Shown here: in pieces, positions 1 to 64,000 of the stretch | Layout of the letters: every line of letters starts with the position of its first letter | Position numbering within the stretch: position 1 is the first letter of the stretch | NCBI GenBank assembly: GCA_963823665.1 | Contig: CAWGMQ010000003.1 | Location: 1,152,001 to 1,216,000, forward strand | Origin: an uncultured Planctomycetota bacterium | GTDB lineage: Bacteria > Planctomycetota > Planctomycetia > Isosphaerales > Isosphaeraceae | Length of the DNA: 64,000 nt | Direction: 5' to 3' | Program-made: the position numbers and the translations under genes | Notes under the pieces: generated by a model | What the model saw: only the letters and a program-made list of their open reading frames with translations | Database searches by the model: none | What the model was told of the DNA's origin: nothing

Positions 1-1013
1 GCACTCGAACCCTCCGCTGGGCGATCATCCAGGTGCACAAGAGCAACAGCCCCACCAATACGATCAAGTTCAAGATCCCCGGCTCGGGTGTCCACACGAT
101 CGCGCTCGAGTCGGCTCTGCCGACGATCACCAGGCCCGTCAGGATCGATGGGACCTCTCAGACCGGCTACCGCACCAGCCCCGTTGTTGACCTGACCGGC
201 TCGTCGTGCTCGTTCGACGGCTTCGACATCGACTCCCCCAACGTCACGATCAAGGGATTCGCCCTCGGCGGCTTCAGCGCGGGTGTCAGCATCCAGTCGT
301 CGCGCGACGTCGTCGAGGATTGTTACATCGGCACCGACCCGACAGGGCGGCACGCTGTACCGAACAACAACGGCGTGCTCATTTCGCCGGGGTCGTACGA
401 GACGATCCACAGCGACCGCATCTCGCACACCCGCACGGAAGCCGCCGCCGCATTCGAGACGGGCTCATACAACACGATCCGTGGCGACCTCATCTCCGGC
501 AACACCGAAAGCGGCGTCGAGATCGAGGACGCGGGAGGCGACCTCATCTCGGGCGACAACGGCGAGACCGAGGGGATGGGAGCCGACTACAACGTCGTCG
601 AGGACTGCACTGTCGGCTCCGACGCCACTGGGCGTTACGCCTTGGGCAACGCGTACGGTATCTCGATCGACGGCGGGGCCTCGTGCAACTACGTCGAATC
701 CAACCTTATCTCGGCCAACACGTACATCGGGGTCGAGCTCGGCGGCTTCCCCGCATTCGGGGAGAACACGACCGGCAACGTCGTTGACGACAACGTCATC
801 GGCACCGACTCGTCCGGACGGTACGACCTCGGCAGCCGCTATGGCGTCGAGCTGGACGACGTCTCGGGCAACTCGGTAGTCCAGAACGATATATCCTACA
901 GCAGCCGAGGTGGCATCGTGGAAACCAACTCGTTCAACACGGTCGCGTACAACGGATTCTCCCACAACTTGGTCGGTAACATCGTGCCCTACCCCGGCCT
1001 GGTGCCAGGCTGA
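1..1013 (+). CDS. Secreted right-handed beta-helix repeat protein, 5' partial
   Basis: The frame is open from the window edge (TLRWAIIQV...IPGSGVHTI...LPTIT.PV.IDG). It has repeated N.I.GN.IGTD/ISGN turns typical of parallel beta-helix proteins in planctomycetes. Confidence 0.8.
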   Translation, partial: TRTLRWAIIQVHKSNSPTNTIKFKIPGSGVHTIALESALPTITRPVRIDGTSQTGYRTSPVVDLTGSSCSFDGFDIDSPNVTIKGFALGGFSAGVSIQSSRDVVEDCYIGTDPTGRHAVPNNNGVLISPGSYETIHSDRISHTRTEAAAAFETGSYNTIRGDLISGNTESGVEIEDAGGDLISGDNGETEGMGADYNVVEDCTVGSDATGRYALGNAYGISIDGGASCNYVESNLISANTYIGVELGGFPAFGENTTGNVVDDNVIGTDSSGRYDLGSRYGVELDDVSGNSVVQNDISYSSRGGIVETNSFNTVAYNGFSHNLVGNIVPYPGLVPG

Positions 1014-1056
1014 TCCGGCTGGACAGGGCACGAGTGTGGACTCGAGTGTTCAGTGA

Positions 1057-1677
1057 TCAAATGGGCAGCTGGCCGCCCAGGGCATCACTGAGCCGCACCC
1101 GCGCCGCCAGCCATCGGCTGTTGACGGTACGTTCCGTCACCCCCAGGACCGCGGCCGCCTCGGCCTGGGTCAGGCCCTGGTACCAGAGCAGGTCGAACAG
1201 CTCGCGGTCGCCCGCGACGAGGCGGTCCACGGCGCGGTGGAATTCGGTCCAGGCGGCCAGCCTGCCCGGCTCGAACGTCGTGTCTGGCGGCGACGGGGCC
1301 AGCGCCTGCTCGCGTGCGGTCCTGTCGGATCCTGGTCGGGTCGAGTGATGGGCGCCCAACCCCTGCGGGCCCTGGTAGTGCCGTGCAAGGTCGATCAACT
1401 CGCGCCGCACCTGCGCGGCGGCCAGGCGAAAGAAGTCGCGCGCCGTCGGCGGGGTGACGACCTTCAGCGCACGGTCGAGCCGGATGAGGGCGTTCTGCAA
1501 GACGTCCTCGGTCTGCTCCCAGCGGGCGACGCCAGGGTAGTCCCGCAGCATCCTGCGCGCCAGCCGGGTCAGCCGCTCGGAGGCGCAGCCCAGCAGGGCG
1601 GCGCGGGCGGAGTCGTCGCCGCCCCGGATCCGGTCAATCCAACGCTGGATCACCGTGGTGTGGTCGTCGTGGGCCAA
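1057..1677 (-). CDS. ECF-type RNA polymerase sigma-70 factor
   Basis: Region 2 (EDVLQNALIRL...LIDLAR) and region 4 HTH (LLWYQGLTQAEAAAVLGVTERTVNSRW). Confidence 0.9.
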   Translation of the reverse strand: MAHDDHTTVIQRWIDRIRGGDDSARAALLGCASERLTRLARRMLRDYPGVARWEQTEDVLQNALIRLDRALKVVTPPTARDFFRLAAAQVRRELIDLARHYQGPQGLGAHHSTRPGSDRTAREQALAPSPPDTTFEPGRLAAWTEFHRAVDRLVAGDRELFDLLWYQGLTQAEAAAVLGVTERTVNSRWLAARVRLSDALGGQLPI

Positions 1678-1887
1678 AGCTCAGTCTCACCATAGCCTTG
1701 CGCTGCGCTCACCGATGCCCGTATCGTCAGCGCGTGCTTCCCAAATCATAACCCCCATGGGTGGTGAATTGCACGCTGCAGGAGATTTTTGGAGACCCCG
1801 TTTCTGCCTCGGGAGAGCAGTCTCGCTCTTCCTGGAGGACGTGGTTGATGGCAGGACACAGACCCCTCCGACACGGAGCCGAACACC

Positions 1888-4800
1888 ATGGGCTATCTGA
1901 AGAGCACCAAACCCCGACGTACCTCCAAGACCGATGTCCGTCGCACGCGACGGGTCCGGCTGGAGATCGAAGCAATAGAGGAGCGGACGCTGCTCAGCGG
2001 GAGCCCCGCGCCGTACCTTCTTTACAATCCTGAGGCTGTTCCTGTGGCCATGAATAGCCACACCGATGTCATCTGGGTGAGCGGCCTGGGCGGGAATCCA
2101 ATGCCCCCCTCTTTCGAGGAGACGCTCGAAGAGCACGGAGACACGGTGTATTGGAGCGATTGGAACAACATTGTCCCCTACCCTTACTCCAACACAGACC
2201 CAGGCTCAATATCGGCCAACTGGACGCAAGGCGCGTCTCTGGACCTGGGCAACCCAACGAACTACGGCGGAATGGTGCAGGATCTCGCCCAGTTCATCAA
2301 CGCCCTTCCCGCCTCGGACAAAGTCGTCCTGATCGGCCACAGCCTGGGCGGCGCTGCTGTTCTCGCGACGGCCGAGGAAGCCTACCACAGCATCGCGCTG
2401 CTGGCGACCCTCGACCCTGTCGGGCAGGGCGGGTTCCGGCACACCTTGCCGCGAACTGTTCCATCAAACGTCGAATACTTCTACGACCGCTGGCAAACTA
2501 TGGGGATGTTCCCCATTGACTATACGAATCCTCCCCCGATCACAAGCTACGCGTACGGGTCCCTGTTGCGGGATTTCGGCATCCCCGACCAGCAACAAGA
2601 GAACGACAGCGGGTATTCGCACGCCAACTACTACGAAGATCCGGCGATCCTGAGTCAGTTGACGCAGATCACCAACGCGATTGCCTCCGCACGGGGCGGA
2701 ACCCCGGCCACTGGCCTTGCCGTTACAACGCTGACGGCGAGCACGACTGGCACGAGTCCGACCCCTGCAACTGTGGCAGTGGCATGGTTCCCAGCCACTG
2801 GCCCCTCCGACGCGGCCTCCAACTACGCGGCTACGATCCAGTGGGGCGACGGCCTTCCCCCCTCGGCCGGGACGATCGTGAGCGATCCCGATGGCGGGTT
2901 CTACGTCTATGGTGCCCATAGCTTCGAGCCCTACATCGCCGAAGAGTTCTTCGTCCCTCCCGCGAGTTTTGATTTGCCGTTTATGCCGTCCATGGTGGGC
3001 CAGTGGGTTTACTACAAGGTCGCTGTACGGATCGAGGGGCCCGGCGACATCAGCTACGGAACAGCAAGCCAGGCGTCGGTCTACGATCCGGGCTATTACG
3101 CTTTCGGTAATCAGGGCCTGGTGCGCTTCGACGAGTGGGGTGGCGCTGAGTTCGCGAACCTGGTGGATGCCAACGCAGTGTCGGTGACCGTGACGCAGGC
3201 CGGACTGGTCTCGGTCCAGGACGCCAACGGTTCCGTTCACGAGGAAATGGAGCAGGGAGACACCCTTTTTGCCGGCCAATTCGACCAAGCGGTCTACGAC
3301 TCAGCAGGCAATTTATACTACCTGACGTCGAGCGGCGACCTCTACCGAATCGATGCGAAGACCGGGAATGATGTGATCATCGGCGAATCACTGAGGTCCC
3401 TTACCATGTCGCCAGCGGGGCTGGTCGGCGTTAATTACACCTTGGCTCCCAACGGTACGGCATGGTTCGTCAGCGACGGCGAGTTGTATTACGATGATCC
3501 CGGACAGGCGCCCGTCGGAATCGCCAGCGGTGTAACGTCGTTTGCCTTGGCGCCGAACGGCCAGGGCGTCTATCTGGTGACCTACGGCACGCTGGACGCC
3601 GACATCAACGGCGCTTGGCAGTACGAGATCGCCAGCGGCGTGACGTCGTTTGCCCTGGCGTACAACGGCGTGGGGCTGTATTCGGGGTATTACTCTTACG
3701 TCGTCAGCCAGGGGGATCTCGACATCTACTCCTTTAGCACGGGGACGTGGAGCTGGAACGTAGCCAACAACGTGACGTCGTTCGCGGTGGGGCCGAATGG
3801 CTCGTCGTACTACTTCGTGAACGGCGGTGGGTTAGACGCCTACATCTACGGCCAGGGCTGGCAATACAGCATCGAAAAGCTCAGTGGCATCACAGCCTTT
3901 GACCTGGCGTACAACGGCGTGGGGCTGTATTCGGGGTATTACTCTTACGTCGTCAGCCAGGGGGATCTCGACATCTACTCCTTTAGCACGGGGACGTGGA
4001 GCTGGAACGTAGCCAACAACGTGACCTCGTTTGCGGTGGGGCCGAATGGCTCTTCGTACTACTTCGTGAACGGCGGGGGGTTAGATGCCTACATCTACGG
4101 CCAAGGCTGGCAATACAGCATCGAAAAGCTCAGTGGCATCACAGCCTTTGGCTTGGCGTACAACGCCGTGGGGCTGTACTCGGGCTATTACGCTTACGTC
4201 GTCAGCCAGGGGGATCTCGACATCTACTCCTTTAGCACGGGGACGTGGAGCTGGAACGTAGCCAACAACGTGACCTCGTTTGCGGTGGGGCCGAATGGCT
4301 CTTCGTACTATTTCGTGGATGGCGGTGGGTTAGACGCTTACATCTACGGCCAGGGCTGGCAATACGGCATCGAGAAGCTCAGCGGCATCACGGCCTTTGA
4401 CCTGGCGTACAACGCCGTGGGGCTGTACTCGGGCTATTACGCTTACGTCGTCAGCCAGGGGGATCTCGACATCTACTCCTTTAGCACGGGGACGTGGAGT
4501 TTGAACGTAGCCAACAACGTGACGTCGTTCGCGGTGGGGCCGAATGGCTCGTCGTACTACTTCGTGAACGGCGGTGGGTTAGACGCCTACATCTACGGCC
4601 AGGGCTGGCAGTACGGCATCGAGCAGCTCAGCGGCATCACGGCCTTTGACCTGGCGTACAACGCCGTGGGGCTGTACTCGGGCTATTACGCTTACGTCGT
4701 CAGCCAGGGGGATCTCGACATCTACTCCTTTAGCACGGGGACGTGGAGTTTGAACGTAGCCAACAACGTGACGTCGTTCGCGGTGGGGCCGAATGGCTCT

Positions 4801-5550
4801 TCGTACTACTTCGTGAACGGCGGTGGGTTAGATGCCTACATCTACGGCCAAGGCTGGCAATACAGCATCGAAAAGCTCAGTGGCATCACAGCCTTTGACC
4901 TGGCGTACAACAGCGTGGGGCTGTATTCGGGGTATTACTCTTACGTCGTCAGCCAGGGGGATCTCGACATCTACTCCTTTAGCACGGGGACGTGGAGTTT
5001 GAACGTAGCCAACAACGTGACGTCGTTCGCGGTGGGGCCGAATGGCTCTTCGTACTACTTCGTGGATGGCGGGACGTTAGATGCCTACATCTACGGCCAG
5101 GGCTGGCAATACGGCATCCAAAGCGGCGTGAAGTCGTTCGTCCTCGCGCCGGACAACAGCGGGTATTACTTCCTGACGACCAGCGGAGCCCTCGACTACG
5201 ACGAGGTCGGCATCGGCGTGACGACACTTGCGACGCAGGTTTCGTCGTTCTCGCTGTCCTCCGACGGCCAGTCGTTCTACGTGCTAAACAGTGGTGGCAC
5301 ACTGGAAAGCTACACCTACGGCGTAGGTTGGTCCGTGATCACGAGTGGGGTTCAATCCTTCGTCCTGGGCCCGGGAAGTTACACGATCGATATCTTGCAG
5401 AACTCGCAGAACAGCGGCGATTTGTGGCAGTACACCACGTCTGGAAAGACGCTCCTCGATCAGGGCGTTGTATCGATCTCGCTCACGAACGGCGGATACA
5501 CGCTCGATGCCTTGCTGAAGAACGGGACCGCCATGCAATTCCCGGCGTAG
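1888..5550 (+). CDS. Secreted protein: LExRxLL leader, alpha/beta-hydrolase domain, PKD-like domain and aromatic-rich beta-propeller-like repeats
   Basis: LEIEAIEERTLLS motif; GHSLGG nucleophile elbow, LDPV and SHANYY; Y.ATIQWGDG; six 83-aa repeats. Confidence 0.8.
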   Translation: MGYLKSTKPRRTSKTDVRRTRRVRLEIEAIEERTLLSGSPAPYLLYNPEAVPVAMNSHTDVIWVSGLGGNPMPPSFEETLEEHGDTVYWSDWNNIVPYPYSNTDPGSISANWTQGASLDLGNPTNYGGMVQDLAQFINALPASDKVVLIGHSLGGAAVLATAEEAYHSIALLATLDPVGQGGFRHTLPRTVPSNVEYFYDRWQTMGMFPIDYTNPPPITSYAYGSLLRDFGIPDQQQENDSGYSHANYYEDPAILSQLTQITNAIASARGGTPATGLAVTTLTASTTGTSPTPATVAVAWFPATGPSDAASNYAATIQWGDGLPPSAGTIVSDPDGGFYVYGAHSFEPYIAEEFFVPPASFDLPFMPSMVGQWVYYKVAVRIEGPGDISYGTASQASVYDPGYYAFGNQGLVRFDEWGGAEFANLVDANAVSVTVTQAGLVSVQDANGSVHEEMEQGDTLFAGQFDQAVYDSAGNLYYLTSSGDLYRIDAKTGNDVIIGESLRSLTMSPAGLVGVNYTLAPNGTAWFVSDGELYYDDPGQAPVGIASGVTSFALAPNGQGVYLVTYGTLDADINGAWQYEIASGVTSFALAYNGVGLYSGYYSYVVSQGDLDIYSFSTGTWSWNVANNVTSFAVGPNGSSYYFVNGGGLDAYIYGQGWQYSIEKLSGITAFDLAYNGVGLYSGYYSYVVSQGDLDIYSFSTGTWSWNVANNVTSFAVGPNGSSYYFVNGGGLDAYIYGQGWQYSIEKLSGITAFGLAYNAVGLYSGYYAYVVSQGDLDIYSFSTGTWSWNVANNVTSFAVGPNGSSYYFVDGGGLDAYIYGQGWQYGIEKLSGITAFDLAYNAVGLYSGYYAYVVSQGDLDIYSFSTGTWSLNVANNVTSFAVGPNGSSYYFVNGGGLDAYIYGQGWQYGIEQLSGITAFDLAYNAVGLYSGYYAYVVSQGDLDIYSFSTGTWSLNVANNVTSFAVGPNGSSYYFVNGGGLDAYIYGQGWQYSIEKLSGITAFDLAYNSVGLYSGYYSYVVSQGDLDIYSFSTGTWSLNVANNVTSFAVGPNGSSYYFVDGGTLDAYIYGQGWQYGIQSGVKSFVLAPDNSGYYFLTTSGALDYDEVGIGVTTLATQVSSFSLSSDGQSFYVLNSGGTLESYTYGVGWSVITSGVQSFVLGPGSYTIDILQNSQNSGDLWQYTTSGKTLLDQGVVSISLTNGGYTLDALLKNGTAMQFPA
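3661..5120 (+). repeat. Six near-identical in-frame 249-bp tandem repeats
   Basis: TACAAC anchors at 3661, 3910, 4159, 4408, 4657 and 4906, an exact 249-bp period. Confidence 0.97.
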
Positions 5551-5555
5551 AACAC

Positions 5556-5710
5556 GAGGGGGGTATGCCCAATGATCAAATCCTGTCGACCTACCCATCC
5601 CTCTCGCCCCCCGACCTGGAAGCCGCCTGGGATTAGTCGCAGCCAACCGGGAAGAGATCGAGCAGGCCATCCGCGAAAACGAAGAGGGCGACGACGGCCG
5701 CGTGGAGTAA
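5556..5710 (+). pseudogene. DUF433-family antitoxin remnant (C-terminal half only, frameshifted)
   Basis: Reads GMPNDQILSTYPSLSPPDLEAAWD, then after a 1-nt shift VAANREEIEQAIRENEEG. The N-terminal half is absent, and it lies directly upstream of a DUF5615-like gene. Confidence 0.75.
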
Positions 5711-5716
5711 CGGCGG

Positions 5717-6055
5717 ATGCTGCTCTACGCGGACGAGGACTTCGCTTTTCCCGCGGTCGAGGAACTTCGAGTACGGGGTCACGACGTGCTAACGGCTCAG
5801 GAAGACGGTCAAACGGCGATGCCGGATGCTGTCATTCTGGCCCGCGCCTTTGCGCTTGGTCGTGTCGTTTTGACTCACAATCGACGCCACTACGTACGCC
5901 TGCATCATCGAGGGGCGGCGTACGTCGGTATTCTGGCAGCATCGCAGGATTCCGATCATCTGGCCCTGGCCAGTCGGATCGGTCGTTCTGCGGACACCAT
6001 ACGCAACTGCCCCAGGAGTTCTGGTGTTCTGCATACCATCATTGACCCAGCCTAA
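5717..6055 (+). CDS. DUF5615-family PIN-like toxin (C-terminus possibly degenerate)
   Basis: LYADED...LR..GHDV...D..IL..A...GRVVLTHN pattern. Confidence 0.8.
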   Translation: MLLYADEDFAFPAVEELRVRGHDVLTAQEDGQTAMPDAVILARAFALGRVVLTHNRRHYVRLHHRGAAYVGILAASQDSDHLALASRIGRSADTIRNCPRSSGVLHTIIDPA

Positions 6056-6127
6056 CCGCGCAACCAAAGTTGCCCGGTTCGCGGTTGGGCATGTTTCGCC
6101 ACGGCCGGAGTCTGCTAACATCGATTC

Positions 6128-6856
6128 ATGGCGAAAGCGAAGAAGAAACAGCCTTTACGGAAGGCGTCAGAGCCTCCCAGCGAAAGGCCAGTCGAGGCCG
6201 TATCCGTCACGTCGGCAGACAAGCCGCCTCCGGCCACCGGCGAGCTCAGCAAATCGTCGGCCGCTTCTGGCCAATTAGCAACCAGAATCGAGGGAAGCCC
6301 CAACGCGGACGAAAAGCATCGATTACTATACCAAGGTGCGAGCGGTCAGATGGCCGTGATGTCCGAGTTCCTCTTCCGGCTCATCAATGTGGCGGTCCCC
6401 GAGGTGGATGTCGGGGATGACGTCTTCGTTGTCCGGGAGAAGGACGAAGCGGTTACCCGCGTTCAAGTCAAATACGCGGCGGCGGACGAACAGCAGAACG
6501 GCGAATATGTCGCACAATTCTCGCTCCCATGGAAGCAGCTCGATCGGCCGGACGACACGCCGGCTCTGGTTTACGTGCTTGCCGTCCGATACACCCAAAA
6601 ATGGACCGATTTCATCGTAGTCCGACGTTCGGTCCTGCGGCAGTTACAAGCAAAGTATGCTGTAGGGTCTATAGCCAAGAAAGACGGGGATGCGGTTGCT
6701 CTGGCGCTGCGACTCGTGTTCACGACGGAGAGCGTGAAGGGCAAAGGAAAGTTCTCGTTTCAGCCGTACCGAAACGCGTTTGATCCTTGGCCGCCACCTC
6801 AGCTATCTAACGAGGCCGAAGTATCAACGCTGGGAAAGGACGTTAGCGAGCGCTGA
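6128..6856 (+). CDS. PD-(D/E)XK nuclease-fold protein
   Basis: G.SGQMAVMSEF...VAVPEVDVGDDVFVV...RVQVK, matching the D...QxK core of restriction-endonuclease-like folds, after a low-complexity N-terminal extension. Confidence 0.65.
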   Translation: MAKAKKKQPLRKASEPPSERPVEAVSVTSADKPPPATGELSKSSAASGQLATRIEGSPNADEKHRLLYQGASGQMAVMSEFLFRLINVAVPEVDVGDDVFVVREKDEAVTRVQVKYAAADEQQNGEYVAQFSLPWKQLDRPDDTPALVYVLAVRYTQKWTDFIVVRRSVLRQLQAKYAVGSIAKKDGDAVALALRLVFTTESVKGKGKFSFQPYRNAFDPWPPPQLSNEAEVSTLGKDVSER

Positions 6857-6872
6857 GCGCGGACGCGTCTCC

Positions 6873-7418
6873 TCATGTCTTAAGCGGCTCGTCATGAAAT
6901 ACCCTCTTCCCGGCGGGGTCTACCACTCGGTAACCTCCCAGGCTTTCGATTTGCGGCTCGGACAGTCCAGTCAGAATCATCGCGACCTGGTCCAAAATCG
7001 GTCCGTGTGCCGTCTCGAGGTCGAATTGAGTGATCGTGGCAATGAAAAGATTCGGGGCGAGGTTGGCTCCAGGAAAGCTCTTGAGGATCAGATTTCGGCT
7101 CGTCGGGCTCAGACTGTAGTTACACCCGTCGCTGCGACAACTTACGAGGATCTCGATTGGGCCCAATGGTCCCGGTACGCCGCCATGTGGCAACGGATAC
7201 ACTTGCCACCTGTCATTCTCGGTATCGCGCCTGAGCTCGGCCGCAAACTTCTTGGCTGCTGATTCCTTATCCCAAGCGTAAAGCCACCTCTTTTTTGTCA
7301 CCGGGTCCGCGACTCGTTGGGCGTTGGCAACATTGACGCCGTTTTTCTCCAAGAGGCGAATGTACGCTTCGAACTCGAAGTCACGAGCGCCACCCGGAAG
7401 ACTGACGGTGAAAACCAT
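6873..7418 (-). CDS. Hypothetical protein
   Basis: 181-aa ORF with globular composition, GGAG upstream, convergent on the nuclease-like gene. Confidence 0.7.
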   Translation of the reverse strand: MVFTVSLPGGARDFEFEAYIRLLEKNGVNVANAQRVADPVTKKRWLYAWDKESAAKKFAAELRRDTENDRWQVYPLPHGGVPGPLGPIEILVSCRSDGCNYSLSPTSRNLILKSFPGANLAPNLFIATITQFDLETAHGPILDQVAMILTGLSEPQIESLGGYRVVDPAGKRVFHDEPLKT

Positions 7419-7923
7419 GACATCATTCTCCGGGCCTACAGGTCGTACGATTGGCGATGACTGCTGTTCCAGATATTATACAGCGAGTTGACTCGGCATT
7501 CAGCCTCGTCGCCGCGATTGTGCGTTGAGCCGCGAACGTGTCCGAACGGAAGGTTCCGAGCTTCGGTGGACACCATAATGATCTGCACTCCGCCTGGCCC
7601 CGGGCCGCATCATGACCATCACCCTTCTTGAGTCCTTCGCATTGCCAATTGGCGCGGGCGAGAGTGGACTCGGGTTCCCGGGCACACCATGCCGACCTCC
7701 AACTTCGCCTGGCTCCAGGCCGCGCCATGGCGATCATCCTAGACCGGCGGGACAGCCAATCGGCACCGCCGAGAGTCGGCCCGAAGAGGTCCCGATCGCC
7801 GGGCTGCGATTCGAGAAGTAGGGCCGCAGGGCGTGGTTCGCGAAGGTCGACGCGGGCGAGCCCTGCTGGCTTTCACGGACTGGCGAACAACGAATCCGGC
7901 CGTGATTCGCCTCGAGCAACGAA

Positions 7924-7993
7924 TACCGAAGGTGGGACTTGGACCCACACCCCCATTACAGGGACCGGATTTTGAGTCCGGCGCGTCTGCCAT
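7924..7993 (-). pseudogene. tRNA-Leu(CAA) 3' fragment, copy 1 (att-like)
   Basis: Minus strand reads ATGGCAGACGCG-CCGGA CTCAAAA TCCGG, then a long variable arm, then GTGGGTCCAAGTCCCAC-CTTCGGTA. The 5' acceptor and D-stem strand is missing. Confidence 0.85.
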
Positions 7994-8130
7994 CTGCCTG
8001 ACGTTGGGCTGATGTTGATTTGACGTTGATTTCTGGGATTTTGCCGGGGTCTACGTTAGCCCGCGGCCGTCGATCGCATTGTAGTCGCGTTGGGCCGACA
8101 TGCGCAATGTATGCAGAAGAATTGCAGAAA

Positions 8131-8380
8131 ACCCGCACCGTCCGCTTGTTTCGCGATGGCCAGGCCGCGATCTCAGCCGAGTTGTCGGGCATCATCGATC
8201 GACTGGGTAGTAGTGCCGAAAGTTGGTGGTCGCGGATCGAGAAGCTGAGCAACGAGCGCCTGCTCGGCTGCTTCTTTGCGGCGAGGCGGGAACGCTTGCG
8301 CGAGGCGGCGCGTGGCCTCGGCGTTCATCATCTGGCAAACCTAGGCGGATGTCCGGCACGACAGAGCGCAGCCGATCATT
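8131..8380 (+). pseudogene. C-terminal fragment of a planctomycete transposase (probably Y1/REP-associated type)
   Basis: RLFRDGQAAISAELSGIIDRLGSSAESWWSRIEKL...LLGCFFA..RERLREAA..LGVHHLANLGGCPAR resembles the C-terminus of this family as I recall it. No start or catalytic domain is present. Confidence 0.55.
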
Positions 8381-11300
8381 CGGGGCTGATCTTTTTTCCG
8401 CCCGCCGAGATGCTGAAAACGTGATTGCCCGAAAGCACAGCGCCCGATAGGCCGGTGACGCCTGCGGGAGATCCACCGACCACGGTAATCTGGCCTCCGG
8501 TCCGCAAGGTCTGCTTGCCGGCAAACTTCAGTGTGACCGAGTCGTTCGCTGCGCTGTACTTGACCGAAAAACTCGTGATCGGGTGAAGAATGTGCCGGGT
8601 CTGCTTCTTGACCCGCTTGGTGGTGATGGACTCGACTTGATAATCGTCGGGGTTTGCCGCATCCGAGGAACTGAGCGCCGCACTGAAGTCGAACACGAAT
8701 CCGCTCAAGACCGCCTTTCCGATTGGCTTGCCTTTCTTGTTGGTTTTGCGGTGGAAGATCGCTTGTTCGCCGATGATCATAAGCGGGTTAGGAGGTGGTG
8801 TCGTCGCGCTCACGTTGAGGGTGCCGCTGGCGCTATTGCCCGCGTAGGTCGACTCACCGGCGAAACTGGCACCCACACGCCCGAGTAAATGCCGGCATTG
8901 AGGCCGGCCAGGCTCACGCCCGAGAGCGTCGCGACCCCGTTCGTGCCGGTCGTCGCCGTGCCGACGGTCGTGACCGTCCCATCCTCGTTCAGGGTGAAAG
9001 CGATCGTCTTGCCGGCGAGCGGCGAGCCGTTCGCGGTCAGCGTGCACGTCAATGTTGCAGTGCCGCCCAAGGTTCCGCTGCCGGAGACGGCCGAAAGGTT
9101 CGTGGCCTGGCCCACGGAGCTGAAATAGCTGAACTGGTACGACGACGAGGTGGGCGACGTCCCGGCGGGCGTCACCACGGTCACGTCCACCGTGCCGGTA
9201 CCAGCGGGGCTCGCGAGCGTGATCTCGGTGGCCGTATCGTTCGTGAATGTGTGGACCTGCATCGACCCGAAATCGACGGCCGATGCGCCGGCCAAGTTGG
9301 TGCCTGTGATCGTGACCGTTGTGCCACCGGTGGTCGGTCCAGTCGCCGGAGCAATCCCTGTCACAGCCGGCGGCCCGGTCGCGGCGACATAGCTGAACTG
9401 GTAGGCCGATGAGGTGGGCGACGTGCCGGCCGGCGTCATCACGGTCACGTCCACGGTGCCGGTACCAGCGGGGCTCGAAAGCGTGATCTCGGTGGCCGTA
9501 TCGTTCGTGAATGTGTGGACCTGAATCGAGCCGAAATTGACGGCCGAGGCGCCGGCCAGGTTGGTGCCCGTGATCGTCACCGTTGTGCCACCGGTGGTCG
9601 GTCCTGTCGCCGGTGCAACCCCTGTTACAGTCGGAGGCCCGGTCATGGTGACATAGCTGAACTGGTAGGCAGATGAGATGGGCGACGTACCCTCAGGCGT
9701 CACCACGGTCACGTCCACCACGCCGGTACCAGGCGGGCTCGTGAGCGTGATCTCGGTGGCCGTATCGCTCGTGAATGCGTGGACCTGCATCGAGCCGAAA
9801 TTGACGGCCGAGGCGCCGGTGAGGTTGGTGCCTGTTATCGTCACCGTCGTGCCGCCCGTGCTTGGTCCCGTCGCCGGTGCGAGCCCTGTCACAGCCGGAG
9901 GCCCGATCGCGGCGACATAGCTGAACTCGTAGGCCGACGAGGCGGCCGATGTACCGTCCGGCGTCATCACGGTCACGTCAACCGTCCCACTACCAGCGGG
10001 GCTCGCGAGCGTGATCTCGGTGGCTGTATCGCTGGAAAAGGTGTTGACCTGCATCGACCCGAAATTGACGGCCGAAACGCCGGCCAAGTTGTTGCCTGTA
10101 ATCGTCACCGTTGTGCCACCGGTGGTCGGTCCTGTTGCCGGTGAAACGCCAGTCACAGCCGGAGGCCCGGTCGCGGTGACATAGCTGAACTGGTCGGCCG
10201 ACGACATGACCGAGACACCGGCCGGTGTCACGACGGTCACGTCCACCATGCCCGTACCACCGGGGCTTGGGACCGTGATCGTGGTACTATTGACCACCGT
10301 GACGCCCGTCGCCTGCATCATGCCGAAGTCGACCACCGTACCGTCGGTGAATCCGGTACCGGTGATCGTCACCGTTGTGCCGCCCGGGGCCGGTCCCGTT
10401 GACGGGCTGACGCCCGTGACGACCGGCAGCACCGCGGTGAGCACGACCGCCTCGCCGCCGTCGGCTTGATAAGAAATGGCGAACTGGCTGCCGTCGGCCG
10501 CCGTGACCACGCTGCCCTGGGGCAAGCCGTTGAAGACGCCAGTGACGCCGCTCCCGCTTTGCACGATCGTGAAGGTGGTGCCCGCGGCGATCGCGGTGCT
10601 TGGAACGACCTGAAGTATCGCATCGTTCAGGTCGATCGATCCACTGACCACGAGCTGCGAATAAGTGCCGGCCGTGATTCCGTCGCCCGGTGTGGTCCCA
10701 TTGATCGAAACGCCCAGCGTGCTGCCCGAGGGCAGAGTGAACGCGCTGGCCGTGACGCCCAGCAGGGTGACCGACCCGCGGCTGTTGTTGGTCTTGTCGG
10801 TGCTCTGTTCGAGGTCGAGCACCAGCGACCCCGAGCCGGTGTCGAGTGTGGCGCCCGAGGTCATCGTGATGTCGGCGTCTCCGGGGTCGCGCTCGCTGTT
10901 GACGACGCCGTCGGCGACGGAGTCGTTGGCGATAAGCGATAGGTTTCCATTCGCGGTGTTGATACCCGCATTGATTAAGATGCTGCGGCCAGTCTCCAGA
11001 GTCAGGTTGCCGGGGGTGCTGGTGGGTGTCACGGTGATCGGGCTGTCGATCGTGATGTCGTCGTTGGACTGGATCGTGACGTTGGTTCCGGCGTTCAGGT
11101 CGCGGGTCAGGAAGCTCGGGGCGACGGTGATGGTCTGGCCCTCGCCGAGCGCGTAGGTCAGCTCGTTCGGGTCGGTAATGGCAACCGTGGCGCCGGCAAT
11201 GAACGAATTCCCTGACGAAAGGGGCTGAATGGCTGCGCCCAGGAAACCGCCGGTGAATGTGTTTTGGGGGTCGGGCGTTTTCTGGCCGTCGATGGACGCG

Positions 11301-14300
11301 CCGTTGGAACCATCGAACCACGTGTTGACGTCTAGGTTGCCAGGGGCGTCCCAGAACACGTAATTACCGTTGGGAAGGACGACGACTCCGGCGGCGCCGG
11401 TGTACATCACGAGGGGGATGTCGGTGAAGCTGTTTGCGCTCGAGGCGGTGCCAAGCGTCTCTGTGGTCCCGTTGAACCACGTCACCGCTCCCGTGCTCTG
11501 GTTCCACAACGGACTGATCACGACGTAATCGCCGTTGGCGAGCGCGGTGATTCCTCCGACGATTTCGGGCCCGTCCTCGTTCACGGTGCCGCCGCCGATC
11601 TCGTCCCCGGCAGTTGGACCCACGCTCGCTGTGCTGCCGACGAAGCTGTTCGCGCTGGAGACGGAGCCGTCAACCCCCGCAGTGCCGTCACCCCAAGTCA
11701 CGGCCCCTGCCTGGAAGCCCCATTGCGGACTGTCGACGACGTAATTGCCGTTGGAAAGCGCAGTCACACCTTGGCTGCCCACGCTGTCAGCGAAGTACGT
11801 GCCAACCAGGCTGTTGGCGGCTGAGACGGTGCCTACGGACCCCGTCGTTCCGTTTCCCCAGGTCACCGCCCCTGTGTCACTACTCCACCCCGGGCTGTCG
11901 ACGACGTAGTTGCCGTTCGTCAGTGCCGTGATGCCACCGCCGCTGATCGAATCGCTCAAGAGGTCTACTTTGTTTTGCGGATTGCTCCCGACCAGGCTAT
12001 TGGTGCTGGAAACCGTGCCCCTGGTTCCTGTCGTGCCGTTGCCCCAGGTTGCCGCTCCAATATCGCTGTTCCAATCGGGGCTGGCCACGACGTAGTTGCC
12101 GTTGGGCAGGGCCGTGATACCGCCGCCGCCCACCTGATCGCTCTGGTTGGAGCCTACCACGCTGTTGGCAGCGGAGACGACGCCGACGGTTCCTGTCGTC
12201 CCATTCCCCCAGGTCACCGCTCCCGCGCTGAAAATGATCGGTTCCGTGCCGACATTCCATTCGGGGCTGTCCACGACATAGTTGCCATTGGTAAGGGCCG
12301 TGACGCCGCCGTTGACTCCGGAGCCAACGGCGCCGCCGACGGGGCTGCTGGTGCCCACCAGGCTGTTGGTGGCGGAGATGGTGCCGACGACACCTGTTGT
12401 CCCGCTCCCCCACGTCGCCGCACCGGCACCGTTGTTCCAGTTCGGGCTGACCACGACGTAATTGCCGTTCGTGAGAGCGGTGACCTGATACCCGACATCG
12501 TCTTCCTCGTTGGTGCCCACGAGGCTATTGACAGCGGAGACGACGCCAGTGACGCCCGCCGTGCCGCTGCCCCAGGCCGCCATGCCCGTGCCGTCATTCG
12601 AGTCGACGTCGGATACGACGTAATTACCGTCCTCGAGAGGCGTCACCTTTTCGTCATCGCCGGTATCGTCGAACTCGATGAGGCTGTTGGCCGGCGAGAT
12701 CGTGCCAGCACTACCGGTCGTCCCGTTTCCCCACGTCACCGCGCCCTCCAAGTTGCTCCAGTCCGGGCTGGAAACGACGTAATTGCCGTTAGCCAGAGCC
12801 GTGACGCCGCCAGTGCCCACGCGGTCGTAAGCGTTGCTGCCGATCAAGCAGTTGGCGGCTGAGGCGGTGCCGGTGGTTCCTGTCGTCCCGTTCCCCCACG
12901 CCACTCCCCCGGCTCCGACATCCCAGTATGGGTCATCCACGACGTAGTTGCCGTTCGTGAGGGGAGTGATCGGGATCGCGCCGGGTTGTCCTCCGGGAAA
13001 GACAAAACTGTTGGCGGCCGATACGGTGCCGCTGACGCCAGTTATCCCGCTCCCCCAGGTCGCCGAGCCGGTGCCGGTCGCCACGAAATTGCCGTTGGTC
13101 AAGAGAGTGACCGTGGAGGCCCCATCGAGAACACTAATCAGAGCCCCGGTCTCACCGTTGTAGAGCGAGACCGTGTTCGCAAACGGGTCGGCACCGACGA
13201 TGTTGCCGGTGCTGAGCGTGAAGAATTGGTCGTCTGAGCCCGAGAGGTTGAACTGCGGAAACACGCCGTTGGTGGCGCTGACGACCAGTGCGCCCGGCGT
13301 CGTGTTGACCGTCAACGTGGCCGGCGCCGTGGTCGCGGTACCGGACGAGTTGGTGAAAACGGCGCGGTATTCATCGCCGTTCTCGGCCGCGGTGGTGTTG
13401 AACGTCAACGTAGTGGATGTGGCACCGGCAACATTACTGAACGTGGTACCCGCGTCGGTGCTGACCTGCCACTGGACGGTCGGGGACGGCGTGCCTGCGC
13501 CAGAGGCCACGAACGTTACGGGGTTTCCGGCGCTTACGACCTGACTTACGGGGTTGGTCGTTACCTCGACGTAGTTGCCGGCCACGACGGTGAGGGTTCC
13601 TGAGCCGCTGCTGCCGGAATACACCGTGTTGCCGGCGTAGCTGGCGCTCACGAAATTCGCGAACGTGCCAACGTGAAAGCCGGCAAGGGCCACAGTGCTC
13701 AAGACAGCGGTTCCGCTTGCGTTGGTCACCGAGCTGCCCACGGTCGTCGGGTTGCCGTTCTCAATCAACGTGAACTTGAGCGTCTGCCCTGCAAGACTCA
13801 CGCCGCCGGTGGTCAGGCTCGCCGTCAGGGTGCCGGCGCTGCCGGAGGTCCCCTCGCCCGAGACGGCCGAGACGGTTGTCCCCAAGAGAACGATGGTTCC
13901 GATCGTGATGGTCGCTGGGTCCTCAGTGCTGCTTGGCGCGAAATCAGGATCGTCGGGGGTGTAATCAGCGCTGATGGCATGCATCCCGAGTGAGAGCATT
14001 GCGTCTCTCGTCGTCGCCGCGCCGTCGACGAGCGCAACCGGGTCGCCGTATGGATCGCCATCAACGGAGAACTGGATCGTGCCGGTCGGAGTTGCCGGAC
14101 TTGCACTTTGGCTGGTGTTGGCCACCGTGGCTGTAAACGTGACACTTTGACCGAGGCCCGCGACAACTCCGGGTTGGGTGGTGACGGTGGTGGCAGTCGC
14201 GTCGGCCTGCACGACAAGAGTCGCAGGTTCCTGAGAGCTGCTCGGCGCGAAGTCTGGGCTGTCCGGCGTGTAGGCAGCCGTGATCGAATGCGACCCCACG

Positions 14301-15319
14301 GGAAGATCTGCGTCATCGATGGTGGCCATGCCATCGTCCAGGTCCGCCTGAGCGCCATACGAATTGCCATCGACGAAAAATTGCACCGTCCCGGTCGGGG
14401 CCGGCGGATTCGTGTCGCCGCTGATGTCGTCCACCGCGGCCTCGAAGGTCACGTCCTGACCGAAGTCCGCGTCGCTGTCCGGGGTCGTAGTAACGGTAGT
14501 GGACGTCGGGTCCGGTGGCGCAATGCTCGCGTCCAGATTGGCATCAACGAGCCACCCAGCGTTACTGATGCCGGCGGGGGCTGGAGGCGCTGGCGTTTGG
14601 CCGGCGAGGTTCTCCGAGAACGTGAGCGTGAACGTGTCGCCGATCCGAGCATGGAGCGTCCCCATCTCGTTGTCCGTGGGTCCCGGCCCGACCGGTCTGA
14701 TGATCCCGATGCCGCCCAGTTGGTCCGTCTTGGATGCCAGCGATGTGGTGACGCCGTTATACGTGTAGCTCGCCGAGTACGTGAAGCTGGCCGTCGCGTT
14801 GTTGGACGCGAACGTCTCCACGTTGAAGGAGAAGGCGAATTCCACGTTGACCGCGGCGCCAGCCCGCTCACCGGGATTCGTGGCGACGATCGTGATGGGA
14901 ACGGCGGCGCCGATATTACCGTTCGTGTCGGCCAGGCCCGTGTTCACCGCGACGCTCGCGATGCCGTTTTTGGGCACGCTTCCCTGGGACAGAATGTCGA
15001 GGTTGACACCCGGATTGTCCGTGGTCGACGCTGCGCTCGTCAGCGTGACGTTTGATACCGCCGTGCCGTCGTTATGCGAGAACTTTTGAGTAGCCGGCGT
15101 GTTCAGATTGGACAGCTCATTCTCGGCTTGGACGACCGAATCGAGCGTCGACTGCTCGGCGAGCGCACCCGAGAATTGCAGCGTCGCAAGCAGCGTCCGA
15201 TCTTCCAGCGATTCGATGCGGGGCACTCGCGTGCGACGGAACCGCGCCGAGCAACCCGCGGTCTGGTTCCGATGCATGCGGCCCCTGCCCGTGTGATGTG
15301 CAAAAGTCTTCATCGACAT
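8376..15319 (-). CDS. Giant secreted adhesin-like protein (about 2300 aa): LExRxLL leader, bacterial Ig-like domains, DUF5650-like repeats, five IPT/TIG domains, basic C-terminal module; one frameshift near 8876
   Basis: RIESLEDRTLLA; PTGTVQFFVDG...G.H.ITA.Y; repeated LTNGNYVV.SP.W...GAVTWG.G; P.VTGV.PATGPT.GGTTVTITG. ORF 8810-15319 continues into the 8376-9047 frame at GIYSG/VGASFAG. Confidence 0.85.
9120..10430 (-). repeat. Five tandem 264-bp IPT/TIG domain repeats
   Basis: TAGCTGAAC anchors at 9126, 9390, 9654, 9918 and 10182. Confidence 0.93.
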
Positions 15320-15859
15320 GACCGCACCTCGTGGTGAAGCGCTCAGCGGGTCTCACGGCTGCGACGAAAGGCGGAAAGCTCGGTGCGAGAGCGCACCGCG
15401 AGCGCGAACTCAGCATCTCTCGACAAAGAGACGTTCGTTCGCCGGAAAACTCACGCGAGGTTCGGAAAACTCTCTTTATCGACCTGCAGACGCGCTAGAA
15501 AAGCCGTCCGGCCATCTCGGCCCGATTGAACGCCAAAACAGGCCAAGGAGCGAATCGCCGCTTCCAGCACCGGACATTGTTGCCGTTCTAAGGTGTCGGC
15601 CAAGACAACAACAGTTCATGGTACAACATGCCACTCGATCACGGCAACACGCTGGTTCTGGATTTTGGCGACTGGCCAAGGCGTATGCGGTGGGTGATGT
15701 AGGGGCCGACGATCACGCGGTATGCCCCCTCGCTCATCCCTTCTGCGAACAGCAGGGCATGCAATGTAAGATCGAAACGTCGCACCGACTTGGAGTCTTC
15801 TTTCGTAGGATCTCTGCGCGGGGCGTGCGTCCGCGATCGCCCGACGGAGGCGGCTCCTA

Positions 15860-16269
15860 GTGCGCCTGTAATTGCAGCGAATCAGCAGGGTGAAAGTCCT
15901 TGCGGAGGTGTTCTGGCGCTTCGTAACCGACGGTAACTGCGTCGCCGTGAGGCGGGGTGGAGAGCAACCCGAGGTGAACCATCAGTCCGTAACGCAAGTA
16001 AACTCGATTCGGCCGATCGTCGTGGCGAGCCTGCTAGGAAATGGCGAAGCCCAATTGACGCTTGGTCCTGAAAGGGACGGCCATGGATACATGGTCCGGT
16101 AAGCCTGGCATTGAAAAACCCAGAAATGTGCCGGGACGAGGACGGGTGGTTGGAGACGGAATGATCGGAAGATTCGTTGACGAGAAGCAGGGAGACCTGG
16201 GCGGTACCAAGCCGGTGTTCATGCTCGTAGAGCCAAAGAGCCGACCGCCCAGGAGTCAAAGCATCCGTA
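15860..16269 (+). mobile_element. Group II intron 5' remnant A (domains I to start of III, no RT, no DV/DVI)
   Basis: Starts GTGCG. Has GCAGGGTGAAAGTCCTTGC, CGCCGTGAGGCG, GGCGAAGCC, a CTGGGCGG...CCGCCCAG DII-like stem, then a GGAGTCAAAGCATCCGTAG DIII-like start. Confidence 0.75.
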
Positions 16270-16359
16270 GTGTCTGCTGGGCAGTGTTTTGATCCGGAGG
16301 GTTCAAGTCCCTCGGCAGCCCGGATGAGGGGCGGCATATCCAAAGGCGCGGGTAACGCC

Positions 16360-17948
16360 CAATGGCACTAAGCTTCTACGCAATCAGTTTGCTGGGCAAC
16401 TGTTTTCTCCCATGGCCGAGGTCTTTCACTTTGGTGTCCTTGGGGCGGGGATAATGACGCCCTGGGCGTAGCGGCACGCTGTGCTTAGCGATTCGGCGGA
16501 GCAGTCGCGGTAACAGTATGGTACCGACGCGCTCCGGCGAGGCAGTCACCAGCGTCTGAACCATGTCTTGGATTTCCCTCAGAGCCTCGGTGAAGCTCAG
16601 CCTCAACGGGTCCAACCCGCGCTCCGCCGCGGCTTCGACCATCAGCCAGCGAACCATCAGGTACAACAGGAGATGGCTGCCAATCTCGTAATAGATAGTC
16701 CCTGGCGTGCGCCCTCTCAGGTTCTTCAGCCGCTGGCTGATTTTGAGCTCGCGAAAGCTGGTTTCGATTTCCCATCGGCGATGGTAGATTGCGTTATCCA
16801 GCACGCACCCTGCCTGGTGTTTGGTCGTCATGCCGATCCATTCCGCGTACGAAATCACGTTGGGATCCGTCGCGTTGGTGATTACGGCGCTGGGGCGAAA
16901 ACCACGCACTTGGTAGGCGATGCGCCGGAGCACCATTTCTTCCGGCAGGCCAAGCCTGCGCCACTTCTTGTCTTTGGGCGCAGCGAACAAGGGTGTCCTT
17001 CGGCCCCAAGCTCCGCATGCGTTTCAAGTGTGCCTGGGAAATCTCACGGATCGCGAAGAACGCCCCCTGCTGCACGATGCGGCAGAAAAGCCCGTAACTC
17101 CAAAACCCACGATCCATCAGCAGCAAGTCGTCCTTGTGCAAATGATCCATCAACTGTTCGGCCATTGTTTTCTCGGCTACGCTTTTGGGACCGACGACGA
17201 AGCGGTAGGGGACGCGTGTCAGCGGAAACTGAAGCATCACCATCCGGGCCTGGGGAATGCGACCTCCGCGGCCACCTTTAGCGGCGCCGAAATGCTTGGC
17301 TAACGCCTCATAGCGGGGCAGGTTGTTGAGGGTTCCGTCGAGGGCGATCAAACGGAAGTGCTTCCAACGAATCATGTCATCGCGCTCTTTCGCGAAGCGG
17401 TCAGCCAGAAGCAGCGACAAGGTAATCCAAAAATCCAAAGGCATGCGGGCGCGAGCTTGGACGAAAGCCTCCTCGCTGACTTGAATCGGCTTATCCCCCT
17501 TGGGGTGATGTTTCGACGGCTGCTTTTTGGTTGCCTTTCGAGCAAGCCGTCGTCCATTCCGGCCGGGAAGGTGGGGCAGCTCCAACTCGGGATCGAGATT
17601 GCCCAGGGGCGAGTTGGGGGCATCGGTAAGAATCTTGAAAGTAACAACAAGCGTGTCGGCAAAGCTCTTGGTTCCATCCAAAGCGTAAGACACGCCCAGC
17701 CAGACAAGATGCCTCAAGTTCAGAGGATTGGAAGTGACACGTCGCTGACACATGCGTGCAGCCTCACTGAAGAGGCGCGGCGTCAGGAACCGGGAAAAGG
17801 CTCGAATGCCCCGCGACTGAACTTGCTCCCAAACGCGACATCGTGCATCATCCTTGAACATCGTGGTCCTCCTGACCAAAAACGGTTTGTCACAAGCGTT
17901 TTATGCCAGGAGGACCGCGATCCTTTCAATACAAGCTTAGTGCCATTG
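16360..17948 (-). mobile_element. IS4-family insertion sequence, 1589 bp
   Basis: Perfect 16-bp IRs CAATGGCACTAAGCTT (16360-16375 and 17933-17948); 10-bp target duplication GGGTAACGCC (16350-16359 and 17949-17958). Confidence 0.95.
16376..17879 (-). CDS. IS4-family DDE transposase, one frameshift near 16982
   Basis: ALDGT, LMDRGFWSY and YHRRWEIETSFRELK (YREK signature), split over two ORFs. Confidence 0.9.
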
Positions 17949-18189
17949 GGGTAACGCCTCGCTGGCTGGGGAACGTGACCAAGGCGAACCCTAAACGGGC
18001 ACGAAGTTGTGCGTGGGCAAGATAATCGAGACGGACAACCCCGACGGCCACGCACTTCACACGGGAATTCTGGGAAGCCTGGGCAACCGAAGGATCGAAA
18101 TGAGTTTCGAACCAGCAGCCCAGTCGACGTAAACCGCGTAGTCAGAGGTGCCTGGCCGACTGAGCCGGCCGACTGAGCCGGCCCACCAA

Positions 18190-18312
18190 ATCGCGGCCGA
18201 CGCCACCGTGGCTTGGGCTGCCAAACTCTCCGTCGGGTGGGTGCAACCCACCAGGATCGCGGCCGACGTCACCGTGGCTTGGGCTGCCGGACTTTTCGTA
18301 GGGTGGGTGCAA
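18190..18312 (+). repeat. Two 66-bp units containing a REP-like hairpin GT(C/A)GGGTGGGTGCAACCCACC
   Basis: Units start at 18190 and 18256. The second hairpin is completed after the IS at 19860-19875. Confidence 0.8.
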
Positions 18313-19859
18313 CTACCCCTGTGAACATGCAGATGCGAAATTAGCTAAACTGTGATTCTACTATGCTTTGATCCCTTTGTTCCCGCGGCAGGGGCTCCGC
18401 GGGACTTGTCCAGGAGCTTCTTGGTGGCAACGTGATGAATCCTGCTCCCGGAAGTCTTTTTGGTCTTCCTGGGCTTCTTCGGGCCCCGTCGCGATCGGAG
18501 CATCCGGTCCACGGGCACCTTGGCGGCCAAGGCGCTGAGCAGTCCGGCCACTTCGCCCGCCACGCAGCCGTCCAGAAACGACCAAACCGACGGTGGTGCG
18601 GCAATCATCATCCCGGGGTAAACCTCGGCGATGTCATTGACCAGGGCGTGATTCGACACCTCATTGACCATCTCGTCGCCGTGGACCGCTCGCAGATTCC
18701 CCTTCAAGACGGCCAAGCCGTTTCCGGCAATTACAGACATGGAGAAGCCGAACAGAGCTGCTCGAGGGTATCCCAGCGTGGGGATTTCGCAATGCAGAAG
18801 GTCGGTCAACTTCTGGAAGTGCTTCTCAATTTCCCATCGTCCGCAGTAGGCCTGGCAGCACAACTCCGCCGAGGCCGTGTCCGGGAGGTTAGTTATCAAG
18901 ATGATCTCGGTCTCCCCGTCGCGGGTGGGTTGGTCCAACCTCAAGACGATCCGTCGCAGGCGATAGCGACGCCCCTCGCATTCCGGATCATCGACCCAGA
19001 TTGCTTGCTCAAGAATCTCGCCGGCCTTGCAGCGTCCGACCGACCGCAACGGCTTGATCGCCTGGAACGGCATGGTGGAAGAATGCCAGCGGACCAAGAA
19101 GAACGCTTCGGTTCGCAGGATCCGAAACACGAAGCTCCGGACGCAGAAGTTACGATCCATGATCCAGAGCTGGCCCGGCGCGATGACCACCTGATCCAGC
19201 AGCGAGCGCTCCTGGGTGTGGGCGTTCTCCTCAAGGATGAGGTCGAGCACCAGGCCACTGACCGGCTCGTAAATGGCCAGCGACATGCCCGGCAGGGCCG
19301 CCGAACGAGTCGAGCGCAGTTCATTGATGCGATGATCGGTCCCTGTCAGGATATTGCCGTCGAGGATCCTTGCTGTATATCCCGGGATCGGCTCGGGCAG
19401 GAGGCAATCAGCAGCGGAGATGAGTTCGCGGGCTCGACTGGCGGTCTCTCGTACGATGGCGGCGGCTACGCCAGGTTCCATCCGACCCAGCTTGCGGTAG
19501 AAAGCGGACAGCGAAGCCACGAGGTGCAGTTGGCGCTTCAGGAATGCCTCCCGCGGGGAGCGCCGAAAGCCGCAGGCGACATCACACATCACCTGAACGA
19601 AATGACCGAGCAAAAATTCTCGCGTGTATTGTCCCTCGGACACCTCATCAAGAATGGGGTCAATCGAAGTGCGTTCGATCATCCAATCCAGGGCGATCCG
19701 GGCCATGACCGCCGGAGCTGCCTCCTCCGCGAATGGGTCGAGTTTGGATGGGAGAACCATTGGACCTCCTTGTCCGGACGAATTGATCCAGCGCGAACCT
19801 ACCAATCCTTTTCGGCAAAAGAGGTTATGACAATTAAATCTGCATGTTCACAGGGGTAG
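18313..19859 (-). mobile_element. IS4-family insertion sequence, 1547 bp
   Basis: Perfect 22-bp IRs CTACCCCTGTGAACATGCAGAT (18313-18334 and 19838-19859); 10-bp duplication GTGGGTGCAA (18303-18312 and 19860-19869). Confidence 0.95.
18345..19805 (-). CDS. IS4-family DDE transposase, intact (start may be 19760)
   Basis: ILDGN, IMDRNF and YCGRWEIEKHFQKL motifs. Confidence 0.9.
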   Translation of the reverse strand: MVGSRWINSSGQGGPMVLPSKLDPFAEEAAPAVMARIALDWMIERTSIDPILDEVSEGQYTREFLLGHFVQVMCDVACGFRRSPREAFLKRQLHLVASLSAFYRKLGRMEPGVAAAIVRETASRARELISAADCLLPEPIPGYTARILDGNILTGTDHRINELRSTRSAALPGMSLAIYEPVSGLVLDLILEENAHTQERSLLDQVVIAPGQLWIMDRNFCVRSFVFRILRTEAFFLVRWHSSTMPFQAIKPLRSVGRCKAGEILEQAIWVDDPECEGRRYRLRRIVLRLDQPTRDGETEIILITNLPDTASAELCCQAYCGRWEIEKHFQKLTDLLHCEIPTLGYPRAALFGFSMSVIAGNGLAVLKGNLRAVHGDEMVNEVSNHALVNDIAEVYPGMMIAAPPSVWSFLDGCVAGEVAGLLSALAAKVPVDRMLRSRRGPKKPRKTKKTSGSRIHHVATKKLLDKSRGAPAAGTKGSKHSRITV

Positions 19860-20063
19860 GTGGGTGCAACCCACCAGGAATGCGCCCGGCCTGACCTTCC
19901 GACCGAAAGTCTGCGCCTCAGATTCAAGCGCTGAACGTCCTCGGCTTGACCGGAGTCATCATCCAGATCCGACTCATCTCCGATGGCGCGACATCCGTGC
20001 AGGTGCCCTGGCGAGAGTTGGTAGTGGAGAAGAAATCGTAGCCGTGCGCGAGGCTCGATCGTG

Positions 20064-20131
20064 TCCCGAAGACTGGACTTGAACCACACCCTTTTGCGAG
20101 GACCGGATTTTGAGTCCGGCGCGTCTGCCAT
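20064..20131 (-). pseudogene. tRNA-Leu(CAA) 3' fragment, copy 2 (more degenerate T arm)
   Basis: ATGGCAGACGCGCCGGACTCAAAATCCGGTCCTCGCAAAAGGGTGTGGTTCAAGTCCAGTCTTCGGGA, with the 5' end missing. Confidence 0.85.
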
Positions 20132-20431
20132 CAGCGTGGCATTGGAAACAGGTTGGGCTGATAGTTAAATTACTCGTGTGGCAAGCGGTTACGTCACACT
20201 TTTCTGCCAGCAGCTTTGCAGCCACGTTGGGCTGACATTGCCAATGTTGTTGCCAAATTGTTGCCAAATTGTCCAGGTTCCGGCTAGGCAAGGGTGCTCG
20301 CACTCCCCAAACGCGAGCAACAGCATGGCACTTTCTCCTCGAATCGACGGGGCTTGACCTTGGATGTGCCAGCCCTGTCGAAGCCCCGCGGGTTTCATTA
20401 TCATCGAACTAGAGCGGTGAAGGAGAAAGCC

Positions 20432-21157
20432 ATGTCCAAGTATCAATCCGCGGCAGGGTTCCCGACCACTCACTGGAGTTGCGTTCTTCGCGCTGGCCAT
20501 CCGACCGATCGGGAAGGCCGAGACGCACTAGAGCGACTGTGCCGCGATTACTGGTATCCGCTCTATGCCTTCGCCCGTCGTCAGGGGCTCGATCGAGAGG
20601 AGGCCGGCGACCTCGTTCAGGGGTTTCTGGCGGACCTGCTTGAGCGTGGCGACCTGACGAAAGCCGACCCCGCTCGTGGCCGGTTCCGCTCGTTTCTCCG
20701 AACCGCCTGTAGCCACTTCCTGTCCCACGCCCGCGATCATGACCGCGCTCTTAAGCGAGGAGGAGGCCGTACTCCGGTCTCGATCGACCTGCACGACGCC
20801 GAAGGACGTTACATCAACGAACCGGCCCACGACCTGACGGCCGAACGCCTCTTTGAGCGGCGCTGGGCTATGGTCCTGCTCAGACATGCCCTGGCTCGCC
20901 TGGAATCAGAGGCAAGCCGCGGAGGCAAGTCTGATCTATTCCACCACCTGCGACCCATGCTGGAGGGAAATGACGTGGTGGATTCCTACAAAGAAATCGG
21001 CGAAACGCTGCAAATGAGCGAGGGTTCCGTCAAGCTCGCCGCTCACCGCTTCCGAGGTCGGTACCGGCAAATCCTTCGAGAAGAGGTCGCCCGGACCGTC
21101 GCCGATCCGGCTGAGATCGATGCGGAGATCGCCGATCTCTTGCGGGCGTTGTCGTGA
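20432..21157 (+). CDS. ECF sigma factor of the Ser/Thr-kinase-associated planctomycete type
   Basis: FPTTHWS...ALERLCRDYWYPLYAFARR...GRFRSFL...KRGGG; AGGAG before ATG 20432. Confidence 0.9.
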   Translation: MSKYQSAAGFPTTHWSCVLRAGHPTDREGRDALERLCRDYWYPLYAFARRQGLDREEAGDLVQGFLADLLERGDLTKADPARGRFRSFLRTACSHFLSHARDHDRALKRGGGRTPVSIDLHDAEGRYINEPAHDLTAERLFERRWAMVLLRHALARLESEASRGGKSDLFHHLRPMLEGNDVVDSYKEIGETLQMSEGSVKLAAHRFRGRYRQILREEVARTVADPAEIDAEIADLLRALS

Positions 21158-21182
21158 TTCCGACACCCACTGAAGAATTCGC

Positions 21183-21211
21183 TGTAACCTTCCGCAATTC
21201 GTCCGTCATGA
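21183..21211 (+). promoter_or_regulatory. Putative ECF-type promoter for the kinase gene
   Basis: TGTAAC (21183-21188), N15, CGTC (21204-21207), matching the general ECF AAC/CGT pattern. Confidence 0.5.
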
Positions 21212-21252
21212 GAATGTAGTGGGATCGTGGTCCGCTTCTGGGAGGCTGGGTC

Positions 21253-24200
21253 ATGAGTGATCGTGAGAACTGCCGGGTTTGCGGAGAGAAGCGGCCGGCG
21301 GATGCGCCTTCGGGGCTCTGTCCGGCTTGTTTGCTGAAGGCGGGGCTCCTGGGCGAGGGCTCCCGCTTGCCGGATGTGACGATCACGTTCGGGCCGGCCT
21401 CGTCGAGCGTCCTGGCCTCTTTCGGGGAAGCCTTCGGAAAGATCCCGCCGGTTCTGCTCCGGGATGCCGACTCAGTCACCGATCCTGGCCCGGTGATCCA
21501 ACCGTCATCCTCCGAAATCCCCGACCCCGCCGACCGTTCAGCGCGCTTGCAACTCTTCGGCGAGATCGCTCGCGGCGGCATGGGGGCCGTGCTCAAGGGC
21601 CGTGATTCCGACCTCGGTCGCGACCTCGCGGTGAAGATCCTGCTCGAATCCCATCGCGACAAGCCCGAGATGATCCGCCGGTTCATCGAGGAAGCGCAGA
21701 TCGCGGGCCAGTTGCAGCATCCGGGGATCGTGCCGATCTACGAGCTGGGAGCCTTCGGCGACCGCCGCCCCTATTTCGCCATGAAGCTGGTCAAGGGCCA
21801 CACTCTTGCGGAAATCCTCGCGAATCGAAAGTCAGCCGGCGACGGCTTCCCGCGCCTGCTTTCGATCTTTGAATCCATCTGCCAGACCATGGCCTACGCC
21901 CACGCCCGAGGCGTGATCCACCGCGATTTGAAACCGACCAACGTGATGGTCGGATCCTTCGGCGAGGTCCAGGTGATGGATTGGGGCCTGGCCAAGGTGC
22001 TGCCTCGCGGCGGAGCGGTCGAGGATGCCTCGGCCGGTCATACGAAGGACCAGGGGACGGTCATTGCCACGGCACGTAGTGACTCGGATTCGGATCTTTC
22101 CCAAGCGGGCTCAATCATGGGGACGCCGTCGTACATGGCCCCCGAGCAGGCTCGTGGCGAAGGTAATCAGGTCGACGAGCGCGCCGACGTGTTCGCACTC
22201 GGCTCGATCCTCTGTGAACTTCTGACTGGTCAGCCCGCTTTCACCGGCCGATCCTCCGGCGAGATTCAGCGCAAGGCCGCACGGGGGGATTTGAGTGACG
22301 CCGTCTCGCGTGTGCAAGCCTCCCGCGACGACCCCGACCTGATCGCGCTGACCGAGGCGTGCCTTTCGCCCGAGCGCGACGACCGTCCCCGCCATGCGGG
22401 TGAGGTTGCCGAGCGGATCGATGCCTATCGGACGGGTGTCCAGGAGCGAATGCGCCAGGCCGAACTCGCCCGCGCCGAGGAAACAGCGCGAGCGGAGGAG
22501 GCGACCAAGCGGGCGCGCGTCGAGCGCGATCGGCTGCGGCTGGCGCTGGCGCTGGCGGCCTCGATTCTTGTGCTGGTGGTTCTCGGCGGCGGTGGGGGCT
22601 TTTGGTTTTATCGACAGCGCCAGGCCCGCTTGTCGAGCGTCGAGGCCGTGCTCGTACGGGTGCAGACTCTCCGTGAGCAGGCCCAAAGCCGCGGCGCAGA
22701 TCCCTTGCCATGGCGCGAGGCGCTCGCCGCGGCCGAGCAGGCCCTCGCGTCGATCGGCGATCTGGCCGCGACGGTGCCCGGCCGTCGCCTGTCCGCGCTT
22801 CGCGACACAATCGCCGAGGACGAGAAGCGGGCCAAGCGCGAAACCACTTTCATGGCCGACCTGGCGGATGTTCGCTCAAAGCGCGGTCTGAAAACAATGG
22901 ACGCGGAGAAAGGCTACCCCAAGGCGTTTCGACGCTACGGACTTGACCTGACGACCACGCCCGTCGAGCAAGCCATCACTCGTCTAAAAACGCTCCCCGA
23001 GGCGCTTCGCCACGAGGTCGTGACGTTTCTTGATGACTGGGCCTTCGCGCGCGGCGGCACCGAAAACGAGACCGCCGGCCCGCTGGCGCTGGCGCGGGGG
23101 CTCGATCCCGATCCCGAGCGCAACCGCCTCCGCTCTCTCCTGGAAAACAAGGACCTGAAGGCGGATGCCGACGCCTTGTCCGGCATGGCGAAGCGACCGA
23201 ATCTGATCGAGTCCGGGCCGTCCACGGCCCTGCTCCTGGCCTCGGCGCTGGAACGGGTCGATCATAAGGACGCGGCAATTGGCGTGCTCCGCGCCACGGT
23301 GGTGCGATACCCCGGCGACCTCTGGGTGAACAGTGAGCTGGCTCATCGCTTGAACGAGATGGAGCCACCACAGTCTGCGGAGGCGATCCGTTACTACTCG
23401 ATTGTTCGCGCCCTGCGGCCTAGTTCGGGGCGCGAACTCGCGGACCTCTTGCGAGATGAAAATAGAGCTTCCGAGGCGGAAGCGATCCGTCGCGAATTGA
23501 CCAAATTACAGCCAGACGATCCAAGAACATGGAGCGAGCTGATCGAACTTCTCAAGACCCGACGTAACGCCGAGGGGATCCGCGAGATCGGCAATCAGTG
23601 GGTCGACTGGGTTCGCGAACAGATCAAGCGCGCACCCAATGAGGCTGCCCCTCACCTGAAAGCCGCTTGCGTCTACCACGTGTTGAATGACAGACCGAAC
23701 CAGATCGCCGAGCTCAAGGAAGCGGCTCGTCTCACCGAGAAAGGTCGCCTCGCGATCGACCACCTTCTCGGCCACGTGCTTTTTTTCGAGGACGACTTGA
23801 AAGGCGTGGCCAACGCCTATCGTGAGGCCCTGCGAGTCGACCCCACGGATCTCAATTGTGTTTACGAACTCGCCTTCAGCCTCTGCCTTTCGGGTGACCA
23901 TAAGGGAGAAGTGCAAGCTCTCCGCGAAGCTGTTCGACAGAAATCCGTGGCTGCCCAGCGAGTGGAGGCGTATTTCTCCGATGTAGAATCCTACACAGAA
24001 TTTTTCGATGATGATTTCTCTATTGCATCTAACTATATGATATTATATTTACACACATATGACCAAGGATATCAAGCTCTAGGCTGCGCGCTGGCGGAAA
24101 CAGGGGATCTTGCCGGCGCGATAGCTGCTTGCCGTGAAGCGATTCGGCGCGACGAGCGCGGCGCGATGATCCATACTGATTTCAGTAGTTCATGCACATT

Positions 24201-25086
24201 CAGCGGCAGCAATGACATTGAAACTCCCTACAGTTTCCCAGTCCTTTCCATCCTTATGAACGACGACCCTTCGAAGCTGATCCCCGAACTCCATGAGGCG
24301 ATCCGGCTCAAACCCAAACTCGCGGCGACTCAGGTCGGATTCCATCTTGCCGTTGCTCTTGGTCGTTCGGGCAACGTCACAGGCGCGATCTCCACGATTC
24401 GGAAAGCAATTGAGCAAGGGCCACAGGTCAGATTGGACACTCTCCATCTCATCTGGCCGATCGCTCTGATAGACCAAAAGAAGGATTTGATCGCGATCTT
24501 GCGCCAACTCCGCGAAGGAGCCAAAGAAGACAAAGCCATTGTTGTATGGATCGATCGCGCGATTCTTCTCACCGAGCGGCTCATGGCGATGGGCTCACGG
24601 CTCGCGAAGGTCTTCCACGGAGGAGGCCGCGGCGATGTTTATTCGAGGATGTGCCGAATTCGGCGGCTCTACGCCCTGGACGCTGCACTCTGGTCCGTGG
24701 CCTTCGACGTGGAACCAGCTCTGCTCGAGGATCGCTTAGGTTGGTATCGCTACTCCGCTGCCTGTTCCGCCGCGCTGGCGGGATGTGGAAAGGGAAAGGA
24801 TCAGCCTCCGCCCGCCGACGCTGAGCGCGCCAAGCTTCGTGGCCAAGCCCTCACATGGCTCCGCGCCGAGTTTTCGGCCAAAGCCAAGGTCCGAGAAACC
24901 GGTACGCCCGGAGCCACCAAGGATCTGCACGGGACACTTCAACACTGGCGAGAAGACCCCGACCTCTCCGGCGTTCGCGACCCCGAAGCCTTGGCCAAGC
25001 TCCCCGAGGCCGAGCGCGCGACTTGGCGGGCGCTCTGGGCGGAGGTCGAGTCCCTGGAGAAGCGGCTCCGAACGACGCCTCCTTGA
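21253..25086 (+). CDS. Hanks-type Ser/Thr protein kinase with hydrophobic segment and TPR repeats
   Basis: GGMGAV, AVK, HRDLKPTN, DWGLAK, GTPSYMAPE; N-terminal CxxC...CxxC; TM-like LALALAASILVLVVL; TPR-like helices. Confidence 0.95.
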   Translation: MSDRENCRVCGEKRPADAPSGLCPACLLKAGLLGEGSRLPDVTITFGPASSSVLASFGEAFGKIPPVLLRDADSVTDPGPVIQPSSSEIPDPADRSARLQLFGEIARGGMGAVLKGRDSDLGRDLAVKILLESHRDKPEMIRRFIEEAQIAGQLQHPGIVPIYELGAFGDRRPYFAMKLVKGHTLAEILANRKSAGDGFPRLLSIFESICQTMAYAHARGVIHRDLKPTNVMVGSFGEVQVMDWGLAKVLPRGGAVEDASAGHTKDQGTVIATARSDSDSDLSQAGSIMGTPSYMAPEQARGEGNQVDERADVFALGSILCELLTGQPAFTGRSSGEIQRKAARGDLSDAVSRVQASRDDPDLIALTEACLSPERDDRPRHAGEVAERIDAYRTGVQERMRQAELARAEETARAEEATKRARVERDRLRLALALAASILVLVVLGGGGGFWFYRQRQARLSSVEAVLVRVQTLREQAQSRGADPLPWREALAAAEQALASIGDLAATVPGRRLSALRDTIAEDEKRAKRETTFMADLADVRSKRGLKTMDAEKGYPKAFRRYGLDLTTTPVEQAITRLKTLPEALRHEVVTFLDDWAFARGGTENETAGPLALARGLDPDPERNRLRSLLENKDLKADADALSGMAKRPNLIESGPSTALLLASALERVDHKDAAIGVLRATVVRYPGDLWVNSELAHRLNEMEPPQSAEAIRYYSIVRALRPSSGRELADLLRDENRASEAEAIRRELTKLQPDDPRTWSELIELLKTRRNAEGIREIGNQWVDWVREQIKRAPNEAAPHLKAACVYHVLNDRPNQIAELKEAARLTEKGRLAIDHLLGHVLFFEDDLKGVANAYREALRVDPTDLNCVYELAFSLCLSGDHKGEVQALREAVRQKSVAAQRVEAYFSDVESYTEFFDDDFSIASNYMILYLHTYDQGYQALGCALAETGDLAGAIAACREAIRRDERGAMIHTDFSSSCTFSGSNDIETPYSFPVLSILMNDDPSKLIPELHEAIRLKPKLAATQVGFHLAVALGRSGNVTGAISTIRKAIEQGPQVRLDTLHLIWPIALIDQKKDLIAILRQLREGAKEDKAIVVWIDRAILLTERLMAMGSRLAKVFHGGGRGDVYSRMCRIRRLYALDAALWSVAFDVEPALLEDRLGWYRYSAACSAALAGCGKGKDQPPPADAERAKLRGQALTWLRAEFSAKAKVRETGTPGATKDLHGTLQHWREDPDLSGVRDPEALAKLPEAERATWRALWAEVESLEKRLRTTPP

Positions 25087-25376
25087 GCAGTCATTCCCGT
25101 ACGATCCCGCCACCGCTGAATTCGGGGCGGTTACGATGCTGCCCTGATCAACGTACGCCCCAGCGACATCGGTCTATCTCGGGAATTGATAAATTGATAA
25201 GAGAAGCCATGCGGGAGTTCGGGCCCGATGGCTAGGGGCAGCCTCTCTGCTGGCCGCTGCGGCCACAGAATCGCCGGCAGTTCTCACTGAAGCCGACAGA
25301 ACTTGACCGAATCCTGCGCTGCGGACTGGTACTTGCCCGGGTACAATACATCCATCGGAAACCGAGGAGAACCACC

Positions 25377-25583
25377 GTGCCGGAACTGACCTTGGAAAGC
25401 CTGGCCCGCCGCCTCGAAGATGTCGAGCGGCGTCTGAACGAGAAGGAAGCCAGCAGCGCCAAAGATTGGCGTATGGCTGCGGGTATGTTCACCGGACGGG
25501 AGTTTTCGAAAATCGTCGATGAAGAAGGCCGAAAAATACGCGAAGCCGATCGGGATGAGGCGCGCCAGGAATTCGGAGAGTGA
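25377..25583 (+). CDS. Putative antitoxin
   Basis: 68-aa charged protein with GAGGAG SD and GTGA overlap with the PIN gene. Confidence 0.75.
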   Translation: MPELTLESLARRLEDVERRLNEKEASSAKDWRMAAGMFTGREFSKIVDEEGRKIREADRDEARQEFGE

Positions 25584-26005
25584 TCCTTCTGGACACCGAT
25601 CATTTGACGGTTCTCAAGTACACCGACAGCGAGCGCTACGCGCGGCTCCATGGCCGATTGCTCGTTGCGGCCCCGGAACTGATAGGCACCACTATTGTCA
25701 ACGTTGAGGAACAAATGCGGGGCTGGTTGTCCGCAATCGCCAAAGAACGAATACTACTGCGTCAGATCACCGCCTACCGCGAGCTGACAGACCTGTTCGA
25801 TTTTTTCGCCAAGTTCAACATCATTTCTCTGACTGCCGACGCGGTAGACCTGTTCAACGGCTTCCGCAAATCGGGCATCAAAATCGGCACCATGGATCTG
25901 AAGATGGCCTCCATCGCGGTGGCCAATAGCGCACTTTTTCTCACGGCAAATTCGCGAGATTTCGAGAAAGTGCCGGGGCTAAGATCCGAGAATTGGCTCG
26001 AATAG
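25580..26005 (+). CDS. vapC: VapC-family PIN-domain toxin
   Basis: MILLDTD...EE...GTMDLKMASIA...LTANSRDFEKVPGL..ENW. Confidence 0.9.
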   Translation: MILLDTDHLTVLKYTDSERYARLHGRLLVAAPELIGTTIVNVEEQMRGWLSAIAKERILLRQITAYRELTDLFDFFAKFNIISLTADAVDLFNGFRKSGIKIGTMDLKMASIAVANSALFLTANSRDFEKVPGLRSENWLE

Positions 26006-26166
26006 CGAACGCGTGAGCGTCAGGTCAGCCTTATCGTCATTGAAGGACACCATTCTGGCGGAGTGGTGATCCTGTCTCCGCACCTCGGCGATCCGTTTGA
26101 AACGCACCAATGCGGCCGGGGCCGAGCCCACTCGAAGCCGATCACTTAGCATTTTGCACCAAGAAG

Positions 26167-26235
26167 TACAGAAGGTGGGACTTGAACCCACACCCCCTTG
26201 CGGGGACCGGATTTTGAGTCCGGTACGTCTGCCAT
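26167..26235 (-). pseudogene. tRNA-Leu(CAA) 3' fragment, copy 3 (best preserved)
   Basis: ATGGCAGACGTACCGGACTCAAAATCCGGTCCCCGCAAGGGGGTGTGGGTTCAAGTCCCACCTTCTGTA; there is no complementary 5' acceptor strand. Confidence 0.88.
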
Positions 26236-26611
26236 CCGTCCGGTACTGAGCTGATGCCGACTTGACGTAGATTTCGATGATTTCTTAGGGGTTTACGATA
26301 ACCCCGCTGTTCTTCGCATTGTAGCCGCGTCGGCATCACAGGGGGCAACATCTGTGGAAGAATTGCAGAGGATCCTTGATCGGTATTCCTGTTCGGTTTT
26401 CGTGTCTGGCGCCCTCTTCGAGATCCCACAAAGTGACGCTGTGACGGAGATGGACGGTGGCGGTTCCGGGGTAGCCTGCCGATGAAGAGGGTGACGGGGC
26501 GGCGATGAGCGCGCCGGCCGAAACCAAGAGGAACGGTCCGCAGTGGCGGACCCTACGAGAGACGGGACGCTGCGATGGTGGTTCACTGTGCACGCGGTTT
26601 CCTTCGGGCTC

Positions 26612-27330
26612 TTATCGGTGACCCGGCAAAGAGCTGGAACGGTCGGCGGGCTGGGGCGCTGCTACTCGGTTCTCGTCGCTGTACGCTGACGAGCTCTCCA
26701 TAATCCTGATTTGTTCGAGGACGTCGTCGGTATGATCCTCAAGCGGCAACCGAGGCTCTCCCAGGGCAATCCGCACTCGGGTGCACGCCAGCTCGTGCGC
26801 CAGTTTCGGGAGCTCGTCGACAACTGTGGTTGCGCTCAGACGATGGTGTATCGATTTCGCGAAGTCGAGTCGTACCCGCGCGGGATCAGCCGAGATGCCG
26901 AGGATTGTGCCGCACAATCGCCGGATGTCCTTCTCCCGTTTCGTCATCTGGAATGGGAAAAGATACGTGCATAGGCCGGCGGCCGTTCCGATGCCGAAAC
27001 ACGACCCAACGCAAATGGCGATGATGGTCTTTCGGTCATCGAGGTGGTAGCCATTGCCCGTCAGCCACATCATGCACATCATGAACGTGCCGATGAAGCC
27101 CGCGACGGCCAGCGCTCCGAAGACGCCCCGGGCATATGCCATCACGACCGATAGCTTATCGACACGCGCAAGCGGTAGACCCTCGATCGCCCTCGAGTGA
27201 GTCGTAAGGATCAACGGGATGCCACCAGAGGTCGATTTGCCCAAGCGGACCAGGTGATGCACTTTCGCGGAGCGAAAGGCAACCTTGTGAGATGCGCTCA
27301 CGAGCGAGCCCGTGAGTTCGGCGGCGAGGG
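26612..27330 (-). CDS. Hypothetical membrane protein, start uncertain
   Basis: Two hydrophobic segments in the 3' part of ORF 26612-27586; the first ~80 codons look non-coding. Confidence 0.55.
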
Positions 27331-28122
27331 CTTTTGAGATGCTCGGGGCGACTTCAGCGCGTTTGAGTGCCCTGTTTATTTGCGCTGTGAGGTGCGACCT
27401 GCGTAATCCGACCTCGGTCGATCGAGAATGCCGAGTTGTTCGGAAATTGGCGCAAAAAATCTGGCCCGTTTGTAGATCATTCAGGGTAGGGAGCATTTGA
27501 AAGCCACGGCGTCGCCGCTGGTGTGGATGGTTGTGGCTTGGCAGGCCATGGACTGGAATGGACGGCATCAACTCAGTCAATAACAACGGGGCGCCGGATC
27601 ATGGGTGGCGAGGAGATGACAAGATGACGGCAGCAGGAATTGACGGGGTGAAAACGTGTGGTGCGGCGGAACGTGCCGGAGACGCCGATGCGGGCCGTTC
27701 GTCGGTCGCTCGGAACAACGGAGAACGCACAATGGCCGACGGCGACGTGCCGCCTCCCGACGCCGGCTATTTACACCAGTGTACGGATGCTGGAAGCCCC
27801 CTCAGAAATTGCCACTTATTGCCATTTTTCGTGGGACTCGACGATTGCTTCCGGCCGGAGCGACTGCTCTGCAAGTTCAATAGGCATCATCGAATAGGAA
27901 CGGAGCGAGGCGTTTTTCGATGATGGCAAAAGCTCATGGCAATGGTCTCTGAAAATTGCCACGGTAAATCCATGAGGTTGTTCACTATGTTTTGGGCCTT
28001 TTTTTCGAGCGACTTCGACCGGAGATCGGCGCTCCTTTGGGGGCGCGGACTTCCCTGCGCGCGACCCCCATCCACCGCCGGCGGCGGCAACTCCCCCGCA
28101 ATGGCACACGGAATGCCGAAGC

Positions 28123-28193
28123 CCCTTCGCGAAGCGAAGGGCGACAATCGGGATGGATTCAGAATCCCTTCGCGGAGAGCGAAGGGCGACAAT
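28123..28193. repeat. Pair of REP-like hairpins CCCTTCGC-loop-GCGAAGGG-CGACAAT
   Basis: Copies at 28123-28148 and 28166-28193. Confidence 0.8.
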
Positions 28194-28439
28194 GGGGCGG
28201 GGGTTTGCCGAAATGATTTCAACGATGAGGGCAAGGTCGCGGGCTGCGCCGTGGCGATTCATCATCAAAGGCAGGTGCATGCGGGCAAGGTTTCGGCTTT
28301 GGAATTTCCGGATGACTTGCCGTCTCGACCGAGCGACTGCGTTCCCGTAGTCCTTGTGGGGTAAGGACGCGCGACGAATGTTCAAAACGAAGTGGCCGGT
28401 CGGGATGGACGGCTGAACATAGATCGCGCGACTGAGGGT

Positions 28440-28806
28440 GGTCGGAGACCGCGCCCAACGTGCGAGGAGGACGGCGGCGGTCAAGAGGAGACCTACGGTC
28501 GGGCGCACGGCGGGGTCGGAGACCCGCGCCGAACAAGACCTACGGCCGGGCGCACGGCGGCGACCCTTCCGGTGCCCGAGACCCGCGCCGAACAAGACCT
28601 TCGATCGGGCGGACGGCGGGGTCGGAGACCCGCGCCGAACAAGACCTACGGTCGGGCGCACGGCGGCGACCCTTCCGGTGCCCGAGACCCGCGCCGAACA
28701 AGACCTTCGATCGGGCGGACGGCGGCGACCCTTCGGATGCCCGAGACCCGCGCCGAACATGAGGGCCCTCACGATGCCAGCGGGGTCGGAGACCCGCGCC
28801 GAACAG
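28440..28806. repeat. REP/BIME-like mosaic tandem array
   Basis: GAGACCCGCGCCGAACA at 28519, 28578, 28625, 28684, 28743 and 28789 (spacings 59, 47, 59, 59, 46) with re-used linkers. Confidence 0.9.
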
Positions 28807-29358
28807 CACGAGGGCGCGTTCACAGTTAACAGAGAAATCCCGCAAAGCATGGCAGGATCGCTACAATCCGGAGCTACCTGGCTGTGAAATGACGTAGATG
28901 ACGCAGATGACGCAGGTCAGCATCTCCTATGCGCGTGCCTTCGCGATGGTAACAGCGTCATCGATCTCACCGCTCCTCCGGCGACTTGACCCCGTTGGCT
29001 GGCATTCTTACCCCCATTCTTGCTCCGCGCATCGCGTTTGCGGAAGCTTGCCGCACAGGGACGTCCGGCAGGAGTGCCGGAACTACGGGGAGGTTGGGTC
29101 GTTCCCGTAATGCTTATAGGGCAAGGCGCATCGTCAGATTATCAAAACGAACTCGCCCGCCGGGGGGAAGCTTTGTGAGTGAGAGGGGGCGACGGGACGT
29201 TGCGGCAATCCTTGGTCTTGGGCGACCGCTCTGGATCGCAGAGGGGCGTCGAAGCGAGCTTGAGGCGTGGATATACTTGATCGTAGGGTCAAACGGGTTG
29301 GACCTGTTGTAGAGAATCAGTCGCATGCGGCCGCGCACCTGAGGAGTCTGTTTGGAAC

Positions 29359-29880
29359 ATGCCAACATCGAGGCACTGTCTTTTGATCGTTGACGACGAG
29401 CCGCATGTGTGCGACTCGGTGCATGACCTGTTGCGGCGCGAGTTTCGCGTGCTCAAGGCCAATAGTGCCGAGGAGGGCTATCGGCTCATGCAGGACGAGG
29501 AAGTGCACATCGTGATGTCGGACCAGCGGATGCCGCAGATCACGGGCGTCGAGATGCTGACGAAAGTGAAATCGCGTTATCCGCAGGCGATCCGGATGCT
29601 GTTCACGGGCTATGCCGACCTGGAATCGATCATCGCGGCGATCAATCAGGGGCATATCTTTCAGTTCATGAAGAAGCCGTGGCAGCCGGAGGAGCTGCAA
29701 GCGGCGGTGCGACTGGCCGCAGCCGAGTTTGACCGGCTCGAGGCCGCCGCGCATGAACGCGACCACCTGGTGTCGGAAGTCGGGGAGCTGAAGCAGCGGG
29801 TGACAGCTCTCGAGACCGAGGTAAAACGTCTTCAGGCTGTTTCCCTGAGCGGATCATCGCGTCCCGGGGCGCCGGCCTGA
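29359..29880 (+). CDS. Response regulator with C-terminal coiled coil
   Basis: LIVDDE, SDQRMP, LFTGY, KKPW. Confidence 0.93.
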   Translation: MPTSRHCLLIVDDEPHVCDSVHDLLRREFRVLKANSAEEGYRLMQDEEVHIVMSDQRMPQITGVEMLTKVKSRYPQAIRMLFTGYADLESIIAAINQGHIFQFMKKPWQPEELQAAVRLAAAEFDRLEAAAHERDHLVSEVGELKQRVTALETEVKRLQAVSLSGSSRPGAPA

Positions 29881-29994
29881 CTCATGGCGAAGTGCGATCG
29901 CCGGCGAGGGCGGGACCGGGGTGGAAGAGAGTTGGACCGGGGAACGAACTTCGACGAGACTGAATCCGGTGATTGAAGCGGCGGAGCAAATCCG

Positions 29995-31200
29995 ATGGGG
30001 CAGAAGCGACACACACTCCTGATCGTCGACGACGAGCCGGATGTTCTGGACAGCTTGCGCCACCAGTTTCATCGGAGCTATCGCGTGCTCACGCGCACGA
30101 GCGGTGTGGAGGCGGTGGAGACACTGGCGAACGATGAGGTTGATCTGATCCTTTCCGACCAGCGGATGCCGGGTATGACCGGCGACCAGTTCCTCAAACG
30201 CGCCAGAGAGCTCAAGCCCGAGGCGATCCGGATGCTCTTCACGGGATACGCCGATATCCAGGCTGTTATCAGCGCGGTGAATGAAGGGCACATTTTCCGC
30301 TACATATTGAAGCCATGGGATTCGACCGAGCTTGAAGGGATCATCCGCCAGGGGGTCGATCAATACGATCTGCTCGCGGAACGGCGGCGGCTGATTGCGG
30401 AACTGCAGTCGACCAACGGGCAGCTCGTGGCCGCCAATCACGAACTTGCCCGCGCGGGCAAGCTGAAGACGGCATTCATCGAAGTGGCCAGTCACGAATT
30501 CAATACGCCGATCAACCTGGTGCTGGGGTTCACCGAGCTGCTCAAGCTATCGAACCCGAATCGTCCGGACCAGGAGCTGGAAATCCTGCGGCAGATCACG
30601 TCGAGCGGACGTCAACTGGCGCGGCTGGTGACGAACATGCTCACGCTGCTTCGCGCCGAAGATTTCCGGAGGACGCTCAAGACGGAGCCGGTGAACCTGA
30701 TCGAGCTGATGCAGAAGGTTGTCGAGCAAGTGCGTCCGTTTCTGGACGCGCGGCGGCTCAAACTTTTGACCGAGCTGGAGGAAGACCTGGGACCATTCGA
30801 GCTCGACGCGGAGAAGATCAGTGCGGTGCTCATCAACGTGATCACGAATGCGATCAAATTCACACCCGACGGGGGGACGATCGAGCTGGTGGGACGGGCG
30901 GCGCCTGAGCAGATGGTCGAGATCCTGGTACAAGACCGTGGCGTGGGGCTTCTACCCGAGGAACTCAAGCATGTGTTTCAGCCGTTCTTCACACAGCTCG
31001 ATCCCAGCCGGCACTCATCGGGCGACTTTGGCTTCAACAAGCGTGGGCTGGGCCTGGGCCTCTCGATCGCCAAGAGCTTTGTCGAGATGCACGGGGGAAC
31101 GATTTCGGCCGAGTGCCGCGACGGAGGAGGCACGCGCATCACTGTGCGTTTGCCTCGCCTGGCGAACCGAGGCGATGCACCACTCGAGCGAGGAACTTGA
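29995..31200 (+). CDS. Hybrid receiver-histidine kinase, cytoplasmic
   Basis: N-terminal REC; H box SHEFNTP; N box NAIKF; DRGVG; GLGLGL. Confidence 0.95.
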   Translation: MGQKRHTLLIVDDEPDVLDSLRHQFHRSYRVLTRTSGVEAVETLANDEVDLILSDQRMPGMTGDQFLKRARELKPEAIRMLFTGYADIQAVISAVNEGHIFRYILKPWDSTELEGIIRQGVDQYDLLAERRRLIAELQSTNGQLVAANHELARAGKLKTAFIEVASHEFNTPINLVLGFTELLKLSNPNRPDQELEILRQITSSGRQLARLVTNMLTLLRAEDFRRTLKTEPVNLIELMQKVVEQVRPFLDARRLKLLTELEEDLGPFELDAEKISAVLINVITNAIKFTPDGGTIELVGRAAPEQMVEILVQDRGVGLLPEELKHVFQPFFTQLDPSRHSSGDFGFNKRGLGLGLSIAKSFVEMHGGTISAECRDGGGTRITVRLPRLANRGDAPLERGT

Positions 31201-31970
31201 TGCCCACTGCCCTGATTGTGGAAGACGAACCCGAGGCCAACAAGTTACTGGCGATGCTCGTGCAACTACGTGGCTACCAGACGGAATCGGCACTCGACGG
31301 CGCGGAGGCGATTGACCAGCTCAAGAAGCAGGTTTTCGATGTGATTTTCCTGGACCTGATGCTTCCGGACGCGGATGGCTACGACATCTGCCGAGCGCTC
31401 AAAGCCTCGGGCGACACGCGAGGCGTCCCCGTGATCATCGTGACAGCGCGGATCACCGTGGAGAACCGGATGGAAAGCTTCCGCGCGGGAGCCGACGATT
31501 TCATTCCCAAGCCTTATATGCCCGACCAGATCTTCGAGGCACTGGCACATGCTCAGGATTGCCGGGCGCAGGTCGAGTCGTCGCTGGTCGAAGGAGAGGC
31601 GGTGCTCGACGCGCGCGATGAGGGGGAAACGCTACGCAGCCTGGCGCGGCTGCGGAACGCCCTCTCGACCCGAAGCGGCCTGGAGCGCGAAACGATCGAG
31701 GAGCTGACTCGTGTGATCAAGGCGATCTGGTCGAGCGCGATTGAATGGGGGAATCGCCGCAAGCTGGAGCGGGTGGCGTCCATCACGTACTCGCTCTCCG
31801 GGGATCGCCTCTGCCTGACGATCAGCGACGAGGCGGGCTGGCTCGAGGCTGGGAGCGGGCTTCTAGCAAGGTTGCCCGCGGGACTGGTGAACGGCGCGAT
31901 GTTCGACGAGGTCATTCACGATCCGGGCACACTCAGCGTGAAGCTGATCAAACGGATTCGGCCAGATTGA
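31200..31970 (+). CDS. Response regulator with degenerate RsbW-like HATPase C-terminal domain
   Basis: ALIVEDE, LDLMLP, IVTA, PKPY; C-terminal SAIEWGN...LTISDEAG. The ATG overlaps the kinase stop. Confidence 0.85.
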   Translation: MPTALIVEDEPEANKLLAMLVQLRGYQTESALDGAEAIDQLKKQVFDVIFLDLMLPDADGYDICRALKASGDTRGVPVIIVTARITVENRMESFRAGADDFIPKPYMPDQIFEALAHAQDCRAQVESSLVEGEAVLDARDEGETLRSLARLRNALSTRSGLERETIEELTRVIKAIWSSAIEWGNRRKLERVASITYSLSGDRLCLTISDEAGWLEAGSGLLARLPAGLVNGAMFDEVIHDPGTLSVKLIKRIRPD

Positions 31971-31987
31971 GGGTGAGGATTTTGCCG

Positions 31988-33045
31988 ATGAGCATTTCTC
32001 CAGGCCAACGATCCGACGATGGCGAAGGGGTTGCGCCGGGCGTACTGACGGAGGCGGACCGCGCGCTCCTGCTCGCTATGCGGGCTTGGGCGCACGAGTG
32101 CCGGCGCCCGGACGGAGCCGGCCTGCACGGAGAGCACGCTTTCATTCTGCGGTTCTGGGACTGGCTGGAGGCGGGCTGGGTGCGCCGGTTGTGCGACGCG
32201 TGGGACCGCGAGCAGAAGGCAGGGGATGGGATGGCGGCGGCTCGGGCGATCGAGCGGCTTCGCGCGATGCACATCGCGACGATCGAAGCCTCATTCAGTC
32301 ATGTGCACCCGAGCTGGATGGTCAGGGCGTTGCGCGAGGAATCACCGGCGGTGCAGAGGCTGGTCGCGGCGAGTGTTCCCGGGCCGCTGCGCCAATCGCT
32401 GCAAGCCGGGCTGTTGCTCGACGCAGAGGACATCACTCCGGACCGCGCTGTCCAGCCGATGGTTCAGGAGTGGGTGATGGGGCTCTGGACGGAGCGGCTG
32501 GTCGGGGGCGAGGCGTCGCGTCCTGACGATGCGCCGGCGCTCGTGGCCGTGTGCCGGATTTCGAACCGCGCTGGATATCGGCTGTGCCGGGTGGCGGGGC
32601 TCGGCAAGATGGTCGTTGCGGGGGTGAAGCCGGCAAAAGCGACGGACCGCGCGCTCTGCGCAGCCGGTTGGAGTGGCTGGAAGGCCGGCTTGGCGGGAGC
32701 GATCCGGAGTTTCGCGCGGCGGCGAGGGCTGATGTGCAATCGATGGCCCGATCGAAGCTGCCCCGGCGCAGGCACGCGGCGCGCTTCGGTTTGCTCACAC
32801 TTGCGCGGCTGCTTGCTGATCTTGAGCCGTTCCGGCTGCGGTGGGCGCTGCAACACTGGCCGTATCCGATCGTGAAGCTGACGCGAACACTGATTTCGAG
32901 CCCGGCGAAACCGACGCCGGCCGTACTCGCCGGCGAGATGGAGCTGTTGAAAACCGCATGGGAACGGCTCAAGCTGGAGGGGCGGCTGGACGAAGAATGG
33001 GGCGAGGTGAGAGGCGTTCGTGACGTCGAGAGCCGATTACCGTGA
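31988..33045 (+). CDS. Hypothetical protein, possibly SctK-like; one frameshift near 32653
   Basis: ORFs 31745-32875 and 32551-33045 join into one helical protein with HVHPSW, translationally coupled to the SpoA gene. Confidence 0.55.
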
Positions 33046-34373
33046 ATACAGATACGCATATCGTGAATCACGATTCGGAGGAAGGGCTGGATGGGGCGGA
33101 ATCGCGCGGTGGCCCTTTGGCCGGCGGCGGGCCGTTTGACTGGCTGCCGCGGCTCGGCCGCGCTCAGGTGCGACTGGAGCGGCTGCTGGCGCGGTGGATT
33201 CCCGAAGGGAGGCTGCCGGAGGCGCTTGGGTGGCTCGAGGATGCGGCAGGCGAACACATTCGGGTCGAGCGGGCGGAGGTGGTCTGGCGGGCTTCGGCTC
33301 TGGGGCGGCCGGGCCTGATCATTCAATTGACGGCGCCTCGGCTGGGAACGCGGCTGGCGGTGGGCATCGAGATTCCGCTGGTGCATCACTGGGTCGACCG
33401 GCTACTGGGATTCGATCGTCCGTTTGCTCAGAGCCGGCTTCAGATCACGCCGGTCGAGTGGGGCATCTGGTCATTCCTGGCGCTGCGAGTGCTGGATGCG
33501 CTTGACGCCGGGGCCGCGACTGAAGCGGATAGGCGGGGTATTCCGGGCGTGCTCGGGCCAGGCGACTTGACGCTTGACCGCGTGGGGCCGGACGCGTTCA
33601 ACCCGACCGACCTGGGTGCGATGGTGACGATCCGCTGGCTGGTGCGTGCGGGGAGCTTGAGTGGGGCCGTGCGTTTGTGGGTTCCGGAGTCGGTGGTCCA
33701 GCTCTGGATCACATCACATGCAATAACGACGGCCGGCGAGCGGCAACGGATGGAGCAGGCGCGGACGACCGTGCAGCCGCGAGCGGATGGGACGACGGTT
33801 CCTCGCGCCGAGCTTGCCGGAACGTGGCGCGCGGAGGCGGGGTTCGTGACCATGCCGCAGGGGTTGCGGCGCCTGCGGGCCGGGGCGGTGCTGCCGCTTT
33901 CGGAGACTCGATTGATCGGCTCGCCGCGAAATCCGACGGGGCCGGTTGATTTGATCATCGACCTGGATGAGCAAGACGTTCGATTCAGGATTCCTACCAG
34001 GCCGGTGGCCGATACGGGCGGCCATTTGCTGCGGCTGGAAGCCGGTATCACCCGGGAGCGGCGACCGAGAGATCCAATCGACAAGACGAAACTTTCGAGA
34101 ACAGCCATGAGCCAACCGACTGATTCGCAAAGCGCGACGACAGGTTCCGGGGTTGCGCCGCTTGACGTGCCGGTCACGTTGACGGTCGAGCTCGGGCGGG
34201 TGAATTTGACAATCAATCAGCTCGCCGAATTGAAACCCGGCGATGTTGTCGAGCTGGGCCGGCACAGCCGCGCTCCGGTGGAGCTGACATCGAACGGGCG
34301 GCTGGTCGCCCGTGGCGAACTCGTGCAGATTGACACCGACCTGGGAATACGCGTGACGAATACGTTTTTGTGA
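33042..34373 (+). CDS. SctQ/FliM-FliN family type III secretion C-ring protein
   Basis: C-terminal SpoA domain (LDVPVTLTVELGR...L.PGDVVEL...PVEL..NGRLVARGELV.ID..LGIRV) plus a degenerate upstream SpoA (LRRLRAGAVLPL). Confidence 0.85.
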   Translation: MNTDTHIVNHDSEEGLDGAESRGGPLAGGGPFDWLPRLGRAQVRLERLLARWIPEGRLPEALGWLEDAAGEHIRVERAEVVWRASALGRPGLIIQLTAPRLGTRLAVGIEIPLVHHWVDRLLGFDRPFAQSRLQITPVEWGIWSFLALRVLDALDAGAATEADRRGIPGVLGPGDLTLDRVGPDAFNPTDLGAMVTIRWLVRAGSLSGAVRLWVPESVVQLWITSHAITTAGERQRMEQARTTVQPRADGTTVPRAELAGTWRAEAGFVTMPQGLRRLRAGAVLPLSETRLIGSPRNPTGPVDLIIDLDEQDVRFRIPTRPVADTGGHLLRLEAGITRERRPRDPIDKTKLSRTAMSQPTDSQSATTGSGVAPLDVPVTLTVELGRVNLTINQLAELKPGDVVELGRHSRAPVELTSNGRLVARGELVQIDTDLGIRVTNTFL

Positions 34374-34410
34374 AGCGCGGCGGGTTTGTGATGGCGGCCG
34401 CCGGGACGGA

Positions 34411-34442
34411 CCCCCCCTGGCCCCCCCTTCTAAAGGGGGGAA
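34411..34442. repeat. REP-like hairpin between convergent genes, possible terminator
   Basis: CCCCCCTT-CTA-AAGGGGGG at 34422-34440. Confidence 0.55.
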
Positions 34443-34508
34443 GCTTTGCGCAACGTACGCGGCGGGAAATCTCTGCGCCTTGTTCTGCAAGTTTTCAACA
34501 GGCCGGCT

Positions 34509-36011
34509 TCACACCGGGTAGACAACCTGGATTAACGCCTGGAGTGCGAGCGTTTGTGCACCCAGTAGGGCTGCGGTTGCCGCGAGGGCAATCGGGCGCG
34601 CACCCAGTCGGCTGATCGCGACACCGGCGGCCAGGAGGAGCGGCGGCATGAAGAGCATCCAGAGCCGCGCAACTTCGCCCATGTTGCGGCCGATCAGGTT
34701 GCTCAAGATCAGCACGAGCAGCGTCGTCCAAGCTGAGGCTGGAACGCTTCGCCAAGCGGTGTAGCCGACCAGGCACCAGAGCGCGGAAGGCAAGCCGATG
34801 GCAATTGTCATCTCGACGGAGTTGCCGAGGATCCAGAGCCAGTAGGTTCGCGGATATTTCACGTAGAACTGCGCATGATGCTTGAGATTCCAGGACCCGA
34901 TGATGAAGGGATTGGCGGACGTGAGCGCCCAGGCTGCGAAAAGGCACGAGAAAAAGCCGGCGCCGGTGGCGAGAATGAGCAACGCGCGGGCTTTCGGCGA
35001 TGCGGACTTCGTCGCGATCAAGGTAAGTGCCACGATCAGTCCGACGGGAAGGAATGCCAGCGTGAACGACATTCCAAACGCCATGACCATTCCCGACGCG
35101 AGCGCGAGCAGGGAGGCGGCGACGTACGGGCCTTTCGGGTGTGCGGACCTGGCTCCCCAGACCGCCAGAGCCAATGCGGTCGTCGAGAGCAACGGATACG
35201 CGGCATCGGCGACGGGCTGAAAGAGGTTGGCACTCGGCGCCAGTGGCCAGAGCGCAGCCGCAGCCCAGGAAGCGGGGGCAGGCAGTGTGGCTCGCGCGAG
35301 CAAGTAGAGAGGTACGACGGTGCCGGCGCACGCGCAGAGCGTGAAGAGTGCGGTGGCGAAGAGGGCAGCCTGGTCGGCCCGCGAAAGTGGTCGGGCCTCG
35401 GGATTGGCGAAGACGCGAAAGCCCGCGTCGACCGTGGCTGGCGCGTGATCGAGAAGCGTGGCCGTGAGTCGTGGATTCTGGTCCATCATCCGCAGCAGGA
35501 GACACTGAGTCACAATCAATCCGGGTGGGTGGGTGCCGATGTGAAAGACGTCCTGGCTTTCTATCCAGTCGGGATAATCGGCCAGGAATTTCCACGGATC
35601 GGTCGCGGCTTTTTCTCTGGCGATCTGGAAATAGCCGCTCGATCCCGGGAGGTAGTTGACCGCAGCCCACTTGGTCAAGTCGTAACCGGGAGGTGCTCCC
35701 ATGGGAATGATCACTTGAATGCAAATCGACGCGAAGAACAGGCCGAGCACGGCAGCCGCTTCAAAGATGCGGGAGCGCTTCGTCGACAAGACGCGCAACC
35801 CGAGCGCGACGAAGGCGGCGTAGACGGCCACGCCGGGCAAGGCGATCGAGAGCCCGTCCCAACGAAGGGCTGCCCTGTCAGGCAGGCGATTCCATTCCCA
35901 TTCGCCGGGAACGCCGGTAGGGAGCAGTTTGGTGGCGAGTGCGGCTGTGACCGCAACGATCAAGATGGCCTGAAGCAGCAGGATTGCGGCGAGTCGGCGT
36001 TTCTGAGTCAT
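34509..36011 (-). CDS. Polytopic membrane GT-C glycosyltransferase-like protein
   Basis: Many TM helices, HIGTHPPG loop, C-terminal EVARLWMLFMP. Confidence 0.7.
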   Translation of the reverse strand: MTQKRRLAAILLLQAILIVAVTAALATKLLPTGVPGEWEWNRLPDRAALRWDGLSIALPGVAVYAAFVALGLRVLSTKRSRIFEAAAVLGLFFASICIQVIIPMGAPPGYDLTKWAAVNYLPGSSGYFQIAREKAATDPWKFLADYPDWIESQDVFHIGTHPPGLIVTQCLLLRMMDQNPRLTATLLDHAPATVDAGFRVFANPEARPLSRADQAALFATALFTLCACAGTVVPLYLLARATLPAPASWAAAALWPLAPSANLFQPVADAAYPLLSTTALALAVWGARSAHPKGPYVAASLLALASGMVMAFGMSFTLAFLPVGLIVALTLIATKSASPKARALLILATGAGFFSCLFAAWALTSANPFIIGSWNLKHHAQFYVKYPRTYWLWILGNSVEMTIAIGLPSALWCLVGYTAWRSVPASAWTTLLVLILSNLIGRNMGEVARLWMLFMPPLLLAAGVAISRLGARPIALAATAALLGAQTLALQALIQVVYPV

Positions 36012-36223
36012 GCGATCGATCTTAGCGAGGGCGAGCGGCGCTCGCGAGGTTTGTTCGCCGCTCTCAGGGACCGGGACGTTGCCTCGGGCGAACGCGCGTG
36101 GTTTGATCGTTGCAGGATCGCCGGGCGCTTGGGCTGTCCAGGGCGGACTCTGCTCGTTGCGCCGCCGATCATTTATCGCGAACGATTGATGCGAGCCGCC
36201 GCCACCGCTTGGAGACACACGTG

Positions 36224-37624
36224 ATGCAGTTCGACGACGCACCCAAGTCCGCAGCGGATAGCGGCCGTGACGATCGACCGTGGTGGAGGGGTTTGACGAG
36301 TTACCAGTGGTTCGTGTTCATCGTCGCGTCGCTGGGCTGGCTGTTCGACACGATGGACCAGCAGCTTTTCATCTTGGCCCGGATCTCGGCGGTGCGCGAG
36401 CTGCTGGGCGTTCAGGCCGGGGATGCCGCGCACGAGGCGTCCGTCGATTGGTACGGCGGGGTTGCGACGACCTTCTTCATGGTCGGCTGGGCCCTGGGAG
36501 GGTTTTTCTTTGGTGTGCTCGGCGATCGCATCGGCCGTGCGAAGACCATGTTGCTGACAGTCTTGTGTTATTCGGCATTCACCGGCTTGAGTGCACGATC
36601 GGTGGGAGTTTGGGATTTCTCTGGTTACCGGTTTTTGACGGGGCTGGGGGTGGGCGGGCAATTTGCCGTAGGAGTCGCACTCGTCGCCGAGGTGATGCCG
36701 GACCGGTCGCGGCCGTTTGCGCTGGGTTGGCTCCAGGCGCTTTCCGCGGTCGGCAACATGCTTGCGGCGTGCACGAATCTTGTGCTCGGCAAGCTGGAGC
36801 AAGCGGGGAAGATTGAAAGCTCGTGGCGCATCATGTTCTTCATCGGGCTTGCGCCAGCGTTGCTGGCCATTCCGATCTTCATGCGGCTGAAGGAACCTGA
36901 GCGCTGGAAAGCGGCGGCCGAGGAGAAGGGATCGTCGGGGCCGAGCTCGGTCCGGTTGGGCTCGCTCGCCGAGCTTTTCGGAAATGCTCGGTTCAGGCGC
37001 AACACGATCGTGGGCATGATCCTCGCGTTTGCGGGCGTGGTCGGCTTGTGGGGCATCGGGTTTTTCAGTCCCGATCTGGTTGACGTCGTCTTCCGGAAGC
37101 ACTTTCAGAACCAGGGGCTCTCCGCACAGGAGATCGGCGGCAAGCTGACGTTCTGGAAGGGTATCACGTCGTTGTTACAGAACGCCGGGGCATTCCTGGG
37201 GATCTATGCCTTCGCGCGGATCACGCACATCATTGGGCGGAAACCCGCGTTTGCGATCTCGTTCGTGCTGGCAGCAGCCGCCACCGCCATGACTTTCTGG
37301 TTCCTCGACGCGTTCTGGCAGATCTTCGTGTTGATTCCGATCATGGGGTTCTGCCAGCTCGCGCTGTTCGGCGGCTATGCGATTTACTTCCCGGAGCTGT
37401 TCCCGACGCGGCTGCGCAGCACGGGGACATCATTCTGTTACAACGTGGGGCGGCTGGTGGCGGCCGCCGGACCGTCGATCAAAGGGCTGCTCACCAGCAA
37501 GGTCTTCGTGGGCTTCCCTGAGCCGATGCGGTATGCGGGAATCACGATGTGCTCGGTATTCCTGGTGGGGCTTTTGGCGCTGCCGTTTGCCCCCGAGACG
37601 AGAGGGAAGCCGCTGCCGGAGTGA
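36224..37624 (+). CDS. MFS transporter
   Basis: LGWLFDTMD, GVLGDRIGR, PELFPTRLRSTG, PETRGKPLP. Confidence 0.92.
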   Translation: MQFDDAPKSAADSGRDDRPWWRGLTSYQWFVFIVASLGWLFDTMDQQLFILARISAVRELLGVQAGDAAHEASVDWYGGVATTFFMVGWALGGFFFGVLGDRIGRAKTMLLTVLCYSAFTGLSARSVGVWDFSGYRFLTGLGVGGQFAVGVALVAEVMPDRSRPFALGWLQALSAVGNMLAACTNLVLGKLEQAGKIESSWRIMFFIGLAPALLAIPIFMRLKEPERWKAAAEEKGSSGPSSVRLGSLAELFGNARFRRNTIVGMILAFAGVVGLWGIGFFSPDLVDVVFRKHFQNQGLSAQEIGGKLTFWKGITSLLQNAGAFLGIYAFARITHIIGRKPAFAISFVLAAAATAMTFWFLDAFWQIFVLIPIMGFCQLALFGGYAIYFPELFPTRLRSTGTSFCYNVGRLVAAAGPSIKGLLTSKVFVGFPEPMRYAGITMCSVFLVGLLALPFAPETRGKPLPE

Positions 37625-37642
37625 AGGTCACGCATGCTGTTC

Positions 37643-38950
37643 CTAGCGGGCATCGGGGTTGGCGGGAACAGGCGCGGGCGTGAGCTTCATCTTGCGGATA
37701 AATGCGTCTTGCAAGGTTTGTTCGTCAAACTTCACGCCAGTCGAGCGAAATAGTTCTTTGGCCCAGAAGTTGACGTATTCCTTCAACAACTCATCGCGAT
37801 GGTCGACACTCACGAGCTGAAGTGCTCGAAGCATGAACGCCTCCTGGAGCATTGTGCCTGTAATCGATTGGATTGGCGCGCTCAATCGGTCGATTTCGGC
37901 GGTCTTCTTGACGATCTCGTCCCTGCCGACGATGAGCCGATCACCTGCGAAGATCTGAAAGTTTGTGGCCACTTCACCTCGTTCCTGGATTCCTTGCAGA
38001 TCAATCTTGTAGACCCTGGCGGGTTTGCCGCTTCGTTGTGGACGCACCAAGCTGATCTGTTTTGGGTCGGCTGTCGAAAGCAGGCCGCCGGCGTATTGCA
38101 GAGCGTCCAGGACCGTTTCGCTGCCCATGTGTGGCATCATTCCTGGGGTGGCAACGTCGCCCTGTACGTAATACTGCATGGAGTTATACGCCGTCACATC
38201 GACGAAGACACTCAATGATGCCTCCGGCGGAACGATCTTCCACGACACGCCACTCGGTGAGATTGCGGGCTCGTTAGCAGGACCGGCGGGGGCGGGCTGT
38301 TGGATACCGGGTCGAGCTTTACCACTGGGGATCTTGGCTGGCTTCGGGACCTCATCCGGATTGAAGGGGTTTGCCTCGTTACCTGGAAGCTGCGGAATCG
38401 GGGGCTGCTCAAGCGGCGTTGCATCGGGTTGCAGCTCTTCCATGAAGGCGAGCCCCAACATCTCGTCGTTCAGGAACTTTCTCATGTGTTTGATGATCGC
38501 GACCTTGATTTGCGCTACCGTCAATCCTCTCACGTGGATGTCGCCGTACCAGCCGAGGGAAATGTTGCCGTCGGGTCTGACCAGGCGCTCGCCGGAGATG
38601 GGACGCCCCGGCAGTCCTTCCAATAGCTCGACGAGAATCAAGTCGGGCGGCGCGACGACGTACGGCAAATCAATGAGCGCACCTTCATGAGGCGGTGGAT
38701 TGTCCGGAATGGGTGGCGAGGGACGTGGCGTCAGATCGTACCGTTCGATCATCTTGTCGATCAGCGCCTTGCGTTTCGCCGGATCCTGGAGCTCGGCTTG
38801 CGACGGTGATCTCCCCGTGGAGTCAGGCAGCGTAACCGGCGTGGGCTGATTCTTTGCCGGTTCCTGTGCCGGAGCGAAAGCGGTCATGCACAAAACGACT
38901 GAGGCGCACACCGATGCGGTTTCCGTCAAGGCCATTCGGCGAGAGAACAT
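37643..38950 (-). CDS. Polysaccharide export (Wza-like/SLBB) protein
   Basis: Signal peptide; YVVAPPD...LVRPDG.ISLG.YG; YYVQGDVATPG...ETVLDAL..AGGL. Confidence 0.85.
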   Translation of the reverse strand: MFSRRMALTETASVCASVVLCMTAFAPAQEPAKNQPTPVTLPDSTGRSPSQAELQDPAKRKALIDKMIERYDLTPRPSPPIPDNPPPHEGALIDLPYVVAPPDLILVELLEGLPGRPISGERLVRPDGNISLGWYGDIHVRGLTVAQIKVAIIKHMRKFLNDEMLGLAFMEELQPDATPLEQPPIPQLPGNEANPFNPDEVPKPAKIPSGKARPGIQQPAPAGPANEPAISPSGVSWKIVPPEASLSVFVDVTAYNSMQYYVQGDVATPGMMPHMGSETVLDALQYAGGLLSTADPKQISLVRPQRSGKPARVYKIDLQGIQERGEVATNFQIFAGDRLIVGRDEIVKKTAEIDRLSAPIQSITGTMLQEAFMLRALQLVSVDHRDELLKEYVNFWAKELFRSTGVKFDEQTLQDAFIRKMKLTPAPVPANPDAR

Positions 38951-39077
38951 GCTGGTACCCTCTGTGTTGTGCGGTCGTGATTCGAGTCGGCGAACCCAAG
39001 AGTGGCTTACCGCGCAAATTAGCCGCAGCCGCTCTACGGGGCAAGTATTAGGCGCAGCAAGCCGGTCTCGACGATTT

Positions 39078-39872
39078 TCACATCACCAGCCGCGCCGCAT
39101 CGCGGTCGAGGTAGAGTTTTGCTCCGGGATGGCGGCGGAGGGCTGTTGCCGGGCATGACTCGTTGATCGGGCCGCGGAGGGTGGTGAGGACCGCATTTGC
39201 CTTGCGCGGGCCGGGAACGACAACCGAGGCGACCGGTGCGGCGAGCAGGGCGGGAATGGTCATGGTGTAGGCATGAGTGGGTATGTCTTCCGGTTTCGCG
39301 AAGCAGCCGTCATTGATCTGCTGTGCGCGGCAGGCTGCATCGAGCCGGACCACTTTGACGAAGACGGGATCGAGAAAATCGGCAACCGGGGGATCGTTGA
39401 ATGCGATGTGACCATTCTCGCCGATTCCCGCGCAGACGATGTCGGGGGGCTCTGTTTTGAGGCGATCTTCGTACTCCAGGCAGGTCTGGAGGGGCCGCCC
39501 GGTCTGTTCGCCGGGGATGAGCCGCAACTGATTGGACTTCAGGCCGACCAGGCGGAAGAGGTGTTCTTGAAGGTAGCGCCGGAATGACGCTGGGTGGTCG
39601 GCGTGGACGCCCATGTATTCGTCCATATGAAAAGCGACGACGCGTGTCCAATCGACGTTCTTGTCGGCGACGAGTCCCGCCATGAACTCATCCTGGCTGG
39701 GCGCAGCGGCGAATACGACGCGCGCGTTTCCGGAGGTGTGCTGCGCGGCGGCTATCGATGCGGCCACGGCCTGAGCGGCGGCGCGCCCGGCCAGAGCCCG
39801 GTTGTCGTAGACGAGCACATCGAGACAATCGACCATGAAACGAGCGACTGTTGCAACCTCGGAGACGTTCAT
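39078..39872 (-). CDS. nagB: Glucosamine-6-phosphate deaminase family protein
   Basis: AFHMDEY, GIGENGHIAFNDP, CPAT.LR.H. Confidence 0.85.
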   Translation of the reverse strand: MNVSEVATVARFMVDCLDVLVYDNRALAGRAAAQAVAASIAAAQHTSGNARVVFAAAPSQDEFMAGLVADKNVDWTRVVAFHMDEYMGVHADHPASFRRYLQEHLFRLVGLKSNQLRLIPGEQTGRPLQTCLEYEDRLKTEPPDIVCAGIGENGHIAFNDPPVADFLDPVFVKVVRLDAACRAQQINDGCFAKPEDIPTHAYTMTIPALLAAPVASVVVPGPRKANAVLTTLRGPINESCPATALRRHPGAKLYLDRDAARLVM

Positions 39873-40057
39873 TCCCGGGGTCTCTTGCAGGGGAAAGCGA
39901 ATCGATGCGACCAAAATCGTGCGGTCTGCAAAGTAACTCGCTCGATGGCACGGGGCCAGACCCCTGGCCGGAATCCGCGTTCATGGAAACCGGGCAAGGG
40001 GTGATTGCTCTAGCGCGGCCATCGATCAGGGCGGGATTGAATACGAGGCGAGCGGCG

Positions 40058-40273
40058 TCACGAGGCGGCGAGCGCCGTCGCGCGGCCCTGGCGGGAATGT
40101 CCCGAGCGGAGCTGCTCGCAGAGTTTCTGACATTCGTTCAAGTCGCCGATCAAGGAATCAGCCAGGAATGACTGCGTCTCGCCGTCATTCGTCATCTCCA
40201 GTTGATCGTGGCAACGGGACATGTGCTCGATGAGGTCTTTCATCCAGAGCAGGGTGTGGCGCCGATTTCTCAT
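40058..40273 (-). CDS. Small hypothetical helical protein
   Basis: 71 aa starting MRNRRHTLLWMKDLIEHM, with AAGGAA upstream. Confidence 0.7.
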   Translation of the reverse strand: MRNRRHTLLWMKDLIEHMSRCHDQLEMTNDGETQSFLADSLIGDLNECQKLCEQLRSGHSRQGRATALAAS

Positions 40274-40677
40274 CTTGAGGTGTTCCTTCACCTGAATCGT
40301 CGAACAGGATCTAGACTTGGATTGCACGGAACCCGCACACGGATATTTCGTCCCCGGCCGTCGGACGCTGTTCACCGTCTTCCGGCCTCGGATCGCTCCG
40401 CCAGAGGGGAGCAAAGGCTGTGCCACAGCCGTCTGCTCGAGCGGGCTCGGCGCAACTCATTCACGGTGGGAATCTTGAGGAAAAAAGTTCAGACGGCGTC
40501 GAAATCATCGCGAAAGGGCGGATTGTAAGGCTTACCAGGCTTCGAGGGACGCTAGAGGCTGCATGAACTTCGGCGCGTCACTTCTTTCTTGAGCCCCAAG
40601 GCTTTACACTAGGGTCTGGGGCCGTGTTTCCTTGCTTGGGGGGAGAGGCCGTGGGGGCGCAACGGGCGGCGGAGAGC

Positions 40678-41586
40678 ATGAACACCGAGGAGGCAGGACG
40701 AAGCCTCGGCGGCGGCCGGAGTTGGCCCGCGTTCTTCGTGCGCTGGCTGTTCGGTCTGGGGGAAGAGCGTCGCCAGCCTGCACTATCGTCGATGCCGGCC
40801 GCGCGCTTCCAGAACATCTGCATCAGCCGGGAGGCCGGCGCGGGGGCCGGGCAGCTTGCAAAGCTCGTCGGGGCAGGTCTGGGATGGAAGGTCTACGACG
40901 AGGAGTTGGTGGAGGCGATCGCCCATCGGATGGGATCGCCGATCGAGGAAGTTCGCGCGCTCGACGAGCTGGCGCCCAGCATGGTGCAGGACTGGCTGTT
41001 ACCGCTCAGGGAAGAGTATTACGCGCCACAGGAAGCCTATCTGGACCACCTCGCGAAGATGATCGAAGCGATCGGCCGTGCGGGGGAATCGGTGCTCGTG
41101 GGACGCGGGGCGGGCTTCATGCTGCCGCGGGACACCACGCTCTCCATCCGCGTCATCGCGCCGATCAAGGAGCGCGCGCAGCGGCTGGCCGAGCGGATGG
41201 GCGTATCACCGCGGACGGCGCGGCGGGCTGCCCGAGAGCTCGATCGGCGCCGCGTTTCGTTCGACCGCACCATGCACCGGGCCAACCCAAACGACCCGCA
41301 CAACTTCGACCTGGTGCTGAACACGGACACGCTCGGTCTGGAGATTGCCGCGGAGTTGATTGTAAGCACCGTGAGGGCCGGGCGGCCGGATGCTCTGGCG
41401 GCGCGCATGCGCCAATCGGCCTCGCCAGCGCGTCTCGATTCTCCGCAAGCGTCAGGTGAGCAGTGGCTCGGCGAAGGCAATCCGGCGGCTTTGCCCAGTA
41501 GTGCGGTGCCTTCGTTGCCGTCGGCCCATGCTGACGGGGACGTGGATCAGGACGGCGATGACGGACCTTCGATCAACCGAGCCTGA
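40678..41586 (+). CDS. Cytidylate-kinase-like family protein
   Basis: ICISREAGAGAG P-loop variant, VLVGRGA, FDLVLNT. Confidence 0.85.
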   Translation: MNTEEAGRSLGGGRSWPAFFVRWLFGLGEERRQPALSSMPAARFQNICISREAGAGAGQLAKLVGAGLGWKVYDEELVEAIAHRMGSPIEEVRALDELAPSMVQDWLLPLREEYYAPQEAYLDHLAKMIEAIGRAGESVLVGRGAGFMLPRDTTLSIRVIAPIKERAQRLAERMGVSPRTARRAARELDRRRVSFDRTMHRANPNDPHNFDLVLNTDTLGLEIAAELIVSTVRAGRPDALAARMRQSASPARLDSPQASGEQWLGEGNPAALPSSAVPSLPSAHADGDVDQDGDDGPSINRA

Positions 41587-42488
41587 GCGCGAGCACCGTT
41601 CCTGATCGCCACGATGGAGAGGCCGTACCGGTCGGCCAAGGCGATGACGTGCGGCTCGTCGAGCAGGATCGTCTTGCCGGCCTCGATCGCCAGGACCTTC
41701 GCTCCGGCATTGTGGAGGTTTTCGATCGTTGTGACACCGATCGTCGGCACGTCAAAGCGCATATCCTGCTGGGGCTTGGCAACCTTGACAAGCGCCCATC
41801 CGCCCGAGCGGCAGAACTGGCCGGCGCGCTCGATGCAGCGATCGGTCCCTTCGATGGCCTCGACGGCGAGCGTCGCAAGCTCTTTGACGGCGACTGACTG
41901 GCCGACGTCGAGCCGGCCCATTTCCTTGGCGAGCGTCCAGCCGAACTCGATGTCCTTTTGCTCAGACGCAGTCGGTGCCCGCCGGGTCAAGATCCCTTCT
42001 TTCACGAGCAGCTCCGGGCAAAAATCGAGGGCCGAGGCAAACGTCATTCCATCACGCTCGAACTCGCTGATGATCGACAGCAGCAGCGAGTCATCGCGGT
42101 TGTCGGCGCGTGTCCGTCGGTACCACCACTGCAACGTCCGCACGTCCGGACAAAGCTGGAGGATTCTCCATGGCGTATAGATGACGTTTTTGGTGACTTT
42201 TCCCGCCATGACGATACGGCTGGCGCGCATGCGCTTGAAAGCCCGGATCATCCGTCCGAGCTTGGCGACTCCAACCCACTCGAACGAATCGCAGAGCGAC
42301 CGCAGCTCTTCATAAGCTTCGTACTTGATTCCGGCGCACGCGACGGGCAGACCCTGCTGTCGAGCCGCGAGGGCGAAGAGGATTGGAAACCGGCCGCTTC
42401 CCGCGAGCAGGCCGATCGGTTCCATTCGACCGAGACGCGCTGACCCGGAACGCTGCCGGAGCTGCGTCTCCTCTTCCATCACACTCAC
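41547..42488 (-). CDS. lpxI: UDP-2,3-diacylglucosamine pyrophosphatase LpxI
   Basis: IGLLAGSGRFP, DVGQSV, AVEAIEGTD, KP.QDMRFDVPTIG. Confidence 0.93.
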   Translation of the reverse strand: MSVMEEETQLRQRSGSARLGRMEPIGLLAGSGRFPILFALAARQQGLPVACAGIKYEAYEELRSLCDSFEWVGVAKLGRMIRAFKRMRASRIVMAGKVTKNVIYTPWRILQLCPDVRTLQWWYRRTRADNRDDSLLLSIISEFERDGMTFASALDFCPELLVKEGILTRRAPTASEQKDIEFGWTLAKEMGRLDVGQSVAVKELATLAVEAIEGTDRCIERAGQFCRSGGWALVKVAKPQQDMRFDVPTIGVTTIENLHNAGAKVLAIEAGKTILLDEPHVIALADRYGLSIVAIRNGARAQARLIEGPSSPS

Positions 42489-43588
42489 GAGCTTGGCTCC
42501 TGCTCGGGACGATCGGCGTGCGACGCATCGGCCGCCTGGGAGGGGACCGATATGCCCAGCGCGGCAAGCTGTGCCATCAGCTCGCGAAACTGCTTGTGCA
42601 TTTCCGGGAGTCGCGCGATCACCTGGAAAAGGCGTCGTTGCTCGCGAACGGGAATGGCAGGAGAGCCGAGCACGTTCTGACCGTCCGGAATACTTCGATG
42701 CACGCCGGCCTGTGCCCCGACGATCACGCGATGGCCGATCTGGGTATTGTCCTTGATCCCGGCCTGACCGGCGATCACGACGTAGTCGCCCGTCTTGCAG
42801 CTTCCGGCCAAGCCTACCTGGCCGCAGAGAAGATTGTGGCGGCCAATTTGATTGTTGTGGCCGATCATGACGAGGTTATCGATCTTCGTTCCTTCGCCGA
42901 CGCGCGACGTCTCGAACGTCGCGCGGTCGATCGTGCAGTTCGACCCGATCTCCACGTCAGAATCGATTTCGAGTCGACCTGTGTGCGGGATCTTCATGTG
43001 GCGGCCGTCGATCTGGCGATAACCGAAGCCATCACCGCCGAGCACAGTTCCGGAATGCACTTCGACCCGATCTCCCAAAACGACATCGGCATAGAGCACC
43101 GCGTTTGGGTGGATGATGCAATCCTTTCCCAGGCGGCAGCGATCGCTGATGACAACTCCGGGATAAAGCGTGGAGCCGTCGCCCAAGACGGCCGCGTCCC
43201 CCACGTAAACGAAGGGGTAGATTGCCACATCTTGACCGACCTGGGCGGTTGGCGCGACGCAGGCGAGCGGATGGATGCCGGTCCACCGGGGTGCGACACC
43301 GCCATTCAAGTGGGTGCGAACGGCCACGAATGCCGCGATCGGATCATCGACTTCGATCACGGTCAAGCTGGCGTTCGAGTCCTGCCTGCCGAGATTGAAA
43401 TGAGGTCCAACGATCGCCGCGGAGGCCGGCGAGGCTTTCAACAGCTTGACGAAACGCTCGCTCTCAATGAACGTGATATCGCCCGGTCCGGCTTCGGCTA
43501 CCGTTCGCGCCGAACGGATCGCGAGAGTTCCGTCTCCGACGAGACGGCCGTGCACCAGTGCCGCGAGTTGTTCCACCGTTGCTACCAC
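42485..43588 (-). CDS. lpxD: UDP-3-O-acylglucosamine N-acyltransferase LpxD
   Basis: Hexapeptide repeats, GDGFGY, IDRAT, TKIDNLVMIGHN; GTG start after AAGGAAAAAG. Confidence 0.95.
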   Translation of the reverse strand: MVATVEQLAALVHGRLVGDGTLAIRSARTVAEAGPGDITFIESERFVKLLKASPASAAIVGPHFNLGRQDSNASLTVIEVDDPIAAFVAVRTHLNGGVAPRWTGIHPLACVAPTAQVGQDVAIYPFVYVGDAAVLGDGSTLYPGVVISDRCRLGKDCIIHPNAVLYADVVLGDRVEVHSGTVLGGDGFGYRQIDGRHMKIPHTGRLEIDSDVEIGSNCTIDRATFETSRVGEGTKIDNLVMIGHNNQIGRHNLLCGQVGLAGSCKTGDYVVIAGQAGIKDNTQIGHRVIVGAQAGVHRSIPDGQNVLGSPAIPVREQRRLFQVIARLPEMHKQFRELMAQLAALGISVPSQAADASHADRPEQEPSS

Positions 43589-43877
43589 CGCTTTTTCCTT
43601 TCTTCCTTGAAAGGAGAACTCGAATACCAGGACGTGGCGGCAGTGGGGACCAGATAACGAGAACAGGCCGTTCCCGATCAACCCGCACGGGGTACGGATG
43701 TTCGTGTCGGAGGGCCGGACCGGCGCGACGCATGCTAATCCATGTCGGCAACTGGGGCAAGCCGACTCGAGCGAAGGAACGGGCAATCCGAGCAGAGCGG
43801 ACTAAGTCCATCCGCCGGGCGGCACTGATTGGCGAGGGCAGGCATTGTCACTCGGTGTGGCAAAACTTTTCGTTCCT

Positions 43878-44622
43878 TCACCGCGATTGCAGCCTGCTAT
43901 TGGGACGTTTCTGCGCGAATTTCATTTCGACCAAGGCGGTCAGCACCGGCACGTGCCGCAAGTCGGCAGGGCGGCTTCCCCCGCGATCGATCAAGATGCC
44001 CGAAAGGCCAGCGCGAATTGCGCCCCGGACGTCGTTTTCACTGTCATCTCCGACGCAGAGGACCTCCAGCGCGGGCAGACCGAGATGATTGCACACGGAC
44101 TCGAAGAATAGCGGATGAGGCTTGCGATAGCCGACTTCCGAAGAAATTACGAGTGAATCGACGCAGGCCCGTAATTCGGATAAGCCCTGCACGACACACC
44201 GGAGACGGCTGTCGAAGTTCGACCCGACGCAGACCGATATCCCCATATCGGCCAAGCCCCCGAGCGCGGGCTCGACGTCCGGGAAACATCGCCACGAACC
44301 AGGCTGGCTGAAATGGTCCCAGAGCTCCTCGAAAGCCCGGTCTGGATCCGGCACCTCGGCCAACACCCCGGCCACAATCGCGCCAACGTCGGCGCTCGGT
44401 CTCCTCATCGGTGGAAAAAGCCCCATTACCAGCATGCTCGGCTCCGTGCAGGAAATGATGCTGGAATCGCTCGCGGACTTCGGCAGGGTTGATCGTCACC
44501 CCCTGCCGGCTCGCCGCTGCCGTGTACACCTCAGGAACCGAAGGGACAGGCTTGATTAAAGTCCCAACGGCGTCGAAGACGATACCGCGGATACCATTCA
44601 ATGCCGTTTCAACACCCATCAT
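43878..44622 (-). CDS. HAD-IA family hydrolase, one frameshift near 44382
   Basis: FDAVGTL in the upstream ORF; SNFD, KP and VGDDSENDV in the downstream ORF. Confidence 0.88.
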
Positions 44623-44998
44623 CGCACTTCGTCGCATACAAGCCGGTCCAGAAGCGTTCAGCCCGAACAATCGAGCTGTGAAGATTCGGAGATACGCAGA
44701 CTGGGCAGTCTATACAGACATTATGGACTGGAAACCGTCAGAGGGAATAGTGGGTGTCCGGCTTTGCGAGATTTGATTGTTCCAGACGGGGAGCATGGCT
44801 GATGAACAAACTTCACCCGCGCTGTCCTTCGATCATCCGGCGTCCTCACATCGCCTCGGTTCCCGCGAGCCACGAGCAGGCGCTTGAGCGGCGGCAGGAG
44901 CTCGACGCATTACAACGAGCGCACAGCGAGCGAGACTCCCACCGCGAAATCCCGCCGGTTCGATCGCGCTGTCCGAGTTGAAGCTGGGATGGCCGTTT

Positions 44999-46054
44999 TC
45001 ACGTGAGCGGTTGGCCAGGGCGGACCAAACCAGCGGTGACGTCGACATCCAGGCTCACGACCTGCCCGGAGGCGAGTTTTGGCAGAGCAATTCCGGCCAT
45101 GGCCGCGTTGTCCGTGCACAGCGCAGCCGGGGGGATGAAGAGCTCGACAGCGCAGGCGACGGCCATCTCACCGAGTTTCTGCCGCATCCGCGCGTTGGCG
45201 GCAACTCCGCCGCCGACTCCGAGCCGCTTCATCCCGGTGCGCTTCAGAGCCTGTCGCGTCTTGGCAACGACGGCGTCCACGACGGCTTCCTGAAAGCTTG
45301 CCGCGAGGTCGCTCACCAGCCCGGGGCTCGGGTCGACCACGACTTCCCGGGCATTCTGGCCGTGAAGGGCGTAGCGGACGGCGGTCTTGAGGCCCGAAAA
45401 GCTCAGCAGGAGCCGCTCGTCGTGCAGGAACGACCGCGGGAAGGCGAACGCCGTCGGACTCCCTTGCTTGGCGACACGTTCGATCTCCGGTCCGCCCGGG
45501 TATCCTAACCCGAGCAGGCTGGCGACCTTGTCAAATGCCTCGCCCGCCGCGTCATCAGTTGTGCCGCCCAGAAACTCGGATTGCGTCGGGCTTTCGCACC
45601 GGAAAAGACTCGTGTGCCCGCCCGAGATCACGAGGCCGACGCACGGGTAGACCTCCCGATCAGGATGTGCGAGCTGGCACGCGTATAGATGGCCCTCCAG
45701 GTGGTCGACGGCGACGAGCGGAATTCCCAGCGCGAGTGCCAATGTCTTTGCGGCGGTCAATCCGACGACCAGTGCTCCCACCAACCCAGGCCGTGTCGCC
45801 ACGGCGACCGCGCCCAGATCGTCCGGCGCAATCCCCGCGCGACGTAGGGCTTCGTCGATCGTGGGCAAGAGCTGGCGGATGTGAGCGCGGGACGCAATCT
45901 CGGGTACGACACCTCCGAAGCGGCCGTGCAGACCGGCCTGCGAGGCGACAACGCTCGAAAGGACGCGCGGCACGCTCGTTGCCGACAGCTCAGTAGCTTC
46001 TAGCACCGCCGCGGCCGTCTCATCGCACGTGGTCTCGATTGCGAGCAGAATCAC
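44999..46054 (-). CDS. tsaD: tRNA threonylcarbamoyltransferase TsaD
   Basis: ILAIETTCDET, GGVVPEIASRAH, HLEGH, SGGHT, DDAAGEAFDK, TDNAAM. Confidence 0.97.
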   Translation of the reverse strand: MILLAIETTCDETAAAVLEATELSATSVPRVLSSVVASQAGLHGRFGGVVPEIASRAHIRQLLPTIDEALRRAGIAPDDLGAVAVATRPGLVGALVVGLTAAKTLALALGIPLVAVDHLEGHLYACQLAHPDREVYPCVGLVISGGHTSLFRCESPTQSEFLGGTTDDAAGEAFDKVASLLGLGYPGGPEIERVAKQGSPTAFAFPRSFLHDERLLLSFSGLKTAVRYALHGQNAREVVVDPSPGLVSDLAASFQEAVVDAVVAKTRQALKRTGMKRLGVGGGVAANARMRQKLGEMAVACAVELFIPPAALCTDNAAMAGIALPKLASGQVVSLDVDVTAGLVRPGQPLT

Positions 46055-46129
46055 GCGCGCTTGTCCGATCGAGGCTGAGAGGAAATTGATTGATCAGGAA
46101 ACGGATTCGGAGGACATCCAGTTCCGCAT

Positions 46130-47584
46130 TCAGGCGTTCTTGGCTTTCAGTTCCGCCAATCGGGCGCGGATGATCTCAAGTGCTTTGTCGAGTTGTTTGT
46201 CGACGAACCGAGCGGATGCGGCCCGCGCCTGCGCTGGACTGGGCTTGGTCGAGGCCTTATCCGCGGTCTTACCGTCGGCAGTCTTTTCTGCTGGCTTCTG
46301 CTGATCCTTCTTCTCTTCGGACTTCTCTCCTGTTTTAGCCTGCTCACCCGCCTTGCGATGGCCTTTGGCCAGGGCGCCCCGGTCGCGTTCGCGCCGGGCG
46401 ATGAACCAGTTGACGAATTCGCGATGGTTAAGCTTGACCTCCATCCCGGGGTCGGGCGAGACACCCCACTTGTCCGTCGTCTTGGCGTTCTTGAAGCGGT
46501 GAATGTTCTCTCCCGACGGGCGATAGTAGCTCGCGACGGTCAGCTTGAGGATGCTGCTGCCGCCGTCGAGATCGATCAGGTTTTGGACCGAGCCCTTGCC
46601 GTAGGAGCGCTGACCGACAACGGCGGCCCTTTTGTGGTCTTGTAGTGCCGCCGCGACGATCTCTGACGCCGAAGCCGAGTTCTGGTTGACCATCACGACC
46701 AAGGGTATATCGCTGTTCTCGAACGGGCTGTCCTTCTGCGCCTCGTAATGGCGAGGCTGGGTATTCCTCCCCTTGGTGCTCACAATTTCGCCCTTATCGA
46801 GAAACATGTCCGAAACCTCGACGGCCGCCGAGAGCAGTCCGCCCGGGTCATCGCGCAAGTCCACGATCAGCGCCTTTCCGCCGTCATCCTTGAATTGCTC
46901 GAGCAGTTTCTGGAGCTCGTCGGCGGTGTGCTCGTTGAACCCAGTGATTCGGAAGTAACCGATTTTCTTGTCCTTATCGATCAAGATGTCCCATTGATCG
47001 TTGGGTTTGCGCTGGTCGCCGATCACGCTCGGAATGTTGATAATCGCGCGGGTGAGTGTCACGGTCTCTGGGTCTTCAGAACCTTCGTGCAAAACCGTCA
47101 GCTTGACGTCCGTCCCCGGGCGCCCGGTCAGCACTTCGACCGCCTTGTCCGAGCTCATTCCCTCGGCCGACTTGCCGTCGATCTCCATGATCTGATCACC
47201 CGCCAGGATCCCTGCCTCATACGCGGGCGTGCCCACCATCGGGGCGATCACGAGCAGCCGGCCGCGCTCGTTATCAAAATCAACCTGAATGCCGATGCCG
47301 CCGAATTTGCCTTCGATCTGCCGTCTGAACTGGCGCCATTCACTGGTATTGATGAAAGACGAATGGGGATCCAGGTTCTGGAGCATGCCCTCCAGGGCAT
47401 TTTCGAGTAACTCGCGCCGGGTCACCGGCCGGACATAATTCAGCTCTACCTTCTCGACCGCATCGACGAACAGGCCGTAAAGCTCGAGCATTTCGTCCTT
47501 CGGCTTGGCTCCCTGAGTCGCCTGCCAGCAGCAAACGCTGACCGAGGCGATCAATCCGATCGAGAAAAAACTCCGGCGCAGCAT
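46130..47584 (-). CDS. S41 C-terminal processing protease with PDZ domain
   Basis: LDPHS, GGIGI, DLRDDPGGLL, SASASEI, SYGKGSVQ. Confidence 0.95.
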   Translation of the reverse strand: MLRRSFFSIGLIASVSVCCWQATQGAKPKDEMLELYGLFVDAVEKVELNYVRPVTRRELLENALEGMLQNLDPHSSFINTSEWRQFRRQIEGKFGGIGIQVDFDNERGRLLVIAPMVGTPAYEAGILAGDQIMEIDGKSAEGMSSDKAVEVLTGRPGTDVKLTVLHEGSEDPETVTLTRAIINIPSVIGDQRKPNDQWDILIDKDKKIGYFRITGFNEHTADELQKLLEQFKDDGGKALIVDLRDDPGGLLSAAVEVSDMFLDKGEIVSTKGRNTQPRHYEAQKDSPFENSDIPLVVMVNQNSASASEIVAAALQDHKRAAVVGQRSYGKGSVQNLIDLDGGSSILKLTVASYYRPSGENIHRFKNAKTTDKWGVSPDPGMEVKLNHREFVNWFIARRERDRGALAKGHRKAGEQAKTGEKSEEKKDQQKPAEKTADGKTADKASTKPSPAQARAASARFVDKQLDKALEIIRARLAELKAKNA

Positions 47585-48017
47585 CGGCGAGTGCCCTCCT
47601 CAATCATCCTGGACGTTCGTGCGTTCACTCTATGGCGACAGAACTTAGGCGTTCGACCCCAAATTCCAGCCAGACGTCGTTCCAGCCCCGAAGTTCGTTG
47701 TTCCTATCTCAAAGTCTAGTCGATCGTTAGCACACTTGGCAAGCGGACGCGAAAATCCTGCCGACGATGCTCTGAGTGGAGTCGCATTCGTTCGGTGTTG
47801 CGAGCAGTCTTCCTGGGCGAATGTCCCGATTTGTCTGGATGCGCGAATCAAACAACACGAGAATAGGGGATCACAGAAGTTCCGCAGAACCGTAAGGAAA
47901 GCACAGGTGCGACTCGGCCGTCTGGATGACGACCGAGAAAACCTGATTCGCGGAGTGCTGGTGCGGGGAGGTTCTCATGTGCACGACAGAAGGCCGGTTA
48001 GCCGCGACGCGACCCTT

Positions 48018-48453
48018 TGAGCACGCCTCACCCACCGCGACACCAGTATCTGTATCCGCCTCGCGCCGGGCCAAGCTGGAACAGGGCCGTGAGCGGCCGG
48101 CCCGAGTCCTTGTTGTGGACGACAACGTCGACCTGGCCAGAGGATTGGCACGACTCCTTCAGATCCACGGTCACGACGTGCGAATCGCCTTTGACGGTCC
48201 CACCGGGCTTGATGAAGCCAAGAACTCGAGGCCCGACGTTGTTCTCCTGGACATCGGACTCCCCGGCATGGATGGTTATCAATTGGCCGCCCAGCTCCGC
48301 CGGGACGAGACCGTCAAGGACGCCACATTGATCGCGATCTCGGGTTATGGACAAGAGGAAGACCTCCGGCTCGCCAGGGAGGCCGGCTTCGATCACCACC
48401 TGGTCAAACCCATCATTTCCGATGAGTTGATCAAGCTGCTCGAGGAATCTTGA
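48018..48453 (+). CDS. Stand-alone receiver domain protein, start uncertain
   Basis: VLVVDDN, LLDIGLPGMDG, AISGYG, HLVKP. Confidence 0.85.
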
Positions 48454-48455
48454 CG

Positions 48456-49099
48456 ATGAGCCGCGATCGAACGCTCGGCGCATCCTCGAGAGCGGAATTG
48501 TCGCCGTCGTTCGCGCGGCCACGGGCAAGTCGCTCGTCCAGGTCGCGAGCGCCCTCGCCCAGGGTGGAGTCACTGCGATCGAGGTCACGTTCACCGTGCC
48601 GGGAGCGCTCGACGTGATCCGCCAGGTGAACCAGGAATTCGGCGATTCGATCGTACTGGGTGCCGGCACAGTGCTCGATCCCGAAACCGCCCGCGCCGCC
48701 ATCCTCGCAGGGGCCGAATACATTGTTGCACCCACCCTCAACCACGATGTCATTCGCCTGTGCAGGCGCTATGACAAGGCCGTGATGCCCGGGGCATTCA
48801 CCCCCACTGAAATCCTCTCGGCCTGGGAATCGGGCGCCGACGTCGTGAAGGTCTTCCCCGCAGACTCGGGCGGCCCCGCCTATCTCAAGGCGCTTCGCGG
48901 TCCTCTTCCACATATTCGACTCATGCCTACCGGCGGCGTCGATCTCTCGACAGCCGAGAGCTTCCTGAAGGCCGGTGCCTGCTGCCTCGGCGTCGGATCC
49001 GCTCTGGTCGAGCCCGACGCCGTTTCGGCCGGCGACTTCGACCGCATTCGCGAGCTCGCAGCTCAGTTCATCGCCATCGTGCGACACTACCGAGCCTGA
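48456..49099 (+). CDS. eda: KDPG/KHG aldolase, one frameshift near 48480
   Basis: MSRDRTL then, after the shift, ILESGIVAVVR...IEVTF...GAGTV...TPTE...KVFPA...MPTGGV. Confidence 0.92.
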
Positions 49100-49397
49100 A
49101 ATCCGTGCACATCTCCCAGTGATTACCCACCCCCTGCTGGCTACTCGCCTTATCTAGTTCTCTCAATCGTTTCATTTTAACGCCAAAGCGACGGATTGCG
49201 TCAGTACGGCCGGCCTTCAAGCCGCCTGCGCAAACCATCTGATCCGAACATCCGGTCGATTCATTTCAAGCTTTCAGGGAGTTAAGGTCGATAAACCCGG
49301 CATGTCTATCATTCCGCGCACATGCTGCGAGAGGGTTTCGGCGATCGTCAGCCGGTCAGGAGGAGGGTGAAATCTGGTGGGGCCGAAGCGACGGGGA

Positions 49398-51169
49398 ATG
49401 CGCCTGGTACTTGTTGGGCGGAGCTCGGTCGCCTTGGCGGCCAGTTTCTGCCTGATCGGCGCTTGGACCGCGCTGCCACATTGTCTCTCGAGCGTCGCCC
49501 GGGCCGGTGCCGACCAGAACAACGCTCCGCGAATTTATCACAAGGCGCGCAATTTCCGGATCCCGTTCAACTTGAACGCCGACGGCAAGGACCGGGTCAA
49601 AGAGCTGCATCTTCTCGTATCCGACGATTACGGTTACCACTGCGCGCGAGCAGCAAGACGTTTCCGGACCATCCCACCTTCACGTTCCGCTCGCCGCACG
49701 ACGGTGAATACTGGTTCGCGGTTCAGACGCGGACGGTCGACGGCAAGGTCTCGCCCTCCCTCGAATCGACGATTGAGCCGAACCTGAAAGTGGTGGTCGA
49801 TACAATGCCTCCGTCGCTCGTACTCGAACCAGAGGAGAGGCGAGGAAGCCTGGCTTCGGTTCATTGGGAGGTCAAGGACGAGAATCTGAACCTCAAATCG
49901 CTCGTGCTCGAGTACCAGGTCGAAGGGGCGACTTCCTGGCGCAAGGTGCCGACGAGCGCAGTCAAGCAGAGCGGCAGCCGTCGTTGGGATGCGGGCACGG
50001 CCGAAGCGATCAAGGTGCGGGGCTCGATCTCTGACCGCGCCGGCAACGTCAGTGAGGCGTTCGTTGACCTGCCCGAAGGAACCGGCAGCCAGCCGGACCT
50101 CGTGTCAGCGCCAGCCGGGTTCGACGAACCCCCGGGCATGTCCCAGTTTTCAAACGGCGGCGGCTCGGAGATCAGCGCCGGCCCCGGTTTCACGCCCGTC
50201 TCGGAGAGGCCACAGTCTTCCCAGGGAGCGGCGGTCGGATCCCCGCGCCAAGCCCGCGCTTCGCGGACGCGCCCTGCGAGCGACGTCGGACGCGGAGCAC
50301 GAGCAGCGCAGGCAAACCTGGACCGCGACTCGCGTCCGGGCGTGATGGGTCGATCCCAGTCTGGCGAGCCTGATCGGCCGAACGATGACCTCTTTTCGAG
50401 CGGCGGCAATGGAATCGGAGTCGGGGCAACTTTCCCGGCAACCGGGTCTTCCGACGGAGCCAAAACCAGCGCCGGGCCGGGCGCGCGGAACCCGGGCGAG
50501 ACCCTTCTCGTTTCCAGCCCGAAGTTCAAGCTGCAATACGCCGTCGACGACGCCGGGCCCGCTGGGCCGGCGACCGTCGAGCTCTGGATCACGCACGACG
50601 GCGGCCGGACTTGGATAAGGCGCGGCGGCGACGACGACCGAGTCTCGCCGATCAACGTCGATCTCGGGGGCGAAGGGACCTTCGGCTTATGCCTGGTCGC
50701 TCGCTCCGCTTCGGGCCTGGGCGACCAACCCCCCGCGCCGGGAGATCCCCCACAATCCTGGGTGGAAGTCGACTCGACCGCGCCCATCGTCCAGATCCAG
50801 ACCCCGCAGATCGGTACGGGAGTCAATGCCGGAAAGGTCGCGATCGCCTGGAAAGCCAGCGACCTCCATTTGCCGCCCAGGTCTGTGACGCTTTCCTGGC
50901 GCCCCGACGGGCCTGGCGCCCAGTGGCAGACGATCGCGGACGGTCTGGATAACGCCGGCCAGTACATCTGGAACGTTCCGCCGGCCGTGGTCGACCGCTT
51001 CCACTTGAAAGTCGAGGCGACCGACTCCGTCGGCCATCGCGGATCGGCCGACACGACCGAGTCCGGCTCGATCACAGTCGATCGCAGCCGCCCCCGCAGC
51101 CGGATCATCGGCCTGGACTCTAACGCCCATTCCGGCATCATCGGCGCCGAGCCGCGCCCGGTGCGGTGA
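49398..51169 (+). CDS. Secreted hypothetical protein with Ig-like domains and low-complexity linker, one frameshift near 49642
   Basis: Signal peptide and FRIPF in ORF 49377-49787, continuing in ORF 49322-51169 (DGEYWF.V, VDT.PP, ELWIT.DGG.TW). Confidence 0.75.
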
Positions 51170-51185
51170 CACGCAGTAAGTTGCC

Positions 51186-52181
51186 TCAAATCGCCGGCCC
51201 CAATAGCTCCTTGATCGCTTCGCGCTCGCCCGTCAGCTCGGCGGCCGACGCATCCAACCGCTTCCTCGCATCGGCGTCGATCGACACCCCCTGCACGATC
51301 GACCAGTCGCCGGCTCCCTTTGAAACCAGCGGGAAGCTGTAAATCAATCCACGAGGAATATCGTAGCTTCCGTCCGAGAGCACCGCCGCGCTGAAACAAT
51401 CGCCGGAGGGGGTCGCCGAAGTGATCGATCGCAGGCTGTCCACGATCGCATTCGCCGCCGATGCGGCTGACGACGCGCCGCGGGCTTTGATCACGGCCGA
51501 GCCGCGCTTCGCGACCGTTGGAATAAAAGTCTCCTCGAACCACGCTGCCTCCGGAATGACCTCCGTCGCTGCCCGGCCGTTGATCTTCGCATTCTTGTAG
51601 TCCGGATACTGCGTGTCGCTGTGATTGCCCCAGATCGTCATCCGGCTGACCGCGCTCACAGGTGCGCCGGCCTTCTTTGCCAGCACGGCCGCCGCACGGT
51701 TCTGGTCCAAACGCGTCATCGCAAACCAGCGATCGCTCGGAACCTTCGGAGAATGAGATCGCGCGATCAAACAATTGGTGTTGCACGGATTGGCCACCGT
51801 CAACACCCGGACCGCCGGCCCAGCCGCACTGTTGATCGCCTTGCCCTGCCCCGTGAAAATCGGGCTATTCGCCCTGATCAGGTCCCCGCGCGACTGTCCC
51901 TCCTTGCGGGGCAACCCTCCGACCAGCACCACCCAGTCCGCCCCGTCAAACGCCTGCTCCGGCTTGTCGGTCGCGATCACGCTGCGCAAAAGCGGGAACG
52001 CACAATCCTCAAGCTCCATCAAGGTTCCATCAAGCGCCGGCAGCGCCGGCGTGATTTCGAGCAGTTGAAGCGAAATCGGTTGGTCCGGCCCGAACGCAGC
52101 CCCCGAGGCCAATCGAAAAAGCAATGCGTATCCGATCTGCCCGCCGGCGCCGGTGACGGCGACGCGAATGGGTTTAGTCAT
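51186..52181 (-). CDS. mdh: Malate dehydrogenase
   Basis: VAVTGAGGQIGY, MELEDCAFPLL, MTRLDQNRA, WGNHS, ARGASSAASAA. Confidence 0.97.
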   Translation of the reverse strand: MTKPIRVAVTGAGGQIGYALLFRLASGAAFGPDQPISLQLLEITPALPALDGTLMELEDCAFPLLRSVIATDKPEQAFDGADWVVLVGGLPRKEGQSRGDLIRANSPIFTGQGKAINSAAGPAVRVLTVANPCNTNCLIARSHSPKVPSDRWFAMTRLDQNRAAAVLAKKAGAPVSAVSRMTIWGNHSDTQYPDYKNAKINGRAATEVIPEAAWFEETFIPTVAKRGSAVIKARGASSAASAANAIVDSLRSITSATPSGDCFSAAVLSDGSYDIPRGLIYSFPLVSKGAGDWSIVQGVSIDADARKRLDASAAELTGEREAIKELLGPAI

Positions 52182-52259
52182 GGTCTAGAGCTCCATCGAA
52201 TAGTAACCAGTGCAACGCACTCGATTCTAATTCGCCGAAGCGCCTTGCGGGAGGGCGCA

Positions 52260-55200
52260 CTACTTCCGGTGCTCCTTCGCGGGCTTCTTGAACACCCGAT
52301 GAATCACCCTCGCACGCGCGTGGTGCTTGGGTGACTTGGTGACTACCGCTGCGCCCGAGCCATTCGCACCCGCCCAGGTCGGGCCGGAAATCGTCACCGT
52401 CACGCTCACTGTGTAGCGCCCGATCCTGGCATACGCATGACTGGCGTCCACAACGAACGTTCCGGCCCCTCCGGTGACGGCAGCCAGACTCGAATGCCCG
52501 TCCCCCCAGTTGATCGTCGCCACGAACTGCGAGGCGCTCGTTGTCATGTTGGCATCGGTGAAGCTCGCGACAGGTCCGGAAAACAAGATCTCTCGATTCA
52601 AGCTTAGCGCCGAGACGACCGCAGAAAGCACGTCGGGTTGTGGTCCTGTCTCCACCGTCACCACCGAGCTGAGCGCCGTCGCCCCTCCGGTTGACACAGC
52701 AGCAACGCAGTAACTGTACGTCGTCGAAAACGCAAGCTCCGTGTCGACAAAGTTTGTCGCGGTAACCCAAGGAGCAACAGCAGCCCAGTTCGCGCCGCTT
52801 GTGCTCCGCTCGACAATGTAATGGTTCGCCCCAAACGAGCCATTCCAGGAAAGGCCGATCTGATTCACACCCACCCGCTCCGCGAAAACGCCCGTAGGAG
52901 CCGCGAGCGCAGGAGGTGGTGGCGGCGGCGGGGGCGGAGGTGGCGGCGGGGGAGGCGGCGGCGGTAGCGGCGGCGGATCTGATCCAGTGCTCACATCAAG
53001 ATTCGCGAGATTGAAAGGATTATAGGGCTGATTTTGGTAAGACTGCTGAGCAGCCTCCGGTGCAACGACGCTTCCGTTAACAACGCCCGCATACACCTGG
53101 CCGAAAGCTCCGGTTCCTGTGGTGACCGCCCCGCTCGATCCGATCTCTTCGACCGTGTTTGCCTGCACCGTGACGACGTTCTCAGCCGGATCGACAAAAA
53201 TCGGCGAATCGGAGCCGTTGACTGTGTCGACCGCGCCCAGCGTCCAGGCGAAGCGCGGGCTGCCGTATGGGCCCGGAGCCTGCGCGCTCCAGCCGCTTCC
53301 AATCGTCACCGGCGGAGGCGAGGACGTCGCTGCGGGATTATTTCCGAAAGTTGGATACGACGTCGACCAGGCGTTCAAGAATGCCGCGTCGTATTCGAAG
53401 ACGTTTCCGGTGACTGCCGCGCTCACGAACACGCGGCCAGTTTCCGAGCTGCTCTCGACAAGTGCTTCCCAGTAATTCAGAAAGTGCTGCACGCCGACGA
53501 CAATCCCACCCACAAAGTCCCGGATCGTGTTACCTTGCACCACCGTCCCCAGGTCCGGAAGCGCCGTCCAGCCCTCCGGAAGCGGAAACGCCCCCGTGCC
53601 GGAAGCCGCCGAAAGGACGAGCGACGTCACCGAGATGGCGGTCTGCGTGTAGACAGGGCTGCCGCTTGATCCGCCAACAAAGTCGTTGCCCGTGACCTGC
53701 GTACCGTAGTCCGCCCCATTCAGAACCAGTCCAATAGACGACTTGCCCGCCAGGTCGATCTGATTCTTTTCAAAAGAATTATTCACAAAACCACTTGTCA
53801 CTTCGACGATGTAGTATCCGCCGGCCGGCGCGGGGGGCAACGGATCTTCCATGAGCAGCTCGATCGTGTTGTTCGCGCTCAAGCTCACTTGCAGAGCCAC
53901 GCGAAACCACTGGCCGGCTGGGCTCGAATCGCTCACGCCGCCGGGCCCTGCTTCGCCAAGAATCGAGACGACGAGTCCTGGCCCCGTCGAGCCGGCGGCG
54001 ACCCACGCCCTCACGTCGGGCAAGACGAGCAGCCGGCCGTCAGCCGAGGTCGCGCCGGGCCTTCCCTCGAACAAGACACCATAAGAGGCTCTCGGCCAGC
54101 ATGACCTCCGGATCGTTGATGCCGGCAAACCCTCCGCTCGAGACCGAGTAGGTAACCTCGTTGCCGGTCGCCCCGGCGCCACCGCCGAATGTGTTGCTCT
54201 GGATGACGTTGTCGTAGCCAGAGACCGCCAGCGCGACAAGCCGGAACTCTCGTCCTGACGGGTCGGACTGTGTGACCGTGTTCCCCTCGATCGTCACGTC
54301 GTGCGCCGAGTGGAGCGCAAAAGCAGCCGCCGAGTACGTCTCGGGCATCGACCCGCTGACCTTGTTCCCGCTGATCGTCCACGGCCCGCCGTACAGCTCG
54401 ATCGATCCTCCCTGAAAACTCGAGTTCGAGATCGTGCCGGTGTCGAGGTCATTGGTTCGCACCAGGTCGATGGCCAGCTCACCCGCATAGACAGCGCCCG
54501 AGCCCACACTTTCGCCCGCCTGTGACGAGAGCGTGGCAAATGACGAACCGTCAAAAGCAGGCGGGCCATCGATCTGCATGCTGTCGAGGACAAGCGATGT
54601 CAGGTTCAGATTGGTGTTGGAGTCTCGCGTATCGATCACCGCGTGCACGATTCCGGCGGGGTTGTTTTCGGGATCAAAAAGCGCCGGCCCGGCCCCGACA
54701 GGGTTGCTCCAACGAATCGGATCGCTCATGTCGAATGCGATGGTGAAGCCCGACAGTGTGAGCTGGATGTTTGTATAAGCCGGTGCATTCACGTAGATGG
54801 CTCCGGACGCGCTCGCCGGCCACGGCGCGCTCGAGCCCTGCTGAAAGAGCAAGGTCGAGTTGTTGCCGATGATCGCAACCGAATGAGTGATCTCCAGCGG
54901 CTGCGTCACGATGATCGTCGTGTTCGCCGGCAGATCGATCGTGTCGTATTCCGGGCTGGTGGAAGCAAGCAAGGCTCGAAGCTCGGCCTCGGTCGAGGGT
55001 GCCGGGCTGGGAGCCGGTTGGCTGTTCAAGGAATTCGCCCGCGCTGATACGTTCCAGTCGCCCCCCGCGAACGTGGTCGTGTAAACGCTGGACACACCGG
55101 GCACGAGAGTCAGCAACGTCATATCGGGTGAACTCGAGCCGCTCGGAGGCGCCTCATCTCGTCCGGGAGGAAAGTACAGATCGACCACGTTGTTTGTGCC

Positions 55201-55944
55201 CGTCCTGAGCGAAGCGTACACATGGTTGTGCCCCACCGTGGCGGCCGTGCTGTCCCAGGCGAGACCCGCTTGATCACCGAGCTCCCAGACCACCTGACTG
55301 AATGTCGACTGATCGAATGCTAGACCGCTCGTCGCCGTGGCCACCAGATGCACAAACCCTTGCTCGTAATACTGACCCGTTCCGTCCTGACCCAGGTCGA
55401 CCACTTGGATTGCATTCACAACGTTGGCGGGCACAGCCGGCTCTGGCATGGGATCCGTAGCGGAAACCAGGCCCGATACCGGGACAGTCACCGTCTCGGG
55501 ATCGAGCTGTGCTTGGTAGTCAATCGTCACTGTCAGGTTCATGCCGTTCGAGAGCGAAATCAGTCTCCCCGTCGAACCGCCCAGCGGCAGAGTGCCGCCT
55601 GGGGAAGGAAGGTCGCTTCTGACCTGGGGGTTCAAATAGAGGTCACCGGCTCCCGCGCTGGATGAAGGAAAATACTCGGCGAGGGCCGCCCCGGTGGGGT
55701 CCGGAGCGGTCGCCCACTCGAATCCTCCCGCGGCCTGGACGCCAATCTGCTCCACCGTGCCGGCCAGACCCGTGATGTGGAGATGGAGATCCTGGATCCC
55801 GTCGGGCCCCTGCGATGCATCTGGCCCAACAAGGTCCACGCCGTCTTGTCCCAGCGAACTCACGTTCGCTAGAAGTCTGCGCGATTCAAGGCACGTGATT
55901 CTTGGAAGGAACCGGCGCCTAAATCCAGGTGTCACACGGGCCAT
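52260..55944 (-). CDS. Large secreted protein: LExRxLL leader, beta-helix region, poly-Pro linker, FN3 and PKD-like domains; one frameshift near 54088
   Basis: CLESRRLLA; I.GN turns; poly-Pro; LSW...Y.VERS...Y.Y.V.A; ATINWGDG. ORFs 54040-55944 and 52260-54239 join at AES/ASYGV. Confidence 0.8.
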
Positions 55945-56179
55945 CGGAGATCTTCGTGGTTCGCGGGTGCACGTCCGTGCGAGACGGGTCCGACGAATCC
56001 TTCCGAAGAACTCTAGGTTGGAACTTGAATCTTTCTCCCAGAATCCGGGAGGGATCTACTGATTACAAGGCGATTATTCCCGAATGCGTTCTGGAACAAT
56101 CGTTGCAATCGGAATGGGCCTCAAGGTCGTGCCAGACCAGCACCTGGCCAGACGATCACGACAGGCCCACAGGCGCAAT

Positions 56180-57670
56180 CTAAGGCCGGGATTGCGCCTT
56201 CCGATTCCGCGCCAGCCGGCTTGGGGTCGCCCGCAGTTTCGCGCCCAGAAGCGCCATCTCGCGCGGCAAGTGGCGCGAGCCGGCCAGCAGAACGCTTCCG
56301 GCGATGAGAAGCGCGGGCACGACGACGAGCATCGCAGCCGTCAAGTTCTGGGGGTCGAGGCCCGGCCGGGCCGCCGGTTGAGCTCCGAGCCTTTCGAGTG
56401 CCTGTCCAAATCCGGTGGCCATGGCGTCCCTCTGGCCGAACGTGTCGGCCACCCAGCCCATCAGAGTCGGCGACCAGATGGCTCCCAGAAGATTGACGGC
56501 CGCGAGGGCGACCCCGCAGCCGACGCCGCGCATGTTGGGCATCGTCACGCTCGAGATGATGGTGTAACAGGGCACGATGTTCAGGAACGTCGCGCCAATG
56601 GCCAGCGTCAACCCCCCGAAAATCGATGGCGCCCAGAGTGAATAGACCGCGACCAGAACGCACAAGATCGCGCCGAACATCGCTACCCCGGGAACGATGA
56701 AGAGTGCACGGACATTCCGCCGCGACGACCACCCCGCGAGCAGTCCTCCTGCCAGCGTCCCCACGATCGCCGCACCCAGAAAGCTGATCCCCAGCGTGGG
56801 ATCGACCAGGGCGTCCGGCAGACCCTTGGCCACCGTCAGGAAGGCCCGCGACCAGTACATGAGCCCAGCGAGCGCGAACGACGAAAACGTGATGCCAAAG
56901 AGTGAATATGTGTATGACGAGTTGACCATCAAGTCCGTGTAGTCCTCGGCGCTGGCACCAACCTTTTCGTGGAGCCGAACCCGCTCGATGTCGACTCCCT
57001 CGCTCAATCCACGCGTCGGGTCGGGGAAAACCAGCGCCACCAGTGCCAGCAGCAAGCCCGGCGCCCCTGTGACCAGGAACGCCAACTGCCAGTTCGTCTG
57101 GCTCGCAAGCGCTGCACCAAAGCTGAGCGCCAGCGCCGCTCCCGCCGGAACGGCCAGGAAATAAACGCACAGGGCGCGCGGGCGTCGAGTGCGAGGAAAC
57201 AGGTCCATGATGAGCGCGAGCCCGATCACGGCCGAGATCGCACTGCCGACACCGACCAGCACACGCGCCGCCAGCAACTGCTCGTTCGTACGCCCTAGCC
57301 CGGTCGAAACCGTTGCCAGGCTCCAGAGCGCAAACCCCAGCGCCAGCAATCTCGGCCTTCTGAACCGGTCGACCACATAGCCGATCAGCGGGCTTGAAAT
57401 CGCCAGGGAAAGCAGCACCACCGTTGGCAGCCAGCCAGCTTGGCTATCGGAGAGATCAAGCTTGGAACGCATCTCGGGCAAGACCGCAGCAAGCAGCCAG
57501 TGATCAGCGGAATCGAGCAAGTTCATCGTACTGACGAGGACCAGAACACCCCAGGCCCAACGCGGCGCACCAGGAGCCACCGCTGGCGAATCTCCAGCGT
57601 CGGTTGCCTCACGGGCCCGTCTTGCGTCCAGAGGCGCTGGGTCAAATCCGGAAGCCTCGCTGACTCGATC
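56180..57670 (-). CDS. Spinster-like MFS transporter, start uncertain
   Basis: MNLLDSAD, GYVVDRFRR, DLFP...R, about 12 TM segments. Confidence 0.88.
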   Translation of the reverse strand, partial: DRVSEASGFDPAPLDARRAREATDAGDSPAVAPGAPRWAWGVLVLVSTMNLLDSADHWLLAAVLPEMRSKLDLSDSQAGWLPTVVLLSLAISSPLIGYVVDRFRRPRLLALGFALWSLATVSTGLGRTNEQLLAARVLVGVGSAISAVIGLALIMDLFPRTRRPRALCVYFLAVPAGAALALSFGAALASQTNWQLAFLVTGAPGLLLALVALVFPDPTRGLSEGVDIERVRLHEKVGASAEDYTDLMVNSSYTYSLFGITFSSFALAGLMYWSRAFLTVAKGLPDALVDPTLGISFLGAAIVGTLAGGLLAGWSSRRNVRALFIVPGVAMFGAILCVLVAVYSLWAPSIFGGLTLAIGATFLNIVPCYTIISSVTMPNMRGVGCGVALAAVNLLGAIWSPTLMGWVADTFGQRDAMATGFGQALERLGAQPAARPGLDPQNLTAAMLVVVPALLIAGSVLLAGSRHLPREMALLGAKLRATPSRLARNRKAQSRP

Positions 57671-57867
57671 CACGACGATGCAGCTCCGAGAAGGCCGCTT
57701 CACACTCTCGAAATGGGCAATGAAAGCGATGTTACGCAGCCGGCGCGCGGCCCGTCCAGAGTCCAGTGCAGACGAGGTCGAGCAGCCACTACACCAGCGT
57801 GGCCGCCTCATGCGTGACGAAACCTGGCGATTCTCGAGCGCTCGCGCACTCGTCACTCACAAAATCG

Positions 57868-60145
57868 CTACCTCTGTGCCAGCCCCGATGGCACCCGCTT
57901 CCGGTGAAGCACGCGATACTCCTGCGCAAATTCGGTCACTTCGAGCGCCTGGTCCGCGGCGATGTCATGAAAGACCTGGGTCGTGCCCGAGGTCGGCCAG
58001 TGAATCTCCACGAGCGCGACCTTCTCCGCCTTCGCCAGGCCGATGTGTTGCTCGAGCGGATTGGCTCCCCAGCTACTGCCGGAGGTCACGTGCCGGTACA
58101 CCGAGAGCGGGTGATCGCCGCTGGTCACCACCTTGATCCGCGCCGAGCGCCGCGCGATTCGTCTTCACACCCTTTAGCTTGAGCGACAGCCAGTGATTCC
58201 CCTGACCGGGATTCTCGAAGAGTATATCGTGGTACCGGTCACCTGGGCTGGCACCGCCCATCTCGATGAAAATGTCAAGGTCGCCGTCGCGGTCCCAGTC
58301 GGCACACGAGACACCGTGGCCTTTCTGAAGATGGCCGGTTCCAGAGGAAGCCGTGATCTCGGCAAACCGACGGCCGTCCACATTCTTGAACATGCGATTG
58401 GGAACCACGATGCCTAGGTCCGGCGCTCCCGTGCCCAGATAGAAGTCAAGCCACCCATCATTGTCGAAATCGCCGAAATTGCATCCCATCGTCGCGAACA
58501 CCAGGTCGAGCCCCGCCTCCTTCGTCTTGTTCTCGAATCTCTGCCCGTGCACATTGTGCCACAGCCGGTTCGAGGCACGCCTGTGCGGCTTGCCCGACAT
58601 CCCGTTTACCACGTCGCTCGTCGAGTGGTCGAAGCTGGTGGCGAACAGATCGAGCCATCCATCGTTGTCGTAGTCCCACGCCCAGCAAGAAAACCCGACC
58701 ATCGGTCCGTCGATCCCCATCGACTCGGTAATATCTTTAAACGTGCCGTTCCGGTTGTTGTGATAGAGCTTCGGGGTGCTGTTCAAGCGGTCGACAAACA
58801 GATCAGGGAAATCGTCGTTGTCGTAGTCAATCCAGTTTGCTCCTTTGCAATACGACCCGGGGTCGCCTTGCACGCCCAGCTTCGAGGCCACTTCCTTGAA
58901 CGTTCCATCGCCTCGGTTGTGATACAGCCGGCTCGGTTGCTGTTCGCAGATGATGTACACGTCGATCCAGCCGTCGTTATCGTAGTCCGCCCAGCTCGAG
59001 TTGGTGGAATTGAGTCCGTCTCGAAACCCCGACGATTCGGTCATGTCGCTGAACGTGCCGTCGCCGTTGTTTCGCAACAGGCTTTGGCGGATCGGGCTGC
59101 GCAGCCACGCACCGCGCGAAATGAAAAGATCCATTTGGCCGTCATTGTTGAAATCAGTCTGAACCAGGTTCTTCCCGCCAAGCTGCGCGGAAAGGCCCGC
59201 CGACGCCGTCACGTCCTGGAAAGTCCCGTCGCCCTGGTTATGGTAAAACGCCATCGGCACCGTCGCGTCAAACGAAGTCGTCGCCAGATCGAGCAAGCCA
59301 TCATTATCAAAGTCTTCCATCACGGCCCCGCCCGCCATGTTGAATCGGTCAACCTTGGCCGCGTGGCCGACATCCCGAAACTTGCCGATGTTGAACTCGG
59401 ACCGGAGAAATGGCTCGATCGAGATCAGATGCCTGGGATCGACCTTGTCCGGATACTCGCCCACCGTCATGTGCGCCAGATTAAGCAGCCACCGCACGTC
59501 GCCGTCATCCGGGAATCGCTCCAGATACTCCGTGAAATGGCCGATCGCAAGCCGGGAGCCCGTCTCGTCCGTGTGTACAGCCGCCGCCGCGATTGGCAGA
59601 ATGCACGAGCTCTCGCCCCGGCACATCACGCAGTTGTCCGTCTCACCGCGCCGCAGTGCACTCACTCCCTGTATATAAATAAGCGTGTATGTCGCGAGTT
59701 CCGCCAGCATATCGTCTTTCTCGGCGATCGCCCGCGCTTCTGCCGCCACCTCGTAAGCACGCTTCGGCTCTCCTTCGAAATGGAGCAAGAACGCCTTGTC
59801 TGCCATCAATTTCATTCGTTGCACGCCGGGCAGCCCCGGCCCCGCCAGCTCCGAGTCGATCTCCCCGATGCGCCGCGCGGGAGTTTCTCGCCAGATGTCG
59901 GCAATCGCCGCCAGCGTCTCGTCGCGCTTCCACTTCGGTAGACTGTCCACGAACGTCGTGAAGCCACTGGTATCCAGCCCAGCCCCCCGCCGCTGGTATC
60001 TCAAATCGCGAGCCGTGGCGGGCCGCGCATGCAGACCGTGCGAGGAGCGCACCAGCACGAATAACCCAATGCCCATCGCCACCGCCACGCATGCCAGTAT
60101 TCCCAGCACCACGCGTTTCGAGGATGGACTACGCGACGCTCTCAT
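57868..60145 (-). CDS. CRTAC1/ASPIC-UnbV family FG-GAP repeat protein, one frameshift near 58141
   Basis: Repeated D(F/Y)DNDG..D and N.GDGTF; C-terminal NRAALG...HIGL...IHWP (UnbV) in ORF 57868-58131. Confidence 0.9.
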
Positions 60146-60436
60146 GTTGATTCCCCGCAACAATGTGGTGCTGTAAACCCGAGGTCGGCCAGTTGACCTG
60201 CACACTTCGTGATGCGGTCCAGCCGGCTTCGCCCAACGCGCGCAAAACTCACCCTCGCCGCAACGCAACCCCAGCGCCGGTCAGAACTAAGGAATTCGTA
60301 TTCAAGTGCAAAAAGCGTACAAATGGGCGCGAAGGTTTGAAAATCGCCCTTTCGAAACCCAGTTGGCCCGATCAGGCGCGCACGACCCCTAATTAGTTAG
60401 TGCGTCGCCAAACGAGCCTTCGGCCCGGCATTTCGC

Positions 60437-63400
60437 TCACTTCGGATTTCTTAACGTTTCGAGATAGGCGATCAGGTCGGCGAAATCCTGCGGGCTCAAT
60501 CCCTGCGCCAGCCCGTTGGGCATCACAGAGACTTCGCTCCGCTTCCGATCCTCGACCAATGACTTCGCGACCCGGATCGTCTTGGCATCAGCGTCCTGGA
60601 TTTCGACCGAGTCGGCCGTCTCGTTACGCACGATTCCCGTGAGCACGCGCCCGTCCGCCAGCGCCAGGGTGCTCGGCTCGTAGCCCGAGGAGATCTTGGC
60701 AGACGGGAACAGGACCGAGGCAATCAGCTCGTCGCGCGGATACTTCGCACCCACGCTCGACAGCTCGGGACCGACCGTCCCTCCTCCTTCCTTGCCGACC
60801 GAGTGGCACTTGATGCACGCCAGGCCTTTCAAGTCGCTGAAGAGACTCCGCCCGCGCGTGGCACTCCCCTGCCCTTTTAAAGCCATCGAGCGATAAGCCT
60901 CCGGGTTGAAGGTCTCTCGCGCCGGAGCTTTCAAAAACGCATGTTCGACCGCGCTCGTCACGGCAACCGCGAATTGCCAGCCGCCCCCTCGATTGCCGCA
61001 CCGAATCACCACGCGATTCGCCCCGCGCACAATCGGCACATCGAATCGGGCCTGCTCGTGCTCGAACCCGCGGCGATCCGCGAAGTCGTACACTTTCTTG
61101 CCGTTGAGCCACACCGTCAGTGTGTCGTCCGAGCCGACCACCATCTGGGCATTGCGTTCGATCGGGCTCTCGAATGTGGCCAGCGCGAACGCCGCTCGAT
61201 CATCGTCATGGGTAAGAAACCGTCCCAGATCGATTTGCCCCCGCGAATCGACGGCCTCCGCCGAACGCCAGCTCACTCGCCTCCCCTCGAACCCGCTCCA
61301 GCTCGCCTTGACGTCAATCGGCTTCTCCACATCAAAGCCCGGCCCCTGATCAAATGCGAATGGACCAAGCACATGCCACTTCATCACCGGCTCGAGCCCG
61401 GTATAAATCAAACGTAGCTCAGGCATCGCTTCCGCCGGCAGCTCATGCCGGACCGCAAGCTGGTCGAGCACCGCAGCCGCTTGATCGCGAATGCTCTCGA
61501 TCGCCGCCGCCGAAGCCTTCCTCAAATCGGTGCTCTTGTCGGTCAATCCACGAAGGTAGACCTGCAACGCGCGGATATCCGGCAGCGCCGCCAGCGCCAG
61601 CGACGCCTCGAATCGCGATGCCGGCGTCTCCGCCGCCGTGATCAAGGATACAACGGCCTCGCGATCACCGAGCGAGCCGGCCGCGGCAATCGCCCGATTG
61701 CGAACCTCGACTGCCGCGTCGCTTCGGCAAGGCGCGATCGCCCGCGTCACCTCGTCACGGGTTCGATCGTTCTTCGCCGCGCCACGCGTGTTCGACACGA
61801 TCGCAACCAGAGCGTCGATCGACGCCGACTTCACCGCCGGCGATGCTTCCTTGAGTGTATCGACCAGCGGCTTGATCGCCGATGGATCCTTCAGCCGTCC
61901 AAGCGCAGCAATCACCCGCGGCTTCCGCTCGGCGCTGAAGCTCTTCTGCCCCAGCAGCCCCGCCAGCGCAATCGCCGCCTTCTTCGAGCCGATCATCTCC
62001 ACGGCCTCGAGCACAGCGTCGCGCAGCGGCTGCTCCGAGCGAGGATCACGCAGCGCCGCCGTCAGCAAGTCGAGCGCCTCGGTATCCGCCATCTTGCCCA
62101 GCCCCAGCACGATCGCTCGCTTCACGCTCGCGTCTCGCTCTTCCCGGAACCGCATGCGCAGAATGCCCCGTGAATCCCGGTTGTCGGTCTTGACCACAGC
62201 GTCGACCGCCGCCAATCGCACCCCGGCCGCACGATCAGTCAGAAGCTCGCGCAACGTGGCCATCACCCGCGGCGTACCCTCCCACGCAATCGTCTTGGCT
62301 GGCGGCTTCCGGCTCGCGGGCTGCGTCCCCCACCAGTGCCCGTCCCATGGAACCGCCTTGCGATGGACCTCGGCCAGGTAGGCAATAGCGAGACTTCGTT
62401 CCTCGAGAGATCGCTTCGACGACGACGCAAACGCGGCCAGCTCGCCCGCAGCGCGCACGTCATAGACTTGCTCCATCGCAAGCAAAACGCCGGCTCGAAT
62501 TCTCGGATCCCCCGAATCGAAGCCTTTGGCCGCAGCGCCCCAGTCGCCGATGCGCTTGAGCGCCTGACGAGCCGAATAGGCGAGGTACACATCACTCTCG
62601 GCCAGAACCGGCAGCAAGGCCGGAATCGCCTCCGCCTGCCCGATCCGCCCCAGCGCAATCGTCGCTTGCAGCTTGACGGCCGCATCCCGGTCTCGCAGCA
62701 GCCGCTCGAGCGCCTCGCGTGCCATCGCAAGGGGCACGCCTCGCTCGCCCAGCGCGCGCGCCGCCTGGGCGCGCAGGTCAGGTACCTCTGACTTGAGCAG
62801 CTCCGCGAGCGGGTACGTTGCCTCCGGCGTCGCGCCCGCCAGCGCATCCACAACCCACAGCAAGTGCCGTTTGGCGAGCGGCTCGGTCTTCGGGCTCCCG
62901 AGCGCCGCGGTCACGGAAACGAGTGCTTTCTTGCCCTGTCGCAGAAGCGCCGCTTGAGCCCGGATCCTCTCATGATAAGCCGGATGATCAAGCTGGCGAA
63001 TTTGCGCTTCGACCGGGTCGCCGTCCTGGCCGCGCGGACGAGTCTTGACGGCATCCGCTCCCGCAAACGTCACTGCATACACCCGCCCCAGCTTTTCGGT
63101 CTTGTTGCCCCAGCTTCCCAGCGACCAGTCGGCGATGTACATCGTTTTTCCGTCGTGGCTGAACGCCACGTCGAGCGGGCGAAAGCTATCCACCGATCCG
63201 GCCTCGACGAAGTCGATCTTCTCGGCAATCTTGAAGCTCGCACCTTGCGGCGCGAACCGGAACGCCCGCACAACTCGCTGGCCCCACTCGGCCCAGAAAA
63301 GGCAGCCGCGGTACTTTTCCGGCCAGACGTCGTCGCCGTAGAAATCGCCGCCGCACGGCGAGCCGCCGCCAAATTCGGCAATCCGCGGCAGCATGCGATC

Positions 63401-64000
63401 GGTCCGTGTGTGATAGTCGTGCGGATACCCGAAATAACCACCGTCGACGTGATAGGTCACCCGTGTCCACCACCCCAGGCCGTCGTCGGTGTTGTCGTAA
63501 GTAAAGAGGTTGTCGCGGTCGTCGAGGTTTGGCTCCAGATGGTTGCGTGTTCCCGTCGAATAGACCTCGAGCCCCGTGCCATCGAGCCGGCAGCGCAAGA
63601 CCCCGCCTCCCACCACCTGCGCAGTTCGCCCATCGGGCCCCGTGGCCTCGGGCACCCCTTTGTCGCCGACGGAGACATAAAGGTATCCATCGAGCCCGAT
63701 CTTGAGGCCCGAGACGATGTGGTCGTTGAAATCATTCGGTGTGCCCGCAGGCACGCCCATGTTGGTGAAGATCTCTTTGCGCTCGTCCGCTTTGCCGTCG
63801 CCGTCCTTGTCGCGCAGAACGGTGAGATTCGGCATGTTCATGACATAAAGTGCTCCGTCGTGCCACACCATGCCGAAGACCGCGTTCAGCTTGTCGGCGA
63901 AGACGACGGGGTCCTTGCCGTCACGAAAGAGCAGGATGCGGTCAATCGGCTTCGTGGCCGGTCCGACCTGGTCCATCGGATCTTCGCCCACAAACAGCGA
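60437..64000 (-). CDS. PVC-type heme-binding CxxCH protein (dehydrogenase-like propeller, HEAT repeats, cytochrome c), 5' partial
   Basis: D.DGDGKAD, GLDG.LY, GTRN; HEAT repeats; CIKCH...VGPELS...SVMP.GL. Confidence 0.92.
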   Translation of the reverse strand, partial: SLFVGEDPMDQVGPATKPIDRILLFRDGKDPVVFADKLNAVFGMVWHDGALYVMNMPNLTVLRDKDGDGKADERKEIFTNMGVPAGTPNDFNDHIVSGLKIGLDGYLYVSVGDKGVPEATGPDGRTAQVVGGGVLRCRLDGTGLEVYSTGTRNHLEPNLDDRDNLFTYDNTDDGLGWWTRVTYHVDGGYFGYPHDYHTRTDRMLPRIAEFGGGSPCGGDFYGDDVWPEKYRGCLFWAEWGQRVVRAFRFAPQGASFKIAEKIDFVEAGSVDSFRPLDVAFSHDGKTMYIADWSLGSWGNKTEKLGRVYAVTFAGADAVKTRPRGQDGDPVEAQIRQLDHPAYHERIRAQAALLRQGKKALVSVTAALGSPKTEPLAKRHLLWVVDALAGATPEATYPLAELLKSEVPDLRAQAARALGERGVPLAMAREALERLLRDRDAAVKLQATIALGRIGQAEAIPALLPVLAESDVYLAYSARQALKRIGDWGAAAKGFDSGDPRIRAGVLLAMEQVYDVRAAGELAAFASSSKRSLEERSLAIAYLAEVHRKAVPWDGHWWGTQPASRKPPAKTIAWEGTPRVMATLRELLTDRAAGVRLAAVDAVVKTDNRDSRGILRMRFREERDASVKRAIVLGLGKMADTEALDLLTAALRDPRSEQPLRDAVLEAVEMIGSKKAAIALAGLLGQKSFSAERKPRVIAALGRLKDPSAIKPLVDTLKEASPAVKSASIDALVAIVSNTRGAAKNDRTRDEVTRAIAPCRSDAAVEVRNRAIAAAGSLGDREAVVSLITAAETPASRFEASLALAALPDIRALQVYLRGLTDKSTDLRKASAAAIESIRDQAAAVLDQLAVRHELPAEAMPELRLIYTGLEPVMKWHVLGPFAFDQGPGFDVEKPIDVKASWSGFEGRRVSWRSAEAVDSRGQIDLGRFLTHDDDRAAFALATFESPIERNAQMVVGSDDTLTVWLNGKKVYDFADRRGFEHEQARFDVPIVRGANRVVIRCGNRGGGWQFAVAVTSAVEHAFLKAPARETFNPEAYRSMALKGQGSATRGRSLFSDLKGLACIKCHSVGKEGGGTVGPELSSVGAKYPRDELIASVLFPSAKISSGYEPSTLALADGRVLTGIVRNETADSVEIQDADAKTIRVAKSLVEDRKRSEVSVMPNGLAQGLSPQDFADLIAYLETLRNPK

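What the first reader, a model, noticed from the sequence alone, without database searches (positions are those of the whole stretch)
7924..26369. Integrase-free cassette stack delimited by three tRNA-Leu(CAA) fragments cut at the same D-loop base
Seen: three co-oriented minus-strand tRNA-Leu(CAA) copies (7924-7993, 20064-20131, 26167-26235) all begin at GATGGCAGACG and lack the 5' acceptor strand. They bound segments of about 12 kb (adhesin, intron and IS debris) and about 6 kb (ECF, kinase, vapBC). I found no integrase in either segment and no intact tRNA-Leu upstream, where core genes resume at about 29 kb. Known: tyrosine integrases duplicate tRNA 3' portions, islands can accrete in tandem, and crossover usually occurs in the anticodon loop, T loop or 3' end. 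Inference: this is an array of cargo cassettes mobilised in trans by an integrase family whose identity block reaches the D-loop, functionally similar to an integron that uses tRNA fragments as sites.
Basis: partly seen in the sequence, partly recalled or inferred. Interest (0 to 1): 0.8.

Follow-up and report, generated by a model that had tools for sequence, protein, structure and literature searches.

The report
Orphan attachment-site arrays collecting gene cassettes
In some very large planctomycete genomes, leftover docking sites of a tRNA-targeting mobile element have spread far from the tRNA gene and collect stacks of integrase-free gene cassettes, often signalling kinases, that move intact between genera.

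Summary
The three tRNA-Leu(CAA) fragments are real. Each is the core of an att site of about 215 bp: a conserved 130-150 bp arm plus tRNA bases 15-84. They are 3 of at least 33 such sites at 16 loci in this 16.5-Mb planctomycete genome, and none of the CAA sites lies beside the only intact tRNA-Leu(CAA). The cognate tyrosine integrase belongs to an IME-like element (TrwC relaxase, VirD4-like coupling protein). That element sits behind the intact tRNA in relatives but in an orphan array here. The same locus in a congeneric genome holds 7 sites with other cargo. Two integrase-free att-to-att units (4.4 and 12 kb) recur end to end in different genera at about 90-96% identity, against about 72-78% in core DNA. 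The D-loop cut is not supported: variants at tRNA positions 23-26 follow the upstream side, and 25 of 147 fragments stop just after the anticodon stem, so crossover is the ordinary anticodon-loop class. Most sites lack the downstream arm, which favours hitch-hiking with the IME (CIME accretion) over excision in trans. Verdict: a new variant of IME/CIME accretion, uncoupled from its target gene and multiplied genome-wide.

The parts
26164..26377 (-). Head att site: worn type-A arm (direct repeat at 26352-26368) plus tRNA-Leu(CAA) positions 15-83; anticodon-loop overlap at 26212-26218. Kept at the orthologous place in congeneric G001.
20279..26163 (.). Cassette of about 6 kb: ECF sigma factor, Ser/Thr kinase with TPRs, vapBC-like pair; no recombinase; not found whole in 121 family genomes.
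20432..21157 (+). ECF sigma factor (TIGR02937, E 2.3e-8, below the curated cut-off)
21253..25086 (+). Ser/Thr kinase with TPR repeats, 1277 aa
25377..26005 (+). 68-aa ORF (putative antitoxin, not scanned) overlapping a VapC-like gene at 25580-26005
20062..20278 (-). Middle att site: type-B arm (direct repeat at 20249-20267) plus tRNA positions 15-83; overlap at 20108-20114
8140..20061 (.). Cassette of about 12 kb: remnant of a small convergent gene at its left end, IS4 pieces (16376-17879, 18345-19805), group II intron fragment (15941-16099), 2169-aa adhesin-like gene (8810-15319); no recombinase; not found whole in 121 family genomes.
7919..8139 (-). Last att site: type-A arm (direct repeat at 8111-8127) plus tRNA positions 15-84; overlap at 7970-7976
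5561..7994 (-). 2.4-kb block, 2423 of 2435 columns identical to G000 C10:1147144-1149578. Identity starts at the tRNA fragment behind a different arm and fades inside a DUF433/DUF5615 toxin-antitoxin-like pair.
29343..48430 (+). Conserved chromosome syntenic with G001 (about 83% identity), the right flank of the variable locus; a short syntenic piece also lies at 26643-26956.

Best explanation
The window holds one of several orphan arrays of attR-type sites of a planctomycete IME family whose tyrosine integrase targets the anticodon loop of tRNA-Leu. SHOWN: site anatomy; the cognate integrase and its IME; arrays away from the tRNA; variable cargo at a fixed locus; end-to-end cassette sharing between genera; crossover 3' of tRNA position 26. 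INFERRED: (1) every site keeps a full core and so serves as a fresh attB. (2) An IME integrates at such a site, sometimes excises using the next site downstream, and carries the integrase-free neighbour along by conjugation with a helper's pore. (3) In the recipient the IME excises alone or decays, leaving a cassette with a right arm but no left arm. (4) New loci are seeded by integration at secondary sites or by riding inside other islands. The result works like a dispersed cassette array, but the cassettes are CIME-type hitch-hikers.
For: Integrase homologs (84% and 89%) lie directly behind an intact tRNA-Leu(CAA) with the same arm repeat in L041 and L042. The G000 copy keeps the catalytic R, H-x-x-R, H, Y motif (my reading). 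It lies with TrwC, a VirD4-like protein and RepA/ParA/ParB between two att sites of an orphan array on C4; L041 has a coupling protein and a relaxase-type helicase too. 33 fragment sites lie at 16 loci in G000. The orthologous locus in G001 has 7 sites and other cargo. A 4.4-kb ECF plus kinase unit is 95.5% identical att-to-att in G001 and G070, and a 12-kb unit is about 90% identical in G070 and G071, against 72-78% in core DNA between genera. The P-arm repeat lies upstream of 108 of 151 fragment sites and the P' repeat downstream of 17 of 151; background is 41 of 5000. 94 of 96 neighbouring site pairs are co-oriented. Stem-only sites are enriched at array ends (15 of 41 against 15 of 85) and armless sites at orphan array heads (10 of 32 against 10 of 77) (sites are not independent).
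Against: No circle, empty site or IME-plus-cassette composite was seen. The window's two cassettes were not found whole elsewhere; only pieces match. Most segments are mosaics: only 3 pairs among the 93 segments match end to end, and one of these is within one genome near contig ends with identity running past the site. The 2.4-kb duplicate ends at an att site on one side only. No excisionase or mating-pore genes were identified. One near-full-length tRNA copy (G051 C40) carries the 'element' variant at positions 25-26. Positions 15-22 are well conserved (0.86-0.97), which the model does not explain. Many arrays in other genomes lie at contig ends, so their orphan status is not firm.
Confidence: 0.65

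Rival explanations
1. Integron-like system: single cassettes are excised and reinserted in trans by the distant integrase at fixed chromosomal platforms.
For: The head site is conserved in place in two species while the cargo behind it differs. The only close full-length integrase found in G000 lies on another contig. Units are small (median 5.9 kb). 25 of 151 sites keep a proximal piece of the P' side.
Against: 134 of 151 sites lack the P' arm repeat that flanks every integrase-bearing end seen; arm-dependent tyrosine integrases usually need both arms to excise (recalled). The integrase scores 39 bits against a 265-bit cut-off for integron integrases. An intact IME sits inside an array.
Confidence: 0.15
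2. Ordinary eroded islands: each segment is the dead remnant of its own IME, scattered by rearrangement, and no longer mobile.
For: 6 of 93 segments carry integrase remnants, one in the orthologous G001 array. Left ends often hold gene stumps. tRNA-anchored arrays of the classical kind exist (9 of 41 arrays). IS debris is common.
Against: End-to-end identity of integrase-free units between genera, far above core identity. The core is kept at 0.94-1.0 over positions 27-43. 84 of 93 segments match none of four integrase queries. The window locus is syntenic on both sides in G001 yet differs in cargo.
Confidence: 0.12
3. The repeats were laid down by the IME, but shuffling is by RecA or gene conversion between the 60-200 bp repeats, without the integrase.
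For: The 2.4-kb duplicate runs from an att repeat to a homeologous toxin-antitoxin gene, like a conversion tract. Proximal 14-bp segments assort between arm types. The right junction of the 4.4-kb unit shares the same 3' allele in both genomes.
Against: It does not explain transfer between genera, the pile-up of ends right after the anticodon stem, or the same end point in CAG-type sister sites.
Confidence: 0.06
4. Crossover lies in the D-loop, a fourth tRNA subsite.
For: Identity to the tRNA starts sharply at position 15 (0.10 at 14, 0.86 at 15) and positions 15-22 are conserved. Related integrases target CAA, TAA and CAG isoacceptors, which share the D-loop. One near-full-length gene has the TA variant.
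Against: 16 of 16 regular intact genes read C23/C25/G26, but only 54 of 147 fragments read C25/G26. A matched attL/attR pair differs at 23 and 26 and shares the 3' allele. The shared 4.4-kb unit differs at 25-26 and is identical from 27. TAA sites have their own arm type. Other subfamily ends start at positions 16-22.
Confidence: 0.07

Closest known systems
CIMEs and accretion-mobilisation by ICEs/IMEs in streptococci (PMC5704250 section 2.3 and passages; PMC7563491 passages)
   Same: Integrase-free units of 1.2-13 kb between att sites; an incoming IME integrates at a resident att site; composites can excise and transfer.
   Different: In the S. salivarius survey the composites held 2-3 elements and sat at the target gene. 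Here arrays hold up to 8 sites, 32 of 41 have no intact tRNA at their head in the DNA fetched, one genome has at least 33 sites at 16 loci, and some sites lack the tRNA 3' half and could not restore the gene.
Dehalococcoides ssrA genomic islands (PMC3146451, passages)
   Same: Long tandem arrays marked by tDNA fragments; 15 islands without an integration module were proposed to be cis-mobilisable.
   Different: All repeats there lie within 100 kb downstream of ssrA and use a serine recombinase. Here a tyrosine integrase acts and the arrays are dispersed over several contigs.
Tycheposons of Prochlorococcus (bioRxiv 10.1101/2020.12.28.424599, passages and section 5)
   Same: tRNA-targeting cargo elements; partial tRNAs scattered in islands; a jump next to a short tRNA segment in another island was observed, a direct precedent for orphan sites being used.
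   Different: Tycheposons carry their own integrase, and most islands adjoin the tRNA. No relaxase or coupling protein is described in what I read. Here the cargo units lack an integrase and the helper is a relaxase-bearing IME.
Islander class A tDNA islands (PMC4383910, passages)
   Same: Tyrosine integrase, displaced 3' tRNA fragment, anticodon-centred crossover (2083 of 3919 islands).
   Different: Islander needs an intact tDNA within 200 kb and an integrase in each island, and lists only 4 tandems of three or more. These arrays would be filtered out.
Integrons and integrase-less attC clusters (recalled, no call)
   Same: Co-oriented array of variable cassettes at a fixed locus, one site per cassette, toxin-antitoxin cassettes.
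   Different: The sites are double-stranded, arm-bearing, tRNA-derived att sites and not attC hairpins. The integrase is not IntI. Cassettes are multi-gene and about 6 kb.

Membership tests
tRNA-targeting tyrosine-integrase island (class A) | Tyrosine integrase beside an intact tRNA gene with an element arm | tested here: met
   Met for the family in L041, L042, G014, G021, G022; not met at the window locus.
tRNA-targeting tyrosine-integrase island (class A) | Crossover in the anticodon loop | tested here: met
   Mapped 3' of position 26 and 5' of about 44 by variants and end points; one contrary copy; exact bases not mapped.
tRNA-targeting tyrosine-integrase island (class A) | Intact tRNA and its fragment flank the island | tested here: not met
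   The intact gene is on contig C8; the window lies at least 0.69 Mb from either end of C3.
IME (helper at G000 C4:534936-573792) | Integrase and relaxase, possibly a coupling protein, no full T4SS | tested here: met
   PF00589, TrwC and T4SS-DNA_transf found; no mating-pore family among 56 ORFs scanned.
IME (helper at G000 C4:534936-573792) | Excises and is mobilised by a conjugative helper | not testable with these tools
   Needs culture or reads of the strain.
CIME | No integrase or mobilisation genes | tested here: met
   Window segments and the shared 4.4-kb unit.
CIME | Retains attL and attR | tested here: inconclusive
   Right arm and both cores are kept; the P' arm repeat is absent at all three window sites.
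CIME | Derived from an ICE/IME by deletion | tested here: inconclusive
   Integrase remnants in 6 of 93 segments; none in the window.
CIME | Transfers in cis with an accreted ICE/IME | not testable with these tools
   Cross-genus identity shows transfer, not its route.
Integron | IntI-type integrase | tested here: not met
   TIGR02249 39.3 bits against a cut-off of 265.
Integron | attC hairpin sites, attI and a cassette promoter | not tested
   The sites are tRNA-derived with arm repeats; no fold or promoter scan was run.

The most novel reading that the evidence does not exclude
A domesticated, integron-like cassette system built from tRNA-derived att sites: fixed chromosomal head sites, kept across a genus and uncoupled from the tRNA gene, capture and reorder integrase-free cassettes, including stem-only ones that can enter only orphan sites. 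It would supply ECF-kinase signalling modules across genera and help drive genome expansion in 12-16 Mb planctomycetes.
Probability: 0.2. Interest if true: 0.85.

Novelty: new variant of a known kind. Interest (0 to 1): 0.6.

Why it matters
Island finders that need an intact tRNA and an integrase would miss these arrays, so a sizeable mobile gene pool may be uncounted. Planctomycetota are known for expanded Ser/Thr kinase repertoires (PMC11032199, abstract and passages), and kinase-associated ECF groups are described (PMC7826278, passages). Here 36 of 93 segments carry a kinase (57 per Mb against 22 per Mb in held DNA away from sites), and an ECF-kinase unit moved whole between genera. That gives a concrete, testable route for the expansion. 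Six of 15 genomes of 12 Mb or more had 10 or more sites, against 0 of 106 smaller ones, though assembly quality and kinship confound this. The integrase and its 215-bp site are also a candidate serial-integration tool for planctomycetes.

Tried and rejected
An intact tRNA at 26166-26249 (ARAGORN): rejected as chance pairing. Relaxed ARAGORN gave only noise. The integrases at C4:499376 and C4:564986 as cognate enzymes: only about 24-26% alike over the catalytic part of the cognate one or of each other, and no arm repeat beside the first. A weak tblastn hit near window 28996 (E 0.026) as an integrase remnant: not supported by a five-sequence profile, whose best E was 0.27. A D-loop crossover shared by CAA and TAA tRNAs: TAA sites have their own arm and integrase. 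Public reads: the best run held 0.29 of the words; four runs laid as contigs showed no att-to-att joint, which is uninformative at that cover. Empty secondary sites in G001 for four G000 loci: none could be delimited; one site lay inside a 14-kb G000-specific stretch, not at its edge. The window's cassettes as whole units in 121 family genomes, two candidates scored per genome: not found; their ECF-kinase homologs had no att site within 1.5 kb. The gene content of the 46-kb element in G041 was seen only for its first 10 kb. Literature: ten searches listed no paper on such arrays in planctomycetes; the library lacks most subscription papers, and the PMC id I tried for the 2002 tRNA-sublocation paper was not held. 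No supplements were read. Scan notes: nothing matching; one archaeal tRNA-Trp note was unrelated.
Full report
Observation. The window is G000:C3:1152001-1216000 of a 16.46-Mb, 12-contig genome. Record titles of relatives name uncultured Planctomycetaceae and Planctomycetota. The three minus-strand fragments are present as described. ARAGORN calls the third one a tRNA, but its first 14 bases are not those of the genome's only intact tRNA-Leu(CAA), which lies on contig C8. Pfam, NCBIfam and Rfam confirm the cargo. Neither Pfam on 150 ORFs, tblastn with five family integrases, nor a profile over six frames found an integrase or a remnant in the window.

The sites. Each fragment is preceded by a conserved non-tRNA arm of 130-150 bp that starts with an 11-bp direct repeat and comes in types A and B. 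In the stretches of G000 fetched around BLAST hits I count 33 fragment sites (31 CAA, 1 TAA, 1 CAG) at 16 loci: 8 co-oriented arrays and 8 single sites; 28 of 33 have most of the arm. This is a lower bound. No fragment and no integrase follows the intact CAA gene in G000 or G001 in the DNA fetched.

The integrase. A 461-aa tyrosine integrase at C4:535026 has the same direct repeat just before its start. Homologs at 84% and 89% stand directly behind an intact tRNA-Leu(CAA) with that repeat in two other genomes. More distant ones stand behind TAA and CAG tRNAs with their own arm types. In G000 the gene opens a 38.9-kb segment between two att sites that also encodes a TrwC relaxase, a VirD4-like coupling protein, RepA, ParA, ParB and restriction-modification genes; no mating-pore family was seen among 56 ORFs. 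This fits an IME as defined in PMC5704250 (passages, section 2.3). It is integrated in an orphan array, which shows that such sites are used as targets. In G001 only an 81-residue remnant (84%) and a 36% homolog were found. In G070, G071, G074 and G075 there were remnants, broken copies and 39-45% homologs.

Where the cut lies. Across 171 sites from 2.83 Mb of fetched DNA, 16 of 16 regular intact CAA genes read C23, C25, G26, while only 54 of 147 fragments read C25, G26. In G041 an intact tRNA with integrase and a fragment 46 kb downstream share a distinctive 3' allele but differ at 23 and 26. A cassette shared by two genera is identical from position 27 at its left junction and differs at 25-26. 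25 of 147 fragments end at positions 41-46, just after the anticodon stem. My filter could not count earlier ends, but the 11 dropped hits held no arm followed by the D-loop alone, apart from one at a contig end. CAG-type sites in two genomes end at the same place. So crossover lies between 27 and about 44, around the 7-base loop with its inverted 5-base flanks. This is the class A subsite, the commonest in Islander (PMC4383910, passages). Against this: one near-full-length copy in G051 carries the TA variant, and positions 15-22 stay well conserved for a reason I cannot give.

Boundaries and mobility. The orthologous locus in congeneric G001 is syntenic on both sides and holds 7 sites over 24 kb. 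It shares only the head site and a toxin-antitoxin piece with the window. Of 93 att-to-att segments (median 5.9 kb, range 0.66-38.9 kb), 2 have a full cognate-family integrase, 6 a remnant, 1 only an unrelated integrase, and 84 no match to four queries. Three pairs match end to end. One is a 4.4-kb ECF plus kinase unit at 95.5% in G001 and G070, with different neighbours and no recombinase by Pfam. One is a 12-kb kinase-STAND-WD40 unit at about 89-91%, in a tRNA-anchored array of G071 and in an array 1.5 Mb from the tRNA in G070. The third lies within G074 near contig ends and may be an assembly duplicate. A further unit shares 3.4 kb plus the right arm at 94.5% between G000 and G021 with different left ends. 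Core DNA upstream of the tRNA is 72-78% alike between genera and 83% within the genus (G001 against G070 gave no alignable pair there). Within G000, window 5561-7994 is 99.5% identical to a block on C10 that starts at the tRNA fragment behind a different arm; its other end is not an att site. The window's own two cassettes were not found whole in 121 family genomes, so their own mobility is inferred, not shown.

Mechanism. The arm repeat lies upstream of 108 of 151 fragment sites but downstream of only 17, nearly all of them integrase-bearing or integrase-remnant ends. A cassette thus has a right arm and no left arm. That is the product expected if an IME integrates at a site, excises with the next site, transfers, and then leaves alone or decays; this accretion and cis-mobilisation is described for CIMEs (PMC5704250 section 2.3; PMC7563491 passages). 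The step is inferred. It also explains stem-only left ends, which could not restore a tRNA and so suit orphan sites; the same stem-only junctions recur in different genera. Stem-only sites are commoner at array ends and armless sites at array heads (p about 0.03 each, sites not independent), as expected if secondary-site integration seeds arrays. I could not delimit an empty secondary site in G001. In G021 a CAA array lies inside an island at tRNA-Leu(TAA), a second route of seeding.

Spread. A core pattern with up to 2 mismatches hit 106 of 121 family genomes, mostly once. Ten or more hits occurred in 6 of 15 genomes of 12 Mb or more and in 0 of 106 smaller ones; a 16-Mb genome had one hit. 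Of 41 multi-site arrays fetched, 9 start at an intact tRNA and 32 do not within the DNA fetched. Many of the latter reach contig ends, so orphan status is firm mainly for G000, G001 and G070 C5.

Comparison and verdict. Each ingredient is known: class A integration, CIMEs, tandem arrays in Dehalococcoides (PMC3146451, passages: all within 100 kb of ssrA), and tycheposon jumps to partial tRNAs (bioRxiv 2020.12.28.424599, section 5). What I did not find in ten searches of the held library is the combination: dozens of att sites dispersed away from the target gene, arrays of up to 8, a fixed orthologous platform with exchanged cargo, and intact cross-genus cassettes rich in kinases. It is a new variant of a known kind, not a new crossover class and not an integron. 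Interest 0.6.

Noticed in passing
G001 C9:346229, 327222; G021 C5:535500; G000 C4:574078; L089:1800: A 16-bp motif (ATGGTGTCCCCGGAAC-like) recurs about 285-325 bp downstream of several att cores, where a shared left-end block stops. It may be a second recombination or REP-like site (22 hits in 1.72 Mb).
   Followed up: partly
window 19920-20045; G000 C10:1124265; G012 C36:16584; G000 C5:853137: Many cassette left ends carry the 3' end of a small convergent gene, in some copies with a DSG motif like a retropepsin (my reading), usually as a stump.
   Followed up: partly
G021 C39:94683-95230 (L062): Three arms stacked 180-230 bp apart with cores of different tRNA-Leu types, each cut short, like microCIMEs.
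   Followed up: no
G000 C5:829-834 kb, 874-875 kb, 949-951 kb: Clusters of low-scoring tRNA genes (tRNA arrays), with tyrosine integrases at C5:881143 and 948458.
   Followed up: no
G051 C40:12688 (L146): A second, near-full-length tRNA-Leu(CAA) with three or more changes, including the variant typical of element ends.
   Followed up: no
G070 C3, C1, C2; G074 C12, C6; G071 C13; G075 C11, C20: Contigs end at or inside att arrays, one exactly at the end of a fragment, which suggests strain variation or repeats that break assembly.
   Followed up: no
G008 C13:106119-108775: An insertion of about 2.6 kb splits an att site inside the tRNA variable arm, with a short duplication.
   Followed up: no
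G000 C4:1191157-1192523: DNA 90% like the region just downstream of the intact tRNA on C8 is fused to an armless att core.
   Followed up: no
window 28489-28805 and 1888-5550: A short tandem repeat element also scattered in G001, and a 1220-aa repeat-rich protein gene with 249-bp internal repeats.
   Followed up: no
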